From NCBI GenBank assembly GCA_963749705.1, contig CAVVNQ010000003.1, positions 480,001 through 544,000 of the forward strand: DNA of 64,000 nucleotides, written 5' to 3'. The stretch's first letter is position 1, and every line of letters starts with the position of its first letter. Below the pieces are notes generated by a model that saw only the letters and a program-made list of their open reading frames with translations, ran no database searches and had not been told where the DNA came from. The translations under genes and the position numbers were made by a program. The stretch comes from an uncultured Chloroflexia bacterium (lineage in GTDB: Bacteria > Chloroflexota > Limnocylindria > Limnocylindrales > CSP1-4). This document shows, piece after piece, positions 1-64,000 of the stretch.

Positions 1-304
1 CGAGCGTTGCAGTCGCGGCATGACCCAAGCCTGCCCGCGGATCCGTGTCCGGACGATCAGCGATGGACCCACGAGCCTAACGACGGCATTCCAGGCGCTC
101 CGTCGACCGGTCGTCCCGCGCCGGGGCGTGCGCCGGCGTGGTGGCGTGCGCCGGCTTGCCGGCCGAGGGGTCGTGCAAGGAAACCGAAACGGCGGCACCG
201 GGAACTGTGGTTGGGGGTGGTCCGGTGGTCCGCGTACGTTGGCCGGGTGGTGACGTCGGGCGACGACTCGGCGGGCCCTTGAGCACGGAGGCGCCGGTGG
301 ACGA

Positions 305-1537
305 GTGGTCAGAGCGCTCGATGGGACGCCGGGAATGGTGTCCGGATGGAGGGGAGGGCTGACGCGCGCAGGACGCGCAGGCGGCGGCAACGGGTCGACG
401 ACGGCCCCGCTGAACGATGCCCGGCCGGTCTCGCGAGACGCGCCCCGCATCGAAGCGGTGGACGTCAGCGTGTACACGATCCCCACCGATGCCCCCGAGT
501 CGGACGGAACCCTCGCCTGGGATCGCACCACCATCATCGTCGTGGAGCCCCGCGCGGGCGGGGTCAGGGGCCTGGGCTACACGTACGCGGATGCGACGGC
601 CGGCCGCCTGATCCGGGACACGCTGGCACCGGTCGTGATCGGCCGTGACGCGTGGGACGTGGCGGGCACGTGGTCGGCGCTGGTGGACCGGGTCCGCAAC
701 CTCGGCCGTCCGGGCATCGCCGCCACCGCGATCTCGGCCGTCGACAACGCGCTCTGGGACCTGAAGGCGCAGCTGCTGGGGCTCTCGCTCGTCGATCTGG
801 TGGGGCGGGCGCGACCCGCGATCCCGGCCTACGGCAGCGGCGGCTTCTGCTCGTACGACGACGCGCGCCTCCGTGACCAGCTCGGGGGCTGGGCCGCCGA
901 CGGGTTCCGGTTCGTCAAGATGAAGGTCGGCCGCGACCAGGCCGACGACCCACGCCGGGTTGACGTGGCGCGGGCCGCGATCGGCGCGTCGGTCGAGCTG
1001 TTCGTCGACGGCAACGGCGCCTACCACCAGCATCGCGCGCGGGCCGCCGCCGCGGCGTTTGCCGAGCGTGGCGTGACCTGGTTCGAGGAGCCCGTCAGCT
1101 CCGACGACGTCGCCGGCCTGCGGCGCATTCGCGACGCGGCTCCGGCGGGCATGGCGATCGCCGCCGGCGAGTACGGGTGGGACGCCTTCAACCTCCGGCG
1201 CCTGCTGGACGCGGGTGCCGTGGACGTCCTCCAGGCGGATGCGACGCGCTGCCTCGGCACGACCGGATTTGGCGTCGCCGCCGCCCTGTGCGAGGCGCAT
1301 GCCACGCCGCTTTCGGCCCACTGCGCCCCCGCCCTGCACGCACACCTCGCCTGCGCCGCGCGCCCCGCCGTGCACGTCGAGTGGTTCCACGACCACGTCC
1401 GCATCGAGCGGCTGCTGTTCGACGGCGCCGTCCAGCCGCGCGACGGGCTGCTCGAGCCGGACCCGCAGCGGCCGGGTGTCGGCCTCGAGCTCAAGCGATC
1501 CGACGCACAACCGTACCTGGAGTGGACCACCGCATGA
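305..1537 (+). CDS. Mandelate racemase/muconate lactonizing enzyme family protein (enolase superfamily); true start may be further downstream
   Basis: SAVDNALWDLKA, KMKVG (KxK), DGNG, WFEEP, AGEY and SAHC motifs; stop overlaps the next ATG (ATGA at 1534-1537). Confidence 0.9.
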   Translation: MVRALDGTPGMVSGWRGGLTRAGRAGGGNGSTTAPLNDARPVSRDAPRIEAVDVSVYTIPTDAPESDGTLAWDRTTIIVVEPRAGGVRGLGYTYADATAGRLIRDTLAPVVIGRDAWDVAGTWSALVDRVRNLGRPGIAATAISAVDNALWDLKAQLLGLSLVDLVGRARPAIPAYGSGGFCSYDDARLRDQLGGWAADGFRFVKMKVGRDQADDPRRVDVARAAIGASVELFVDGNGAYHQHRARAAAAAFAERGVTWFEEPVSSDDVAGLRRIRDAAPAGMAIAAGEYGWDAFNLRRLLDAGAVDVLQADATRCLGTTGFGVAAALCEAHATPLSAHCAPALHAHLACAARPAVHVEWFHDHVRIERLLFDGAVQPRDGLLEPDPQRPGVGLELKRSDAQPYLEWTTA

Positions 1538-4500
1538 CCCTCACCCGCCAGCGCCCCATCGCTCCGACCCGGCACCCCGCCGACGGCAACCGCGAGCTGC
1601 CATCCGACGCCGAGCACCTCGCGGTCGACCTGCTGAACGCCGTGCGTGGCGAGGTGCGCTTCGACGCCGGGAGCCGGGCGCTGTACGCGACGGACGCCTC
1701 GAACTACCGGCAGGTCCCGATCGGTGTCGTCATCCCGCGCGACACGGACGACGTGATCGCGGCGGTCGAGGTGTGCCGGGCGCACGACGCCCCGATCGTG
1801 TCGCGGGGCGGCGGCACCAGCCTGGCCGGCCAGGGCTGCAACGTCGCCGTGCTGATCGACCACAGCAAGTACCACAGCCAGCTGCTCGAGCTCGACCCGG
1901 CGGGACGCTCGGCGCGTGTCCGGCCCGGGATCGTGCTCGACGACCTGCGGGATGCCGCGGAGGCGCACCACCTCACGTTCGGTCCCGACCCCGCGACCCA
2001 CGACCACTGCACCCTGGGCGGCATGATCGGCAACAACTCCTGCGGCGTGCACTCCGTCATGGCGGGCAAGACGGTGGACAACGTGCTGGAGCTCGACGTG
2101 CTCGCGTACGACGGGACGCGCCTGCGGGTGGGTCCCACCGATGATGCGGCGTTCGAGCGGATCGTCGCCGCCGGCGGCCGGCCAGCCGAGATCTACCGGG
2201 GCATGCGCGACCTGCGGGACCGTCACGCGGACCAGGTGCGGGCACGCTACCCGGACATCCCGCGGCGGGTCTCGGGATACAACCTGCCGGAGCTGCTGCC
2301 GGAAGCCGGCTTCAACGTCGCGAAGGCGCTGGTCGGCTCCGAATCGACGCTCGTCACGGTGCTCGAGGCCAAGCTCCGCCTCGTGCCCAGCCCGCCCGGC
2401 CGGACGCTCGTCGCCGTCGGGTATCCGGATGCCTACACGGCCGGCGACGACGTCCCGCGGGTGATCGAGTCGGGCTGCATCGCGTGCGAGGGGATGGACC
2501 AGAACCTCGTTCGCGACGTTCGCTCCCGGGGGATCCACCCGGATGCCCTGGGGCTCCTGCCCGAGGGCCGGGCCTACCTCCTGGTCGAGTTCGGCGGAGC
2601 AGATCGCGAGGAGTCCGACGCCCGCGGGCGCGAGTTCGTGCGGGACCTCGAGCGGCGACGGGATGACGTCCACACGAGGCTCTACGACGATCCCGCCGAC
2701 GAGCAGAAGCTGTGGCGCGTTCGCGAGTCGGGGCTCGGGGTGACGGCGATGGTCCCGGGCAAGCCGACCACCGGTCCCGGCTGGGAGGATTCGGCGGTCC
2801 CGCCCGAGCGGCTGGGCGACTACCTTCGCAAGCTCCGGGCCCTGTGGGACCGCTACGGCTACAGCGCCGACATGTACGGCCACTTCGGCCAGGGCGTGCT
2901 CCACTGTCGCCTCGACTTCGACCTCGTCACCGCGGGCGGGCTGGAGACCTTCCGGCGCTACCTGAACGAGGCGGCCGAGCTCGTGGTGGGGATGGGCGGC
3001 TCGCTGTCGGGCGAGCACGGGGACGGCCAGGCGCGCGGCGAGCTGCTGCCGATCATGTTCGGCGACGAGCTCGTGGGTGCCTTCGAGGAGCTCAAGGACC
3101 TGTGGGATCCGCGGGGACGCATGAACCCCGGCAAGATCGTCCGCCCGAACCCGATCCTGTCCGACCTGCGCCTGGGCGTGGACTACGCCCCACCTCGTCC
3201 CCGGACGTGGTTCCGGTACCCGGAGGACGGCGGGTCCTTCGGCCACGCCGCGTTCCGATGCGTCGGCGTGGGCGAGTGCCGGCGCCACGACGGCGGCGTG
3301 ATGTGCCCCAGCTACATGGTCACCCGCGAGGAGCGGCATTCGACCCGGGGCCGGTCGCGGCTCCTGTTCGAGCTGCTCAACGGAACGGAGCTCGAGGGCG
3401 GCTGGCGCAACGACGACGTCGAGGAGGCGCTCGACCTGTGCCTCGCCTGCAAGGGCTGCAAGGGGGACTGCCCGGTCAACGTGGACATGGCCACGTACAA
3501 GGCCGAGTTCCGCGCCCACCACTACGCCGGCCGGCTCCGCCCGCGCGCGGCGTATTCGATGGGCCTCATCCACTGGTGGGCGGGCCTGGCCTCGCGCGCG
3601 CCGCGCCTGGTGAACGCTGCCGCGCATGCGCCGGGTCTCGGGCGACTTGCGAAGCTCGTTGGCGGGATCGCCCCCGAGCGCGAGATCCCCCGCTTCGCGG
3701 ACGAGACGTTCCGCGCGTGGTGGCGCCGGCGCGGTGGCGCCACGACTGGGCGGCGGGGCCGCGGGTCGGGCTCGGCGACGGAGACGAGCGGGGCACCGGC
3801 CGCCGGATCGGCGCGACGCGTGATCCTGTGGGCGGACACGTTCAACGATGCGTTCCATCCCCAGGTCCTCCGCGCGGCCGTCCGCGTCCTCGAGGATGCC
3901 GGTTGCGAGGTCGTCGTGCCGGAGAGGCGCCTGTGCTGCGGGCGGCCGCTCTACGACTGGGGCTTCCTGGGCCAGGCCAAGGGCCTGCTGACCACGGTCC
4001 TCACCGAGCTCCGGGACGAGATCCGCTCGGGCGTCCCGATCGTCGGTCTCGAGCCCTCGTGCGTGTCCGTGTTTCGTGACGAGGCGCCGAACCTGCTCCA
4101 CGGCCACATCGACGCCCGGCGCCTCGCGGACCAGACGCACACGATCACGGAGCTCCTTGCGTCGCTCGACGGCTATCGGCCGCCGCGGATCGAGGGCCGC
4201 GCCCTGGTCCACGGGCACTGTCACCACCGGTCCGTGCTGGACTTCGACGCCGAGCTGGCCGTGCTGCGCGAGGCGGGCCTCGAGCTCGAGGTGCCCGACA
4301 GCGGCTGCTGCGGCATGGCCGGTGCGTTCGGCTTCGAGCGCGGCGAGCACTTCGACGTGTCGATCGCGGCCGGCGAGCGCGTGCTCCTGCCGGCCGTTCG
4401 CAAGGCGGCCCCCGCCGCCCACGTCGTGACCGGGGGCTTCAGCTGTCGCGAGCAGGTCGAGCAGACCACCGACCGCCGGGTCGTTCACCCGGTCGAGCTC

Positions 4501-4671
4501 TTGGCCACCGCGCTCGAGCGACGTGCGGGGGACGCCTCGCGCGGCGCGGGCAGCCCGGGCTCCGGCTCGCCGGACGTGGCTGCAGGCTCGCCCGACGTGG
4601 CCGCGTGGCCGCGCGGCCGCGCGGCCGCGACACCCGTCGCCTTCACCAGCAACACGGAGGTGACCGACTGA
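1534..4671 (+). CDS. FAD-binding and (Fe-S)-binding oxidoreductase (GlcD/GlcF-like fusion, 2-hydroxyacid dehydrogenase type)
   Basis: RGGGTSLAGQ, GGMIGNNSCG, SGEHGDG, CVGVGEC/CLACKGCKGDCP Fe-S motifs, CCG domains (CCGRP, CCGMAG); ATGA and TGATG couplings at both ends. Confidence 0.92.
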   Translation: MTLTRQRPIAPTRHPADGNRELPSDAEHLAVDLLNAVRGEVRFDAGSRALYATDASNYRQVPIGVVIPRDTDDVIAAVEVCRAHDAPIVSRGGGTSLAGQGCNVAVLIDHSKYHSQLLELDPAGRSARVRPGIVLDDLRDAAEAHHLTFGPDPATHDHCTLGGMIGNNSCGVHSVMAGKTVDNVLELDVLAYDGTRLRVGPTDDAAFERIVAAGGRPAEIYRGMRDLRDRHADQVRARYPDIPRRVSGYNLPELLPEAGFNVAKALVGSESTLVTVLEAKLRLVPSPPGRTLVAVGYPDAYTAGDDVPRVIESGCIACEGMDQNLVRDVRSRGIHPDALGLLPEGRAYLLVEFGGADREESDARGREFVRDLERRRDDVHTRLYDDPADEQKLWRVRESGLGVTAMVPGKPTTGPGWEDSAVPPERLGDYLRKLRALWDRYGYSADMYGHFGQGVLHCRLDFDLVTAGGLETFRRYLNEAAELVVGMGGSLSGEHGDGQARGELLPIMFGDELVGAFEELKDLWDPRGRMNPGKIVRPNPILSDLRLGVDYAPPRPRTWFRYPEDGGSFGHAAFRCVGVGECRRHDGGVMCPSYMVTREERHSTRGRSRLLFELLNGTELEGGWRNDDVEEALDLCLACKGCKGDCPVNVDMATYKAEFRAHHYAGRLRPRAAYSMGLIHWWAGLASRAPRLVNAAAHAPGLGRLAKLVGGIAPEREIPRFADETFRAWWRRRGGATTGRRGRGSGSATETSGAPAAGSARRVILWADTFNDAFHPQVLRAAVRVLEDAGCEVVVPERRLCCGRPLYDWGFLGQAKGLLTTVLTELRDEIRSGVPIVGLEPSCVSVFRDEAPNLLHGHIDARRLADQTHTITELLASLDGYRPPRIEGRALVHGHCHHRSVLDFDAELAVLREAGLELEVPDSGCCGMAGAFGFERGEHFDVSIAAGERVLLPAVRKAAPAAHVVTGGFSCREQVEQTTDRRVVHPVELLATALERRAGDASRGAGSPGSGSPDVAAGSPDVAAWPRGRAAATPVAFTSNTEVTD

Positions 4672-5225
4672 TGCGCACCCTGACCCTGTCCACCGGCCCG
4701 GACCGCTCGATCGCGGTCGTGTTCGACCCCGGCGACGAGCCGATCGAGGGCCTCACCGGTGTCGCCCGCGACGCCGGGCTCGACGCCGCGCATTTCACGG
4801 CGATCGGCGCGTTCCAGGACGCGACCGTCGGCTGGTTCGACCTCGAGGTGCGCGACTACCGGCGGATCGAGGTGGACGAGCAGGTGGAGGTCCTGGCGCT
4901 CGTCGGCGACATCACCAGGGCGGGACCCGATTCGGGCGATGAGCCCAAGGTCCACGCCCACGTCGTCCTCGGGCGCTCCGACGGCTCGCTGGTTGGTGGT
5001 CACCTGCTCGCCGGGCGAGTCCGCCCCACCCTCGAGGTGATGCTGACCGAGACGCCAGCCGAGCTTCGCCGCTCGCACGATCCGGCCACCGGGCTCGCGC
5101 TGATCGACCTCGCTCGATCCAGCGGGCCGGCGAGCCGCGGCGGTGACGCGCCCAACCCACCCGCAAGCGAGGCCGCCGAGCCCCCGACGAGGACCGCGGC
5201 GGCCGATGGAGGTTCCCATGCCTAG
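4671..5225 (+). CDS. PPC/DUF296 domain protein
   Basis: AIGAF, EVLALVGDI, HAHVVLG and GGHL motifs; ATG overlaps upstream TGA, with GGAGG upstream. Confidence 0.88.
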   Translation: MRTLTLSTGPDRSIAVVFDPGDEPIEGLTGVARDAGLDAAHFTAIGAFQDATVGWFDLEVRDYRRIEVDEQVEVLALVGDITRAGPDSGDEPKVHAHVVLGRSDGSLVGGHLLAGRVRPTLEVMLTETPAELRRSHDPATGLALIDLARSSGPASRGGDAPNPPASEAAEPPTRTAAADGGSHA

Positions 5226-6975
5226 GACTGCCGCCGACGTACTCATCGAGACGCTCCTTGACTGGAGCGTCGACACGATCTTCGGGCTCCCGGGTGATGG
5301 CATCAACGGGCTCATGGAGTCGCTGCGCACGCACCAGGAGGACATCCGGTTCGTGCAGGTCCGGCACGAGGAATCCGCGGCCCTCGCGGCATCCTCGTAT
5401 GCCAAGTTCACCGGGCGCCTGGGCGTCTGCCTTGCCACGTCCGGACCGGGTGGCATCCACCTGCTCAACGGGCTGTACGACGCGAAGCTCGATGGCGCCG
5501 CCGTGCTCGCGATCACCGGTCACCACTACAGCGACCTCATCGACACCGCCCAGCAGCAGGACGTCGACCTGTCGCGGGTGTTCGAGGACGTGACCGTCTA
5601 CAACACGCGCGTCATGAACTCGGCGCACGTGGCCGCCGTCACGCCGCTCGCGTGTCGCATGGCGCTGGCCCGACGCGGGGTGGCGCACATCTGCTTCCCG
5701 ACCGACCTGCAGAGCCTCCCCGCGGACGACGGCCCGCGCTCGAAGGACGATGTCCCGGGCCACGCCGGGGACGTGTTCGTGCTGGGCGCCTCGGTGCCGT
5801 CCGATTCGGAGCTGCGTCGCGCCGCCTCGTTGCTCAACGAGGGGTCCCGGGTGGCCATCCTCGCCGGACGCGGCGCGATCGACGCCGGCGACGTGCTGGA
5901 GCGCGTCGCGGACAGGCTCGCGGCGCCCGTCATCACGGCCCTGCTGGGCAAGGGCGTCATCCCCGACGACAGCCCGTTCGCCACCGGTCCGATCGGCCTG
6001 CTGGGCACCACGCCGTCCGAGGACGCGCTCCGCGAGTGCGACACCCTGCTGATCGTCGGCAGCTCGTTCCCGTACATCGAGTTCTACCCCGAGCCCGGGT
6101 CCGTGCAGGCCGTCCAGATCGACATCGACCCCGCGCGGATCGGGCTTCGCCATCCGGTGGATGTGGGACTCGTGGGCGACGCGCGGCGATCGCTCGAGGC
6201 GCTCCTGCCGCTGCTCCGGCAGACCACCGACGACCGCTCGTTCCTGGAGCACGCGCAGGCGGGCATGGCCGACTGGTGGGCGCTCATGGACGAGCGCGCC
6301 GCCCGCCTGGAGACGCCGCTCAAGCCGCAGCAGGTGGCGGCCGAGCTCGGCCGCCGGCTGGACGACGACGCGATCGTCGTCTCCGATTCGGGCACGATCA
6401 CGAGCTGGTTTGCCCGCCACATCCGCGCCCGGCGAGGCCAGCGCTTCTCGGTCTCGGGCAACCTCGCGACGATGGCCTGTGGCCTGCCGTACGCGATCGG
6501 GGCCCAGGTCGCCCATCCGGATCGGCAGGTGGTCGCCCTCGTCGGCGACGGCGGGTTCAGCATGCTCATGGCCGATTTCGTGACGGCCGTGAAGTACGAG
6601 CTCCCGATCAAGGTCGTCGTGTTCAAGAACGACTACCTGGGCCAGATCAAGTGGGAGCAGATCGCCTTCCTGGGCAACCCCGAGTTCGGCGTGGAGCTCC
6701 AGCCGATCGACTTCGCGATGGTGGCCCGAGCCTGCGGTGGAACGGGCGTGACGATCGACGATCCGCACGCCTGCGCCGGTCAGATCGAACAGGCGCTTGC
6801 GACACCGGGCCCCGTCGTCATCGAGGCCGTCGTGGACCCGTTGGAGATGCCGATGCCCGCGCGGATCAGCCGCAAGCAGGCGACCAACTTCGCGGAGGCG
6901 CTGTTGCGCGGCCAGCCGGACCGGGTCGAGATCGCCGCCGGCGCGCTCGGACAGAAGATCCGGGAGATGGTGTAG
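5218..6975 (+). CDS. Thiamine-pyrophosphate-dependent enzyme, pyruvate oxidase/PoxB-like
   Basis: FGLPGDGING, QVRHEE, TSGPGGIHLLNGLYDA, GDGGFSM...N TPP-binding motif; GGAGG RBS at about 5208. Confidence 0.92.
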   Translation: MPRTAADVLIETLLDWSVDTIFGLPGDGINGLMESLRTHQEDIRFVQVRHEESAALAASSYAKFTGRLGVCLATSGPGGIHLLNGLYDAKLDGAAVLAITGHHYSDLIDTAQQQDVDLSRVFEDVTVYNTRVMNSAHVAAVTPLACRMALARRGVAHICFPTDLQSLPADDGPRSKDDVPGHAGDVFVLGASVPSDSELRRAASLLNEGSRVAILAGRGAIDAGDVLERVADRLAAPVITALLGKGVIPDDSPFATGPIGLLGTTPSEDALRECDTLLIVGSSFPYIEFYPEPGSVQAVQIDIDPARIGLRHPVDVGLVGDARRSLEALLPLLRQTTDDRSFLEHAQAGMADWWALMDERAARLETPLKPQQVAAELGRRLDDDAIVVSDSGTITSWFARHIRARRGQRFSVSGNLATMACGLPYAIGAQVAHPDRQVVALVGDGGFSMLMADFVTAVKYELPIKVVVFKNDYLGQIKWEQIAFLGNPEFGVELQPIDFAMVARACGGTGVTIDDPHACAGQIEQALATPGPVVIEAVVDPLEMPMPARISRKQATNFAEALLRGQPDRVEIAAGALGQKIREMV

Positions 6976-6978
6976 CTC

Positions 6979-9276
6979 GTGGCGGGCCGGCGCAGCGGGC
7001 GGCCGAACGGGTCCCCGCGTGACACGCAGAAGGACGACGAGCGCAAGCTCAGGGCCCTGACCCAGGCGCACGCATCGAAGGTGCCCAGCATCGGGGACGC
7101 CGTGGTGACCAAGGACGGCGACCCGTTCTTCATCTGTCCCCGGAACGGCCAGATCCCGCTGAACGGGAACCACGGCTTCGGCCTCTACCACCACGACATG
7201 CGGTACCTGGCCGGGCTGACGTTGAAGGTCCTGGGGGCCGAGCTCGAGTCGCTGGGCACGACGGCCGCGGCGGGGACGACCGCGATCCTCGAGCTCACCA
7301 ACCCGGAGCTCCCCCTGCCGAACGGCCGCACGGTTGGCAAGAACGTCCTCACGGCCCGCTGGACGCGATCCCTCGACGGGGATCGGGCGCTGCTCCATGA
7401 CCGGTTCCAGATCGAGAACCACGGGTCGGACGACGCGACGCTGGAGATCCGCGTCGATATCGCCGCGGGCTTTCGCGACGTCTACGAGATCCGCGGTCTG
7501 GCAGAGCCACCCAACGGCCGGCGCCACCGGCCCACCTGGGACGAGAACCGCCTCGTCGCCGCCTACGACGGGGGCGACGGCGTCCACCGCACGCTCAGCG
7601 CGACCTTCGACCCCGCGCCGTCGTCACGTGACCGCAAGGGGGCCGTGGTGACGCTGGTCGCGCCCGGGCGCGGCGCCGCCACCCTCGAGCTCCGGTTCGA
7701 GATCGAGGAGGCGGTCAAACCCGGGGCGCCGCCCATGGAGCCGACATCGCCGGCCGCAACCCAGGGCAGGGACGCCTCGCCGACGGGTGGCGGCGCGCAC
7801 GAGCATGGGGCCAGCCGACGCCGGACCCGTACGAGCCCCTGGCCCACCTCGATGCGCAGCGACTCCCGGCTGCTCGACGGCGTCATCCACCGGTCCCTGG
7901 CCGACCTCGCCATCCTGCGCTCCGACCTCGACGGACACTGCTACTACGGCGCCGGGCTGCCCTGGTTCTCGACCCTGTTCGGTCGCGACGCGCTCATCGC
8001 CGCGTACCAGACCCTCGCCTGGGAGCCGTCCGTCGCGGCCTCCACGCTGCGCCTCCTTGCCGGCCGCCAGGGGACGGACGTCGACACCTGGCGCGATGAG
8101 CAGCCGGGCAAGATCCTGCACGAGCTCCGGGTGGGCGAGCTGGCGCGGCTGGGCCGGATCCCCCAGACACCCTACTACGGATCGGTCGACGCCACGTCGC
8201 TGTTCCTCATCCTCCTCGGCGAGCACGCGACGTGGACGGGCTCGCTCGACGTGTTCCGCGACCTGCGGGGCAACGTGGATCGGGCGCTCGACTGGCTGGA
8301 TGGCTTCGGCGATGGCGATGAGGACGGACTGATCGAGTACGCCAGCCACCGGGACGGCGGCCTCGCCAACCAGGGCTGGAAGGATTCGGGCGACGCGATC
8401 GTGGATGCCGCCGGCCACATCGCACGACCCCCAATCCGCCTGGCCGAGGTCCAGGGCTATGCCTTCGCGGCCAGGCACGCGATGGCGGACCTGTTCGAGC
8501 GCGACGGGCAGGCCGGCCGGGCGGCAGACCTCCGGGCGCGGGCCGACCAGGTCCGGTCGCGCTTCGAGCGTGCCTTCTGGTCCGAGGACCTGGGCTGCTA
8601 CGTGATGGCGCTCCAGGACCGGCATGCACCCTGTGCCGTCGTGAGCTCGAACGCCGGGCAGGTCCTGTTCTCGGGGATCGCCTCAAAGGCCCGCGCGGCG
8701 AGGGTGGAGCACCGCCTGATGGCCGACGACATGTGGAGCGGGTGGGGCATCCGGACGCTGTCGACGGAGGCCGTCGCCTACAACCCGGTGGCCTATCACC
8801 TGGGCACGGTCTGGCCGCACGACAACAGCCTCATCGCGGCCGGCTTTCGCCGCTACGGCTTCGACGACTCGGCCGAGCAGATCCTGGAGGCCCTGGTCGA
8901 GGCCGCCGGGGCGTTCGACCATCGCCGGCTACCCGAATGCTTCAGCGGGATCGCGCGAAGCCTGTTCGAGATCCCGGTCAAGTATCCGATCGCGTGCCAC
9001 CCGCAGGCGTGGGCCGCAGGGAGCGTCCCGTACCTCCTGGGCGTGACGCTGGGCCTCCGGCCCGATGGCTTCGCTCGCCGCCTGCGGATCGTTCGGCCCC
9101 GCCTGCCCAGCTTCGTCAACCGCCTCGAGCTGCGCGGCCTCCCGGTCGCCGGCGCCCGCGTGGACCTCGCCTTCCGGCGCGAAGGCGACGCCACCGACTT
9201 CACCGTCGAGGGCGTGGAGGGTGATCTCGAGGTCGTGGTCGGCGAGGGGCATCCCGATCCCGGTGATGGCGGTTGA
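6979..9276 (+). CDS. Glycogen debranching enzyme / amylo-alpha-1,6-glucosidase (GDE N-terminal plus C-terminal domains)
   Basis: AGLPWFSTLFGRD, EQPGKILHELR, YYGSVDAT, NQGWKDS, YHLGTVWPHDN, LPECF and PQAWAA motifs. Confidence 0.92.
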   Translation: MAGRRSGRPNGSPRDTQKDDERKLRALTQAHASKVPSIGDAVVTKDGDPFFICPRNGQIPLNGNHGFGLYHHDMRYLAGLTLKVLGAELESLGTTAAAGTTAILELTNPELPLPNGRTVGKNVLTARWTRSLDGDRALLHDRFQIENHGSDDATLEIRVDIAAGFRDVYEIRGLAEPPNGRRHRPTWDENRLVAAYDGGDGVHRTLSATFDPAPSSRDRKGAVVTLVAPGRGAATLELRFEIEEAVKPGAPPMEPTSPAATQGRDASPTGGGAHEHGASRRRTRTSPWPTSMRSDSRLLDGVIHRSLADLAILRSDLDGHCYYGAGLPWFSTLFGRDALIAAYQTLAWEPSVAASTLRLLAGRQGTDVDTWRDEQPGKILHELRVGELARLGRIPQTPYYGSVDATSLFLILLGEHATWTGSLDVFRDLRGNVDRALDWLDGFGDGDEDGLIEYASHRDGGLANQGWKDSGDAIVDAAGHIARPPIRLAEVQGYAFAARHAMADLFERDGQAGRAADLRARADQVRSRFERAFWSEDLGCYVMALQDRHAPCAVVSSNAGQVLFSGIASKARAARVEHRLMADDMWSGWGIRTLSTEAVAYNPVAYHLGTVWPHDNSLIAAGFRRYGFDDSAEQILEALVEAAGAFDHRRLPECFSGIARSLFEIPVKYPIACHPQAWAAGSVPYLLGVTLGLRPDGFARRLRIVRPRLPSFVNRLELRGLPVAGARVDLAFRREGDATDFTVEGVEGDLEVVVGEGHPDPGDGG

Positions 9277-9722
9277 GCGGGGGTCGAGCGCGGGGTGGAG
9301 CGCTCGTCATCCTCGCGCTGCTCGGGCTGGCCATCTCGTCGCACCTCGCCGCGTTCCAGCTGGGCGTCATCGACGGCCCCTGGGAGCCGCTGTTCGGGGA
9401 CGGGAGCCGACAGGTGCTGACCTCGAGCCTGTCGCGGGCGCTGCCGGTGCCCGATGCGCTGATGGGAGCGGGCCTCTACCTCGCGGACGCGGTCCTGGGC
9501 ACGTGGCTGTTCGTGCGCCCACGCGCGCGATGGAGGCTCGCGCTTGCGCTCGCCGTGATCACCGCGGCGGGCGCCGTGGTCGGTGCCTTCCTGGTCGCGT
9601 ACCAGGTCCTGGTCGTCGGGGCGTTGTGCACGCTGTGCCTCGCCTCGGCGCTCTGCTCCTGGCTCCTCGCGGCCGGTGCCATCGCCGAGGCCCGGGAGCG
9701 ACGCCGGCGGCTCGATGCGTGA
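9273..9722 (+). CDS. Vitamin K epoxide reductase (VKOR) family membrane protein
   Basis: Four hydrophobic segments, VLTSxxS...PDA loop, C-terminal CTLC redox motif; overlaps upstream stop. Confidence 0.75.
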   Translation: MSGGRARGGALVILALLGLAISSHLAAFQLGVIDGPWEPLFGDGSRQVLTSSLSRALPVPDALMGAGLYLADAVLGTWLFVRPRARWRLALALAVITAAGAVVGAFLVAYQVLVVGALCTLCLASALCSWLLAAGAIAEARERRRRLDA

Positions 9723-9825
9723 AGCCACGCCCGGCCGGTGACGCGGTGCCGCGTCGGCCGCGTCCGGCGCCCGCTCGGATCCACCCACCCACCGATCGAC
9801 CCACACGAATGGAGGTACCAGCAAC

Positions 9826-10827
9826 ATGATCGTCGTCATCACCGGAGCGTCCGCCGGGGTCGGACGCGCCACCGTCCGCGCGTTCGCCGCCGACGGCTGG
9901 GACGTTGCGCTCATCGCTCGAGGCCACGCGGGACTGGAGGCGGCAGCCGATGAGGTGCGGGCCCTTGGCCGGCGGGCGCTCGTGCTGCCACTCGACGTCG
10001 CCGACGCGGCGTCCGTGGACGAGGCCGCGGGACGGGTCGAGGACGAGCTCGGCCCGATCGACGCCTGGATCAACATCGCGATGGAATCGGTGTTCGCACC
10101 CGTGGCGGAGACATCCGCCGACGAATACCGCCGGGTGACCGAGGTGAACTACCTCGGGTACGTCCACGGCACGCTCGCCGCAATGCGCCGGATGACGGAG
10201 CGCGACTCGGGCGTCATCGTCCAGGTCGGGTCCGCGCTGGCGTACCGGTCGATCCCGCTCCAGTCCGCGTACTGCGCGACGAAGCACGCCGTCGTGGGCT
10301 TCACCGACTCGCTCCGGTGCGAGCTGATCCACGATCAGAGCAACGTGCGGGTGACGGCGGTCCACCTGCCCGCGGTCAACACGCCGCAGTTCGGCTGGGT
10401 GCGCAGCCGGCTGCCGCGTCGCGCCCAGCCGGTGCCGCCGATCTTCGCGCCCGAGGTCGCGGCGAAGGCCATCCTCGCGGCGGTGCACGATCCGCGGCGC
10501 GAGCTGTTCGTCGGCTGGCCGACGCTGCTCTCCGTCTGGGCCCAGAAGGTGGTGCCGGGCCTGCTGGACCGGTACCTCGGGAAGACGGGCTACGAATCGC
10601 AGCAGACGGAGCAGTCGCGGCCGGACCGCGCCGACAACCTGGATGCGCCGCTCGACGACGCGACCGATCGGGGCGCCCACGGACCGTTCGACGAGCTCGA
10701 GCGGGGCTGGTCGCCGGCGCTCGAGCTGTCGCTCCACCGTCGGCTCGTCGCCGGGCTGATCGCCGTCGTGGCGGCCGCTGCCATCCTCGGCTCGCGCCGG
10801 CGGGAGACGGGTCCGGCCAGGGTCTGA
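9826..10827 (+). CDS. SDR family oxidoreductase
   Basis: TGASAGVG Rossmann motif, YCATK catalytic YxxxK; GGAGG RBS. Confidence 0.92.
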   Translation: MIVVITGASAGVGRATVRAFAADGWDVALIARGHAGLEAAADEVRALGRRALVLPLDVADAASVDEAAGRVEDELGPIDAWINIAMESVFAPVAETSADEYRRVTEVNYLGYVHGTLAAMRRMTERDSGVIVQVGSALAYRSIPLQSAYCATKHAVVGFTDSLRCELIHDQSNVRVTAVHLPAVNTPQFGWVRSRLPRRAQPVPPIFAPEVAAKAILAAVHDPRRELFVGWPTLLSVWAQKVVPGLLDRYLGKTGYESQQTEQSRPDRADNLDAPLDDATDRGAHGPFDELERGWSPALELSLHRRLVAGLIAVVAAAAILGSRRRETGPARV

Positions 10828-10912
10828 TCGTCCAGGGTCACGCCGGCCGGTTCACCGGCGGCGCTCGAGCTTGCCCGCGGCCGACCAGGCCCCGGTCGCG
10901 CCTGCGGCCCGG

Positions 10913-13212
10913 TCATTGCGCCGCCGGTGTCGGCGACGGCGTCGGTGCGGGCGTGGCAGTCGGAGCCGGCGTGGGCGTCGCCGCCGCTGCCGGGGGCGCC
11001 GATGCGGGTGCTGACGGCGCGGGGGTGGGCGTGGCTGCGGCGGACGGTGCCGGCGATGGCGTGGCCGCGGCGGACGGTGCCGGGGTGGGTGTTGCCGCGG
11101 CCGAAGGCGCCGGGGTGGGCGGGGCGCCGGGCGTCGACGAGGCGCCAGGCGGCGGCGCACCGCTCGCCGGGCTGGACGGCCCCGGTGAGGCTGGCGCCGT
11201 CGAGGTGCCGGGCGTCGGCGTCGGGCTGGCGATTGCGGCCGGCAGGTTGTCGCCCACCGCCGGGAGCGGGACCGTCGCGGCCGTGCGATCCGCCTCGGAT
11301 GCGATCGCGGCCACGGTCAGGACCGCCAGCCCGGCCATGGCGAGCATCGCGCTCACCTGCAGCTGCGGCGCGCGCAGCGACCGGCCGACGCCGGCGCCGA
11401 GCTCGAGCCGTGGCCTTGGAGCGCATGGCCGCGGGTGGCCGCGTCGGGTCGCCGATCGCGAACAACGTGGCGGATCCGTAGATCAGGACGCTCCACGCCG
11501 CGAGCACCCCGATGGTGAGCGACAGCAGCGACAACCCCGCGACGACGATCGCCCACACGCCGAGCAGGATGGACATGCCGGCGAGGACGGTCTCCCAGAT
11601 GACGACCCGCAGCTCGTGCGCGATGGCCGAGCCGCGGAACTTCGGCGTCCGCAGGAAGACGCCGTGCTGCTCGATGAGGGCCCGCACGCAGGCGACGGTG
11701 ACCACGAACGACAGGCTCAGGTTGACCCGCATCGCGTCGAATGCCTCGCGCACCGCGACCCCCGTCGCCACGCGGATCCCCCACACGTACCGGGTCAGCC
11801 CGAGGACGATGTAGAACAGCGGCAGGATGATGCCCAGGCCCCACAGGCGCTGGACCACGAACGGGTGCCGGGTCGCGACGCCCAGCGCCGTCGCCATGAC
11901 GAACGCCGTGAACAGCAGCGTCAGGCCGTCGTTGAACCACCACAGCCCGCCCAGCAGGTAGTCGCGCCGCTGGCGCTGGGACAGCCTGGAGCGCGACCAG
12001 GGCGTGAGGCTGCGCCAGTGCTTCTTGAGGATCTGGACGCCCCCGAACGCCCAGCGGAAGCGCTGCTTGCGGAGCGCCTCGTAGGTGAGCGGCATGATCC
12101 CGCGGCCGTACGCCTGCGGCACGAAGATGCCCCGTCCACCGCCGCCCAGGATCCGCAGGCTGGCCTCCGCGTCCTCGGTGATGATCTCCTCGTCCCAGCC
12201 ACCGATCGCATCGAGGTCCAGGCGGCGGATGAGCCCCATCGTGCCCGCGAAGATGATCGAGTTGCGGTAGGCACGGCTCACCATGCCGACCCGGAAGAAG
12301 TACTCGAACCCCGTGTGGCAGGCACGGTAGAACGCGCTGCCGCCCCAGTCCCGGTAGTCCTGCGGCGTCTGGACGAAGGCAACGGTCGGGTCGGCGAAGT
12401 ACGGGCACCGTGGCCTTGAGATAGGCGGGGTCGACGACATAGTCGGCATCGACGACCCCCACGACCTCCACGTCGTCGGGCAGGTGCGTCCGGCCCCAGT
12501 TGAGGGCGCCCGACTTGAAGCCCGGCCAGTCCTCGAGATGGACGAACTCCACCCGGTAGCCCGCATCGCGGAGGCGGTCGCATTCGGCCGCCAGCGGTTG
12601 CCACAGCTCGGCATCGGTGGTGTTGTTGTCGAGGACCTGGACGACCAGCCGCTCACGCGGGTAGTCGATCCCGACCAGCGACCGGAGCGTCTCGATCACG
12701 AGGTCCGGCGGCTCCTGGTGGGCCGGCACCTGGAGGCACACGACCGGCCACACCGCGGGCGCTGGCGGGACCGCCTGGACCATCAGCGGCCGGCACAGCG
12801 AATCGACCACCTCGAACACGGCCGCCGTCATCAGCGCCAGCGCCGCGAACTCGATCGCGAGCAGCACGAGACCCAGCAGCAGCCCGACCGGCGAGTCGGT
12901 GAGCGCCACGGTGACGCCGACCAGGTACGCCGCGTACACGACCGTGCCGACCACCAGGCTGCCGAAGGCCGCCGCGCCCGCCGCCCACCACTCGCGTGGC
13001 GACGCAACGGCCACCACCAGGGATGCCGCCGTGATCAGCGCAGCCGGCGAGGTCGGCTCCAGCTGTCCTGTCAGCCATGCGGCGATGACACCGGGCACCA
13101 CCACGAGCGGCACCCGCCACACGCGCGCGGAGATCCGCGACCGGCCGGCGGTGAACAGGATGGCCGTGGTGAAGGCCATGAGCAGCGTCGACGGGGCGAG
13201 GCCCTCGATCAT
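10913..13212 (-). CDS. Membrane-bound GT2 glycosyltransferase (cellulose synthase-like/NdvB-type) with Pro/Ala/Thr-rich C-terminal tail; interrupted by two apparent +1 frameshifts (about 12404 and 11408)
   Basis: FKSGALN, DADY, VQTPQDY, TEDAE and QRFRW motifs are spread over three frames; removing one base at each junction gives ...KATVPYFADP... and ...RSKATLELGAG... Confidence 0.85.
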
Positions 13213-13664
13213 CGCGCTGCAGCTCCGAAACGACCGTGGCCGGCCGCCGCGGGAAGATCTCGCGGGTTCGTGTTCAAGGCGTTGCTCCCTGGCGGGTCGC
13301 TGGGGCGCCGGGTTCGGGCGCCCGAAGGTGCTGCTCATCGCTCGGCGACCGGCAGTCCCTCGACCCTAGCGGGCGCCCGGCTGCGGGCCCCTAAACCTCG
13401 GCGGGCAGGACGTGTGGGGAACCTTGCAGCCCCGGCTCCGGGCTGGCGCGGGGGTCCAGCGTGGCTGCAACCGGCCTGCAAGGCGGCGCGGGGCGCTGGG
13501 GGCGGGGCATGACCGTCCTCGCGAGAAGCCGCGGGGCCGCCGGGGCCGTGCTGCCCGGCGCGCCGGCGGCCGCGAGTGCGACGGCGCGGTGCCTCGCCGT
13601 GGAAGTCGCGACGCCGCCGACGCCCGCCGCCGGTCTCGCGACCGCCGGCCATTGAGGTACTCGC

Positions 13665-14072
13665 ATGACCACGAACGAAGACCGCACGATCATCGAGCGT
13701 CACTACGGCGAGCCACCGCCTGCCCCGGATGACGTGCCCATCGAGGCATCGCGCACCGTGGTCACGACCCAGCCGACCGCGGTCGAGATGCTGCGGCGGC
13801 TGGCCATCGTCGGCTTCGGCCTCGTCCAGCTCGTGATCGTCCTGCGGATCGTGCTGCTCCTCATCGACGCCCGCGAGGCCGCGCCGGTGGTGGCGTGGAT
13901 CATCGACATCAGCGGGACGCTGATCGCGCCGTTCGACGGCATCCTGCGCCATGACAGCCTGCGCGCCAGCGGGTCCGTCCTGGACCTGACCGCGGTCGCC
14001 GCGTTCGTCGGCTGGACGATCGCCGAGGCGGTCGTGCTGGCCATCCTTGGCGTGTTCGGCCGCGACGCGTAG
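13665..14072 (+). CDS. YggT family membrane protein
   Basis: LRIVLLLI...IIDISGTLIAPFDGI...LDLTAVAA pattern; GAGG RBS. Confidence 0.75.
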   Translation: MTTNEDRTIIERHYGEPPPAPDDVPIEASRTVVTTQPTAVEMLRRLAIVGFGLVQLVIVLRIVLLLIDAREAAPVVAWIIDISGTLIAPFDGILRHDSLRASGSVLDLTAVAAFVGWTIAEAVVLAILGVFGRDA

Positions 14073-14082
14073 GTTCAGGACG

Positions 14083-14133
14083 CGGCCCAGCCGGCATGCG
14101 GGCCGCACATCGGCCCCCCGGCATGCGGGCCGC
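14083..14133. repeat. Tandem 16-bp direct repeat (CCGGCATGCGGGCCGC x2), each copy inside a small GC hairpin
   Basis: Copies at 14091-14106 and 14118-14133, just after the yggT-like stop. Confidence 0.6.
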
Positions 14134-14227
14134 TCCGCCTCGGGCGAGCACCGTTCGTCCACGATCGGCATCATTGGCGCCACGATGACCCACCCGCTGG
14201 TCGACGTGGCGTGACAGGTCTCCGAGC

Positions 14228-15733
14228 TTGACGACACCCGGCGCGCGGCTGTCGCGGTTCCCGGCAGCGTCCTGGGCCGTCCCGTGGCCGGTGCTGCTGA
14301 TCGCGGGCCTGATGGTTGCCCTCCTGCTGGCCGTTGCGGGTCAGTACGGGTTCCACGGCGACGAGATGTACTTCGTCGTCGCGGGCCGGCACCCGGCGTT
14401 GGGCTACGTCGACCAGCCGCCCCTGACGCCGCTGCTGTCCGCCGCATCGGTGGCCCTGCTGGGGGTCTCGCCGGCCGCGGTTCGCGTGCTGCCGGCGCTC
14501 GAGATGGGAGCCGTCGTCCTGCTGATCGCGCTGATCGCGCGGGACCTGGGCGGCTCGCCGCGGGCCCAGGTGATGGCGGCGATCACGGCGGCCCTGTCCG
14601 GGTATCTCGGTGCCGGGCATCTCGACACGACCACGGAGCCGGACCTGCTCGCGTGGGCGATCGTGCTGTGGCTCCTGGTCAGGCTCCTCGCCGGCGGTGA
14701 TCGCCGGCTGTGGCTTGCGGTCGGCGTGGTGACGGGCATCGGGCTCGAGAACAAGGACACGCTGCTGTTCCTCGGTGCCGGACTCGCAGCCGGGCTCGTC
14801 CTGACCCGACGCTGGGACGTCGTGCGTTCGCCGTGGGCATGGAGCGCGATCGGGATCGCGATCGTGATCTGGGCGCCGAACCTTGCCTGGCAGGCAGCCA
14901 ACGGCTGGCCGCAGCTCACCATGGCCTCGCAGATCTCCGGCTACGCGGAGGACAACCGGGCGCAGGTCGTGCCGCTGCTGTGGCTGTTCACGGGGCCGCT
15001 CCTGTTCCCGGTCAGCGCCGCCGGCCTAGGCTGGCTGCTGCTGGCGCGCGCCGCGGTGCCATGGCGCGCGATCGGGATCGCCGGGATCGTCGCGCTGGCC
15101 CTCGTGTTCGTCGCCGGTGGCAAGGCCTATTACGCGATCGGGACCGCGTCGGTGTGGATGGCCGCCGGCGGGATCGTGCTCGACCGCTGGCTCGACCGCG
15201 GCCACCCGCGCGTGAAGGCGGCCGCCTTCGCCGTCGCCGCCGTCCTGTCCACCTCGCTCATCGTGCTGCTGACGCTGCCGATCCTGCCCCTCGCCACGTA
15301 CGCCACCACGTCGCTCCCGGCGACCGTGCCCGACACCGCCAACCAGGTCGGCTGGCCGCAGTTCGTCGCGACGGTGGAGGGCGTGGTCGCGTCCCTTCCC
15401 GCCGACGAGCGCGCTCGGGCGGTGATCCTGACCAACGACTACAGCGAGGCGAGCCCGCTCATCCTGCTCGGCACCGGGCTGCCGCCCGTGTACTCGGGTC
15501 ACAACAGCTACTGGTCGTGGGGGCCACCGCCCGACGATCGCACGGTCGTGATCCACGTCGGCGGCTGGCGGCCGGCCGACTACGGCCGGTACTTCTCCGG
15601 TTGCCGGGACGTCGCCACCATCGACAACGGGCTCGGGATCCCGAACGGCGAGCAGGGTGAGTCCGTCACCGTGTGCACCGGGCTGCGCCAGCCGTGGTCC
15701 GAGATGTGGCCGGCGCTTCGGACGATCAGCTAG
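14228..15733 (+). CDS. GT39/ArnT-like membrane glycosyltransferase
   Basis: YGFHGDEMYF, GYVDQPPL, GLENK, PNLAWQ and SGHNSYW motifs; many TM helices. Confidence 0.85.
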   Translation: MTTPGARLSRFPAASWAVPWPVLLIAGLMVALLLAVAGQYGFHGDEMYFVVAGRHPALGYVDQPPLTPLLSAASVALLGVSPAAVRVLPALEMGAVVLLIALIARDLGGSPRAQVMAAITAALSGYLGAGHLDTTTEPDLLAWAIVLWLLVRLLAGGDRRLWLAVGVVTGIGLENKDTLLFLGAGLAAGLVLTRRWDVVRSPWAWSAIGIAIVIWAPNLAWQAANGWPQLTMASQISGYAEDNRAQVVPLLWLFTGPLLFPVSAAGLGWLLLARAAVPWRAIGIAGIVALALVFVAGGKAYYAIGTASVWMAAGGIVLDRWLDRGHPRVKAAAFAVAAVLSTSLIVLLTLPILPLATYATTSLPATVPDTANQVGWPQFVATVEGVVASLPADERARAVILTNDYSEASPLILLGTGLPPVYSGHNSYWSWGPPPDDRTVVIHVGGWRPADYGRYFSGCRDVATIDNGLGIPNGEQGESVTVCTGLRQPWSEMWPALRTIS

Positions 15734-15830
15734 CCGCAACCCGGAGCGCGTGTCCTGACGCGCGAGGCGCCGCGGCAGCGCCGACCGGGGAGACCGTCCG
15801 AGCTAAAGCGGGGAGATGTGGGGCCGGCGC

Positions 15831-16334
15831 CTATCCTCCGGATGGCCGTCGCGCGATCAGCTCCGCGGTCCACTCCCGCAGCCGGCCGATGTGCTCGCCG
15901 AAGTGGTCTGCGGCGCATTTCCGGATCCACCAATCCGCCTCGTCACCCGGAAGGTCAAACGCGTGCCACGCCTCGACCATCAGCGAGCGGGCCGCGTTCG
16001 CCTGCAGCCACGCAACCTCCAACGGCTGGCCGTTCATGGCCTCGAGGAGCGCCGCATTGAGCGCGTCGACGTCGACGTCGTGCCCCTCGTAGGTGCCGGC
16101 GCTGATTCGCTCGAACTGGGCATGCGCCTCTGCGAGCCACGTCCCGAGGTGCGCCACGACGTCGCGGGCCGTCCAACCCTCGTCGAGGTAGTACCCGGGC
16201 TCGAGGCACTCGTCCGGCGTCAGCGATCGGACGAGCCCGGCGATCTCGTACCAGCCCATTCGTTCTGCCTCGATCTCGGCGCGGTACGGGTTGCCTGACG
16301 GGGTCGCATCTGGCGTCGGTCCGGGCGTGCTCAA
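15831..16334 (-). CDS. DinB/maleylpyruvate isomerase N-terminal (MDMPI) family protein
   Basis: WTARDVVAHL and C-terminal HFGEH metal-binding pattern; overlaps the rhodanese stop. Confidence 0.8.
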   Translation of the reverse strand: MSTPGPTPDATPSGNPYRAEIEAERMGWYEIAGLVRSLTPDECLEPGYYLDEGWTARDVVAHLGTWLAEAHAQFERISAGTYEGHDVDVDALNAALLEAMNGQPLEVAWLQANAARSLMVEAWHAFDLPGDEADWWIRKCAADHFGEHIGRLREWTAELIARRPSGG

Positions 16335-16702
16335 GACTTGACGAACTCACCTTCGAGGGGCAGCCCTGCGTCTTCCCAGTCCAGGAGTCCGCCGGCGTAC
16401 CTGCGCACGTTGGAGTAGCCCCGGCGCACGAGATCCCGATACAGCGCGACGCTCGACAGGCAGTCGACATGAGAGCAGTACACGACCACCTCGTCGTTCG
16501 GGGCGATCGCCGCATACAGCTCGCCGGGTGTGTCGAAGTGGAGCGAGCCCGGAATGTGCTTGGCCTCGAAGGCCCAGCGGTTGAGGGCCATGATCAGCCT
16601 CAGGTCGTCGCCCCGGTCGAGCTTCGCCTTCAGCTCCTCGCGGCTGATCGTCCGGATCGGCTCGTCGCCCAATGCGGCGCTGGGTCGGGGCTGGTCCATC
16701 AT
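16331..16702 (-). CDS. Rhodanese-like domain protein
   Basis: HIPGSL, VVVYC, YAGGLLDWEDAGLP motifs. Confidence 0.88.
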   Translation of the reverse strand: MMDQPRPSAALGDEPIRTISREELKAKLDRGDDLRLIMALNRWAFEAKHIPGSLHFDTPGELYAAIAPNDEVVVYCSHVDCLSSVALYRDLVRRGYSNVRRYAGGLLDWEDAGLPLEGEFVKS

Positions 16703-16791
16703 CGGTACCAGCATGAACATCCGGTCAACCCGGCCGTGGCTCCCGGGACCCGGGGCGAGTGACATCGAGGATCCGCCCGGCCGTCATCGGC

Positions 16792-18183
16792 TCACACGGC
16801 AACGTGCGGCGGCCGCCACCCTCCGGATGCGGCCTCGACGATCCGGGCACCCGCGAGGGCAAGGTCCTCGCGCCACGGCGGGGCGATGATCTGGACCCCG
16901 ATCGGCAGGCCCTGGTCGGACGACCCCCCGCGAACGACGACCGCCGGCCAGCCCGTCAGGTTGTGGACGTCGCTGTAGGTGTCGCCGAACCACGGCGCGG
17001 AGCTCTCGCCGTGCCGGATCGCCGGCTGGGGCATCACCGGGCAGACGATCAGGTCGACGTCCCCGACCCATCGCAGCAGCCGGGAGCGAACGGCGTCCGC
17101 GCGTTCGACGAGCTCGGTCAGCGCATCGCCCGGGAGCGGGTCGGCCGGCGTCAGCCAGTCGCGGCTGGCGTAGGAGCCCCAGCCCTCGGTCCCGGCAGAC
17201 CGGATCAGGCGCCGGAGCCAGGCAAAGCCGTCCGCCCGGATCAGGCCGTCCCAGGCCCGCCACGCCTCGTCGAGATCGGGCGGAACCTCGCGCCTGACCC
17301 GGGACCCCGCCGCGGCGAGCGCCTCGGCCGCGACCTCGACCGTGGCGATCGTCTCCCGGGTCGGTGTCCGGATGCCGTTGTCGGTGAATGCGACGACGCG
17401 CAGGCCGTCGGCGACGACGGCCGACGCATCCCCGAGGCTGACGGGCACGACATGCGGGTCGATGCCGTCCGGTCCCGCCAGGATCGGCAGCAGCAGCTCG
17501 AGATCCTCGACGCGCCGCGCGAGCGGGCCAAGCTGGGTGAACGACTGGAACAGCCCTTCGAACCCCGGCCAGTGCCCCGTCCGCGGTACCCGTCCGCTGG
17601 TCGGCTTGAGGCCGGCGATCCCGCACACGTGCGCCGGCTGGCGGATGCTGTCGCCGGTGTCGCTGCCGATGTCGAACGGGGAGCCACCCGCCGCGACGAT
17701 CGCGGCCGCGCCGCCGCTGCTGCCGCCGGGCGTCCGCTCGAGGTCGTACGGGTTGGAGGTCCGGCCGTAGACGTCGTTGTCGGTCTCGTCCGACCAGGTG
17801 AACTCGGGCGTGTTGGTCTTGCCGAGCAGGATCCCGCCGGCTGCCCTGAGCCGCGCGACGACCGTCGCGTCTCGGGTCGGGACCCGATCCCGCCACCCGA
17901 TGCTGCCCGCGGTGGTGACCACGCCGGCGGTGTCCAGGGAGTCCTTGAGCGTGAACGGGACCCCGTGGAGCGGCCCGAGCCGCGTGCCGCGCGCGAGCGC
18001 ATGGTCGGCCTCGCGGGCACGATCCCGCGCATCGCCAGCCAGGCGGACGACCGCGTTGATCGCGGGGTTGACGCGCTCGATCCGGGCCAGGCACGCGTCG
18101 ACGAGCTCCTCCGAGGAGACGGCGCGGGAGGCGATGGCCGAGGCCATCCACGTTGTCGAGGCAAGGCAAAGCTCGTCGGTCAC
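16792..18183 (-). CDS. Amidase signature family protein
   Basis: GPLHGVPFTLKD, GKTNTPE, PGGSSGG and GSDTGDSIRQPA motifs; TACCGT -10 six nt before the GTG. Confidence 0.92.
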   Translation of the reverse strand: MTDELCLASTTWMASAIASRAVSSEELVDACLARIERVNPAINAVVRLAGDARDRAREADHALARGTRLGPLHGVPFTLKDSLDTAGVVTTAGSIGWRDRVPTRDATVVARLRAAGGILLGKTNTPEFTWSDETDNDVYGRTSNPYDLERTPGGSSGGAAAIVAAGGSPFDIGSDTGDSIRQPAHVCGIAGLKPTSGRVPRTGHWPGFEGLFQSFTQLGPLARRVEDLELLLPILAGPDGIDPHVVPVSLGDASAVVADGLRVVAFTDNGIRTPTRETIATVEVAAEALAAAGSRVRREVPPDLDEAWRAWDGLIRADGFAWLRRLIRSAGTEGWGSYASRDWLTPADPLPGDALTELVERADAVRSRLLRWVGDVDLIVCPVMPQPAIRHGESSAPWFGDTYSDVHNLTGWPAVVVRGGSSDQGLPIGVQIIAPPWREDLALAGARIVEAASGGWRPPHVAV

Positions 18184-18234
18184 GACGCAACGGTACGCGC
18201 CGGCGAGCGTTGACATCGGGCGCACGATGGCGAC

Positions 18235-20358
18235 ATGGCCGTGCAGACCTCCCGCGTGACCCGGCATCGGGTCCGCCGAACACGCCGGCTGCTCGCGCTC
18301 GCGATCGCTGCCGCGTTGCTCGCGACCGCGTCGCTCGTCAGGGCGCCGGCCGCGACCCTGGCCGCGAGCGACCCGATCATTGCGCTCGAGCCGGTGGTGA
18401 GCGGGCTCGACCACCCGGTGCTGGTCGCGAATGCCGGCGATGCTCGCCTGTTCGTCGTCGAGCAGACCGGTCGGATCCGGATCGTCAGCGGCGGAAGCCT
18501 GCTGGCCACCCCGTTCCTCGACCTGTCCAGCCAGATCTCCAGTGGCAGCGAACGCGGGCTGCTGGGGCTGGCCTTCCACCCCGGGTATGCGACCAACGGC
18601 CGCTTCTTCGTCTACTACACCCGGTCCGACGGCGACATCCAGGTGTCCGAGTTTGCGCGCTCCGCCGGCGATGCCAACCGCGCCGCCGCGGGCTCCGAGC
18701 GGCCGATCCTGCGCATCGAGCATTCCACCTACAGCAACCACAACGGCGGCATGCTCGCGTTCGGGCCGGATGGGTACCTGTATATCGGGACGGGTGATGG
18801 CGGCGGTGGCGGGGACCCGCTGGGCAGCGGCCAGAACATCAACAGCCGCCTGGGCAAGCTGCTCCGCATCGATGTCGACACCGCCAGCCCGTCCATCGCG
18901 TACGACATCCCCCCGACGAACCCGTTCGTGGGGACCGCGGGCGACGACCTGGTCTGGTCGTACGGGTTGCGCAATCCATGGCGGTTCTCGTTCGACCGGG
19001 CCACCGACGACCTGTGGATCGGGGACGTGGGCCAGGGCGCCTGGGAGGAGGTCGATGTCGCGCGAAGCGCGGCCGGCCGCGGCCGGGGGCTCAACTTCGG
19101 CTGGAACGTTCTCGAGGGCGACCACTGCTACAACGCGTCGACGTGCGTGCGGACGGGCAAGACGGCGCCGATTGCCGAGTATCCCCATGGAACCGGGGAT
19201 TGTGCGATCAGCGGCGGGTACGTCTACCGCGGGTCCGTGAGTCCGCTGCTGGTTGGTCGCTACCTGTTCGGCGACTACTGCAGCGGCCGGATCTGGAGCC
19301 TGGTGGCGTCCGGCCCATCGCCACAGGCCGAGGTGCTGCTGACGGACACCAGCCTCCAGATCAGCTCGTTCGGCGAGGACGCGGCGGGCGAGGTCTACGT
19401 CGTGGCGCTGGGCGGCACGATCTACCACGTCGTCGAGACGCACGTCGTCCGCCGCTCCGGCTCCGATCGCTACGGGACCGCGGCCGAGATCAGCGCGGCG
19501 GCGTTCGCCCCCGGGGTACCGGTGGCCTACGTGGCGACCGGCCAGAACTATCCCGACGCGATCGCCGGCGGTCCGGCCGCCGCCGCCGAGGGCGGCCCGG
19601 TCCTGCTCGTCCGATCGGACGCGATCCCGGCCGCCACCGCGGCCGAGCTCAACCGCCTCAAGCCCGGCCACATCGTCGTGCTGGGCGGGCCGTCGGCCGT
19701 CTCGGCCGGCGTGGCCAGTGCGCTCGCGGGCTACACCGCGGGGACCGTCGTCCGCCGCTCGGGACCCGATCGCTACGCGACGGCGGCCGAGATCAGCGCG
19801 GCGGCGTTCGCACCCGGGCGTGCCGGTGGCCTACGTGGCGACCGGCCAGAACTATCCCGACGCGATCGCCGGCGGTCCGGCCGCCGCCGCCGAGGGCGGC
19901 CCGGTCCTGCTCGTCCGATCGGACGCGATCCCGGCCGCCACCGCGGCCGAGCTCAACCGCCTCAAGCCCGGCCACATCGTCGTGCTGGGCGGGCCGTCGG
20001 CCGTCTCGGCCGGCGTGGCCAGTGCGCTCGCGGGCTACACCGCGGGGACCGTCGTCCGCCGCTCGGGACTCCGATCGCTACGCGACGGCGGCCGAGATCA
20101 GCGCGGCGGCGTTCGCCCCCGGGCGTGCCGGTGGCCTACGTGGCGACCGGCCAGAACTATCCCGACGCGATCGCCGGTGGTCCGGCCGCCGCCGCCGAGG
20201 GCGGCCCGGTCCTGCTCGTCCGATCGGACGCGATCCCGGCCGCCACCGCGGCCGAGCTCAACCGCCTCAAGCCCGGCCACATCGTCGTGCTGGGCGGGCC
20301 GTCGGCCGTCTCGGCCGGCGTGGCCAGTGCGCTCGCGGGCTACACCGCGGGGACCTAG
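18235..20358 (+). CDS. Secreted PQQ-dependent sugar dehydrogenase-like (GSDH beta-propeller) with three C-terminal cell wall binding repeat 2 (CWB2) domains
   Basis: Signal peptide; ERGLLGLAFHP, NHNGG, GDGG and GLRNPWRFSFD; repeats of RRSGxDRYxTAAEIS...YPDAIAGGP...VLGGPSAVS; three +1 indels in repeats 2-3 sum to an in-frame read-through. Confidence 0.88.
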   Translation: MAVQTSRVTRHRVRRTRRLLALAIAAALLATASLVRAPAATLAASDPIIALEPVVSGLDHPVLVANAGDARLFVVEQTGRIRIVSGGSLLATPFLDLSSQISSGSERGLLGLAFHPGYATNGRFFVYYTRSDGDIQVSEFARSAGDANRAAAGSERPILRIEHSTYSNHNGGMLAFGPDGYLYIGTGDGGGGGDPLGSGQNINSRLGKLLRIDVDTASPSIAYDIPPTNPFVGTAGDDLVWSYGLRNPWRFSFDRATDDLWIGDVGQGAWEEVDVARSAAGRGRGLNFGWNVLEGDHCYNASTCVRTGKTAPIAEYPHGTGDCAISGGYVYRGSVSPLLVGRYLFGDYCSGRIWSLVASGPSPQAEVLLTDTSLQISSFGEDAAGEVYVVALGGTIYHVVETHVVRRSGSDRYGTAAEISAAAFAPGVPVAYVATGQNYPDAIAGGPAAAAEGGPVLLVRSDAIPAATAAELNRLKPGHIVVLGGPSAVSAGVASALAGYTAGTVVRRSGPDRYATAAEISAAAFAPGRAGGLRGDRPELSRRDRRRSGRRRRGRPGPARPIGRDPGRHRGRAQPPQARPHRRAGRAVGRLGRRGQCARGLHRGDRRPPLGTPIATRRRPRSARRRSPPGVPVAYVATGQNYPDAIAGGPAAAAEGGPVLLVRSDAIPAATAAELNRLKPGHIVVLGGPSAVSAGVASALAGYTAGT
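19444..20355 (+). repeat. Three near-identical tandem units of about 303 bp encoding CWB2 domains
   Basis: Units start at about 19444, 19747 and 20051 (GTCGTCCGCCGCTC...); nearly identical DNA. Confidence 0.95.
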
Positions 20359-20589
20359 CGTTCCGGCGGCGGGCGGTTCGCGCGCCCGCTGCCCGCCGAC
20401 TCTGCCCGATCGTGCCGATCAGGATGCCCGGTCGGTGCGCTCGGAGGGCACAGACGGGACTTGTCCCCGCCCTGCCCCGGTCGGACAATCGGACGGCGGT
20501 CCGGGAGCCAGGCCGGCTGCCGCGAGCCGTCGAAGGCCGGTGAGGCGCGGTGCCGCCCCGGCGCCACTACGCCGCATGGTGAGCGCGTG

Positions 20590-21513
20590 ATGACGGAACG
20601 CAGCCAGCTCGAACAGCAGCGCCGGGAGATCCGCAGGCAGCACGGCACTCTGGCCGCCAACGAGCCGATCGCGCCGGCCGCGGCCGTGTTCGACGCTGCC
20701 GCGCGGGAGCAGACGCCGGGTCGCGGTGGTGGCCCAGCCGTCGGGCGCGCGATCGACGGTCTGCATACGAGCGCCGGCAACGCCGCGGTCGCCCGCCTGT
20801 TCGAGGGGGCCACGACGCATCGCCACCAGGAAGGCCAGGCGACGGCTCGGGCCGGCCACGCCGGCACCACGGACCGCCCCGGCCACGCCAGCAGCACGGA
20901 CCGGCCCGTGGTCCAGGCAAGCGCCGCCGGCGAGGCCGCGCCTGCGGACGAGATGTCCAACGTGTCGGACGCGACGCTGGTGGCGCTGGCCGCGGGTCCC
21001 CCGAAGCACGGCCCGAGCTGGACGCACGTCGGCCCGCCGTCCAACACCACCTATGCCGTGTCCGGGACGCTCCGCGATGCGGCCAACACGGTCGCGGCGC
21101 GCACCGAGGCGGGCTCGGTGACCACGACACCGTCGAGCGATGCGGACGTGTGGACGCCCGACGGCGGCAATCCGCAGGTGATCGGGGCACGGGTCACGGT
21201 CGACCAGGTGGAGGAGCTGCCGACCTGGGCGGACGAGTCGCAGGCGACGGCGAACCAGCAGGCGGAGTGGAATCGGTTTCATGGCGCGATCACCACCCAC
21301 GAGGCCGGCCACGTGTCGATCGACAAGACGTCGTACGCCAACGCGCACTCGAAGATGGTCGGCAAGTCCCCCGAGAGCGCGGACAAGGCCCTCGACACGG
21401 TCGAGGCGACCGCGACGACCGACAACGCGACGTACGACACGAAGACCGACCACGGCCTCAACCAGGGAACGCGCATCAACCCCAACATCGACGAGGTGAC
21501 CAAGGTCCCCTGA
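20590..21513 (+). CDS. Hypothetical protein: N-terminal LHTSAGNAAVARL motif plus C-terminal HExxH zinc-protease-like domain (DUF922-like)
   Basis: AGNAAV at 20773-20790; WNRFHGAITTHEAGHVSID with HEAGH at 21298-21312; GC3-biased codons. Confidence 0.75.
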   Translation: MTERSQLEQQRREIRRQHGTLAANEPIAPAAAVFDAAAREQTPGRGGGPAVGRAIDGLHTSAGNAAVARLFEGATTHRHQEGQATARAGHAGTTDRPGHASSTDRPVVQASAAGEAAPADEMSNVSDATLVALAAGPPKHGPSWTHVGPPSNTTYAVSGTLRDAANTVAARTEAGSVTTTPSSDADVWTPDGGNPQVIGARVTVDQVEELPTWADESQATANQQAEWNRFHGAITTHEAGHVSIDKTSYANAHSKMVGKSPESADKALDTVEATATTDNATYDTKTDHGLNQGTRINPNIDEVTKVP

Positions 21514-21535
21514 GGTCCGCTCGCGGCGGATGGCG

Positions 21536-22652
21536 TCAGTGGCTCGGGGCCTCGAGCCGCACCGGTCGCCCGATGTATCGCCCGTAGGCATCGGCGGCCG
21601 CCTCGAGGCCTGCGACGGCTGCGGTCGACAGCGGTGCGAAGGGGACCGCGTCGATGTGCACCGCCCGCGCCGTGACCCGCCGGCTCCAGGTCCCGACGAC
21701 CACGCCGTCGACCACGATCGTCGCCTTGAACATCCCGTTCGCGCCCGGGACGATGGCGTCCGCATGCCCGGGCAGGAGCACCGCCGACCGATCGCGATAG
21801 CCGAGGAGGTACTCGTCGAAGCCGGGCAGCAGCACGACGCCTGCCGTCGCGCCCGGGGCATCGAGGATCTCCGGGTCGAGGTGGTAGCGGGTTCCATCGA
21901 TCTCGACCGTGGCCAGGCTGCCGCCGGCGATGTCCGTCCCTCGCCGGACATCGCGCATCGTCAGTCCGGACCAGCGCGCGAGGTCGGCGGCCGTCGCCGG
22001 TCCATGGCTCCGGAAGTACCTCCGGGCGAGCTCGCCCAGCGCCTCGTCGCGGTCCGGCCGCCTCGGGTTGGGGACCCAGGCGTCCAGCCGGGCGAATGCC
22101 TGCTGACGGCCATCGGACGGCCCCAGGACCAGGGTGCCCGTCAGGGCCAGGTACCACAGGATGTGATAGCCGCGCTGCCCGGCCGTGCTCACGCCGCCGG
22201 CCTCGATCGCCGCGAGCAGGGCGGCTCGTCCCAGCGCCTGCCGGCCGGGCAGCGCGGCGACCGCGGCCAGCCGCGCTCGCTCGATGTCGGCTCTCGCCGA
22301 GCCCGAGGGTCGCCCGGCGTTGGGCCGCCGAGGCGCGGGACCGCTCCGCGGTGAGCCCGAGCAGCCACGGCAGGTCGTCGGCGGTGACCAGGTGCAGGGT
22401 GCCGCGGAGCGGCCAGGAGCGCACGATCTCGCCGGCATCGAACGCGGCTTCGACATCGGGTTCGCGGGCATCGCCGGCGCGGACGCCGACGGACCATTTC
22501 ACGCCCGGCAGGTCCTGGCCCTGCATCGCGAGCATCGAGCGCACGACATCGGCGGAAGCGGACGGGCGAACCTGGCCGGCGAGCCGGTGCGCGGTCAGCC
22601 GCAGCGCCGCCAGCCGGCGCTGTCCGGCGGTGAACGAGGATCCGGATGGCAC
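21536..22652 (-). CDS. AlkZ/YcaQ-like winged-helix DNA glycosylase (HTH_42); apparent frameshift near 22292
   Basis: MQGQD (QxD), RSWPLRGTLH, HGPATAADLARWSGL, LLPGFDEYLLGY and DGVVVGTW motifs in two frames. Confidence 0.85.
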
Positions 22653-22762
22653 GCACGGAGTATCGGTGGTCGCGCGACGACCTGCGCCGTCGTGGTCGGG
22701 AGGCCGGACGTGGCACGACCTGCCCGGCTCGGCCCGGGGCCCGCGGCAGTAGCATCGTCGGC

Positions 22763-23560
22763 GTGAGTCATGACCCCGCCGCCGTCGTCTCGTTGCGCAC
22801 GATCCGGTTATGGCTGCCGCACCAGCACGGCGCGTGGGCGATGCTGGCATTGCCGGTCCTCGTGGGCATCGCTGCCAGCCGGTTCGTGCCGTCCCAGCTG
22901 CTGCTGACGGGCACGGCCGTTGCCGCCTACCTGGCATCGGCGACCATCCAGGCCTGGCTCCGGGCACGTCGCCGGCCGTCGTTCGTGCCATCGATCGTCG
23001 TGTATGCCGCCACGACCGCCGTGCTCGGCATCCCGCTGCTGGTGCTCGAGCCGCGCCTCCTGATCGTCGTCGTGGTGCTCGTCCCGGCCGGCGCGTTGAC
23101 GCTCGCCGCCGCGCGGCCCGGCACGCCACGCGAGCTGGCCCTGAGCCTCGCCCATGTCGTCCAGGCGTCGATGCTGACCCCTGCCGCGATGCTCCTCGCC
23201 GGCGAGGCCGGTGCAAGCCTGCTCGTGGCGGCAACCGCGATCGTCGCCGTCGAGATGACCGGATCCGCGCTGGCGGTGCGTTCGGTGATCCGGGAGCGGG
23301 ACAACGCGGGCTTCGCGGTCCGATCGGTGGGCTTCCATCTCGTCGTCACGCTCGTGGCGGCGGCAACCCTGCCACCGGCCTACGCGCTGCTCGGCGGGCT
23401 GCTCACCGTGCGGGCCGCGGCGCTGCCGGTCGCGCGCCGCCGGCTCGCCGCCACCCGCTGGAAGCTGCGCCCGATCCACGTCGGACTGATCGAGGCGGCG
23501 GCATCGATCGCCACCGTGGTCGTCGTGCTGGCGGTTCCGCTCGTGACGACGACGCGCTGA
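22763..23560 (+). CDS. YwiC-like membrane protein
   Basis: WLPHQHGAWAML N-terminal motif, VRSVIRER, C-terminal VGLIE; TAGCAT -10 seven nt upstream. Confidence 0.8.
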   Translation: MSHDPAAVVSLRTIRLWLPHQHGAWAMLALPVLVGIAASRFVPSQLLLTGTAVAAYLASATIQAWLRARRRPSFVPSIVVYAATTAVLGIPLLVLEPRLLIVVVVLVPAGALTLAAARPGTPRELALSLAHVVQASMLTPAAMLLAGEAGASLLVAATAIVAVEMTGSALAVRSVIRERDNAGFAVRSVGFHLVVTLVAAATLPPAYALLGGLLTVRAAALPVARRRLAATRWKLRPIHVGLIEAAASIATVVVVLAVPLVTTTR

Positions 23561-23673
23561 CCGGCGCCACGGAGCGAGCTGGATCGCGTCGGCGTCGGCC
23601 GCGACCCACGACGGGATCGGCGCCCATCGGGCGCCGCGATCCGGTTCCGGCGCCGCCGCGTCATAATCCGCCG

Positions 23674-26600
23674 ATGCAGGGTGAGCTGACCTCGGACCGA
23701 CAGGGCACGCGTCCGGGCGTGGTCGATGGCGGCGCGCTCGACCCCCTGGTGGGGCCGCAGTGCTCGCTGGCCGTCCAGCTCCGCCGCACCACGGGCGCCG
23801 TCATCGGCCGCAGCGCCGAGCTCGACGCGATCGCGCAGGTGCTCCACGAGGCGACCGGCCGCCTGGCGGCGCTGACGCTCGAGGGCGAGCCCGGGATCGG
23901 CAAGACGCGGTTGCTGCTGGAGGCCGCCGAGCTTGCCGCGACCGCCGGGTTCACGTGCGTCGCGATCACCGCGGACGAGGAGATCCGCGGGCCGTTCCTG
24001 CTCGCGCGCAGCCTGTTTGCCTCGAGCGCCATCCGCGACTGCATCGCGGGGACCCCTGCCGAGGCGGCGGTCAGCCGCGTGGTCGAGGCCATCTCGGGCC
24101 GCGACGAGCGCGGGTTCGAGGCGCTGTCACCAGATGCCAAGCTGCTCCGCGCCTTCGACCTCGGGGGCGTCGCGATCTCGTCGCTCGCCGGGATCCGGCC
24201 GCTGGCGCTGCTCATCGACGACGTCCAATGGGCCGACGACGACACCCTGCGGCTGCTCCGGTACGTCGTCCGCAGCGATGCAGACCGGCCGGTGTTCCTG
24301 TTCCTGACGATCCGGCCGGACGAGTTCGCGACGGTCACCGAGGCCGTCAACTTCGTTGCCGACATGGAGCGCATGGGTCTCGTCCGGCGCCTGCGGCCCG
24401 GACGGTTCGGGTCGGTCGAGACGGCGGAGCTCCTCAAGCGGATCCTCGGCGGTCGCGTCGAGGCGGCATCGGCGGCCGCGATGCACGCCCAGTCGGAGGG
24501 GGTGCCGTTCATCGTCGAGGAGCTGGCCCGGACGCACCGGGAGGCCGGCACCCTCCAGCAGATCGACGGCCAGTGGCGGCTCGGCCGGAACGCTGCGCGG
24601 CTGGTGCCATCGGCGGTGCGGACGCTGATCGATCGCCGGGCCGCGCGGCTGCCCGCCCGGACGCGCGCCGCGCTGGGGGACGCCGCGATCCTCGGTCGCA
24701 GCTTCAGCCTCCGGGACCTGCGCGCGATCCGCGCCCGGATCGGCGAGGGCGATGTCGGTGCACCGGGTGCCGCGGTGCCCGATCCCGGACCTGCCGGATC
24801 CGCCGATGGCGTCGATCCGCTCGCGGATGATCTCGCCCCCGCCGTTCGGGCCGGCCTGCTGCTGCCGCAGTCGCAGGGCGAGCCGGCGGACTACACGTTC
24901 ACCCACGAGCAGGTCCGGCAGTTCGCCGCCAACCAGCGCTCGGTGGCCCGTCGCCGCCAGGTCCACGCCGCGGTCGTCGACCTGCTGCTCGAGGGTGGCG
25001 AACCTGCCCCCGCCGGCCTGCCGATGCTCGCCCAGCACGCGCTTGCCGCCGGCGACACGGCGCGCGCGGCGCGGTTCTCGATCGACGCCGCGGCGTCGGC
25101 GCTTGCGTCGAACGCGCCGGAGGAGGCGCTCCGGCTCGTCGAGCAGGCGCTCCCGGTCGTCTCGACGCCCGCCGACCGCCGGGTCCTGCTCGCGACCCGT
25201 GACGACGCGTTTGCCGCGCTCCGGCGGACCAGCGAGCGGCTCGAGGGGCTGACCGAGCTGGCGGCGCTCGCGGAAGCGATGCGCGATCCCACCGTGGAGC
25301 TCGACGTCCAGCTCCGGCGCGCATCGGCGCTGCGCATGGATCATGACGAGGACGCCGCCGCGGACCTGGCTCGCCGCGTCCGTACCCGGGCGGCCGAGCG
25401 GGGCGACGCGGCGACCGAGCTGCGGGCAACCCTGGAGCTTGGCCAGGCGATCCAGCGGAGCCCGGTCGGTGAGTCGTTCGGCGGCGCCGCGGTCGAGATC
25501 GACCTCGAAGCGGCGGAGGAGGCCTACCGGCACGCGATCGCGCTCGCGGAGCAGCTCCACGACGACCGAAGCCTGGCTGCCGCCCTGCGCGAGATCGGCA
25601 CGATCGATTTCGCTCGTGGGCGCGCGTGGTTCTCGGGCGAGGTCCGGGCGGGCCGGGCGAATGAGCTGGTCGCGATGCTGTCGTCTGGCGTGAGCATCGA
25701 GGACATGGTCATGTCCACGCCGATCGGGCCGCTGCTCACGGAGGCCACCCAGGTCCTTGAGCGAGCGCTGGGCATCTTCGAGCGGCTGGGTGATCGAACC
25801 GGCGTGATGTCGACGGTCATCGCCATGGCCTACACCCAGTACGGCCCGGTCATGCATTTCTCGTCCTCGGCGCGCCACCTCGAGGAGATCCGGCGCGTGA
25901 CGAGCCGCATGTCCGAGCTCGTCACCGAGAGCGAACGCGCTCGCCTCGACCTCCAGATGCTGTATGGCGTCCACGTGTACTCGCGGGCCAAGGTCGTACC
26001 CGACCTCGCATTGACCCGAGGCGAGGACGCCCACCGGGAGGCCAAGCTCCAGGGCGACCGGTCGGTCGAGTTCCTCGCCGCGGGCGGCGTGGCGCTCAGC
26101 CTGCTCGACCTGGGCGATATCGACGGGGCGGAGCGGTGGCTCGGCCTGGCTGCATCGGCCGCGTCGATGGCGCCCTCCCGGACCCGGGCACGCCAGCTCG
26201 AGATGTGGCGCGGGATGGTCCGGGCCGGCGCCGGCGACGTCGACGGCATGCGCGGGCATCTCGAGCGCGCGGTGGCGATGGCGACCGAAAGCGGCAGGGC
26301 GTCCGCGCGCTGCGAGGCCCTGGCTCGCCTGGCCCTCGAGGCGGCGTCACTCGTTGCGCGGCAGGTACCCGGCGAGTCGGATGCCGCGGGGAATGACGGC
26401 CCGGATCCGGCGTTGCTCGAGCTCATCGAGCGGGCCGCCACCCAGGCCAACGAGCTGCTGCCGCTGCTGCCGGGGCACGCGGCATGGGGAGCCCAGGCCG
26501 ACGCGGCGCTGGCGACCGTGGCCCTCGCGCGCGGTGACGACCAAGCGGCCGTGATGGCCGGCGGCGCGGCCCTCGGAGCGCTCCAGGCCGGGCTCCACGA

Positions 26601-27057
26601 GGACGCCAACCTCGAGATCGTGATCCCGGCAGCCCGGGCGCTGTTCGCCGGCGCTCCCCCCGAGGTCCAGGGATCGGTCCGGCAGTTCCTCCGGTCCACG
26701 CTTTCGCGGATCGCGCAGGGCACGGCGGACGAGGCGATTCGCGTCCGATGGCTCACCGGACCGATCGGGCGCCCGCTCGCGGAGCTGGTTGGCCCGCTCG
26801 ATGAACCGGCGCCATCGACCCTGGCCCCGGAGCCGGCCGCGTCCGATGGCGCCCCCGTCCTCGATGATGCGGAGCGGCACGTGCTCCAGCTGCTGACGGA
26901 GGGCCGGACCAACGCCGAGATCGCGGCCGAGCTCGCGATCGCGGAGCCCGAGGTGGCGCAGCGGCTGGCGCGGCTGCAGGCCCGCCTGGGGACCACGAGC
27001 CGCGCCGAGGCCACCTCGCTGGCGTTCCGCGGGTTCGCCTCGGTGGGGTCGCACTGA
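23674..27057 (+). CDS. Large STAND-type AAA ATPase / helical repeats / LuxR-HTH transcriptional regulator
   Basis: IGRSAEL, Walker A GEPGIGKT, Walker B LLIDDVQWAD, GVPFIVEEL, FTHEQVR; C-terminal VLQLLTEGRTNAEIAAEL HTH; CATAAT six nt before ATG. Confidence 0.88.
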   Translation: MQGELTSDRQGTRPGVVDGGALDPLVGPQCSLAVQLRRTTGAVIGRSAELDAIAQVLHEATGRLAALTLEGEPGIGKTRLLLEAAELAATAGFTCVAITADEEIRGPFLLARSLFASSAIRDCIAGTPAEAAVSRVVEAISGRDERGFEALSPDAKLLRAFDLGGVAISSLAGIRPLALLIDDVQWADDDTLRLLRYVVRSDADRPVFLFLTIRPDEFATVTEAVNFVADMERMGLVRRLRPGRFGSVETAELLKRILGGRVEAASAAAMHAQSEGVPFIVEELARTHREAGTLQQIDGQWRLGRNAARLVPSAVRTLIDRRAARLPARTRAALGDAAILGRSFSLRDLRAIRARIGEGDVGAPGAAVPDPGPAGSADGVDPLADDLAPAVRAGLLLPQSQGEPADYTFTHEQVRQFAANQRSVARRRQVHAAVVDLLLEGGEPAPAGLPMLAQHALAAGDTARAARFSIDAAASALASNAPEEALRLVEQALPVVSTPADRRVLLATRDDAFAALRRTSERLEGLTELAALAEAMRDPTVELDVQLRRASALRMDHDEDAAADLARRVRTRAAERGDAATELRATLELGQAIQRSPVGESFGGAAVEIDLEAAEEAYRHAIALAEQLHDDRSLAAALREIGTIDFARGRAWFSGEVRAGRANELVAMLSSGVSIEDMVMSTPIGPLLTEATQVLERALGIFERLGDRTGVMSTVIAMAYTQYGPVMHFSSSARHLEEIRRVTSRMSELVTESERARLDLQMLYGVHVYSRAKVVPDLALTRGEDAHREAKLQGDRSVEFLAAGGVALSLLDLGDIDGAERWLGLAASAASMAPSRTRARQLEMWRGMVRAGAGDVDGMRGHLERAVAMATESGRASARCEALARLALEAASLVARQVPGESDAAGNDGPDPALLELIERAATQANELLPLLPGHAAWGAQADAALATVALARGDDQAAVMAGGAALGALQAGLHEDANLEIVIPAARALFAGAPPEVQGSVRQFLRSTLSRIAQGTADEAIRVRWLTGPIGRPLAELVGPLDEPAPSTLAPEPAASDGAPVLDDAERHVLQLLTEGRTNAEIAAELAIAEPEVAQRLARLQARLGTTSRAEATSLAFRGFASVGSH

Positions 27058-27791
27058 TGGCGATCCGGGCGCGGGTCGATCGCCACAAGTGCATCGGCGC
27101 CGGCAACTGCATCACGCTCGCCCCGACCGCGTTCGACTGGCTCGCGGGCGACTACGGCAAGACCGACGTCGTGGGCGCCGACAGCGTGGACGAGGAGGTG
27201 CTTCGCGCGGCGGCGTTCTCGTGCCCCACGGCCGCGATCATCCTCGAGGACATCTCGGAGCTGCTGCCCTGGCAGCTGCGGGGCAAGGCCGGACCCGCCC
27301 GGCGAGTCCTGAAGACCTTCATGTTCACGGACATCGTGGGTTCGACGAACCTGGTCGAGGCGCTGGGCGACGAGGCGTGGGAGACGATGCTCCGATGGCA
27401 CAACACCGCGCTCCGGGAGGTGTTCTCGGCGCACGAGGGTGAGGAGATCTCGACCACCGGCGACGGGTTCTTCGTCAGCTTCGACTCCCCGGACCTCGCC
27501 GTGGCGGCGGCGGTCGCGATCCAGCGGCGGCTCGCGGAGCAGCGTTCCACGCAGGGCTTTGCGCCGCAGGTCCGGATCGGTCTCCACGCCACCGACGCGA
27601 CGCAGGTCGGCGGCGACTTCCACGGCAAGGGCGTCCACGAGGCTGCGCGGATCGCGGCGCTCGGGGGCGGGGGCGACATCGTGGCCAGCGCCACGACCGT
27701 CGGCGATGCCCAACGAACGTCCAACTCACGGAGCGCGACGCTCAAGGGCCTGACCGAGGCGATCGAGGTCGTCAACGTCGACTGGCGCTAG
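27057..27791 (+). CDS. Ferredoxin ([3Fe-4S]-type) fused to class III adenylate/guanylate cyclase domain
   Basis: CIGAGNC...CPTAAI ferredoxin; FTDIVGST, TGDGF, RIGLH and GDFHGKGVHEAAR cyclase motifs; TGATG overlap with the regulator. Confidence 0.9.
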   Translation: MAIRARVDRHKCIGAGNCITLAPTAFDWLAGDYGKTDVVGADSVDEEVLRAAAFSCPTAAIILEDISELLPWQLRGKAGPARRVLKTFMFTDIVGSTNLVEALGDEAWETMLRWHNTALREVFSAHEGEEISTTGDGFFVSFDSPDLAVAAAVAIQRRLAEQRSTQGFAPQVRIGLHATDATQVGGDFHGKGVHEAARIAALGGGGDIVASATTVGDAQRTSNSRSATLKGLTEAIEVVNVDWR

Positions 27792-28312
27792 CGGCGGTCT
27801 CCGACCTCGCGCGTGACCACGATGCCGTCCTCGTCCGCGTAGAGCTCGGCCCCGGGCACGAAGGTGGCGCCGCCGAAGGTGACCGGTACGTCGACGGCTC
27901 CCGCGCCGGCCTTGGCGCTCCGCCTGGGGTTCGAGCCGAGCGCCCTGATCCCGATCGGCAGCCGGGCCAGCTCGGCGGTGTCGCGGACGCAGCCGTTGAT
28001 GACCACGCCCGCCCACCCGTGATCGACCGCCGATCTCGCGATGTTGTCGCCCATCAGCGCCGTCCGGAACGACGCGCCGCCGTCGACGACCAGCACCTGG
28101 CCGGCTCCGGGCGTCGAGAGCATCGTGCGCAGCAGGACGTTGTCCTCGAGGCAGCGGACCGTGCGGACGCGGCCGTTGAACCGGGTCCTGCCACCGAAGC
28201 CGCGGAGCTGGACCTCGCAGGAGGCGAGCTCGTCGGCGCGCTCGTCCATCAGGTCGGCGGTCGACCAGCTCGTCTCGATCCCTCGGGCTGCCCCGGTGCC
28301 TGATTCAGGCAT
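27788..28312 (-). CDS. rraA: Ribonuclease E activity regulator RraA / HMG aldolase family
   Basis: STADLMD, EDNVL, VLVVDGG, ALMGD, GCVRD and YADEDGIV motifs. Confidence 0.9.
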   Translation of the reverse strand: MPESGTGAARGIETSWSTADLMDERADELASCEVQLRGFGGRTRFNGRVRTVRCLEDNVLLRTMLSTPGAGQVLVVDGGASFRTALMGDNIARSAVDHGWAGVVINGCVRDTAELARLPIGIRALGSNPRRSAKAGAGAVDVPVTFGGATFVPGAELYADEDGIVVTREVGDRR

Positions 28313-28509
28313 CGCTCAGCGCTGACCGGACGGCCGGGATGACGCGGCTCCCGTACGCCTCGAGCTGCGCTTCCTCGTCACCGCTCATGAGGTAGAGGCT
28401 GAACTGGCCGACGCCGGCCTGGTGCAGCTCCGTGAGCCGGCGGACGTGGCGTGAGCGCGACCATGCGCTCGACGCTGGTCGAAGGCTTGAGCGTGAACCC
28501 GAAGTCCAT
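28305..28509 (-). pseudogene. Internally deleted LLM-class F420-dependent oxidoreductase remnant (TIGR03842-like N- and C-termini joined out of frame)
   Basis: MDFGFTLKPSTSVERMVALT is followed, in another frame, by HVRRLTELHQAGVGQFSLYLMSGDEEAQLEAYGSRVIPAVRSALSDA*; TAGGCT -10 seven nt upstream. Confidence 0.75.
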
Positions 28510-28539
28510 GACCGGCAGCCTACACGCTGAACCCGCGGG

Positions 28540-29232
28540 CTACTGCGTGACGAGCCGCCCGATGAGCACGCCCGCGAGCGCCGCTGCGCCGGCGATCGCC
28601 ATCGTCTGGAGCGCCGTCCGCCAGACGGGCTCGTGACCGACGAGGCCGCGGGCGATGCCCAGCAGCGCCATCAACCCGCCGGTCACGACCAGTGACACCA
28701 GCCGCGCGGTCTCGATGTCGAACAGCGCGAACGGCACCACCGGCACGCTCGCGGCGACGAGGTCGGCGATGAACATCCAGACCGCGTGGGTCCAGGGCGA
28801 TGCGCCGACCCGCCGGGGCACGCCCAGCTCGAACGCGGCCACATAGTCGAGGAGCGCCTCGGGGTGGCGATTGAACGATGCCGCGGTCTCGCGGGCCTCG
28901 GCCTCGCTGAACCCCGTGGCACGGAGCTGCGCGGCGACGCGCTCGGCCGCCGGCGACGGGTTGGCGGCGATGCGGGTCCGCGCGCGGTCGACGAGGGCGG
29001 CGGCGCGACTGCGCTCGGAATGCACGTCGAGGTAGGTGCCGGCCATCATCGAGACCGCACCCGCGATCGCCCCTGTCGCGCCGGCGAGGAGGACGATCTG
29101 GCCGTCGTTCGTGCTCGCCGCGACGCCGAACACCAGGCCCGCGACGGAGACCGCGCCGTCCTCCATCCCGAACGCGACGTCACCGATCGAGGACAGCAGC
29201 GACGCGCGGACGCGTTGAAGGATGGAACGCAC
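28540..29232 (-). CDS. VIT1/CCC1 family transporter
   Basis: DVAFGMEDGAVS and AGAVSMMAGTYL motifs, C-terminal TM helices. Confidence 0.88.
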   Translation of the reverse strand: MRSILQRVRASLLSSIGDVAFGMEDGAVSVAGLVFGVAASTNDGQIVLLAGATGAIAGAVSMMAGTYLDVHSERSRAAALVDRARTRIAANPSPAAERVAAQLRATGFSEAEARETAASFNRHPEALLDYVAAFELGVPRRVGASPWTHAVWMFIADLVAASVPVVPFALFDIETARLVSLVVTGGLMALLGIARGLVGHEPVWRTALQTMAIAGAAALAGVLIGRLVTQ

Positions 29233-29289
29233 GAGCGAGATGGCCTCCCTGTTGGCTGACGGCCCAGTCTAGCGGGCCCGCCTCGAGCC

Positions 29290-30177
29290 TCAGCCGACGT
29301 CCAGCTCGATCCCTGCCGCGCGGCAATCGTCCGCGAACGCGGCCTGCGCGTCGGCGGTCGGATCCCAGCGGGTGGGGAAGCACACGATCCGATCCAGGCC
29401 GGTGTCGCGGTATTCACCGAGCGCATCGACCCGAGCCTGCCCGCCGTCGCGCATCTCCTCGTCGCTCGCATAGAGCGAGAACCGGAGGGTCGCGGGATCG
29501 CGGCCCTGGGCCTCGCACGTTGCCCGCACCTCATCGATCCGGACCCGGATCTCGGGCGCGTCCAGGAACACGAAGTTGAGCTCGTCGGCGAACCTCACGG
29601 CCAGCCCCGCGGTCGTGCGCCGGCCGTTGCCGCCCACGATCAGCGGGATGTGGGGCTGGATCCCCTTGGGCACGTTGATCGCCCCGGCCACCTGCGCGTG
29701 CTCGCCTGCGAACGTGGCCCGCCCGGGTGCGAGCATGCGGGTGATGATCTCGAGGTGGTCGGACAGCTGCGCCAGGCGTTCGGCGATGGGCGGGAAGCCG
29801 TACCCGTAGGCCAGCCACTCCTCCTCCTTCCAGCCGGCTCCGATCCCGAGCTCGAAGCGGCCTCCCGAGATGACATCGATCGTCGAGGTGAGCTTCGCCG
29901 TCAAGCCCGGGTTGCGGAACCCGGTGCACACCACCATGTGGCCCAGCCGCACGCGCCTCGTTGCCATCGCCAGCGCGGCCAGCGTCGTGAACGACTCGAA
30001 CGTGATCTCGTCGGTCGGATCGGGCACCGTGTGGAAGTGGTCGAACACCCACAGCGACTCGAACCCCAGCCCTTCGGCGTGCACCGCGAGCTCGAGGGTG
30101 CGGGCCCAGGCGGCCCCGGCGTCCCAGCCGTCATATTCGCCCTTCCAGCCCTGGGGCGCCATCAGCCCGACCTTCAT
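29290..30177 (-). CDS. LLM class flavin (probably F420)-dependent oxidoreductase
   Basis: GFESLWVFDHFH, RLGHMVVC, ISGGRFELGIGAGW and IVGGNG motifs; GGGAGAGG RBS. Confidence 0.9.
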   Translation of the reverse strand: MKVGLMAPQGWKGEYDGWDAGAAWARTLELAVHAEGLGFESLWVFDHFHTVPDPTDEITFESFTTLAALAMATRRVRLGHMVVCTGFRNPGLTAKLTSTIDVISGGRFELGIGAGWKEEEWLAYGYGFPPIAERLAQLSDHLEIITRMLAPGRATFAGEHAQVAGAINVPKGIQPHIPLIVGGNGRRTTAGLAVRFADELNFVFLDAPEIRVRIDEVRATCEAQGRDPATLRFSLYASDEEMRDGGQARVDALGEYRDTGLDRIVCFPTRWDPTADAQAAFADDCRAAGIELDVG

Positions 30178-30317
30178 CGCCTCTCCCGGTTCCTGCGCCT
30201 CGATGGATCACCCACGAAGGTACCCCCGACCTGCGATGTTGCGCCGCCGACCGGTTCTGCCGGTCCCTCCCGCGCGAGCACGCGCCATGGTCCGGAGCGC
30301 GGGGGTACAGTCGGACG

Positions 30318-31508
30318 GTGCCCCCGGTAGACGCGCGCCGCGCCCTCATCCTCATCTGCGCCTTCGCGGTCGCGGTGTCGACGAGCTACACCAACCACGG
30401 CCCCGTTCTGGGGCTGATCAGCGGCGAGTTCGCGCTCGACGCGGCGAGCGCGGGTGCGATCGCGACGTCCTTCTTCCTCGGTGCGGCGACGCTGATGCTG
30501 TTCGGGGGCGCCGTCGCGGATCGCTTTGGATCGCGTCCGGCGGTGACCGCCGGGTTCCTCGTCGCGTGCCTTGCCACGCTCGGCTGCGGGCTGCTGTCAC
30601 CCGGCTACGGCGACCTGCTGGTGTGGCGCTTCGTGGGCGGCCTCGGTGGCGGCTTTGCCTTTGCCGCCGGCGCCGCCTACACCCGGGGCGTGTTCGCCGG
30701 CCGGGGCCAGCACCTCGCCCAGGGCCTGTACGGCGCCTCGTTCCTCGCGGGATCGGCGAGCACGCTCATCTACATGCCCATCCTGGCCGGCGGGGACGGC
30801 GACTGGCGACGTGCCTACCTCGTCTCCGGGCTGGCCGTGCTCGGGTTGTGGATCGCCTGGTGGCGCCTCGCGCCCGCCGGACCGCGCCCGGTCGGGTCGC
30901 CGGGCGGTCTCGGCCTCGGCGCGGCCGTCCGGGCCCGAAACGCGTGGCTGCTCGCGATCTGCCACATGTGCGGGTTCGGCCTGGCCATGGTCCTCGGAAC
31001 CTGGGTGGTCACGTACGTGACGAGCGCGTTCGGCCTGTCCCTCGTCGTCGGCGGCGCGCTGGGCTCGCTGGTCCTCGTCACCGGGATCGCCGCGCGATCG
31101 GGTGGTGGCCTGATCCTCGAGCGCGGCCTGCCGCCGGTCCACCTGATCCGGATCGGGCTCGCGCTCGCCGCGGGCGGGCTGGCCACGATGGCCCTCGCCG
31201 GCGACCTTGCGCTCGCGATCGTGGGGCTGCTCGCGACCGGGATCGGTGTCGGCCTGCCCTATGCGGCCGTGTTCAACGGCGCCGCCGCGAGCGTGCCGTC
31301 GAGCCCGGCATCGGCCCAGGGGTTCGTTGGCTGGGGCGGCGTGATGACCGCGGTCGTCGGGCCGCCGCTGGTGGGCCGGCTGCTCGACCTCACCGGCGGG
31401 TTCTCGAGCGGGTTCCTGGTGATCGCGGCATTCGCCGCCCTCGTCCTGGTCTCGACGCTCGCGCTCCAGCCGTTCTCGTTCGCGGCCGACGCCACGGCGG
31501 CATCGTGA
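30318..31508 (+). CDS. MFS transporter
   Basis: About 12 TM segments, GAVADRFGSR motif A; TACAGT -10 six nt upstream. Confidence 0.88.
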   Translation: MPPVDARRALILICAFAVAVSTSYTNHGPVLGLISGEFALDAASAGAIATSFFLGAATLMLFGGAVADRFGSRPAVTAGFLVACLATLGCGLLSPGYGDLLVWRFVGGLGGGFAFAAGAAYTRGVFAGRGQHLAQGLYGASFLAGSASTLIYMPILAGGDGDWRRAYLVSGLAVLGLWIAWWRLAPAGPRPVGSPGGLGLGAAVRARNAWLLAICHMCGFGLAMVLGTWVVTYVTSAFGLSLVVGGALGSLVLVTGIAARSGGGLILERGLPPVHLIRIGLALAAGGLATMALAGDLALAIVGLLATGIGVGLPYAAVFNGAAASVPSSPASAQGFVGWGGVMTAVVGPPLVGRLLDLTGGFSSGFLVIAAFAALVLVSTLALQPFSFAADATAAS

Positions 31509-31700
31509 TGACCGCCCATCCCGGTTGGCCCGCCCGGCTCGCGACGGGACCCGTCGTGCTGCGCGCGCCGCGATCGGGCGACGGAGCGGCCTGGAGCGAG
31601 ATCCGGCTGCCGAACGAAACCTGGCTGCGGCGGTGGCAGCCGACGACCGACGAGCCGTGGACGAAGCAGAGCGCGCCGGACATGTGGCCCCCGTTGCGCG
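31508..31700 (+). pseudogene. N-terminal fragment of a RimJ/RimL-type GNAT acetyltransferase (end approximate)
   Basis: MTAHPGWPARLATGPVVLRAPRSGDGAAWSEIRLPNETWLRRWQP resembles RimJ N-termini; similarity ends after about 60 codons and the frame runs into the convergent MFS gene. Confidence 0.6.
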
Positions 31701-31783
31701 GCTCGGCTGACGAGGCCGTCGATCGCCGGACGCCAGCCGGGCTGAACGCGCCGTCGCCATTCGCCGGGGCCTGCGGGCGCCCG

Positions 31784-33208
31784 TCAGGCTGGATCCGGCT
31801 GCCCGGACCCGCGCACCAGGCTGGCGACGATCCCGATCCCGCACACGCCGGCTGCAACCACGAACGCGTCGTGGATCGCCCCGCCGAGCGCCGCCCGCTG
31901 GAGGGCGCCCCCGGATGCGCTCCCCGCCATGTCCGCCAGGTGGACGGGCAGCCGCGTCGCGACGATCGCGGCGCTCAGCGCGATCCCAAGGGCCTGGCCC
32001 GTCACCCGCATCTGGGCCAGCGTCCCTGAGGCCGTCCCGATCCGGCGCCGCGGGACCGACCCCAGGACGGCGCTGCTGTTGGGGCTCATGAACAGGCCCT
32101 GTCCCACACCCAGGACGACCAGCCTCCAGACCAGGTCCGGGATCGCGAAGTCGGCCGGCAGCTGGGTGAGGCTGAGCAGCCCCAGGGCCATGACGGCCAT
32201 GCCGGTGCTGGCGAGCACGCGCGGGCCAAACCGGTCGGATGCCGCGCCGCTGAACGGGGCAACGATGGCCATCGAGATCGGGACGGGGGTCAGCAGCAGG
32301 CCGGTCTCGATGGGCGAGAACCCCGACCCCTGCTGGAGCAGGAACGGCAGCAGGAATGTCGCGGTGAACAGGCCGGCGAACGCCACGACCACGCTCGCCA
32401 GGCCGGCCGCGAACGGGCGGATGCGGAACAGCGCGAGATCGATCATCGGCTGGAAGGAGGACCGCTCGACCACGATGAACGCGATGCCCATCACCAGGAA
32501 CGCGGCAAGCAGCGCCATCGACGCGGGGCTGGTCCAGCCCCACGACTGGCCTTCGCTCAGCGCGAGCAGCAGGGCGAACAGCGAGGTCCCGGACAGCGCG
32601 GCCCCGCGCACGTCGAACGCCTGGCCTCGACCCGGGTTCTCGGCGGGCAGCACGCGAGCGGCCCAGGCGATCGCCAGCAGCCCGATCGGCGCGTTGATCA
32701 GGAAGATCGCGCGCCACGTGGCCAGCTGGGTGAGCAGGCCGCCCAGCGCGGGCCCGAGGCTGAGCCCGATCGACACGCTCACGCCGTTGAGCCCGAGAGC
32801 CCGCCCGCGCTCGCTCGCCGGGAAGGTCCGCGCCACGATCGCGGGACCCATGGCCATGATCATCGCGGCACCGGCGGCCTGGATGACCCGGAACGCGATC
32901 AGCGCCAGCTCGTTGGGCGCGGCGCCGCAGCACAGGCTCGCGACCGTGAACACGCCGAACCCGGCGAGGTAGACCCGCTTGAAGGTGAGCACCTCGCCCA
33001 GCCGGCCGACCGGCAGCAGCAGCGACCCGACGACCAGCAGGTAGGCCACGACCACCCATTCGACGGTCGTCAGGTCGATCCCGAAGTCAGCCTGGATCCG
33101 GGGCAGGGCGACGTTGACGATGCTGCCGTCGAGGGTCGCCATCAGCGAGCCCAGCGAGACGGTCGAGAGGATGAGCCACTTGCGATCGAGGGATTGCCCT
33201 GTTGCCAC
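31784..33208 (-). CDS. DHA2 (EmrB/QacA-type) MFS efflux transporter
   Basis: LDGSIVNVALPRI, WVVVAYLL, GRLGE, WRAIFLINAPIG and SDRFGPR motifs; about 14 TM segments. Confidence 0.92.
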   Translation of the reverse strand: MATGQSLDRKWLILSTVSLGSLMATLDGSIVNVALPRIQADFGIDLTTVEWVVVAYLLVVGSLLLPVGRLGEVLTFKRVYLAGFGVFTVASLCCGAAPNELALIAFRVIQAAGAAMIMAMGPAIVARTFPASERGRALGLNGVSVSIGLSLGPALGGLLTQLATWRAIFLINAPIGLLAIAWAARVLPAENPGRGQAFDVRGAALSGTSLFALLLALSEGQSWGWTSPASMALLAAFLVMGIAFIVVERSSFQPMIDLALFRIRPFAAGLASVVVAFAGLFTATFLLPFLLQQGSGFSPIETGLLLTPVPISMAIVAPFSGAASDRFGPRVLASTGMAVMALGLLSLTQLPADFAIPDLVWRLVVLGVGQGLFMSPNSSAVLGSVPRRRIGTASGTLAQMRVTGQALGIALSAAIVATRLPVHLADMAGSASGGALQRAALGGAIHDAFVVAAGVCGIGIVASLVRGSGQPDPA

Positions 33209-33533
33209 GAAGTCTCCAGCCCGAGCCGAAGGGCGCCGCTCCCGGCGCATGCTGCTCGGCCAGGAGCCCCTTCACAGCGCTCCGCAAACGCTGGGGGCGC
33301 GGACGGTCCGGGATGGATCGACCTTCATGCAGCGTACCTCGCGACTCCGGACGCTGCCGCCCGGCCACCCGCGCCCCGGCCCAACCCTGCTCGCGCCGGC
33401 GATCGCCCGGCGGGCTCGCCATGCCTGATCGGGCAGCGAATCTGCCCGACCTGCCGCTCGCCTTCCTCTCGCCGAGGGCGCGTCAACGCCCGATGATCCC
33501 GGCCGATGGACGCTTGGGATCGGCCGCACGCAA

Positions 33534-35828
33534 GTGGCTGAGCGCGTCGGGTCCGAGCGCCGTCGCGCAGAGCCCGGGCGCGATCAGCGTCGAGCTCCCG
33601 CGGGCCCGGCGAGCGCGGGTCCGACCGTGGCGGGTGCGACCGTGGGTCCGCCCGCGGCGGGAGCGTCCGCGGCCACGCCGGTGCCGATCGCCGAGCTGGC
33701 GCGCGCGGCCACCGGATCGGGACACCCGCGAGCGCCACGCGGCACGCTTCCGGAGATCTCGGCGGGAACCGTGATGGCGCTGCAGCGTGCGGCGGGCAAC
33801 CGGGCGGTGTCCGCGGTCCTGGAGCGTCCGCCCCGGGCTCCCGAACGCGCGAAAGCGCACATCCAGCGCGCTCCTGCCGCCCCGGGCCGGCCGGCAGCCG
33901 GGGGACGAGGACCGGCGCCGGGCGGACACAAGCCGGCCGATGGCTACGACGACTATGTCGACCTGATCAATGGGTTCCAGGATCTGGCCATTGCCGCGAT
34001 CAACCGAGGGGGTCGGGGCCTCGATTCGGCTCGTTTCGGCGGTGATCTCAGCGGGTCGCACCGACGGCTCCTCGAGCGGGTGCGCAAGGTCCTGATCCTC
34101 GCGCAGGAGCCATCGCCCGACTCGAAGCGGACCGCGGTCTCGGAGTGGCCCGCCCTCGAGCGCAAGCTGCAACAGGCGCTCGCGCATGCGCGCAAGCTGG
34201 GGATCCCGGGCACCCAGCTCGACGCCGTCGCGGACAACCTGGCGCTCGTCACGGAGAAGGCGGTGCACCTGCGGCGGCGAGGTCCGTCCGAGGTCGAGAG
34301 CCCGCGCGGCTACGTTGACCTGTTCAATGGCATCCAGAGCCTGCTCGCCGTGCTCCAGCAGGAGAACGTCGACAAGACCGACGCGGTCGTGCCGCTGAAC
34401 CTGTACGAGACGAACAAGGCGCAGCGGGCGGCGCTCGCATCCGTCCAGTTCGGCGGCCACCTCACGCGGCGGCACCGGCATCTGCTGGAGGGGCTCCGAA
34501 CGGCGTTCATCGACGCCCGGACCGACGCACCGGGCTACCCGAAGAAGGCGCTCGCGGAATGGCAGGCGATCCAGGGCCAGCTGCGCCACGTGTTCAGCCG
34601 GGCGCCGAGGTTCGTGGATGGAGCCGAGCCGCTCCAGGCTGAGCTTGCCCGCGTGGGACGGCAGCTGATCCACGGCGGCGTGTACGCCGAGGCGCACAAC
34701 GAGGCGCTGAAGGGCACCGGCCTCGCCTCGCCCGATCGCCCGTTCGAGATCGAGCGGTTCCGCGAGGCCGCCGAGGAGATGGAGCAGGCGCACAAGCTCG
34801 CCGAGAAGGCGTTCGAGATGACCGGGGAGAAGGTCCTCGACGAAGCGCTCGAGCGGGCGGAGTTCAAGGACCTGGCCGGACCGATCCTGGAGCTCGCAAA
34901 GACGCCGGGGGAGATCGCCGAGAAGCTGGAGGAGTACAAGAAGCGAGGCGTCGTCGGCAAGTCCGTGACGGTCCTCGACATGGCCAACAAGACGCTCGCG
35001 TTCCGCAACGCGCTGATGAAGGTGTCGTTCGCGGTCACAAAGCGCTTCGCCGAGCGGTCCGTCCAGCTGGCGATTCGGTCAGGCGACTTCGAGGCCGTCG
35101 CGCGCTGGGGCAAGGTCAAGAACTGGGCCGTCGAGCATCTGGAGATGCTGGAGAAGGTCGAGAAGGTCGCCAAGGTGATCGCGATCGTGGTCAGCGCCAT
35201 CAAGGTCATCGACTACATCGCCCAGGGCAAGTGGGCCGAGGCGCTCGAGGAGGCAGCGGAGACGACGGCCAGCCTCGCGGCGGCTGCGGCGGGCGGTCTC
35301 GGCGGCACGGCGATGGTCAGCGGCATCGCCGTGGTCCTCGCAGCGGAGGCCGAGGCGATCCACGGGGCCGCCGCCATGATCCGGTACTGCAAGAAGGCAA
35401 GCGTCCGCGAGGCGGCCTGGACGTTCATCGACGTGCTTGTCGAGGCGGCGAAGAACGAGGCGCGCGACTTCGTCGCCGACGTCAAGCTGCTCGAGGATCC
35501 CGCCAATGCGGGCGAGAAGCAGCTGATCGAGCAGCGGATCGATTCCTACGTCCCGTACTGGCTGAGGCATGTCGGCGACCTCAGCGAGCAGCTCGCCGAC
35601 ACGCGCGTGATCCGGGTCGGGGGCCAGGATGGGCTCAGGGGAGCGCTGGGTCCGGAAGCCCAGATCATCCTCAACGAGCCGGCCATCTTCGCGGGAAGCA
35701 ACTGGCAGCAGATGGCACACCAGATCAAGGTGCTGTTCGCGGGCGCCAACTCGATGGCCCGGTATGTGGTCAGGAGCTATCCGCGCAGCGACCGCCCGGA
35801 GAAGAAGGAGGCCGGCGGCGAGGAGTAG
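33534..35828 (+). CDS. Large hypothetical protein: N-terminal LQRAAGNRAV motif, tandem duplicated helical domain, Lys/Glu-rich coiled coil, C-terminal hydrophobic hairpin (candidate secreted effector)
   Basis: 764-aa ORF with GC3-biased codons; VMALQRAAGNRAVSAVL at 33771-33821; internal repeats starting at 33954 and 34311. Confidence 0.8.
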   Translation: MAERVGSERRRAEPGRDQRRAPAGPASAGPTVAGATVGPPAAGASAATPVPIAELARAATGSGHPRAPRGTLPEISAGTVMALQRAAGNRAVSAVLERPPRAPERAKAHIQRAPAAPGRPAAGGRGPAPGGHKPADGYDDYVDLINGFQDLAIAAINRGGRGLDSARFGGDLSGSHRRLLERVRKVLILAQEPSPDSKRTAVSEWPALERKLQQALAHARKLGIPGTQLDAVADNLALVTEKAVHLRRRGPSEVESPRGYVDLFNGIQSLLAVLQQENVDKTDAVVPLNLYETNKAQRAALASVQFGGHLTRRHRHLLEGLRTAFIDARTDAPGYPKKALAEWQAIQGQLRHVFSRAPRFVDGAEPLQAELARVGRQLIHGGVYAEAHNEALKGTGLASPDRPFEIERFREAAEEMEQAHKLAEKAFEMTGEKVLDEALERAEFKDLAGPILELAKTPGEIAEKLEEYKKRGVVGKSVTVLDMANKTLAFRNALMKVSFAVTKRFAERSVQLAIRSGDFEAVARWGKVKNWAVEHLEMLEKVEKVAKVIAIVVSAIKVIDYIAQGKWAEALEEAAETTASLAAAAAGGLGGTAMVSGIAVVLAAEAEAIHGAAAMIRYCKKASVREAAWTFIDVLVEAAKNEARDFVADVKLLEDPANAGEKQLIEQRIDSYVPYWLRHVGDLSEQLADTRVIRVGGQDGLRGALGPEAQIILNEPAIFAGSNWQQMAHQIKVLFAGANSMARYVVRSYPRSDRPEKKEAGGEE

Positions 35829-35994
35829 CCCAGCCGGTCGCCTGGGACGCGACGTCGTTCCGGCTCGTCGCACGCGGCGCCCGTAGAATGGTCACGGGTC
35901 GCGTCCCCGACCCGGCCGGACCGCGCCCCGTCGCGGTCGCGAACGAGTCCCGCCGTCGCCGGCTGCGGCGGATGCGTACGAAGGGGTCACCTCG

Positions 35995-36324
35995 ATGATC
36001 GATCCGGAGCTCCAGGCGGAGCGCGATGGGCTGAACCGCTATCCGGTCCCGTTCCTCCAGAACCTGATCGACAACGGCGAGGGCTGGCAGTCGGAAGGCG
36101 CTCTGAGCAAGGCGGTCGTGGATGCGCTCGAGGACGGCACGTGCGTGCTCGGTCCGGTTGCCCATCGTGACTACCAGGGTCACGTCGTCCCCGCCCGCGG
36201 GGACGTCGAGGCCGGTGCCAAGGGCACGCTCGCCTACGCCAACCGGCGCCGCGCCGAGCGCGGAGACCCGCTGCTCGTCGAAGGCGCCGACGGAAGGGTC
36301 ACCGAGGCGGCCGACACCGCCTGA
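35995..36324 (+). CDS. Small hypothetical protein
   Basis: 109-aa ORF with normal codon bias, AAGGGG RBS, TAGAAT -10-like box at about 35884. Confidence 0.7.
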   Translation: MIDPELQAERDGLNRYPVPFLQNLIDNGEGWQSEGALSKAVVDALEDGTCVLGPVAHRDYQGHVVPARGDVEAGAKGTLAYANRRRAERGDPLLVEGADGRVTEAADTA

Positions 36325-36373
36325 TCGTCCCCGGCCGACGCCCCGGGCCGGCCGGGCGATGCCCGGCCCTGCG

Positions 36374-37299
36374 TCAGGCGTCGCGGTCGATCACGCCACC
36401 GAGCTCGTCGCGCAGTGCCGCATACGACTCGAGGCTCAGGTCCTTCGGATCCGTCGCCCGGAGCTGGACGCACACGTGGTCCGCGCCCGCATCGAGGTGC
36501 TCGCGCACCCGCGCGGCGATCGCTGCGGCAGCTCCCTGGGGGACGACGGCGTCGAGCAGGCGGTCGCTGCCGCCGGCGGCCAGGTCGTCATCGCCCCACC
36601 CGAGCCGGCGCAGGTTGTTGGCGTAGTTCTCGAGCCCGAGGTAGCGGCCGGCGAAGGCGCGCGCCACGGTCCGGGCCCGGGCGGAATCGGTGTCGATCAC
36701 GGCGGCCATCTCCACCGCCAGCACGGGTCCGCTCCCAGCCGCTCGCGCGCCATCCGCGTGTGCTCGACCGGCACGAAGTACGGGTGTGCGCCGTCCGCAC
36801 GCTCGGCGGCCAGCTCGAGCATGCGCGGTCCGAGGGCAGCCAACACGACCGGCGGCGGCTCCGCGAGCGGGGGCCCGTTGTAGTCCGACGCCTCCATCGC
36901 ATCCAGGTACGCGGTCATCGTCTGGACCGGCCGGCCGTAGGTTCCGCCGCGCTGGGCGACCGAGGGCGCGTGGCTGACGCCGATCCCGAGCACGAATCGG
37001 CCCGGGTAGGCGTCGCACAGCGTCCGGGCGGCGTTGATCATGGCCGTTGGATCGCGCGCATAGATGTTGGCGATCCCGGTCCCGACCGTGATCCGCGGGC
37101 TGCCGGCCAGGAGAACGGACGCATGCGAGATCGCCTCCCGGCTGCCGAGGCTCTCGGGGAACCAGGCGGCCGAGTAGCCCAGACGCTCGTAGCTCGAGAC
37201 ACCGGCCTGGGCGTTGGCGACGGTCAGCGTCTGGAGCGCGAAGCTCCAGATCCCGACCCGGCCGAGCGTGGCTCGGAGGGCGTCGTGGCGTGCGGTCAT
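36374..37299 (-). CDS. LLM class F420-dependent oxidoreductase (TIGR03620-like); apparent frameshift near 36730
   Basis: LGRVGIW, TGIANIYARD, GRFVLGIGVSH and AALGPRML in one frame; PVLAVE...NYANNLRRLG...GADHVCVQ in another. Confidence 0.85.
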
Positions 37300-37403
37300 G
37301 GTCCGGAGTCTACCGATCGCGTCGGGTTCGTCGCCCATCGCACGCGCAGGCGCCCCGGGCGACAATGGAGCCTGACCTTGCGTCCGCTCGCCGGAGAAAC
37401 CCG

Positions 37404-38447
<1,044 letters not shown>

Positions 38448-38497
38448 GCCGCCGCGCGGCCTGACCCCGAGGCGACTGGGACGCTAGGCTGCGCCAG

Positions 38498-40384
38498 GTG
38501 ACCGCCCGCGATCGCTCCATCGCCGCCATCGTCGACACGTTCGTCCCCGCGGCCGAGGGGCTGCCGTCCGCGAGCGAGCTGGGCGTCCACCGGCGCCTGC
38601 TCGAGGAGGTGGCGGCGCTCGGCCGGCCATCGCTCCGGATCCAGCTCGACCTGCTGCTGCGGGCCATCGACTCGCGGGCCGGCGGTCTTGCCATCGGTGG
38701 GCGGCCGGTCCGGTTCGCCGATCTCGGCCAGGAGGGCCGGGAGCGATACCTGCGGCGGATGGCCGCCAGCCCGATCGCGCTCAAGCGGACCGCGTTCCAG
38801 GACCTCAAGCGCCTGACCCTCCTCATCGCCTACGGGCTCGAGGACTCGCCGTGGCGGGCCCGGGCAGGGTTCGTGCCACCGCCGCCCGATCCCGCCAGCC
38901 CGAGCCGCGTCAACGTCCGGACGCCGGCCGCCGGCGAGGTGATCGACGCAGACGCGGTCGTGATCGGCTCGGGGGCGGGCGGCGGGGTGGCCGCCGCGAT
39001 CCTGGCGGCCGCGGGCAGGAAGGTGATCGTCCTCGAGCGAGCCGCGATGGTCACCGAGGCGGACTTCGGCGGACCGGAGCTGGCCGGTCTGGGGGCGCTG
39101 TTCCTCGATCGCGGCCTGACCGCGACCACGGATCGGTGGATCTCGATCCGTGCCGGCAGCGCGGTCGGTGGCGGCACCGTCGTCAACTGGAGCACGTCGC
39201 TGCGCGCCCCGGCCGCGGTCCGCGACGAGTGGCGCGTGGCCGGGATCGACGACCTCGACGAGCACTACGCGGCGATCGAGGCCGACATCCACGTCACCAC
39301 CGACGAGAGCCCGGTCAACGGGCCGAACGGCCGGCTCGCCGCCGGGCTCGACGCCCTGGGCCTGCCCCGAATCGTGGTCCCCCGGAACGTGCGCGGCTGC
39401 GGTGACTGCGGCCCGTGCGCGGTCGGCTGCCGCCGGGGCGCCAAGCAGTCGACGCTGCGGACGTCGCTCGTCGCTGCCTGTGATCACGGTGCCGAGATCC
39501 TCGATCGGTCCGACGTCCGCCGGATCCTCGTGGACCGGGGGCGTGCGACCGGGGTCGTCGCGCGCGTCCCGGGCGGCGAGGTGACCGTGCGCGCGCCGCT
39601 GGTCGCGCTCGCTGGCGGAAGCATCCTGTCGCCCGCCGTGCTCCTCCGCTCCGGGATCGCCACGGGGACCGCGGGTCGTGGGCTGCACATCCACCCGGTG
39701 TCAGCGCTCGGCGCGATCTACCCGGATTCCCTGAACCCGTGGTCGGGCGTGCCCCAGAGCGTGATGAGCGACGCCTACGCCGAGATCGACGGGACCTGGG
39801 GCTTCCGCCTCGAGGCCGCGCCGACCCATCCGGGGCTGATCGCCACGGGGTTCCCGTGGTGGAGCAGCGGCGACCACCGCGACCTGATGACCCAGTGCGA
39901 CCGCGTGGCGGCGTTCCTCGCCATCGTCCGCGACCGGACCACCGGGCGGGTCACGCTGGCGCGCGACGGCGGGGTGGCGATCCACTATGCGCCGGACGCG
40001 GCGGACCGGGACCTGCTGCGCCGCGGATCGCTCGAGGTCGCGAGGATCCACCGCGCCGCCGGCGCGCGCCGGATCATCCCGCTGCTCACGCCGCCGCTCG
40101 ACTGGCACGAGGGCGAGCCGTTCGACGCCTGGCTGGACGCGCTTGCGCGGCGCCCGATCGAGTCCAACCGGATCCTCCTGTTCTCAGCGCACCAGATGTC
40201 CAGCTGCCGGATCGGGACCAGCCCGCGCGACAGCGTCGCCGACCCGGACGGGCAGGTCTACGGCGTGCGCGGCCTGTACGTGACGGACGCCAGCGCGATG
40301 CCGACGGCGTCGGGCGTCAACCCGATGCTGTCGCTGATGGCGCTCGCCCGACGCACGGCGCTGCGGATGGTCGCGGGCACGTAA
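38498..40384 (+). CDS. GMC oxidoreductase (long-chain alcohol oxidase-like)
   Basis: IGSGAGGG, GGGTVVNW, RNVRGCGDCGPCAVGC, SAHQMSSC and GVNPM motifs. Confidence 0.88.
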   Translation: MTARDRSIAAIVDTFVPAAEGLPSASELGVHRRLLEEVAALGRPSLRIQLDLLLRAIDSRAGGLAIGGRPVRFADLGQEGRERYLRRMAASPIALKRTAFQDLKRLTLLIAYGLEDSPWRARAGFVPPPPDPASPSRVNVRTPAAGEVIDADAVVIGSGAGGGVAAAILAAAGRKVIVLERAAMVTEADFGGPELAGLGALFLDRGLTATTDRWISIRAGSAVGGGTVVNWSTSLRAPAAVRDEWRVAGIDDLDEHYAAIEADIHVTTDESPVNGPNGRLAAGLDALGLPRIVVPRNVRGCGDCGPCAVGCRRGAKQSTLRTSLVAACDHGAEILDRSDVRRILVDRGRATGVVARVPGGEVTVRAPLVALAGGSILSPAVLLRSGIATGTAGRGLHIHPVSALGAIYPDSLNPWSGVPQSVMSDAYAEIDGTWGFRLEAAPTHPGLIATGFPWWSSGDHRDLMTQCDRVAAFLAIVRDRTTGRVTLARDGGVAIHYAPDAADRDLLRRGSLEVARIHRAAGARRIIPLLTPPLDWHEGEPFDAWLDALARRPIESNRILLFSAHQMSSCRIGTSPRDSVADPDGQVYGVRGLYVTDASAMPTASGVNPMLSLMALARRTALRMVAGT

Positions 40385-40452
40385 CGGCCGCCCGGCGGGT
40401 GCGCCAAACTCGAGGGCACACACGCATCGCGGCGTGAGCGAGGAGGTTTCCC

Positions 40453-42039
40453 GTGTTCGTGCCCCTTTCGGTCCTCGAGTTTCGCGACCGGGCGGCCGCC
40501 TATTTCGGTGACAAGATCGGCGTCGTCGATGGCGACACCTCGCTCACCTATCGCGCGTGGGCCGAGCGGACGCACCGGCTGGCGAACGCGCTCGTCGGCC
40601 TCGGCGTGGTACCCGGCGATCGGGTCTCGTTCATCACCTACAACACCCATCACCTGCTCGAGGCCTACTTCGGCGTCCTGGAGGCCGGCGCGGTCCTCAA
40701 CCCGGTCAACATCCGGCTGGCGCCGCACGAGATCGCCTACATCCTCGACCACGCGGCCTCGCGGGTGGTGTTCTTCCACCGCGACTTCACCCCGCTGGTC
40801 GAGTCGATCGCGCCCCAGCTCTCGACGCGCCCGCGGTTCGTGGTGCTCGAGGGCGAGCCGGGCGGCGTGGCGGGGGACGAGTACGAGGCGCTGGTGTCGG
40901 GTGGCTCGTCAGAGCCCAGGCATCCACAGGTGGACGAGAACGCGATCGCCGAGCTGTTCTACACCAGCGGCACGACCGGGCTGCCCAAGGGCGTCGCGCT
41001 GAGCCAGCGATCGCTGTACCTGCACGCGCTCAACGCCCAGCTGTCGCTCCGGTTCGACGAGGACGACGTCGTCCTCCACGTGGTCCCGATGTTCCACGTC
41101 AACGGCTGGGGCGTGCCGCACTTCGTGACCATGATCGGCGGCCGCCACGTGATGCTCCGGAAGTTCGACCCGGTCGCGCTCATGGAGCAGGTCGAGCGCC
41201 ACCGGGTCACGCGCCTCCTCGGCGTCCCGGCCATCTTCAACGCGGTGCTGCACCACCACGACCGCCCGAACCACGACCTGTCGAGCCTCAGGCAGCTGAT
41301 CATCGGTGGCTCGCCGGCCTCGCCGGCCCTGGTCGGGGCGCTCGAGGAGCAGCTGGGCGTCCAGGCGATCGTCGGCTATGGCCTGAGCGAGACCAGCCCG
41401 ATCGTGACCCTCGCCCAGCCCCGGCGGGCCCTCGGGGAGACCGAGCCGCCGGAGCGCCGGCGCGAGCGCCAGGCGATGACCGGCTGGCCGATCCCCGGTG
41501 TCGCGGTTCGTGTCGTGGACTCGGCGGGCGGTGACGTCCGCCCCGATGCCGAGCAGATCGGCGAGATCGCCGTGCGCGGCAACACGGTGATGCTGGGCTA
41601 CTACCGCGATCCCGACGGGACGGCCGAGGCGATCCACGATGGATGGCTCCATACCGGCGACATGGCGACGCTCGATGAGGCGGGCTATGTCGTGATCAAG
41701 GACCGCTCCAAGGACGTGATCATCCGCGGCGGCGAGAACATCTCGTCGGTCGACGTGGAGAACACGCTGGCGGCGCATCCGGCGGTGCTCGAGTGCGCGG
41801 TCGTCGCAGCGCCGGACGAGAAGTTCGGCGAGGCGCCGGTGGCGATCGTGGTCCTCAAGCCCGGCGCGACGGCGACGACGGCCGAGCTACGGGCGCACTG
41901 CCGCGCGAACCTGGCCCGGTTCAAGGTGCCCCGCGAGTTCCACTTCCGCGATGCGCTGCCCAAGGGCGGCACGGGGAAGATCCTCAAGGCCGAGCTGCGC
42001 GAGCCGTTCTGGAAGGGGCTCGAGTCGCGGGTCCACTAG
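40453..42039 (+). CDS. Long-chain fatty acid--CoA ligase (AMP-binding)
   Basis: YTSGTTGLPKG, GYGLSET, WLHTGD and RGGENISS motifs; AGGAGG RBS. Confidence 0.92.
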   Translation: MFVPLSVLEFRDRAAAYFGDKIGVVDGDTSLTYRAWAERTHRLANALVGLGVVPGDRVSFITYNTHHLLEAYFGVLEAGAVLNPVNIRLAPHEIAYILDHAASRVVFFHRDFTPLVESIAPQLSTRPRFVVLEGEPGGVAGDEYEALVSGGSSEPRHPQVDENAIAELFYTSGTTGLPKGVALSQRSLYLHALNAQLSLRFDEDDVVLHVVPMFHVNGWGVPHFVTMIGGRHVMLRKFDPVALMEQVERHRVTRLLGVPAIFNAVLHHHDRPNHDLSSLRQLIIGGSPASPALVGALEEQLGVQAIVGYGLSETSPIVTLAQPRRALGETEPPERRRERQAMTGWPIPGVAVRVVDSAGGDVRPDAEQIGEIAVRGNTVMLGYYRDPDGTAEAIHDGWLHTGDMATLDEAGYVVIKDRSKDVIIRGGENISSVDVENTLAAHPAVLECAVVAAPDEKFGEAPVAIVVLKPGATATTAELRAHCRANLARFKVPREFHFRDALPKGGTGKILKAELREPFWKGLESRVH

Positions 42040-42153
42040 GCCGGCGCGACGGCGCCCGCACTTGCGGCGTCAGCGCATGGCGTAGACGCGCGCGTCGATC
42101 GCCTCGTAATGGTCGTACCGCTCGGTGAGCGGGCGCCCCCCGCGGGAGACGCG

Positions 42154-42477
42154 TCAGGCGGTGGTCGGGCTCGTCACCGTGGTCCGGCCGCGCTTCGCCG
42201 CCGCCTCGCGACGGTGCTTGACCACCAGCATGGACTTGCCCTCGGCGGCCTTGACGTCGATCGTCTTGCCATCGAGCAGGTCCGCCGCACTCGGCGCGAC
42301 GAGGGTGGACATCTTGCCGCCGTCGACGAGCCGGTCACCTTCCTCGGGGGAGCGAACGAAGGTGAGTGCCAGGCGCCCGGATCGGCGGATGAACCGGGGA
42401 AGCTCCTTCGCATCGATCCCGCGCTGTCCGCGAACCCGCTGCAGGTGATCGATGGCCTGGGTGGTGAGTCGAAGCAT
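42154..42477 (-). CDS. Small HesB/IscA-fold-like protein lacking cysteines
   Basis: MLRLTTQAIDHL...PEEGD...LVAPSAADLLDGKTIDV pattern; GGAGG RBS. Confidence 0.6.
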   Translation of the reverse strand: MLRLTTQAIDHLQRVRGQRGIDAKELPRFIRRSGRLALTFVRSPEEGDRLVDGGKMSTLVAPSAADLLDGKTIDVKAAEGKSMLVVKHRREAAAKRGRTTVTSPTTA

Positions 42478-42573
42478 TGGCGACCTCCGTATGCATGCTT
42501 GGGGCCGGACCTCGACGGCTGCCGACCGGCCGTGGACGGCGCGCGCGTGCGCCGACATCCCGCCTGTCTGTCC

Positions 42574-42597
42574 AATAGTAGCCCATAGGCTAGTATT
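42574..42597. promoter_or_regulatory. AT-rich 24-bp palindrome, candidate operator between the divergent HesB-like gene and mmuM
   Basis: AATAGTAGCC-CATA-GGCTAGTATT, one mismatch; overlaps a TACTAT -10-like box on the minus strand. Confidence 0.55.
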
Positions 42598-42725
42598 TGG
42601 TCCAGCCGAGCCCGAACGACACTCGAGATGCCGGCGCAGGCGGCAGCGTCGCGCAGCCCGAACGCGGCGTGGACCTCCGGTCCTCTCGCGCGACCCCGAA
42701 CGCCCCGGTGGGGCACGATGGCGTC

Positions 42726-43670
42726 ATGCACCCCGACCCCCTCGCTCCGTTGCTCGCCCGCGACGGTGTCGTCGTCCTCGATGGCGGGCTCGCGACGCAG
42801 CTCGAGGCGCAGGGCCATGACCTGTCCGACCGGCTGTGGTCCGCGACGCTGCTCGCGACCGTGCCGGAGGCGATCGTCGAGGCGCACCTGGCGTACTTCC
42901 GGGCGGGCGCGCGCGTCGCCACGACGGCCAGCTACCAGGCGACGTTCGAGGGGTTCGCCGACCGTGGCATCGACCACGATCACGCAGCCGAGCTGATGCG
43001 GCGAAGCGTGACCCTCGCCGCGCAGGCACGCGACCGCTACCGCACCGAGCTGGCCGCCGGCGGCGCGCCGGATCCCGGACCGCTCCTGGTCGCCGCCTCG
43101 ATCGGCCCGTACGGGGCGATGCTCGCGGATGGATCCGAGTACCACGGCCGGTACGGGCGCTCCGTCGACGAGCTGATGGCGTTCCACCGCGACCGGCTGC
43201 GGGTCCTGGCGGCTGAACCAGCCGACGTGCTGGCGATCGAGACGATCCCCGAGCTGGACGAGGCCGTGGCCCTCGCCCGGCTGCTGGACGAGGTCCCGGG
43301 GACCCCCGCATGGATCAGCTTCTCGTGTGCGGACGGCGCGCACCTGCGCAGCGGCGAGCCGTTCGAGGCGGCCGTGGCTGCGGTGGCCGGGTCACCGGCC
43401 GTCGTCGCGGTCGGCGTGAACTGCACGGCACCCGAGCACGTCACGTCGCTGGTGGGGCTCGCCCGCGGCGTCACGGCCAAGCCGATCGTGGTCTACCCCA
43501 ACAGCGGCGAGGGATGGGATGCGGCCGCGCGCCGCTGGACCGGCGCGGCATCCACGCGGGTCGATGGGGCCGCCGCGGCCCGGTGGCGCGCCGCCGGCGC
43601 CTCGCTGATCGGCGGCTGCTGTCGCGTGACGCCGGACCAGATCGCGCTGCTCGCCGCCTCGCTCGCATGA
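42726..43670 (+). CDS. mmuM: Homocysteine S-methyltransferase
   Basis: LDGGLATQLE, LWSA, SYQAT, SIGPYGAMLADGSEY, GVNC, YPNSGE and GGCCR motifs. Confidence 0.93.
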   Translation: MHPDPLAPLLARDGVVVLDGGLATQLEAQGHDLSDRLWSATLLATVPEAIVEAHLAYFRAGARVATTASYQATFEGFADRGIDHDHAAELMRRSVTLAAQARDRYRTELAAGGAPDPGPLLVAASIGPYGAMLADGSEYHGRYGRSVDELMAFHRDRLRVLAAEPADVLAIETIPELDEAVALARLLDEVPGTPAWISFSCADGAHLRSGEPFEAAVAAVAGSPAVVAVGVNCTAPEHVTSLVGLARGVTAKPIVVYPNSGEGWDAAARRWTGAASTRVDGAAAARWRAAGASLIGGCCRVTPDQIALLAASLA

Positions 43671-43760
43671 GCGCGCCGTTGGCGGGCGTCGCGTTGCACC
43701 GGGGCCGCGATCGGATCCCTCCGCCGCGCGGCATGACCACGTGACCACCCGCACCGAAAA

Positions 43761-43776
43761 CGTGACCTGTGTCACG
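43761..43776. promoter_or_regulatory. CRP/FNR-like box upstream of the lipoprotein gene
   Basis: aaaa-CGTGA-cctgtg-TCACG with a TAGGCT -10 at 43800-43805, placing the centre near -43. Confidence 0.55.
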
Positions 43777-43847
43777 AGGGCTGAACCCGCTCGCCGGGCT
43801 AGGCTGGGACATCGTCCGTTGCCGCCAGGGCCGAGCCAAGGAGATCG

Positions 43848-44513
43848 ATGGTGCACCGCCGCGTCCTCGCGGTCGCGATGACCCTGTTCGTCGCCGCCTG
43901 CGGATCGAGCGCTCCACCCGCAGCCACCGGGCCGGTATCCTCACCGCTCCCCGCCGGCACCTACACGTCCGCCGCGTTCCAGCCACCGGTCACGTTCACC
44001 GTGCCCGAGGGATGGGAGCTCGGGACCGACACGGCCGGGTACCTCGAGCTCCACCCCGCCGGCTCCGACCTCGTCGGGATCCACCTGTTCCGCGATGCCG
44101 TTGCGGCATCGCAGGATCCGGCCTGTCCGACGGCAGCCGAACCCGGGATCGGGACCACGTCCACGGACCTCGTGCTGTGGATGCGTAGCCTGGCCGGGCT
44201 GACGGTCAGCACGCCCGCGATGACGACCATCGGCGGCCTCCGTGGCACGTCGCTCGACATCGGGATCGCCCCCGGCTGGGCGAGCTCATGCCCGTTCGCG
44301 AACGGGCTGCCCACCGTGGCGTTGCTCGTCGGCGAGGCGAGCGGCCTGCGCTGGGTCGTCGCGGGCAATGAGCGGCTTCGGCTGCACATCCTCGACCTGC
44401 CCGGCGGCGGCACGGTGATCGTCGATGTCGACGCGTTCGACGGGACGCTGATGGACTCGCTCCTCAGCGCCGCCTCACCCGTCGTCAAGAGCCTCGAGTT
44501 CCAGGCGGGCTGA
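43848..44513 (+). CDS. Putative lipoprotein of unknown function
   Basis: Signal peptide with lipobox VAAC; AAGGAG RBS. Confidence 0.75.
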   Translation: MVHRRVLAVAMTLFVAACGSSAPPAATGPVSSPLPAGTYTSAAFQPPVTFTVPEGWELGTDTAGYLELHPAGSDLVGIHLFRDAVAASQDPACPTAAEPGIGTTSTDLVLWMRSLAGLTVSTPAMTTIGGLRGTSLDIGIAPGWASSCPFANGLPTVALLVGEASGLRWVVAGNERLRLHILDLPGGGTVIVDVDAFDGTLMDSLLSAASPVVKSLEFQAG

Positions 44514-44545
44514 TCGCCCGTCCGCCACGCGCGGATAATCCGCCG

Positions 44546-45301
44546 ATGACGCGGCCACGCGCACGCCGTTCCGGGTCCGGGCAGCAGGCCTCCGCGACGC
44601 CGCGGATCCTGGCGCTGATCCCCGCCCACGATGAGGCTCCGCGCATCGGACCGGTGATCACGGTCGCCCGACGCCACCTGCCGGTGCTGGTGGTGGATGA
44701 CGGCTCCGCCGATGACACCGCGGCCGTCGCCGAGGCTGCCGGCGCGACGGTCCTCCGCCAGCGGCCGAACCAGGGCAAGGGGGCCGCGTTGCGGGCCGGG
44801 TTCCGGCGTGCCCTCGACGATGGGTGGGACGCGGTGGTCACGCTCGACGCGGACGGCCAGCACGCGCCGGCCGAGATCCCGCGCCTGGTCACGAGGTTCA
44901 CCGAGCCCGTGGTGCCCGGACCTCGGCCGGAGCTGGTCATCGGCTGCCGCGACTTCGCGCAGATGCCCCTCGTGCGACGGCTGTCGAACACGCTGGGCGG
45001 CATGCTGTTCTCGTGGGCCGTCGGTCGCCGGATCCCGGACAACCAGTCGGGCTACCGGCTGGTCGGGCGGCGCCTGATGACCGAGATGGTCGGCAGCCGC
45101 GAGGCCGGCTTCGAGCTCGAGGTCGAGATGATCGCCGTCTGCCTCCGGCTGGGCTGGACCCTGGACTGGGCGCCGATCTCCACCATCTACACGGGCGGTC
45201 CGACCCACGTGCGCCCCCTGGCCCACCTTCGACACTTCGTGCGCGCGACCCGGGCGGCGCGCCGGATGGTGCGCGAAGGCCGCCGCACGACGGATCCGTA
45301 A
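44546..45301 (+). CDS. GT2 family glycosyltransferase (DPM synthase-like)
   Basis: IPAHDE, VDDGSADDT, NQGKGAA, LDADGQH and DNQSGYR motifs. Confidence 0.9.
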   Translation: MTRPRARRSGSGQQASATPRILALIPAHDEAPRIGPVITVARRHLPVLVVDDGSADDTAAVAEAAGATVLRQRPNQGKGAALRAGFRRALDDGWDAVVTLDADGQHAPAEIPRLVTRFTEPVVPGPRPELVIGCRDFAQMPLVRRLSNTLGGMLFSWAVGRRIPDNQSGYRLVGRRLMTEMVGSREAGFELEVEMIAVCLRLGWTLDWAPISTIYTGGPTHVRPLAHLRHFVRATRAARRMVREGRRTTDP

Positions 45302-45404
45302 GGCAACTTCACCCCACGTCCACCCGCAATGAAGGCCGAGGCGTCATGCTGAAGTCCGCGCCGGCCGTATCGGCGCGCGCGCCACACCGCCCAAATGGAC
45401 CCGA

Positions 45405-46799
45405 ATGACCGAACCCGGACCCGATCCGCAACACGATCCCACCGAGCCCGCCACCCCGGCTACGCCGGCCGTCACCAATGCTGCCCCGGAGCCCACGCCC
45501 GCTGCCGGCCCTCCGCCGCCGCCGTTCGTGCCGCCGTCCCGGCTCGGAACGCGACGGACGACCACATGGATCGCGGCCTTCCTGGCGCCCGTGCTGGCCG
45601 TTTCCCTGTTCCTCGCAGGTGCCGGAGCGGAACGGTCAGGCTGGTTCGGCGACTCCGGTACTGTCGCGCCCACCGCATCGCCGTCCGGCAGCGCTGCCGA
45701 GCTCGCGCTGATCGAGGAGGCATGGCGCGACCTCCACGAGCATTACGTGGACGCCAGGAACCTCGATGACCAGGCCCTCGCCTACGCTGCGATCAGCGGC
45801 ATGACCCAGGCGGTCGGCGACGTGGGACACACCTCGTTCCTCACCGCCGCTGAGGCAAAGGCGTCGGACCAGTCGCTGTCGGGCACGTTCGTGGGGATCG
45901 GCGTCCGGGTGAGCGGGGAGACGGGCGCCGTCACGATCGCGTCGATCATCCCCGGCACGCCGGCGGCCGACTCGGGCCTCCGGCGCGGCGACCGGATCGT
46001 GGCCGTGGACGGGAAGTCGACCGAGGGAGAGACGGTCGACCAGGTCGTCACCCGCGTGCGAGGGCCCGAGGGCGAGGCCGTCACGCTCACGATCGCCCGG
46101 GCAGGGATCCCGAACTTCGACCTCACGATCACGCGCCGCAAGTTCGACCTTCCCCTGGTGAGCTGGGCGATGGCGCCCGGGACGACCGTTGCCGTGATCC
46201 GGCTCGACCAGTTCGCCACCGGCGCCACCAAGGGCATCCAGGACGCGATCACGAAGGCCAAAGCGGCGGGTGCCACCGCGCTGGTCCTCGACCTGCGCGG
46301 CAATCCGGGCGGCTACGTCAGCGAGGCGATCGGGGTGACCAGCCAGTTCGTGGGTGACGGGATCGTCTACCGGGCGATCGACGCGAGCGGCAAGGAGAAG
46401 GACTCGCCCGTCGAACCGGGCGGTCTCGCCACGCATATCCCCCTCGTCGTACTGGCCGACGGCGGCACGGCCAGCGCGGCCGAGATCGTGACCGGGGCGA
46501 TCCAGGATGCCGGCCGGGGCAAGGTCGTGGGCGAGAAGACGTTCGGGACCGGGACCGTCCTCGGGCGGTTCGACCTCGCGGACGGCTCGGCGCTGCGGAT
46601 CGGCGTCGAGCGCTGGCTCACGCGGGCGGGTCGACCGATCTGGCACGAGGGCCTGGTTCCGGATGTGACGGTCGCCCTGGCCGCCGATGCCCAGCCCGTC
46701 GGGCCGGACGAGCTCCGGGACATGACGCCAGCGCAGCTCGCGGCGTCGGGCGACACACAGCTGCGCAAGGCGCTCCAGCTGGCCGAGGGCGAGGGCTGA
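45405..46799 (+). CDS. ctpA: S41 carboxyl-terminal processing protease with PDZ domain
   Basis: FVGIGV PDZ, LDLRGNPGG, TASAAE and TFGTG motifs; N-terminal TM. Confidence 0.88.
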   Translation: MTEPGPDPQHDPTEPATPATPAVTNAAPEPTPAAGPPPPPFVPPSRLGTRRTTTWIAAFLAPVLAVSLFLAGAGAERSGWFGDSGTVAPTASPSGSAAELALIEEAWRDLHEHYVDARNLDDQALAYAAISGMTQAVGDVGHTSFLTAAEAKASDQSLSGTFVGIGVRVSGETGAVTIASIIPGTPAADSGLRRGDRIVAVDGKSTEGETVDQVVTRVRGPEGEAVTLTIARAGIPNFDLTITRRKFDLPLVSWAMAPGTTVAVIRLDQFATGATKGIQDAITKAKAAGATALVLDLRGNPGGYVSEAIGVTSQFVGDGIVYRAIDASGKEKDSPVEPGGLATHIPLVVLADGGTASAAEIVTGAIQDAGRGKVVGEKTFGTGTVLGRFDLADGSALRIGVERWLTRAGRPIWHEGLVPDVTVALAADAQPVGPDELRDMTPAQLAASGDTQLRKALQLAEGEG

Positions 46800-46815
46800 C
46801 GCCCGACTGAATCAG

Positions 46816-46842
46816 AACGACCGCCGGGATCCGGCGGTCGTT
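46816..46842. terminator. Hairpin, probable bidirectional terminator between convergent genes
   Basis: AACGACCGCCGG-gat-CCGGCGGTCGTT, perfect 12-bp stem 16 nt after the ctpA stop. Confidence 0.7.
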
Positions 46843-46877
46843 GGTTGACGCGGGGTTCTGGGTGCGCAGCCGAACGG

Positions 46878-47087
46878 TCAGCCGCGCTCGAGCCGGGACG
46901 CCGCCACGTGGCGGCTCCAGTCACTCGTCCGTCCATCGGGCGATGCCGAGCTTCCGACCCAGCCGCAGACGCAGGTGACTTCCTGGCTGCGATGGCGATA
47001 CTCGGCGATCACGTGCTTGCGCTCATCGGCCGGCGGAGCCGGTCGTCGAGGGGGCAGCCCCGTAGCGGGACGTGTGACGTCGGCCAT
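46878..47087 (-). CDS. Small hypothetical protein with H...CxC...H putative zinc finger
   Basis: KHVI...TCVCGW...WSRHV; starts 5 nt after the upstream stop. Confidence 0.5.
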   Translation of the reverse strand: MADVTRPATGLPPRRPAPPADERKHVIAEYRHRSQEVTCVCGWVGSSASPDGRTSDWSRHVAASRLERG

Positions 47088-47092
47088 GAAGC

Positions 47093-47479
47093 TCAGGCCC
47101 GGCGCTGGGCGAAGCAGGAGCTGCAGTAGACCGGCTTGCCCGAGGTCGGCCGGAACGGCACCTCGGTCTCCTGCCCGCAGGACGAGCAGGTTGCGGGGAA
47201 CATCTCGCGCGGGCCGCGGCTGCCGCCGCCGCGCGAGCCGTAGCCGCCACCGCCACCGGAGCCGTAGCCACCGGAGCTGTAGCCACCGCCGGCGCTGTAG
47301 CCGCCGCCGGCGCTGTAGCCGCCGCCGTCCGCGTTGCGGGCAGCCTTGCGGCTGGCGCGACAGGACGGGCAGCGACGCGGCTCCGTGAAGCCACGCTCGG
47401 CATAGAAATCCTGCTCGCTGGCAGTGAAGGTAAAGGCCTGGCTGCAGTCAGCACAGGTGAGCGTCTTATCGACGTTCAT
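47093..47479 (-). CDS. Zinc-ribbon plus CxxC-x17-CxxC domain protein with Gly/Tyr-rich linker
   Basis: DKTLTCADC...FTASEQDFYAERGF...PRRCPSCR; REMFPATCSSCG...VPFRP...PVYCSSCF. Confidence 0.92.
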   Translation of the reverse strand: MNVDKTLTCADCSQAFTFTASEQDFYAERGFTEPRRCPSCRASRKAARNADGGGYSAGGGYSAGGGYSSGGYGSGGGGGYGSRGGGSRGPREMFPATCSSCGQETEVPFRPTSGKPVYCSSCFAQRRA

Positions 47480-47594
47480 CGAGATCCACATCCTCGTGGT
47501 TTGCGACGGTTTCCGCGATCTTCCTCGGCGGAATCCGGGAGGGAGTGGATCGAGTCGGCCGTACTAGGCTCGCCCTACGGTGGGGCGTCGAACG

Positions 47595-47623
47595 AGCATA
47601 CGCCATAAATGCCCCCCCGCCAA
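47595..47623 (-). promoter_or_regulatory. Sigma70-type promoter for the CxxC-x17-CxxC gene
   Basis: TTGGCG-N17-TATGCT on the minus strand, implying a 5' UTR of about 110 nt. Confidence 0.6.
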
Positions 47624-47673
47624 GGTATGGATTTCCGCCCGCGAGCGTCGCCCGGGGGCCTGGCCGGGCGCGG

Positions 47674-48021
47674 TCAGCGCTTCGCGGGCAGCGACGCCGC
47701 GAACGCGATCGCGCGGGAGACCCAGGTGTCGAGCGCGGCGTCGTCATGGATCATGTCCGGCGGCAGCGTCGCGTAGCCGGTCATCGTGCGGCCCGGCATC
47801 GGGCTGAACGGCTTCGCGCCGGGCAGCTCGAGCACCGCCTCGAGGTCTTCAGGGCCGAGGCGGACCGTCCAGGCGTCGGCGAACAGGTTGGTCGCGAGAT
47901 TGCCGCCCACGAACAGGGCCGGGTAGCCGAACATCTTCCGGCGCTGGGCCTGGCCGAACCTGCCCGCGACCTCGTCGAAGCGGGCGATGAGCTCCGGTGG
48001 CGACTTCTCGAACGACGGCAT
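47674..48021 (-). CDS. TfoX/Sxy family protein
   Basis: RRKMFGYPALFVGG, PFSPMPGRTMTGY and LPAK motifs; GGAGG RBS. Confidence 0.85.
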   Translation of the reverse strand: MPSFEKSPPELIARFDEVAGRFGQAQRRKMFGYPALFVGGNLATNLFADAWTVRLGPEDLEAVLELPGAKPFSPMPGRTMTGYATLPPDMIHDDAALDTWVSRAIAFAASLPAKR

Positions 48022-48099
48022 GGTGGTCGCCTCCTGCGCGACGGCACGCTGGATCGCGGTTGTATCGCTGGAGGATACGCGCCCGACCGCGGGCCCCGG

Positions 48100-51000
48100 T
48101 CAGCCGGCCGGCTCGTCCGCCAGGTTCTGGCCCAGCCACCGAGCCGCCTCGTCGACGTCCATGCCGGCGCGCCGGGCGTAGTCCTCGAGCTGGTCGTGCC
48201 CGATCCGCCCGATGCCGAAGTAGCGGCTCTCGGGATGCCACAGGTAGATGCCCGACACGGCGGCCGTCGGCAGCATCGCGTACGACTCGGTCAGGCGAAT
48301 GCCCGCGCGTGCCTCTGCCTCGAGCAGCGCGAACAGCGCCCCCTTCGTCGTGTGGTCCGGGGTGGCCGGATACCCCGGGGCGGGCCGGATCCCCTGGTAT
48401 CGCTGCGCGATCAGCCCGTCGTTGTCGAGCCGCTCGTCGGGCGCGTATCCCCACAGCTCGCGGCGGACCCGCTCGTGGAGCCGCTCGGCGAACGCCTCGG
48501 CCAGACGGTCCGCGAGCGCCTTGGCCAGGATCGCGCTGTAGTCATCGTGCGCGGCCTCGTGCTCCCGGACGATGTCGTCAAGGCCGTGCCCCGCGGTCAC
48601 CGCGAACGCCCCCAGATGGTCCGCCACCCCGGCCGGACCGACGAAGTCCGCGACCGACAGGTTGGGTCGGGCGTCCGTCCGGGCCATCTGCTGGCGGAGC
48701 GCATGGAGGCGCGCGAGCTCGGTCGCCCGCGTCTCGTCCGCCCAGATGACGATGTCGTCCTCGGGGGTCGAGTTCGCCGGCCAGAAGCCCACCACGGCGG
48801 ACGCCGACAGCCGGCCCTCGTCGACGATCCTGCGCAGCATGGCCGTCGCGTCGTCGTGGAGCGAGCGCGCCGCGCCGCCGAACCGTGGGTCGTCGAGGAT
48901 CGCCGGATAGGCGCCGCGAAGCTCCCAGGTGGCGAAGAACGGCGTCCAGTCGATCCGCTCCACGAGCTCCGCGAGCGGGTAATGGTCGAGCGTCCGGACG
49001 CCGAGGAACGACGGCATCGGCGGTGGCGTCGACCAGTCGGCCTGCAGCCGGTTGGCACGGGCCTCGGCGATCGAAAGGCGGGTCTCCCGTGCGCGACGGC
49101 CTTCGCGCTCGCGGCGAACGGTCTCGTACTCCTCGCGGACGCCCGCGGCATACGCCTCCCGCCGTGCCGGGTCCATCAGGGCGCCCGCGACGCCCACCGC
49201 GCGCGAGGCATCGACGACATGCACGACGGGTGCCGAGTACCCGGGCTCGACCTTGACCGCGGTATGGACGCGCGAGGTCGTGGCGCCGCCGATCAGGAGC
49301 GGCGTGCGCATGCCCTCGCGCTCCATCATCGATGCCACGTGGACCATCTCGTCCAGCGAGGGCGTGATCAGCCCCGACAGCCCGATCAGGTCCGCCCCCA
49401 CCTCGCGCGCGGTCTCCAGGATCCGCGCCGCGGGCACCATCACGCCAAGGTCGATGACCTCGAAGTCGTTGCAGCCGAGCACGACGCCCACGATGTTCTT
49501 GCCGATGTCGTGCACGTCACCCTTGACCGTGGCCATCACGATCGTGCCCGCGCGACGTCCCGTTCCCTCGCGCTCGGCCTCGAGGTACGGGATGAGGTGA
49601 GCCACGGCCTTCTTCATCACCCGGGCGCTCTTGACGACCTGGGGCAGGAACATCCGGCCGGCGCCGAACCGGTCGCCGACCACGTTCATGCCGGCCATCA
49701 GCGGGCCCTCGATGACGTCGAGCGGGCGGCTCGTCAGCTGGCGCGCCTCCTCGGTGTCCTCGACGATGAACGCGTCGATGCCCTCGACGAGGGCGTGGGT
49801 GAGTCGCTCGTTGACCGGCAGCTCGCGCCATTCCAGGTTGTCGGCCACGCGCGCCTGCCCGCCCGCAGCCGCGTACCGGGGGGCGATCTCGAGCAGCCGT
49901 TCCGTGGCATCCGGCCGGCGGTCCTGGACCACGTCCTCGACCCGCTCCAGCAGGTCCGGGTCGATGTCGTCGTACAGCGGCAGCGCGCCCGCGTTGACGA
50001 TCCCCATGTCCATCCCGGCCCGGATCGCGTGGTACAGGAACACGGCGTGGATCGCCTCGCGTACGCGGTCGTTGCCGCGGAACGCGAACGACACGTTGGA
50101 CACACCGCCGCTGATCCGCGCGTGGGGCAGCGACGCCTTGAGCCGCCGGACCGCCTCGAAGTAGGCGACGGCATACCGCGCGTGCTCCTCGATCCCGGTC
50201 GCGATCGCGAAGATGTTGGGATCGAGGATGACGTCCTCGGGCGCAAAGCCCGCCCGTTCGGTCAGCAGGCGGTAGGCGCGGGTCAGGATCTCGACCTTGC
50301 GCTCCGTCGTGTCCCCCTGGCCCTGCTCGTCGAACGCCATCACGACCACCGCGGCGCCATACCGGTGGCACAGCGACGCCTGGCGCAGGAACTCCGGCTC
50401 ACCCTCCTTGAGCGAGATCGAGTTGACAACGCCTTTGCCCTGGAGCTGGCGCAGCCCGGCCTCGATGATCGACCAGCGCGAGCTGTCGACCATGACCGGG
50501 ACCGCGGCAATGTCGGGTTCGCTGCCCAGCCGGCGGAGGAAGCGCGTCATCGCCGCGACGCCGTCGAGCATCGCCTCGTCCATGTTGACGTCGAGCATCA
50601 CCGCGCCGTTGGCCACCTGGTCACGCGCGATCGCGACCGCCTCGTCCTCGGCGTCGCGTCCGGCGGCCATGAGCCGCGCGAACTTGCGCGAGCCGGTCAC
50701 GTTGGTCCGTTCGCCGACGTTGACGAACACGCCGCCCGGCATCGGGATCGTCAGCGGCTCGAGGCCGGCGAGCCGGGTCTCGTGCGTGCGCTCGGGGATG
50801 ACCCTGGGCGGAACCCCGGCGACCGCCGCGGCGATCGCCGCCACGTGCTCCGGCGTCGTCCCGCAGCAGCCACCGGCGACGTTGAGCAGCCCTGCCCTCG
50901 CCCACGCGCCCAGCTCGGCGGCCGTCTGGTCAGGCGTCTCGTCGTAGCCGCCCAGCTCGTTGGGCAGGCCGGCGTTGGGATAGGCCGACAGGGCGATCGG

Positions 51001-51828
51001 CGCAAGCCGCCCCAGCTCCTCGACGTGCTCGCGCAGCTGCCTCGCGCCCAGGGCGCAGTTGAGGCCGACCAGCAGCGGGTCCGCGTGGCGCACGCTGTTC
51101 CAGAACGCGGCGACCGTCTGGCCCGACAGGGTCCTGCCCGACGCGTCCACGATCGTTCCCGAGATGATCACCGGCAGCCGCAGGCCCAGCGCCTCGAACG
51201 CGTCCTCGATCGCGAAGATCGCGGCCTTGGCGTTGAGCGTGTCGAAGATCGTCTCGACCAGCAGCAGGTCCGCCCCGCCGGCGATCAGGCCGTCGGCCGA
51301 TTCGCGGTAGGCGGCCGCCAGCTCCTCGAACGAGACGTTGCGGGCGGCCGGGTCGTTGACGTCGGGGGAGATGGACGCGGTCCGGTTGGTCGGTCCGAGC
51401 GAGCCGGCGACGTACCGCGGCCGGCCGTCGCGTGCCTCCGCGGCATCGGCCGCCTCGCGCGCCAGCCGGGCGGCGGTCTCGTTCATCTCCCGGGCGACGT
51501 CCTCCAGGCCATAGTCGGCCTGCGCGATCCGGGTGGCCGTGAACGTGTTGGTGCTGATGATGTCCGAGCCCGCGTCAAGGTACCCGGCATGGACCGCCCG
51601 GACGGCATCGGGCCGCGTGATCGACAGCAGGTCGTTGTCGCCCCGCACGTCGCGCGGATGGCTCGCGAAGCGGGCACCACGGAAGTCCTGCTCCGAGAAC
51701 CGGTGTCGCTGGAGCATCGTGCCCATGGCGCCGTCGAGGACCAGGATGCGCTGGCGGAGGATGCCCGGCAGCAGCTCGAGCCGCGAGGCGCGGGTGAGCG
51801 GCGGCGGAGCTGCGACGTTGGCCGGCAT
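48100..51828 (-). CDS. metH: Cobalamin-dependent methionine synthase
   Basis: [42 protein letters not shown]12 motif, RPAPGYPA reactivation domain. Confidence 0.97.
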
Positions 51829-52025
51829 CAGGCGACCAATCTACCCCCACGGCATCGGCGTCATGGCCCGCCGGCAGGCGATGGCGGTCTCATCCGCCGC
51901 GTCAGCGCAACGGAATCGACGGGCGGCTGACATCATGACCGGAGACGACGCGACCAGTCGTGTGCCGCGCCGTTCGGCGCCCGATCCCGTCCCGCCGGCG
52001 TCGCATCCGCGAAGGAGATCGAGAC

Positions 52026-53249
52026 ATGCGGATCCTGGTGATCGGCGCCGGTGGCGTGGGCAGCGCCGCCGTCGGCATCGCGGCCCGACGCGAGTTCTTC
52101 GAGCACATGGTGGTCGCCGACTACGATCCCGCCCGGGTCGAGCACGCCCTGGCCCAGGTCGCCGGCGACGGCCGCTTCTCCGGCGCGCAGGCCGACGCGT
52201 CGGATGTCGAGGCGATGGTCGCCCTGATCCGCGAGCACCGGATCAGCCATGTCCTCAATGCCGTGGACCCGCGCTTCGTGATGCCGATCTTCGACGCCAC
52301 GTTTGCGGCGGGCATCGACTACATGGACATGGCGATGTCGCTGTCGCGCCCGCATCCCGATCGTCCATACGCCGAAAGCGGCGAGAAGCTGGGCGATGCG
52401 CAGTTCGCGAAGGCGTCGGCGTGGGAGGCCGCAGGCCGGCTGGCCCTCGTCGGGATGGGGGTCGAACCCGGCCTGTCCGACGTGTTCGCCCGCTATGCCG
52501 CCGATCACCTGTTCTCGGCCATCGACGAGGTCGGCATCCGGGACGGCGCCAACCTGACCGTCGACGGCTACGAGTTCGCGCCGTCGTTCTCGATCTGGAC
52601 GACGATCGAGGAGTGCCTCAACCCGCCGGTCATCTGGGACAAGGACCGCGGCTGGTACACGACGCCGCCGTTCAGCGAGCCGGAGGTGTTCGAGTTCCCG
52701 GAGGGCATCGGCCCGGTCGAGTGCGTCAACGTCGAGCACGAGGAGGTCCTGCTGGTCCCGCGCTGGGTGGACGCGAAGCGGGTGACGTTCAAGTACGGCC
52801 TCGGTGACGAGTTCATCGAGGTGCTGCGGGTGCTCCACAAGCTGGGTCTCGACAGCACCGCACCGGTGCGGGTCCGGGGCGCCGAGGTCTCGCCCCGGGA
52901 CGTGGTTGCCGCCTGCCTCCCGGATCCGGCCGGGCTGGGCGACCGGATGCACGGCAAGACCTGTGCGGGAACGTGGGTCACGGGCCGCGGCAAGGACGGC
53001 CGCCCGCGCGCCGTCTACCTGTATCACGTGGTGGACAACGGCTGGTCGATGGCCGAGTACGGATCGCAGGCCGTGGTCTGGCAGACCGCGATCAACCCGA
53101 TCGTCGCGCTCGAGCTGCTGGCGCGCGGGACGTGGAGCGGGACGGGCGTGCTCGGCCCGGAGGCGTTCGATGCGATGCCATTCCTGGAGCTGCTGACGGG
53201 GTACGGCTCGCCCTGGGGCATGCGCGAGGAGGCGCCGCCCGCCGGCTGA
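52026..53249 (+). CDS. Saccharopine dehydrogenase family protein (carboxyspermidine dehydrogenase-like)
   Basis: IGAGGVG, YMDMA, GMGVEPG, NVEHEEV and QAVVWQTA motifs; AAGGAG RBS. Confidence 0.88.
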   Translation: MRILVIGAGGVGSAAVGIAARREFFEHMVVADYDPARVEHALAQVAGDGRFSGAQADASDVEAMVALIREHRISHVLNAVDPRFVMPIFDATFAAGIDYMDMAMSLSRPHPDRPYAESGEKLGDAQFAKASAWEAAGRLALVGMGVEPGLSDVFARYAADHLFSAIDEVGIRDGANLTVDGYEFAPSFSIWTTIEECLNPPVIWDKDRGWYTTPPFSEPEVFEFPEGIGPVECVNVEHEEVLLVPRWVDAKRVTFKYGLGDEFIEVLRVLHKLGLDSTAPVRVRGAEVSPRDVVAACLPDPAGLGDRMHGKTCAGTWVTGRGKDGRPRAVYLYHVVDNGWSMAEYGSQAVVWQTAINPIVALELLARGTWSGTGVLGPEAFDAMPFLELLTGYGSPWGMREEAPPAG

Positions 53250-53312
53250 TCATCGCTCCTGGCTCGCGTCGCCGTCGCGGTCACGCGGGCCCGGCTGTCT
53301 GCCGGCGCCCTC

Positions 53313-54293
53313 TCAGATCCGGTCGATCCGCCGAGCCGACAGGCGGGGGCCGTACCGTGGTGCGCGGATCCCCGACAGCTCCAGCAGCCGGAGCACGCGC
53401 CCACGCTGCCCGCGGTACGGCTCGAGCAGCTCGAGCATCCGTTCGTCCGTCCCCCTGGGCTCGCGGGCCAGCGCCCAGGCGACGAGGTTGGGCAGGTGGA
53501 AGTCGCCGACGCTCACGGCATCCGGGTCGCCGAGCGCCCGGATGCCCACCTCGGCCGCCGTCCACGGGCCGATGCCGCTGAACGACCGGAGGGCCTCGTA
53601 CAGCCGGGCTGGCTCGCCGTCCGGCCCGGCGGCCTCCGCGGCCAGCCGCTCGAGCCGCGGCGCCTCGCGCGCCACTGCACGGATCAGCTCTGCGCGCCGG
53701 CGCTCGATGCCCAGCGGGTGATACGCGTGGTAGGGCAGGGCAGCCAGCGTCTCCGCCGCCGGCTGGAGCCGGAGAGCGGCGGAGCCGGGTGCCGGCTCGC
53801 CGAGCACCCGGATCATGGTCCGGTATGCGTGGCGGGCCTCGGCGCCCGTGACCTTCTGCTCCAGGATCGCGGGCACCAGCGCCTCGAGCAGCGCGCCCGT
53901 TCGGCCGATGCGCAGCCCGCGAAGGCGATGGGCCGCGCCGGCGACGACGGGATCCTGCGGAACCAGCGCCGACGGCTCGTCGTCGAGGCCGATCAGTGAC
54001 TCGATCCCTGCGACCGCCGTCTGCGCCCCGGGACCCCAGGCATGCACGACGAGCCCGTCCCGAGCGGGCTGGAGCAGGACCGTCGCCGGCCCGGCCGTGG
54101 TCCGTGTCGCCCGCCAGACGCGACCGCCGGGCTCGAATCGCCAGGCAGGATCGCCCGCGCCCCGGAGGTGGAGCCCCAGCGTCAGGCGGAGGTGGATCTG
54201 GACGTCGAACCGAACGTGGCGCTCGGCGTCCGGGGCGTTCGCCGCGGCCCCATCGACCGCGACGCGGGCTGCGCTGCTGCTCGGGTTCGTCAC
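53313..54293 (-). CDS. AlkA-like DNA-3-methyladenine glycosylase (HhH-GPD)
   Basis: AILEQKV and HhH GIGPWTA...GDPDAVSVGD motifs. Confidence 0.88.
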   Translation of the reverse strand: MTNPSSSAARVAVDGAAANAPDAERHVRFDVQIHLRLTLGLHLRGAGDPAWRFEPGGRVWRATRTTAGPATVLLQPARDGLVVHAWGPGAQTAVAGIESLIGLDDEPSALVPQDPVVAGAAHRLRGLRIGRTGALLEALVPAILEQKVTGAEARHAYRTMIRVLGEPAPGSAALRLQPAAETLAALPYHAYHPLGIERRRAELIRAVAREAPRLERLAAEAAGPDGEPARLYEALRSFSGIGPWTAAEVGIRALGDPDAVSVGDFHLPNLVAWALAREPRGTDERMLELLEPYRGQRGRVLRLLELSGIRAPRYGPRLSARRIDRI

Positions 54294-54384
54294 CCGTGCA
54301 GGCTACCGCCGGCACGACGATCGGCTGCACCAGGTGGGCGGCCGCGTGCACAAGTTGACATCTCCGGGTAGGCTGCGACCAGAC

Positions 54385-54996
54385 GTGCGCACCAGGCTCA
54401 TCGTCGCGATCGCGGCCCTCATGGCCGCGTCCGCCCTGGTCGCCCTACCTGAACCCGCGGGCTCGAGTGCCCCGAGCTCCGCCCGGACGGTCGATCCGGC
54501 GTCATTGCGCGCCGTGTCGATTGCGCTGCTCGCCGGTTCACCGGCGACGACAATTCCACCACTTGACACGGCGCCTCGCTCGGCCGGATGGCTCGGGCCC
54601 GGTTCGACGTTGGTTGAGCCAGGTCGGGTGGTCACCCCGCCCAGCAGGCCGACCGTCGCGCAGCCGGCGCCGCGGGTGGGCACGTACCTCAAGAACTACT
54701 GGCGCTTCGACGGCAACATCAGCTGGTACGGGCCCGGCTTCTACGGCAAGCGCACGGCGTGCGGGTACGCCTACACGCAGACGATCATGGGCGTCGCGCA
54801 CCGCACCCTGCCCTGCGGCACCCTGGTGACCTTCCGCAACCCGGCCAACGGACGCCAGGTCACGGTGCCCGTCATCGATCGCGGACCGTACGTCACGGGT
54901 CGCCAGTGGGACATGTCCGCGGGCCTGTGCACCTACCTCGGCCACTGCTACACGGGCTCGATCGAGTGGCGCTGGGGCAACCGGCCGGGCGGCTGA
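54385..54996 (+). CDS. RlpA-like double-psi beta-barrel lytic transglycosylase
   Basis: Signal peptide; SWYGPGFYGKRTACG, AHRTLPCGT and VIDRGPY motifs. Confidence 0.88.
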   Translation: MRTRLIVAIAALMAASALVALPEPAGSSAPSSARTVDPASLRAVSIALLAGSPATTIPPLDTAPRSAGWLGPGSTLVEPGRVVTPPSRPTVAQPAPRVGTYLKNYWRFDGNISWYGPGFYGKRTACGYAYTQTIMGVAHRTLPCGTLVTFRNPANGRQVTVPVIDRGPYVTGRQWDMSAGLCTYLGHCYTGSIEWRWGNRPGG

Positions 54997-55086
54997 GCCG
55001 CCGCGCAAGGTCACGGAACCGGCGGGGAGGCACGTACGTCCTCTCGCCACGGCCACATCGCCGCGTCCCATCGAGGCCAACGTCCC

Positions 55087-56028
55087 GTGTCCACGCTCGC
55101 CAACCACCACGTCCGTGTCAGCGTCCTGATCGTCGGGTCGCTGCTGTGCCTCCAGCTGGCCGCCTGCGGGTCCGGGTCTGCCAGCCTGACCCCGACCGGC
55201 GTCCCGCCATCCGCCCCCGAGAACTCGCAGGATTCGTCTGCCGCCCCTTCCGCCGCACCGACGGGCGTGCCGGCTCCGGAGCTGCTGCTCGAGGTCACCA
55301 GCGAGGGCGGGTTCATCAACCCGTCGGCCAACATCGGCGCCCTGCCCCTGGTGGTCGTCGACTCCGATGGTCGCATCTACACGCCCGGCAGCTCCACCGC
55401 CGAAGGTCCGGCGCCGCTCGTCGCGCCGGTCGACGTTCGTGATGTCGGCGCCGACGGCGCTGCGGCGATCCTCGACGCGATCCGGACCGCCGGGCTGGAC
55501 CGGGAGGGGAGCGGCGGCGGGGTCGTCGCCGATACCGGATCCGCGGTGTTCACGGTCGTGATCGACGGCAACACGATCGTGAGCCGGTTCGCGAACAGCG
55601 GCGGCCCGGGACTCCCCGGCGGCGCAGGTGGCCCGGGTGCGCCGGGGAGCGACGGTCCGGGTGCGGCGGCCTTCGACCTCCTCGGGCGGCTGACCGATCC
55701 GACCGTCAGCTGGGGCTCGGCGCCCGCCTCGCCGGTCCCATACGTGCCGGCCGGCTACCGCATCTACGACGCGCCGGTCGAGTCGGCGACCGAGGACGGT
55801 GGCACGCCGATCCCGTGGCCGTTGCCGACGGACCTCGCCTCGTTCGGTACCCCCGCCGTCCCCGACCTGGGCGTCCCCGGGCTCCGCTCGGGCATCGCCA
55901 CCGGCGACGCGGCAGCGACGCTGACACCCGTGCTGGCATCGGCATCCGTCACGACGGCATTCATCTCCTCGGGGCAGGCGTACTCGCTGTGGGTGCGGCC
56001 GCTGTTCCCGGACGAGCTCGCCAGCTGA
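55087..56028 (+). CDS. Putative lipoprotein of unknown function
   Basis: Lipobox LAAC, Ser/Pro linker, EGGF...DGRIYTPG pattern. Confidence 0.72.
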   Translation: MSTLANHHVRVSVLIVGSLLCLQLAACGSGSASLTPTGVPPSAPENSQDSSAAPSAAPTGVPAPELLLEVTSEGGFINPSANIGALPLVVVDSDGRIYTPGSSTAEGPAPLVAPVDVRDVGADGAAAILDAIRTAGLDREGSGGGVVADTGSAVFTVVIDGNTIVSRFANSGGPGLPGGAGGPGAPGSDGPGAAAFDLLGRLTDPTVSWGSAPASPVPYVPAGYRIYDAPVESATEDGGTPIPWPLPTDLASFGTPAVPDLGVPGLRSGIATGDAAATLTPVLASASVTTAFISSGQAYSLWVRPLFPDELAS

Positions 56029-56185
56029 TCGATCCGGCCGGTCTCGCTCGAAGATGTGAAAACGCTCATCGGGCGCACAGGCGCGGGCCAATGACGAGCG
56101 GCACGATTTGCTGCGGGATGCCGGATCCGGTCGGCATCCCGTCTATGGAGGACAAGGTGCGCGTGCGAACCCCAAGGTCACGGCG

Positions 56186-57451
56186 TTGAGCCGTCGCAGC
56201 CGCGAGGTGCGCCGCGCCCGCTCCAGGCCACCGGTCGACGCGCAGTCGGCATCGTGGCAAGAGGTCTCCCGGACCGGCAGCGCTCCCGAACCCTCGCTTC
56301 GGGAGCGCCTCGAGCGCGCGAGCGTTCCGGCTCGCGCGCTCCTGCCGGCCCGCCTGTTCTTCGGCGCGACGTTCGTGTACGCGGGCATCGACAAGCTCGT
56401 GGACCCGACGTTCTTCGATGCGGCAAGCCCGGCCTCGATCAACGGCCAGCTGGCCGCGTTCGCACGCGTCTCGCCGCTGGCGCCGCTCGTCCGCCTGAGC
56501 CAGCCGTTCGCGTTCGAGATCGGCATCCTGATCGCGCTCGCGGAGATCGCGATCGGGATCGGGGCGCTGACCGGGCTTGCCTTCCGGCTGTCGGCGCTCG
56601 GTGGCGCGCTGCTGTCGCTGCTGTTCTGGCTGACCGCCTCGTGGACCACCACCCCCTACTACTACGGCCCCGACCTCCCGTACGCATTCGGCTGGCTTGC
56701 GCTCGCGCTCGCCGGTGACGGCGGCCTGCTCGTGCCCCGGTCGGTCCGCGAGATCGGCCGCCGCGTGGAGGAGGACTGGCCGCTGAGCATCCGCGCGGCG
56801 GGCCGTCGGATGCGCGACCCCTGGTACGCCGACGACGAGGAGGAGGTCTCACCGGCGCGCCGGCTCGTGCTCCAGAGCGGCGTGCTCGCCGCTGCCGCGC
56901 TCGGGATCGCATCGCTGGCGGTGCCGCTCCGGTTCCTCCGGCCGCGGAGCCTCGACGACGCGCAGTCCGCCGGCCTGGCCGGCGATCCGGGTCTCGGCGC
57001 CGGAGGCTCGAGCCCCGGCACGGGCGACCTCTCGAGCCCGCAACCGGCTGGCGCGGGTGCGTCGGCGCCCACGGCGCCGGATCCGGCCACGGGGCCCAAC
57101 GCGACGCCCAACGCGTCGCTCGCCATCGCCACCGTCAGCGACGTGGATGCCCAGGGTGCTCGCCGCTTCCGGGTCCCGATCTCCGCCCCGTCACCGCTTC
57201 CGGCCGGCGATCCCGGCATCATCGTCAAGCTTGCCGACGGCACATTCGCGGCCTACGACGCCACCTGCACCCACGAGGGATGCAGGGTGGGCTGGAACGC
57301 GCAGTACGGCGTGCTCCTGTGTCCGTGCCACGGCGCCGCCTTCGATCCGACGAACCACGGCGAGGTGCTCGGCGGACCCACCAACCGGCCGCTGCTCGAG
57401 CTGCCGCTGGTCGTGGACACCCAGACCGGGACGATCAGCCTGAAGGCGTAG
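56186..57451 (+). CDS. DoxX/TQO-DoxD membrane domain fused to C-terminal Rieske [2Fe-2S] domain (start uncertain)
   Basis: RLFFGATFVYAGIDKL, AEIAIG and YYGPDL DoxD motifs; RRLVLQ twin-Arg segment; CTHEGC and CPCHGAAF Rieske boxes. Confidence 0.88.
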   Translation: MSRRSREVRRARSRPPVDAQSASWQEVSRTGSAPEPSLRERLERASVPARALLPARLFFGATFVYAGIDKLVDPTFFDAASPASINGQLAAFARVSPLAPLVRLSQPFAFEIGILIALAEIAIGIGALTGLAFRLSALGGALLSLLFWLTASWTTTPYYYGPDLPYAFGWLALALAGDGGLLVPRSVREIGRRVEEDWPLSIRAAGRRMRDPWYADDEEEVSPARRLVLQSGVLAAAALGIASLAVPLRFLRPRSLDDAQSAGLAGDPGLGAGGSSPGTGDLSSPQPAGAGASAPTAPDPATGPNATPNASLAIATVSDVDAQGARRFRVPISAPSPLPAGDPGIIVKLADGTFAAYDATCTHEGCRVGWNAQYGVLLCPCHGAAFDPTNHGEVLGGPTNRPLLELPLVVDTQTGTISLKA

Positions 57452-57536
57452 TCCGGAGCCCCATCCGAAGCGGTCCCGGGAATCCCTTCCGGACGCGCTC
57501 CCGGCGCCGCCGTGGAACCTCCACTACAGTCGCCGC

Positions 57537-58829
57537 GTGAACCCGCCGATGCCCGATGGGCGCGTCCCGCCCCGTGGTGCGCCCGCCGGCGCCGGCAACA
57601 CAGGTACGGCGCGGCTGTCGCGCCGGCGCGTCCTGGGTGCCGGTCTTGCCGGCGGCGCCGCGCTGCTGCTGGCCGGATGCGCCCCCGGGTCGTCGCCGAC
57701 GACAGGTCCGTCCGGCACGGCACCGTCACCGGCCCCGTCGGCGTCCGGATCGGCGCCGGCATCCCCGTCCGGGCCGGCGGTGCGCCCCTCGCCATCTGCG
57801 GCGGGCGATCTCCGCCGCAGGATCGCGGGCCTGCTCGTGGTGGGGTTCCGCGGGCTCACCCTCGATGACGCTCCATGGGTCGCGGACGCGCTGGCCGGCG
57901 GTCTCGGCGGCGTGATCCTGTTCGATCGCGATCAGCTGACGGGCGGGTCCCGCAACGTCGCGTCCCCGGCACAGGTCGCCCGTCTCACACGGGACCTGCG
58001 CGCGGCCGCGGGGGACCGGGCGATCGCCATCGGCGTGGACCAGGAGGGCGGCCGGGTGACACGGCTCGGTCCGGCCCATGGGTTCCCGGCGGTCGCCTCC
58101 GAGGCGGAGATCGGGGCGGGCACGACCGCCGCGGCCCGGACGTGGGCGGCGGGCATCGCGGCGACCCTTGCCGCGGCCGGCATCGACCTCAACCTCGCGC
58201 CGGTCGTGGATCTCGACGTCAACCCGGCCAGCCCGGCGATCGGGGCGCTGGACCGGTCGTTCTCGGCGGATCCGGACGTGGTCGTCAGGATGGCGACGAT
58301 CGAGGTCGCCGCCCACCGGGCGGCCGGGGTCCGGACGACGCTCAAGCACTTTCCGGGGATCGGCAGCTCCACCGCGAACACGGACACGGCGTTCGTGGAC
58401 GTCACGAAGACCTGGACCCGGATCGAGCTCGAGCCGTTCCGGCGCCTGGTCGCAACCGGGGACGCCGACGCGATCATGGTGGGCCACGTGCTCAACGGCC
58501 AGCTCGATCCGGACCTGCCGGCCTCCCTGTCCCCGGCGGTCGTCACCGCACTGCTGCGGGGCACGCTCGGCTGGGACGGCGTCGTCGTGACCGACGACCT
58601 CCAGGCCACGGCCGTTCTGGACGCCTACGGGCTGGAGGAGGCCGCGCTGCTTGCCATCGATGCCGGCGATGACCTGCTGCTGGTCGCGAACCAGCAGGCC
58701 TACGAGCCCGACGTCATCGAGCGCATCGTCGAGGCCGTCGCGGACGCCGTCGAGCAGGGGCGCCTGGCCGAGTCGCGCATCGACGCCTCGCTGGCCCGGG
58801 TCGACCGGCTGCTCCGAGCCGGCTCGTAG
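57537..58829 (+). CDS. GH3 beta-N-acetylhexosaminidase-like (NagZ-type) Tat lipoprotein
   Basis: SRRRVL Tat motif plus LAGC lipobox; GGVILF, VDQEGGRV, APVVD, KHFPG and VVVTDDL motifs. Confidence 0.88.
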   Translation: MNPPMPDGRVPPRGAPAGAGNTGTARLSRRRVLGAGLAGGAALLLAGCAPGSSPTTGPSGTAPSPAPSASGSAPASPSGPAVRPSPSAAGDLRRRIAGLLVVGFRGLTLDDAPWVADALAGGLGGVILFDRDQLTGGSRNVASPAQVARLTRDLRAAAGDRAIAIGVDQEGGRVTRLGPAHGFPAVASEAEIGAGTTAAARTWAAGIAATLAAAGIDLNLAPVVDLDVNPASPAIGALDRSFSADPDVVVRMATIEVAAHRAAGVRTTLKHFPGIGSSTANTDTAFVDVTKTWTRIELEPFRRLVATGDADAIMVGHVLNGQLDPDLPASLSPAVVTALLRGTLGWDGVVVTDDLQATAVLDAYGLEEAALLAIDAGDDLLLVANQQAYEPDVIERIVEAVADAVEQGRLAESRIDASLARVDRLLRAGS

Positions 58830-58862
58830 CGCGCCCGACCACACCGGCGGCCCCGCCCGTGG

Positions 58863-60239
58863 CTATCCCAGCGGCGCGAACCGCGCCGTGAAGTGGCGCA
58901 GCTGGGATGGCTGGCGCTCGATCCGGTATCCACGCAGGGTCGACGCGCGCCGGGCCACGTCCCGGGCGACCTCGATCACGTAGTCGATGTGGCTCTGGGT
59001 GTACGTCCGGCGCGGGATGGCGAGCCGGACGAGGTCCATCGCGGCCGGTGCCTCGGTGCCGTCCGGGTGGACCCCGAACATCACCGTGCCGATCTCGCAG
59101 CCGCGGATCCCGCCGGCGCGGTAGAGCTCGACGGCCAGCGCCTGGCCCGGGTACTCGAGCGGCGGGATGTGCGGGAGCAGGGCGCGCGCGTCGAGGTAGA
59201 CGGCGTGGCCGCCGATGGGCTTGACCAGCGGGATCCCCGCAGCGTCGAGCGCATCGCCCAGGTACGCGGTGGACCGGATCCGGTATCGCAGGTAATCCTC
59301 GTCGACGACCTCGCGCAGCCCCTGCGCGATCGCCTCGAGGTCGCGGCCGGCGAGGCCGCCGTAGGTCACGAACCCCTCGGTCAGGATGAGCAGGTTCCTG
59401 CACTGCTCCGCCAGCGCGTCGTCGTTCATCGCGAGCCAGCCGCCGATGTTCGCGAGCCCGTCCTTCTTGGCCGACATGGTCATGCCGTCGGCGAGCGATC
59501 CGATCTCGCGCACGATGTCCACCACGGACCGGTCCGCCTGCCCGGGCTCGCGAGCCTTGATGAACCACGCGTTCTCGGCGAACCGGCAGCCGTCGAGGAA
59601 CAGCGGCCTGGCAAACCTGTCGCACACCGCGCGGACCGCGCGCAGGTTCTCGAGGCTCACCGGCTGGCCGCCGCCCGAGTTGTTGGTGATGGTCACGAAC
59701 ACGACCGGCACGTCGTCACCGCGAGCCGCCAGCAGCGCCTCGAGCGCCCCGACGTCCATGTTCCCCTTGAACGGGTGGAGCGTGGCCGGCTCGCGGCCCT
59801 CGGGGATCACCAGGTCGACCGCCTCGGCGCCGGTGAACTCGACGTTCGCGCGCGTGGTGTCGAAATGGGTGTTGTTGGGCACGACCTTGCCGGGGCCGCC
59901 GATCGCGCTGAACAGGATCTTCTCGGCCGCGCGCCCCTGGTGGGTGGGGATGACGTGCCGGAACGGGAACAGGGCCTGCACGGCATCGAGGAAGGCGTAC
60001 CAGCTGGGGCTGCCGGCATAGCTCTCGTCGCCGTGCTGGATCGCGGCCCACTGGTCGCGGCTCATGGCGCCCGTCCCCGAGTCCGTCAGCAGGTCGACGA
60101 GGACGTCCTCGGCGTGGAGGTTGAACAGGTTCCAGCCGGCGGCCTCGAGCGCGCGTTCTCGCTCATGTTCCGTGGTCAGCCGGATCGGCTCGACCGCGTG
60201 GATCCGGAACGGCTCGATGATCGTCTGCCAGCGTTCCAT
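58863..60239 (-). CDS. tnaA: Tryptophanase (beta-eliminating lyase)
   Basis: DLLTDSGT, HQGRAAE, HFDTT, MSAKKD (PLP lysine), RLAIPRR; C-terminal LRHFTARF has His as in TnaA rather than Phe as in tyrosine phenol-lyase. Confidence 0.85.
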   Translation of the reverse strand: MERWQTIIEPFRIHAVEPIRLTTEHERERALEAAGWNLFNLHAEDVLVDLLTDSGTGAMSRDQWAAIQHGDESYAGSPSWYAFLDAVQALFPFRHVIPTHQGRAAEKILFSAIGGPGKVVPNNTHFDTTRANVEFTGAEAVDLVIPEGREPATLHPFKGNMDVGALEALLAARGDDVPVVFVTITNNSGGGQPVSLENLRAVRAVCDRFARPLFLDGCRFAENAWFIKAREPGQADRSVVDIVREIGSLADGMTMSAKKDGLANIGGWLAMNDDALAEQCRNLLILTEGFVTYGGLAGRDLEAIAQGLREVVDEDYLRYRIRSTAYLGDALDAAGIPLVKPIGGHAVYLDARALLPHIPPLEYPGQALAVELYRAGGIRGCEIGTVMFGVHPDGTEAPAAMDLVRLAIPRRTYTQSHIDYVIEVARDVARRASTLRGYRIERQPSQLRHFTARFAPLG

Positions 60240-60261
60240 CACCCCGAGGATACGCGCCGGC

Positions 60262-62688
60262 TCATGGGATGGGTGCGAGATCCAGCAGCGTGCTCCGCAG
60301 CGGCGGATCGGTGGCCGGACGGCCGGCGTTGAACACGGCGACGAACACGTCGCCGGACACCTTCTTCGTCCCCTGGCTTCCCACCAGGGTGACGCTGATC
60401 AGGCGGCCCGAGACGCCGCGATCGCGGAGGTCGAGCCCGGTCAGCGTACCCACGCTGGTCCGGGTGTCGGCGTTGAAGATCGTGGTCAGCGCAGCGGCGG
60501 AGTAGGCGTGCGTCTGCCACGTCGCGTACGGGGCCGCGGCGTCGTAGGAAACGCCGCTCGGGTCTCGATCCGAGGAGCCGCGCAGGTACGACACGGCGCC
60601 GGCAACCTTGGCGCCCGTCGACGACACGAACACGTTCTCGTTGTTCTCGGTGGCGCCGCCGGCGGTCGAATGGAACAGCGCGTTCGCGATCGCGGAGCCG
60701 CTGCGCAGGACCTGCGCGGCGGTCGCCGTGACGGCCGCGTCCGACGCAGCGCTCTCGCGACGGGCGCCCTGGTAGACCTGCGAGCGCGTGTCGTCGTACA
60801 CGTCGAACGTGGACACGCCCGGGCGCAGGCGATATGCGGCGTACGAGCGGGCGGCGATGGTCTGGGCAAGCCGCGCCTCGAGCGGCCACGAGGTCGGCAT
60901 CTCGGCCGGCACCACCCCGCGGAGGTAGTCCTCGAGCCCGACCTCGTTGACGACGTCCGCCGTGGACGTGGAGAGGATGGCCCGCAGCGTCCCGCGGTAC
61001 AGGTCGTAGGTCGAGGGCTTCGAGTACAACTGGAGGGTCGTGCCCGGCTCGCGCGGCTCGACGGTCAGGTCCGCGGGCGCGGCGGCATCGGCGAGGACCG
61101 CACCGGTGGTGTCATCGACGATCATCCGCCACTGGGTTCCCGTGCCTGCGACCGGCGGCATCAGCCGGAGCCGGGCGTCCGCGGGGTAGACGGTCGAATC
61201 GCCGCGGATGCCCCAACCGCCGCCGCGACCGAAGACCGTCAGCGGGATGGTCTGGCTGGCCGCGAGGTTGTCGAGCACGAGCACCCGGATCGACGTGCCG
61301 GACGGGAGGGTGCCGATGGTCGTTCCGGCGTAGTAGTGGGCGAGGATCTCGGCCGCGGCCTGACCGGCCAGGGCTCGGCCGCGCGCGCCGTACTGCGAGA
61401 GGCCGACGCCGTGGCCGTAGCCTCGACCGTAGAAGGTCGTGCTGCTGCCGATCGGCGAGATCCCCGGTGCCGGCGTGGGCGTGGGTGACGGGGTCGCGGT
61501 AGGTGCCGGCGTGGGCGTGGGTGCCGGGGTGGCCGCGGGCGTCGGCGCGGGGGTCGGCGCGGCCTTGAGCACGCCGGTCGCCCCGTACAGGTAGCTCACC
61601 CCGTACAGGGTGCGCACGCTGGTCCCGTTGATCGCGCTGATCCGGTACCAGCCGGAGCCCGACTTGGCCGTGGGACAGACCGCGCTCCAGCTGCTGCCGC
61701 TCACGGTCGCCACCACGGTGACGGTGTCCGACGGCGTGAGCCGGGTCTTGATCGCCGCGCTCAGCGATGCGCTGGTGCGGATGTTGACCGCGCTGCAGGC
61801 GGGCAGGTAGAGGTTCGCCGCGGGCGCCGACGTGGGCGCCGGCGTGGGCGTGGGTGACGGGGTCGCGGTAGGTGCCGGCGTGGGCGTGGGTGCCGGGGTG
61901 GCCGCGGGCGTCGGCGCGGGGGTCGGCGCGGCCTTGAGCACGCCGGTCGCCCCGTACAGGTAGCTCACCCCGTACAGGGTGCGCACGCTGGTCCCGTTGA
62001 TCGCGCTGATCCGGTACCAGCCGGAGCCCGACTTGGCCGTGGGACAGACCGCGCTCCAGCTGCTGCCGCTCACGGTCGCCACCACGGTGACGGTGTCCGA
62101 CGGCGTGAGCCGGGTCTTGATCGCCGCGCTCAGCGATGCGCTGGTGCGGATGTTGACCGCGCTGCAGGCGGGCAGGTAGAGGTTCGCCGCGGGCGCCGAC
62201 GTGGGTGCCGGCGTGGGCGTGGGTGACGGGGTCGCGGTAGGTGCCGGCGTGGGCGTGGGTGCCGGGGTGGCCGCGGGCGTCGGCGCGGGGGTCGGCGCGG
62301 CCTTGAGCACGCCGGTCGCCCCGTACAGGTAGCTCACCCCGTACAGGGTGCGCACGCTGGTCCCGTTGATCGCGCTGATCCGGTACCAGCCGGAGCCCGA
62401 CTTGGCCGTGGGACAGACCGCGCTCCAGCTGCTGCCGCTCACGGTCGCCACCACGGTGACGGTGTCCGACGGCGTGAGCCGGGTCTTGATCGCCGCGCTC
62501 AGCGATGCGCTGGTGCGGATGTTGACCGCGCTGCAGGCGGGCACGAACGTGCCGGTGGCGGCTCTCGCCGCCTGCGGGCCGACGACGAGCCCCGCGAGCA
62601 CGACCGCCACGAGCAACGCGGCCAGCGACGGGCGGTGACGGCCGGCACGGGCGAGCCCGATCCGGCTGGTGCTCGCAGGTTGATCCAT
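60262..62688 (-). CDS. Secreted SpoIID/LytB-domain peptidoglycan hydrolase with three N-terminal SH3b-like repeats
   Basis: Signal peptide; VNIRTSAS...WYRI repeats with PT linkers; [31 protein letters not shown] and SQVYQG motifs. Confidence 0.9.
61466..62543 (-). repeat. About three tandem, essentially identical 369-bp units (SH3b-like domain plus Pro/Thr linker)
   Basis: Identical shadow ORFs at 61610, 61979 and 62348 give a 369-nt period; one substitution noticed in the linker. Confidence 0.97.
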
Positions 62689-62864
62689 GACCACACAAGG
62701 CTGCACCCTGGTGCACCACTCAACCACGGGCCGAAGGGCCCAGACCGTGGCCCGGTCGAATGGGACCATTGGCTGGTCGCTGCCGGACGCCGGACGGCGC
62801 CCGCGCCATCGTTCCCGCCTCGCCAAAGCGGTGCCGACGGTCGTGGAGCGGTACGCTGCACCGC

Positions 62865-63161
62865 ATGTGTCGCAGCATTCGCCAGCTCCGCCGCGCCGAC
62901 GATGCCGGCGCGGCCACCACGGGCGAGGCCCAGGCCGCAGCCCTCCAATACGTGCGCAAGATCAGCGGGTTCCGGACGCCGTCGGCCCGGAACGAGGAGG
63001 CGTTCCGGGCCGCCATCGACGAGATCGCCGCGGCGACGCAGCGGCTCCTGACCGCGGTCGGGACGCCAGTCGCCGAGGGTCCCGACCCGTTCGCTGATCC
63101 GGTCGCTCGCCGGGCGATCCTGGCAGCACGCCCCGCACGGACCAGGAACGCGCGCGCCTGA
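62865..63161 (+). CDS. DUF2277 family protein
   Basis: MCRSIRQLR...AAALQYVRKISGFRTPS..NEEAF; TACGCT -10 seven nt upstream. Confidence 0.88.
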   Translation: MCRSIRQLRRADDAGAATTGEAQAAALQYVRKISGFRTPSARNEEAFRAAIDEIAAATQRLLTAVGTPVAEGPDPFADPVARRAILAARPARTRNARA

Positions 63162-64000
63162 TGGGCGCCGAGGCCGGGCCGCTCGCCTCGCCGGCGCCCA
63201 CCTGGTGGCGGCGCCCGGGCCTGGACATCCGTGACGGCCGGCTGTCGCTCAACGGGGCGGACCTCGAGGCGCTGGTCCGCGAGCACGGGACGCCGCTGTT
63301 CGTGTACGACCTGGCACGTCCGCGGGAGAACGTCCGGGCGCTCCAGGCCGCCGTCCGCGCGACCGGCCTCCGCCACGTCGTCCGGTTTGCGCTCAAGGCC
63401 AGCCCGGACCCGCGAATCCTCGCCGTGCTGCGCGGTCTGGGCGAGCCGGGCTCGCCGGACGGCATCGGCATCGACGCGTGCTCTCCCGGGGAGGTGCTCC
63501 ACGCGCTGGCGAATGGCTGGATGCCCGAGGAGATCAGCCATACCGGCACCAACGTCTCCGAGCGGGACCTCGACGTCCTGCTCGCGCATCCGATCCACCT
63601 GAACCTCGATGGCGTCAGCCAGCTCGATCGGGTGGGCCGCCGCGCGCCCGGCCGGACCGTCGGCATCCGCGTCAATCCGGGTGCGGGTGCCGGGTACACC
63701 GAGCACCTGTCATACGCCGGTGACCGGCCCACCAAGTTCGGCGTCACGGCCGATCGCCTGGATGACGCGATCGCCGTGGTCCGGCGTCACGGCCTGGTCG
63801 TGGACACGATGCATTTCCACGCCGGGTCGGGGTGGCTGGGGGATCAGCTGGATGGCTTCGAGTCGGCGCTTCGGGGCGCCACCGCGTTCCTGGATCGCCT
63901 GCTCGATGCGGGGCTCCCGATCCGCGAGGTCAACGTCGGCGGCGGGCTGGGGCGCATCGCGCGCGACGGCGAGCGGGCGGTTGACCTCGACGCCTACGCG
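63161..64000 (+). CDS. lysA: Diaminopimelate decarboxylase-like PLP enzyme (runs off the window end)
   Basis: My translation: HGTPLFVYD, FALKAS, DACSPGE, GIRVNP, TKFG, HFHAGSG, VNVGGG; TGATG coupling to DUF2277. Confidence 0.78.
   Translation, partial: MGAEAGPLASPAPTWWRRPGLDIRDGRLSLNGADLEALVREHGTPLFVYDLARPRENVRALQAAVRATGLRHVVRFALKASPDPRILAVLRGLGEPGSPDGIGIDACSPGEVLHALANGWMPEEISHTGTNVSERDLDVLLAHPIHLNLDGVSQLDRVGRRAPGRTVGIRVNPGAGAGYTEHLSYAGDRPTKFGVTADRLDDAIAVVRRHGLVVDTMHFHAGSGWLGDQLDGFESALRGATAFLDRLLDAGLPIREVNVGGGLGRIARDGERAVDLDAYA

Follow-up and report, generated by a model that had tools for sequence, protein, structure and literature searches.

A shared N-terminal leader as a candidate cargo tag of contractile injection systems in Chloroflexota and Actinomycetota

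Why do two genes with unrelated C-terminal parts carry the same short motif near their N termini? In a window of 64,000 nucleotides (the whole stretch of DNA analyzed here) from an uncultured Chloroflexia bacterium, the initial annotation singled out two such genes, which we call ORF A and ORF B. It proposed that their common motif, L[QH]xxAGNxAV with [VI]Q[RA] after it, is a loading or targeting tag for cargo of a contractile injection system (CIS). Both genes lie among unrelated ones, which encode an AlkZ-like glycosylase, YwiC, a LuxR-type regulator, MFS transporters, and luciferase-like oxidoreductases.

Architecture of the two genes

ORF A (20590..21513, forward strand) encodes a protein of 307 amino acids made of the leader and a DUF922 domain, and has 65 homologues of the same build. 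ORF B (33534..35828, forward strand) encodes a protein of 764 amino acids, in which the leader is followed by an all-helical orphan sequence. We regard both as candidate dispersed CIS cargo. Their start codons, ATG in ORF A, are backed by alignments of homologues. Re-reading the sequence confirmed both halves of the motif in each gene, on the forward strand like all the features given below. The leader core of ORF A, LHTSAGNAAV (residues 58 to 67), lies at 20761..20790, and its second motif, VQAS (residues 108 to 111), which reads VVQR..DDE in homologues, at 20911..20922. Their counterparts in ORF B are LQRAAGNRAV (residues 83 to 92; 33780..33809) and IQRA (residues 110 to 113; 33861..33872). 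Both cores were recovered by the motif scan and by a 22-residue HMM of the leader. The matches to the leader profile (alignment A3; E-value of 6.6e-10 per genome for ORF A and 3.3e-11 for ORF B) hold partly by construction, because both proteins were among the sequences of the first profile. Independent support for the leader in these proteins comes from their homologues, which conserve the motif.

The N termini were described by the initial annotation as being of low complexity and devoid of Sec or Tat signals, and this held. They are predicted to be disordered ahead of the payload, with AF2 pLDDT values mostly below 50 at residues 18 to 132 of ORF A and 1 to 135 of ORF B. Short helices are predicted, with low confidence, around the leader of ORF B (residues 77 to 96). 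Neither protein has the hydrophobic core of a signal peptide, since the top Kyte-Doolittle 19-mer in the first 60 residues scores 0.9 in ORF A and 0.89 in ORF B. The disordered region of ORF A spans its first 140 residues (20590..21009), in which an alignment of 35 sequences has only six invariant columns: L58, A62, G63, N64, A66, and L70. These come from the leader, the rest of the stretch being variable, and they speak for selection on the leader.

The payload of ORF A is a DUF922 domain (PF06037) at 21046..21456, matched with an E-value of 1.7e-15 (57.8 bits for a cut-off of 27) over positions 2 to 153 of the 153 in the profile. Its HExxH motif, HEAGH at nucleotides 21298 to 21312, is invariant in 35 homologues, and ORF A is a putative zinc peptidase. 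Neither sequence nor fold searches found a solved relative. ORF B matched no Pfam and no NCBIfam family. It consists, beyond the leader, of a helical module (about residues 135 to 390; 33936..34703), common to larger proteins of CIS loci and to DUF4157 fusion proteins, and of a C-terminal helical region (34704..35825) for which a fold search gave no match. The latter includes two hydrophobic helices at about residues 545 to 604 (35166..35345), and ORF B may insert into membranes. A recognizable DUF4157 is indeed lacking in both proteins: PF13699 (cut-off of 22 bits) gave no match at an E-value of 1 or less, HExxH is absent from ORF B, and the HEAGH of ORF A sits in DUF922. DUF4157 is also missing from every gene within two positions of either ORF, and a search for an immunity-like conserved neighbor of ORF B found none, which weighs against the cargo reading.

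The leader and CIS genes within and across genomes

Is the motif more than a chance resemblance? A six-frame scan of the 3.6-Mb genome (30,867 ORFs) gave five strict matches to the leader, against a mean of 0.0 (maximum 0) in 20 residue shuffles. The relaxed pattern L[QH]..AGN..V gave six, against 0.2 (maximum 1). The HMM retrieved six ORFs at E-values of 3.4e-8 or less, the next best being at 0.73. Hence, the genome encodes exactly six leader proteins, far above chance. The leader lies 36 to 83 residues from the N terminus. In a 148-row alignment of the motif, the frequencies at the core positions are circular, since the rows were chosen by the motif, and only the flanking hydrophobic positions are independent. 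One of the six is a DUF4157 protein encoded beside a CIS ATPase. The other five are dispersed over contigs C2, C3 (the contig of the window, with two), C16, and C21, in line with the suggestion of a repertoire scattered among housekeeping genes.

Sheath, tube, and baseplate genes, noted at the outset to be absent from the window, are present on another contig. A complete CIS cluster lies at C20:5708-20146 and encodes a sheath, two gp19 tubes, a CIS_tube protein with LysM, a VgrG-like spike, gp25, Baseplate_J, Tail_P2_I, Pvc16_N, a WHD and AAA ATPase (C20:17175-19286), and a DUF4157 protein. The latter holds the sole PF13699 match of the genome (C20:19682-19915) and is a DUF4157/eCIS_core protein headed by the same leader. 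The sheath, tube, Pvc16_N, and DUF4157 families matched C20 only and had no match on C3. ORF A and ORF B are thus not within about ten genes of the CIS operon, and 131 kb separate the end of ORF B from the closer of the two ends of C3.

We then used Pvc16_N as the CIS marker to count co-occurrences. Among 401 genomes of the class of the window, 35 have the leader and 42 have Pvc16_N: both are present in 33, the leader only in 2, Pvc16_N only in 9, and neither in 357. Leader and Pvc16_N are patchy within genera, and they match genome for genome (the same 4 of 12 genomes in genus g6, the same 1 of 14 in g4, and the same 1 of 7 in g23). At least two of the nine genomes with Pvc16_N only (G002 and G359) carry the leader on direct reading. 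No leader was matched in the 263 genomes of four other families of the class. The association is partly trivial, because 27 of the 101 leader matches of the class are the DUF4157 gene of the CIS locus itself. The other 74 have no DUF4157 downstream; 18 of them are within 30 kb of Pvc16_N, 11 share its contig at distances between 50 kb and 1.8 Mb, and the contigs of the other 45 are different ones. The cleaner figure is that Pvc16_N is present in 24 of the 26 class genomes with dispersed leader ORFs lacking DUF4157. Conversely, the leader was detected upstream of 27 of the 54 DUF4157 matches of the class, and it is also present in three of the misses, inspected by eye, which bears out the link drawn in the initial annotation between the motif and the N termini of DUF4157 proteins.

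The co-occurrence sought by the initial annotation is found in two further lineages. In 251 Streptomyces genomes, 118 have both, 2 the leader only, 43 Pvc16_N only, and 88 neither. In 136 genomes of Solirubrobacteraceae, the numbers are 19, 3, 3, and 111, with up to 28 leader ORFs per genome alongside a single Pvc16_N gene. Fisher p-values for this link are too strong, because related genomes are not independent. The coupling is specific to one CIS lineage. A second lineage found in the class (Pvc16_N at 152 bits or more) has DUF4157 proteins with a different N terminus, and the genomes carrying that lineage alone (G391, G246, and G153) have zero leader matches. There are also exceptions. Leader ORFs occur in three genomes despite no Pvc16_N and no sheath gene being found (G053, 94% complete; G272, 88%; and G419), and in three more lacking a match in the search for Pvc16_N alone (G686, with nine ORFs, G733, and G769). 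Another genome (G534) has a leader ORF, no Pvc16_N match, and a 37-bit match to a phage-sheath family that is also present in ordinary prophage tails. The leader was not detected in 43 of the 161 CIS-positive Streptomyces.

Payload exchange, DUF4157, and known cargo

The sequences following the leader have been exchanged between proteins with and without DUF4157. The DUF922 of ORF A is 51% identical to the C terminus of a protein with leader, DUF4157, and DUF922 from another genus (G194), encoded about 3 kb from Pvc16_N, and DUF922 also follows the leader alone in the locus of G297. The helical module of ORF B recurs at the start of in-locus proteins of 1154 and 1310 amino acids, and directly after DUF4157 in five proteins of 1169 to 1261. 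As for the second half of the motif, [VIL]QR comes after the leader in 41 of the 73 proteins that have the leader alone, compared with 6 of 681 control windows, and it is found 46 to 98 residues past HExxH in 17 of 25 DUF4157 proteins. Since this half forms the C-terminal flank of DUF4157, leader-only proteins resemble DUF4157 cargo from which the domain has been omitted. They are numerous. Among 1.84 billion proteins, the leader family has 4408 cluster representatives at an E-value of 1e-3 or less. Among the best 150, the match begins in the first 100 residues in 145, and DUF4157 is present in just 9 of the 63 members with at least 200 residues.

The findings support the proposal of the initial annotation. 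We suggest that the leader is probably a tag for cargo of one CIS lineage, and that the cargo so marked is a polymorphic set encoded at dispersed sites. We infer its loading or targeting function from the co-occurrence, from the logic of the domain swaps, and by analogy with the experiments on AlgoCIS, PVC, and Afp. ORF A and ORF B each consist of a variable disordered N terminus, a conserved bipartite leader, and an exchangeable payload. The bipartite leader comprises an amphipathic hh-x-LQRxAGNxAV-xx-hh followed, 4 to 45 residues on, by [VIL]QR. Canonical cargo of this CIS lineage has DUF4157/eCIS_core between the two halves; the domain is missing from both ORFs and from most other members of the family, leaving the halves nearly adjacent. 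The leader would be read by the CIS loading machinery, most likely by the WHD and AAA ATPase of the cluster, as analogy with Alg15 and Pvc15 suggests, and the protein would then end up inside the particle or on it. In that case, the machine could be supplied by genes at any genomic location, and ORF A and ORF B would be cargo of the CIS on C20 or, at the minimum, proteins associated with its particles. Related cargo is rich in modules that bind or lyse the cell wall, in agreement with the proposal that cytoplasmic CIS of the Streptomyces type have effectors that target the envelope.

Short conserved N-terminal motifs, MIX, FIX, and RIX, mark scattered polymorphic effectors of type VI secretion systems (T6SS) and allow genome-wide effector prediction. 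The likeness is one of concept, because those motifs are unrelated in sequence and belong to membrane-anchored systems of diderm bacteria. We give about even chances to a broader claim: that hh-x-LQRxAGNxAV...[VI]QR serves the Streptomyces/Chloroflexota-type CIS of monoderm phyla as a cargo address that is lineage-specific and can be defined by sequence, the counterpart of the T6SS MIX. Most cargo would then be encoded outside the CIS locus (five of six proteins here, and as many as 28 in a genome of Solirubrobacteraceae) and lack DUF4157, which would be an optional insert between the leader halves and not the defining cargo domain.

We class the leader as a variant of the known N-terminal eCIS loading signals; a literature search found no description of the motif. 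The closest parallels are Cgo1 and Cgo2 of AlgoCIS (Algoriphagus machipongonensis), which have an N-terminal domain (NTD) that is disordered, then DUF4157, then a variable C-terminal domain. According to the available text of the preprint, loading requires the NTD and the AAA+ protein Alg15, and DUF4157 is dispensable (bioRxiv 10.64898/2026.05.27.728243), which agrees with a decisive leader and an optional DUF4157. Unlike ORF A and ORF B, these cargos are cluster-encoded and retain DUF4157, and that text describes disorder alone, with a loading sequence not conserved between systems (bioRxiv 10.64898/2026.05.27.728243). The present leader is a sharp motif in thousands of proteins from two or more phyla; most of these proteins have no DUF4157, and they are often encoded at a great distance from the cluster. 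In PVC (Pnf, Pdp1) and Afp (NtSP of Afp18; bioRxiv 10.1101/2023.11.13.566157), an N-terminal non-Sec element is likewise reported to send effectors into the eCIS tube with the aid of a Pvc15-type ATPase. The Afp18 signal, as described there, is at the extreme N terminus, whereas our leader is internal, 36 to 83 residues from the start, with an invariant G-N. ORF A and ORF B share with these three types of cargo the disordered non-Sec N terminus and an AAA+ ATPase in the CIS cluster.

The eCIS-associated toxins (EATs) with DUF4157/eCIS_core resemble the leader proteins in being polymorphic, with an N-terminal marker and variable C-terminal domains (Geller 2021, PMC8213781; Danov 2024, PMC11297309). 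According to the same sources, 88% of known EATs are within ten genes of the operon and 36% have DUF4157. ORF A and ORF B have a CIS operon in their genome, on C20, but neither the DUF4157 domain nor the operon proximity that mark EATs. The CIS effectors Sco4256-4258 of Streptomyces coelicolor are reported to have a common "highly similar N terminus"; homologues are present in 47 of 94 strains with a CIS, whereas strains without one typically lack them, and their deletion results in more empty particles (Casu 2023, PMC10066040). The likeness to the leader proteins, as far as the description goes, is that of effectors of a Gram-positive cytoplasmic CIS with a common N terminus. They differ in being encoded within the cluster and in having a transmembrane helix (PMC10066040).

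If the leader is a cargo tag, the consequences could be important. Current prediction of eCIS cargo uses nearness to the operon and DUF4157, and in experimental accounts the loading signals are disordered and lack sequence conservation. Here, a compact motif would track one CIS lineage across Chloroflexota and Actinomycetota, and the full cargo repertoire could be read from the genome. This repertoire includes proteins without annotation by the thousand, and domains that bind the cell wall, lyse it, or ADP-ribosylate are present in many of them. The little-understood role of cytoplasmic CIS in Streptomyces-like bacteria could be tested via this cargo, the role of DUF4157 would become clearer, and loading studies in Gram-positive systems would gain a short candidate tag.

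Alternative readings of the leader

Could the leader be read by something other than the loading ATPase? It could be where the small stand-alone DUF4157 protein docks or carries out processing, acting in trans as adaptor, chaperone, or zinc protease. DUF4157-less cargo would thereby be linked to the spike or the tube initiator, and [VI]QR might mark the position of a cleavage or a junction. A small protein with leader and DUF4157 is encoded in each CIS locus of this lineage, and [VIL]QR is sharply conserved at the junction between DUF4157 and payload. In S. lividans, the small DUF4157 protein Sle2 is reported to bind the N-terminal region of the DUF4157-less effector Sle1, as well as spike and tube-initiator proteins (PMC13277306), and DUF4157 has been proposed to act as a chaperone in cis or in trans (Danov et al., PMC11297309). 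We nevertheless find this unlikely. The DUF4157 protein has the same leader, which would be odd for its receptor; AlgoCIS cargo is reported to load without DUF4157, the NTD being decisive (bioRxiv 10.64898/2026.05.27.728243); and the interacting region of Sle1 is a long coiled coil, with no short motif in the available text of the report (PMC13277306).

The payloads raise another possibility. The expected unrelated C-terminal domains were found: among 100 leader proteins of the class there are PG_binding_1 (11), annexin (5), OmpA (2), and TPR modules. Other payloads look enzymatic or toxic, with ADP-ribosyltransferase (3), Peptidase_M15_4 (2), DUF922 (2), DUF6782, and muramidase domains. That many are binding modules and not obvious toxins counts against the cargo reading. 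The leader could instead dock accessory proteins, such as cell-wall or membrane anchors or firing factors, on the exterior of the particle, making them partners of the CIS and not injected or released cargo. Proteins with leader and Hcp-like domains exist, no tail-fiber family is among the Pfam matches of the C20 cluster, and the membrane protein CisA is reported to be required for firing of the Streptomyces CIS (PMC12237407). We rate this slightly lower still, given the enzymatic payloads and the same leader on DUF4157 proteins, which accounts of AlgoCIS and S. davawensis hold to be cargo.

Two further readings are very improbable. The leader could be an inert remnant, left in descendants of DUF4157 effectors after domain loss; the two halves of the motif coincide exactly with the sequences flanking DUF4157, which makes such a deletion plausible as an origin, but N termini that are otherwise unalignable have an invariant G and N and a nearly invariant L, Q, A, and V, at least 4408 clusters keep the motif, leader-only forms outnumber those with DUF4157, and genomes lacking a CIS almost never have the motif. 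Just as improbably, it could address another export route, type VII-like or unknown, that merely travels with CIS clusters: Sec and Tat signals are absent and some of the payloads, having the cell wall as their target, should need to exit the cytoplasm, but the leader is tightly coupled to CIS genes (the sole secretion system compared) in a lineage-specific way in three lineages, and it is present on the CIS core protein itself.

Two leader-bearing genes and a distant injection system

Two isolated genes of the window share an N-terminal leader peptide, L[QH]xxAGNxAV, which is followed by [VI]Q[RA]. ORF A (20590-21513, + strand, 307 aa) carries LHTSAGNAAV at residues 58-67 and VQAS at residues 108-111; ORF B (33534-35828, + strand, 764 aa) carries LQRAAGNRAV at residues 83-92 and IQRA at residues 110-113. 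Both start codons are backed by alignments with homologues, and the genes flanking the two ORFs are unrelated to one another and to injection systems. No hydrophobic signal core was found in either N-terminus, and AlphaFold2 predicts both to be disordered, save for a low-confidence helix across the leader. Neither protein matches DUF4157 (eCIS_core, PF13699), even at E<=1.

Chance does not account for the leader. In this genome (3.6 Mb, 22 contigs, 88% complete, GC of about 72%), a six-frame scan gave five matches to the strict pattern and one more when a single position was relaxed; when the residues of all 30,867 six-frame ORFs were shuffled 20 times, the means were 0.0 (strict) and 0.2 (relaxed). 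A 22-residue HMM retrieved six ORFs at E<=3.4e-8, the next best having an E value of 0.73. Besides ORF A and ORF B, which are on contig C3, the leader proteins are a PG_binding_1 and TPR protein on C2, a DUF6782-like protein with an HExxH motif on C16, an HExxH protein with no assigned family on C21, and a DUF4157 protein of 235 aa on C20. The high GC at first suggested an actinobacterium, but close homologues are labelled "Candidatus Limnocylindrales bacterium" or "Chloroflexota bacterium", which makes Chloroflexota the likelier source.

The initial annotation associated the leader with the N-termini of DUF4157 proteins and called for a search for a contractile injection system (CIS) elsewhere in the genome; contig C20 bears out the association and has such a system. 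Profiles for sheath, tube, Pvc16_N and DUF4157 match this contig only, and Pfam annotation reveals a complete CIS cluster at C20:5708-20146 (outside the window; loci L006 and L007). It encodes Tail_P2_I, Baseplate_J, gp25, a VgrG-like spike, CIS_tube+LysM, two gp19 tubes, a sheath, Pvc16_N and a WHD+AAA ATPase, and then the DUF4157 protein. The latter has the leader at residues 47-56, some 25 residues ahead of the domain, and ends with VQR and an acidic tail. From the end of ORF B to the nearer end of C3 is a distance of 131 kb, so both window genes lie far from the CIS cluster.

Other features of C20 include an ORF of 734 aa that matches no family (11688-13889), possibly a tape measure, and, around the cluster, a surface protein with fn3 and CWB2, a GerE regulator, a PD40 propeller protein and two proteins that combine a zinc ribbon with an F5/8 type C "NADase_transloc" domain. 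Direct repeats on this contig are indicated by two pairs of ORF segments that are identical or nearly so (697-1152 and 2241-2696; 20933-21202 and 21203-21472, the latter pair within the fn3 protein gene).

Distribution of the leader and of CIS across genomes

Across genomes, the leader co-occurs with the CIS marker Pvc16_N. Among 401 genomes of the window's own class, 35 have the leader and 42 have Pvc16_N (both, 33; leader only, 2; Pvc16_N only, 9; neither, 357). In 251 Streptomyces genomes the respective values are 120 and 161 (118, 2, 43 and 88), and in 136 genomes of Solirubrobacteraceae they are 22 and 22 (19, 3, 3 and 111). Hence, Pvc16_N is present in 33/35, 118/120 and 19/22 of the leader-positive genomes. 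Each sample covers a part of its group, and Fisher p-values overstate the association because related genomes are not independent. All leader-positive genomes of the class belong to a single family (34/137, query not counted), the leader being absent from the 263 genomes of the other four families. Its presence is patchy, and leader and Pvc16_N agree genome by genome in several genera (g4, g6 and g23). PF13699 itself was found in 58 of the 401 genomes, including 18 weak partial matches (one in G151).

Some of the discordant genomes can be accounted for. Direct reading revealed the leader on the DUF4157 proteins of two genomes classed as having Pvc16_N only (G002 and G359) and of G179, already leader-positive through a dispersed match, so the first leader search under-counted. 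Three others of the nine (G391, G246 and G153) have only a second CIS lineage, whose DUF4157 proteins start differently and lack the LQRxAGN motif, and the leader is therefore specific to one CIS lineage. We found this second lineage at loci L259-L262 (G391, G246, G137 and G281; Pvc16_N at 152 bits or more); its DUF4157 proteins begin with a "..HDPxEHEADRAADVV.." motif in G246 and G281, in some of them the DUF4157 domain occurs twice, and one includes a hydrophobic stretch rich in glycine. In the opposite direction, G053, G272 and G419 have leader ORFs and neither a Pvc16_N nor a sheath gene was found in them. No Pvc16_N match was obtained in G534, which has a leader ORF and a 37-bit match to a phage-sheath family that also occurs in ordinary prophage tails. 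In G686, of Solirubrobacteraceae, we counted nine leader ORFs (best E value of 5.6e-10) and no Pvc16_N match, which could reflect either an assembly gap or cargo genes kept after loss of the machine.

The carriers of the leader are dispersed, as had been proposed from the two window genes. There are 101 leader matches in the class, of which 27 are directly upstream of a DUF4157 domain, 24 of these within 30 kb of Pvc16_N. The remaining 74 lack DUF4157: 18 are within 30 kb of Pvc16_N, 11 are on the same contig at 50 kb to 1.8 Mb, and 45 are on other contigs. Pvc16_N is encoded in 24 of the 26 genomes with dispersed matches that lack DUF4157. In Solirubrobacteraceae, up to 28 leader ORFs per genome are spread over many contigs alongside one Pvc16_N gene.

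The family extends well beyond this class. When one genome of each species was scanned with a DNA pattern, at least 121 stretches were obtained, and 80 loci were fetched. Typical hydrophobic flanks surround about 72 of the 81 leader matches listed in them, and DUF4157 follows in only 14 of these 72, with about 300 residues visible. Record titles among the matches listed include Streptomyces, Solirubrobacteraceae, Pseudonocardiales, Acidimicrobiia, Limnocylindrales and Chloroflexota, among others. Searching 1.84 billion cluster representatives with the profile retrieved 4408 proteins at E<=1e-3. Of the top 150, 145 have the start of the leader at or before residue 100, and 63 are at least 200 aa long, 9 of these with DUF4157. 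Several of the best representatives (P0215-P0230) have two or three tandem copies of the leader, e.g., P0216, where some 30 residues separate two LQRTAGN units.

Modular payloads and the two-part motif

What follows the leader is variable. We took a census of payloads (E<=1e-4, some overlapping) in 100 distinct leader proteins from 34 other genomes of the class, 11 of the ORFs being cut at the end of the locus. DUF4157 is present in 25 proteins, PG_binding_1 in 11, Annexin in 5, ADP-ribosyltransferase in 3, DUF922, Peptidase_M15_4 and OmpA in 2 each, and DUF6782, Peptidase_M14 (weak) and Hcp (just under the cut-off) in 1 each; 50 have no family. The payloads are polymorphic, as the initial annotation suggested. 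Hcp-like (T6SS_HCP) tube-type domains were seen as leader payloads in L172, L109, P0261 and P0272 (26.3, 42 and 32 bits, with one just under the cut-off). The bacterial annexin domains are in loci L043, L044, L081 and L087 (genomes G188, G278 and G295), some together with PG_binding_1; DUF4157+annexin proteins are noted in Haliangium in the available text of a 2014 survey (PMC3894181).

The payload of ORF A is a DUF922 domain (PF06037, 57.8 bits) with an invariant HExxH, with nothing found in NCBIfam. Its Pfam family and this motif make it a putative zinc peptidase. In G194, a leader+DUF4157+DUF922 protein encoded some 3 kb away from Pvc16_N shares 51% identity with this payload at its C-terminus, and a leader+DUF922 protein of the G297 locus shares 44%. 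ORF B has no family in Pfam or NCBIfam. Its AlphaFold2 model (pLDDT 72.7) is all-helical with two hydrophobic helices, from which one might guess that it acts on membranes. A full-length orthologue (47% identity) lies 115 kb from Pvc16_N in G361, and residues 83-386 align at 32-34% identity with the N-terminal portions of two larger proteins (1154 and 1310 aa), whose genes in G369 and G197 are 2.5-3 kb away from Pvc16_N. In a large protein collection, the helical module of ORF B directly follows DUF4157 in five proteins of 1169-1261 aa.

These fusions shed light on the second motif. In them, the DUF4157 domain ends with ...HExxHxxQQ...[TV]VQRAP, followed by the module shared with ORF B. More generally, [VIL]QR occurs 46-98 residues past HExxH in 17 of the 25 DUF4157 proteins, usually before an acidic stretch, and 4-45 residues past the leader in 41/73 leader-only proteins, against 6/681 control windows of the same proteins. 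Since [VIL]QR both ends DUF4157 and follows the leader, the two-part motif described initially corresponds to the two flanks of DUF4157, and leader-only proteins look like canonical cargo minus this domain. In the first 140 residues of the ORF A family (65 homologues, 35 aligned), invariant columns are found solely in the leader core.

Structural searches yielded little. Foldseek gave no match at E<=0.001 for the model of ORF A, nor against the PDB for that of ORF B (best, vinculin, E value of 0.16). The best VIA-align wide match of ORF A, a designed helical bundle (Z of 6.3), is uninformative, and a PDB sequence search with ORF A gave 0 matches at E<=1. Residues 390-764 of ORF B score best, at 0.88, with unnamed clusters of the ESM Atlas; an RTX haemolysin cluster at 0.87 is a lead only.

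A proposed role in cargo loading

How might the leader work? According to the available text of a study of AlgoCIS, loading into the tube lumen needs a disordered region upstream of DUF4157 and a cluster-encoded AAA+ protein, DUF4157 being dispensable (bioRxiv 10.64898/2026.05.27.728243). As far as the available texts go, the N-terminal signals of PVC and Afp have no conserved residues (bioRxiv 10.64898/2026.05.27.728243; bioRxiv 10.1101/2023.11.13.566157), in-cluster effectors of S. coelicolor have similar N-termini, with deletion leading to a larger fraction of empty particles (PMC10066040), and the CIS of Chloroflexota resemble the cytoplasmic Streptomyces type. By analogy, we infer that the leader is probably the element recognised in loading dependent on the C20 ATPase, and that the dispersed genes would supply the particle with cargo. 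A complex prediction of the CIS ATPase (35-row alignment) with residues 63-115 of ORF B scored 0.00 against a mark of 0.32, which, without controls, speaks neither for nor against binding.

N-terminal loading signals, polymorphic toxins marked by DUF4157 and marker motifs of scattered T6SS effectors are already known. A full-text search on six spellings of the leader found no paper, and the available text of the literature on DUF4157, on effector loading in Streptomyces CIS and on N-terminal motifs or loading signals holds no description of it, although supplementary alignments could show it. Within these texts, we found no prior description of the conserved motif, of its use without DUF4157, or of the size of the out-of-locus repertoire.

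Two further ideas about the window genes were discarded. A 109-aa ORF downstream of ORF B (35995-36321), without a Pfam family, was considered as an immunity partner; homologues of it were looked for next to the orthologue of ORF B, in all fetched loci and in the rest of the genome, and none was found. GC gives no clear signal of a horizontal-transfer island: the six leader genes range from 0.693 to 0.746 (genome mean of 0.715, sd 0.027), and only the C-terminal half of ORF B is lowish (0.674, 7th percentile). Among the neighbouring genes, 18235-20355 (+) encodes a glucose/sorbosone dehydrogenase domain fused to repeated CWB2 cell-wall-binding domains, where three reading frames appear open, and alike, because of the repeats; a CWB2 protein is also encoded on C20. 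Between ORF A and ORF B lies the gene of a large AAA_16 and GerE (LuxR-type) regulator (23650-27054, +), and GerE regulators also adjoin the CIS cluster of C20.
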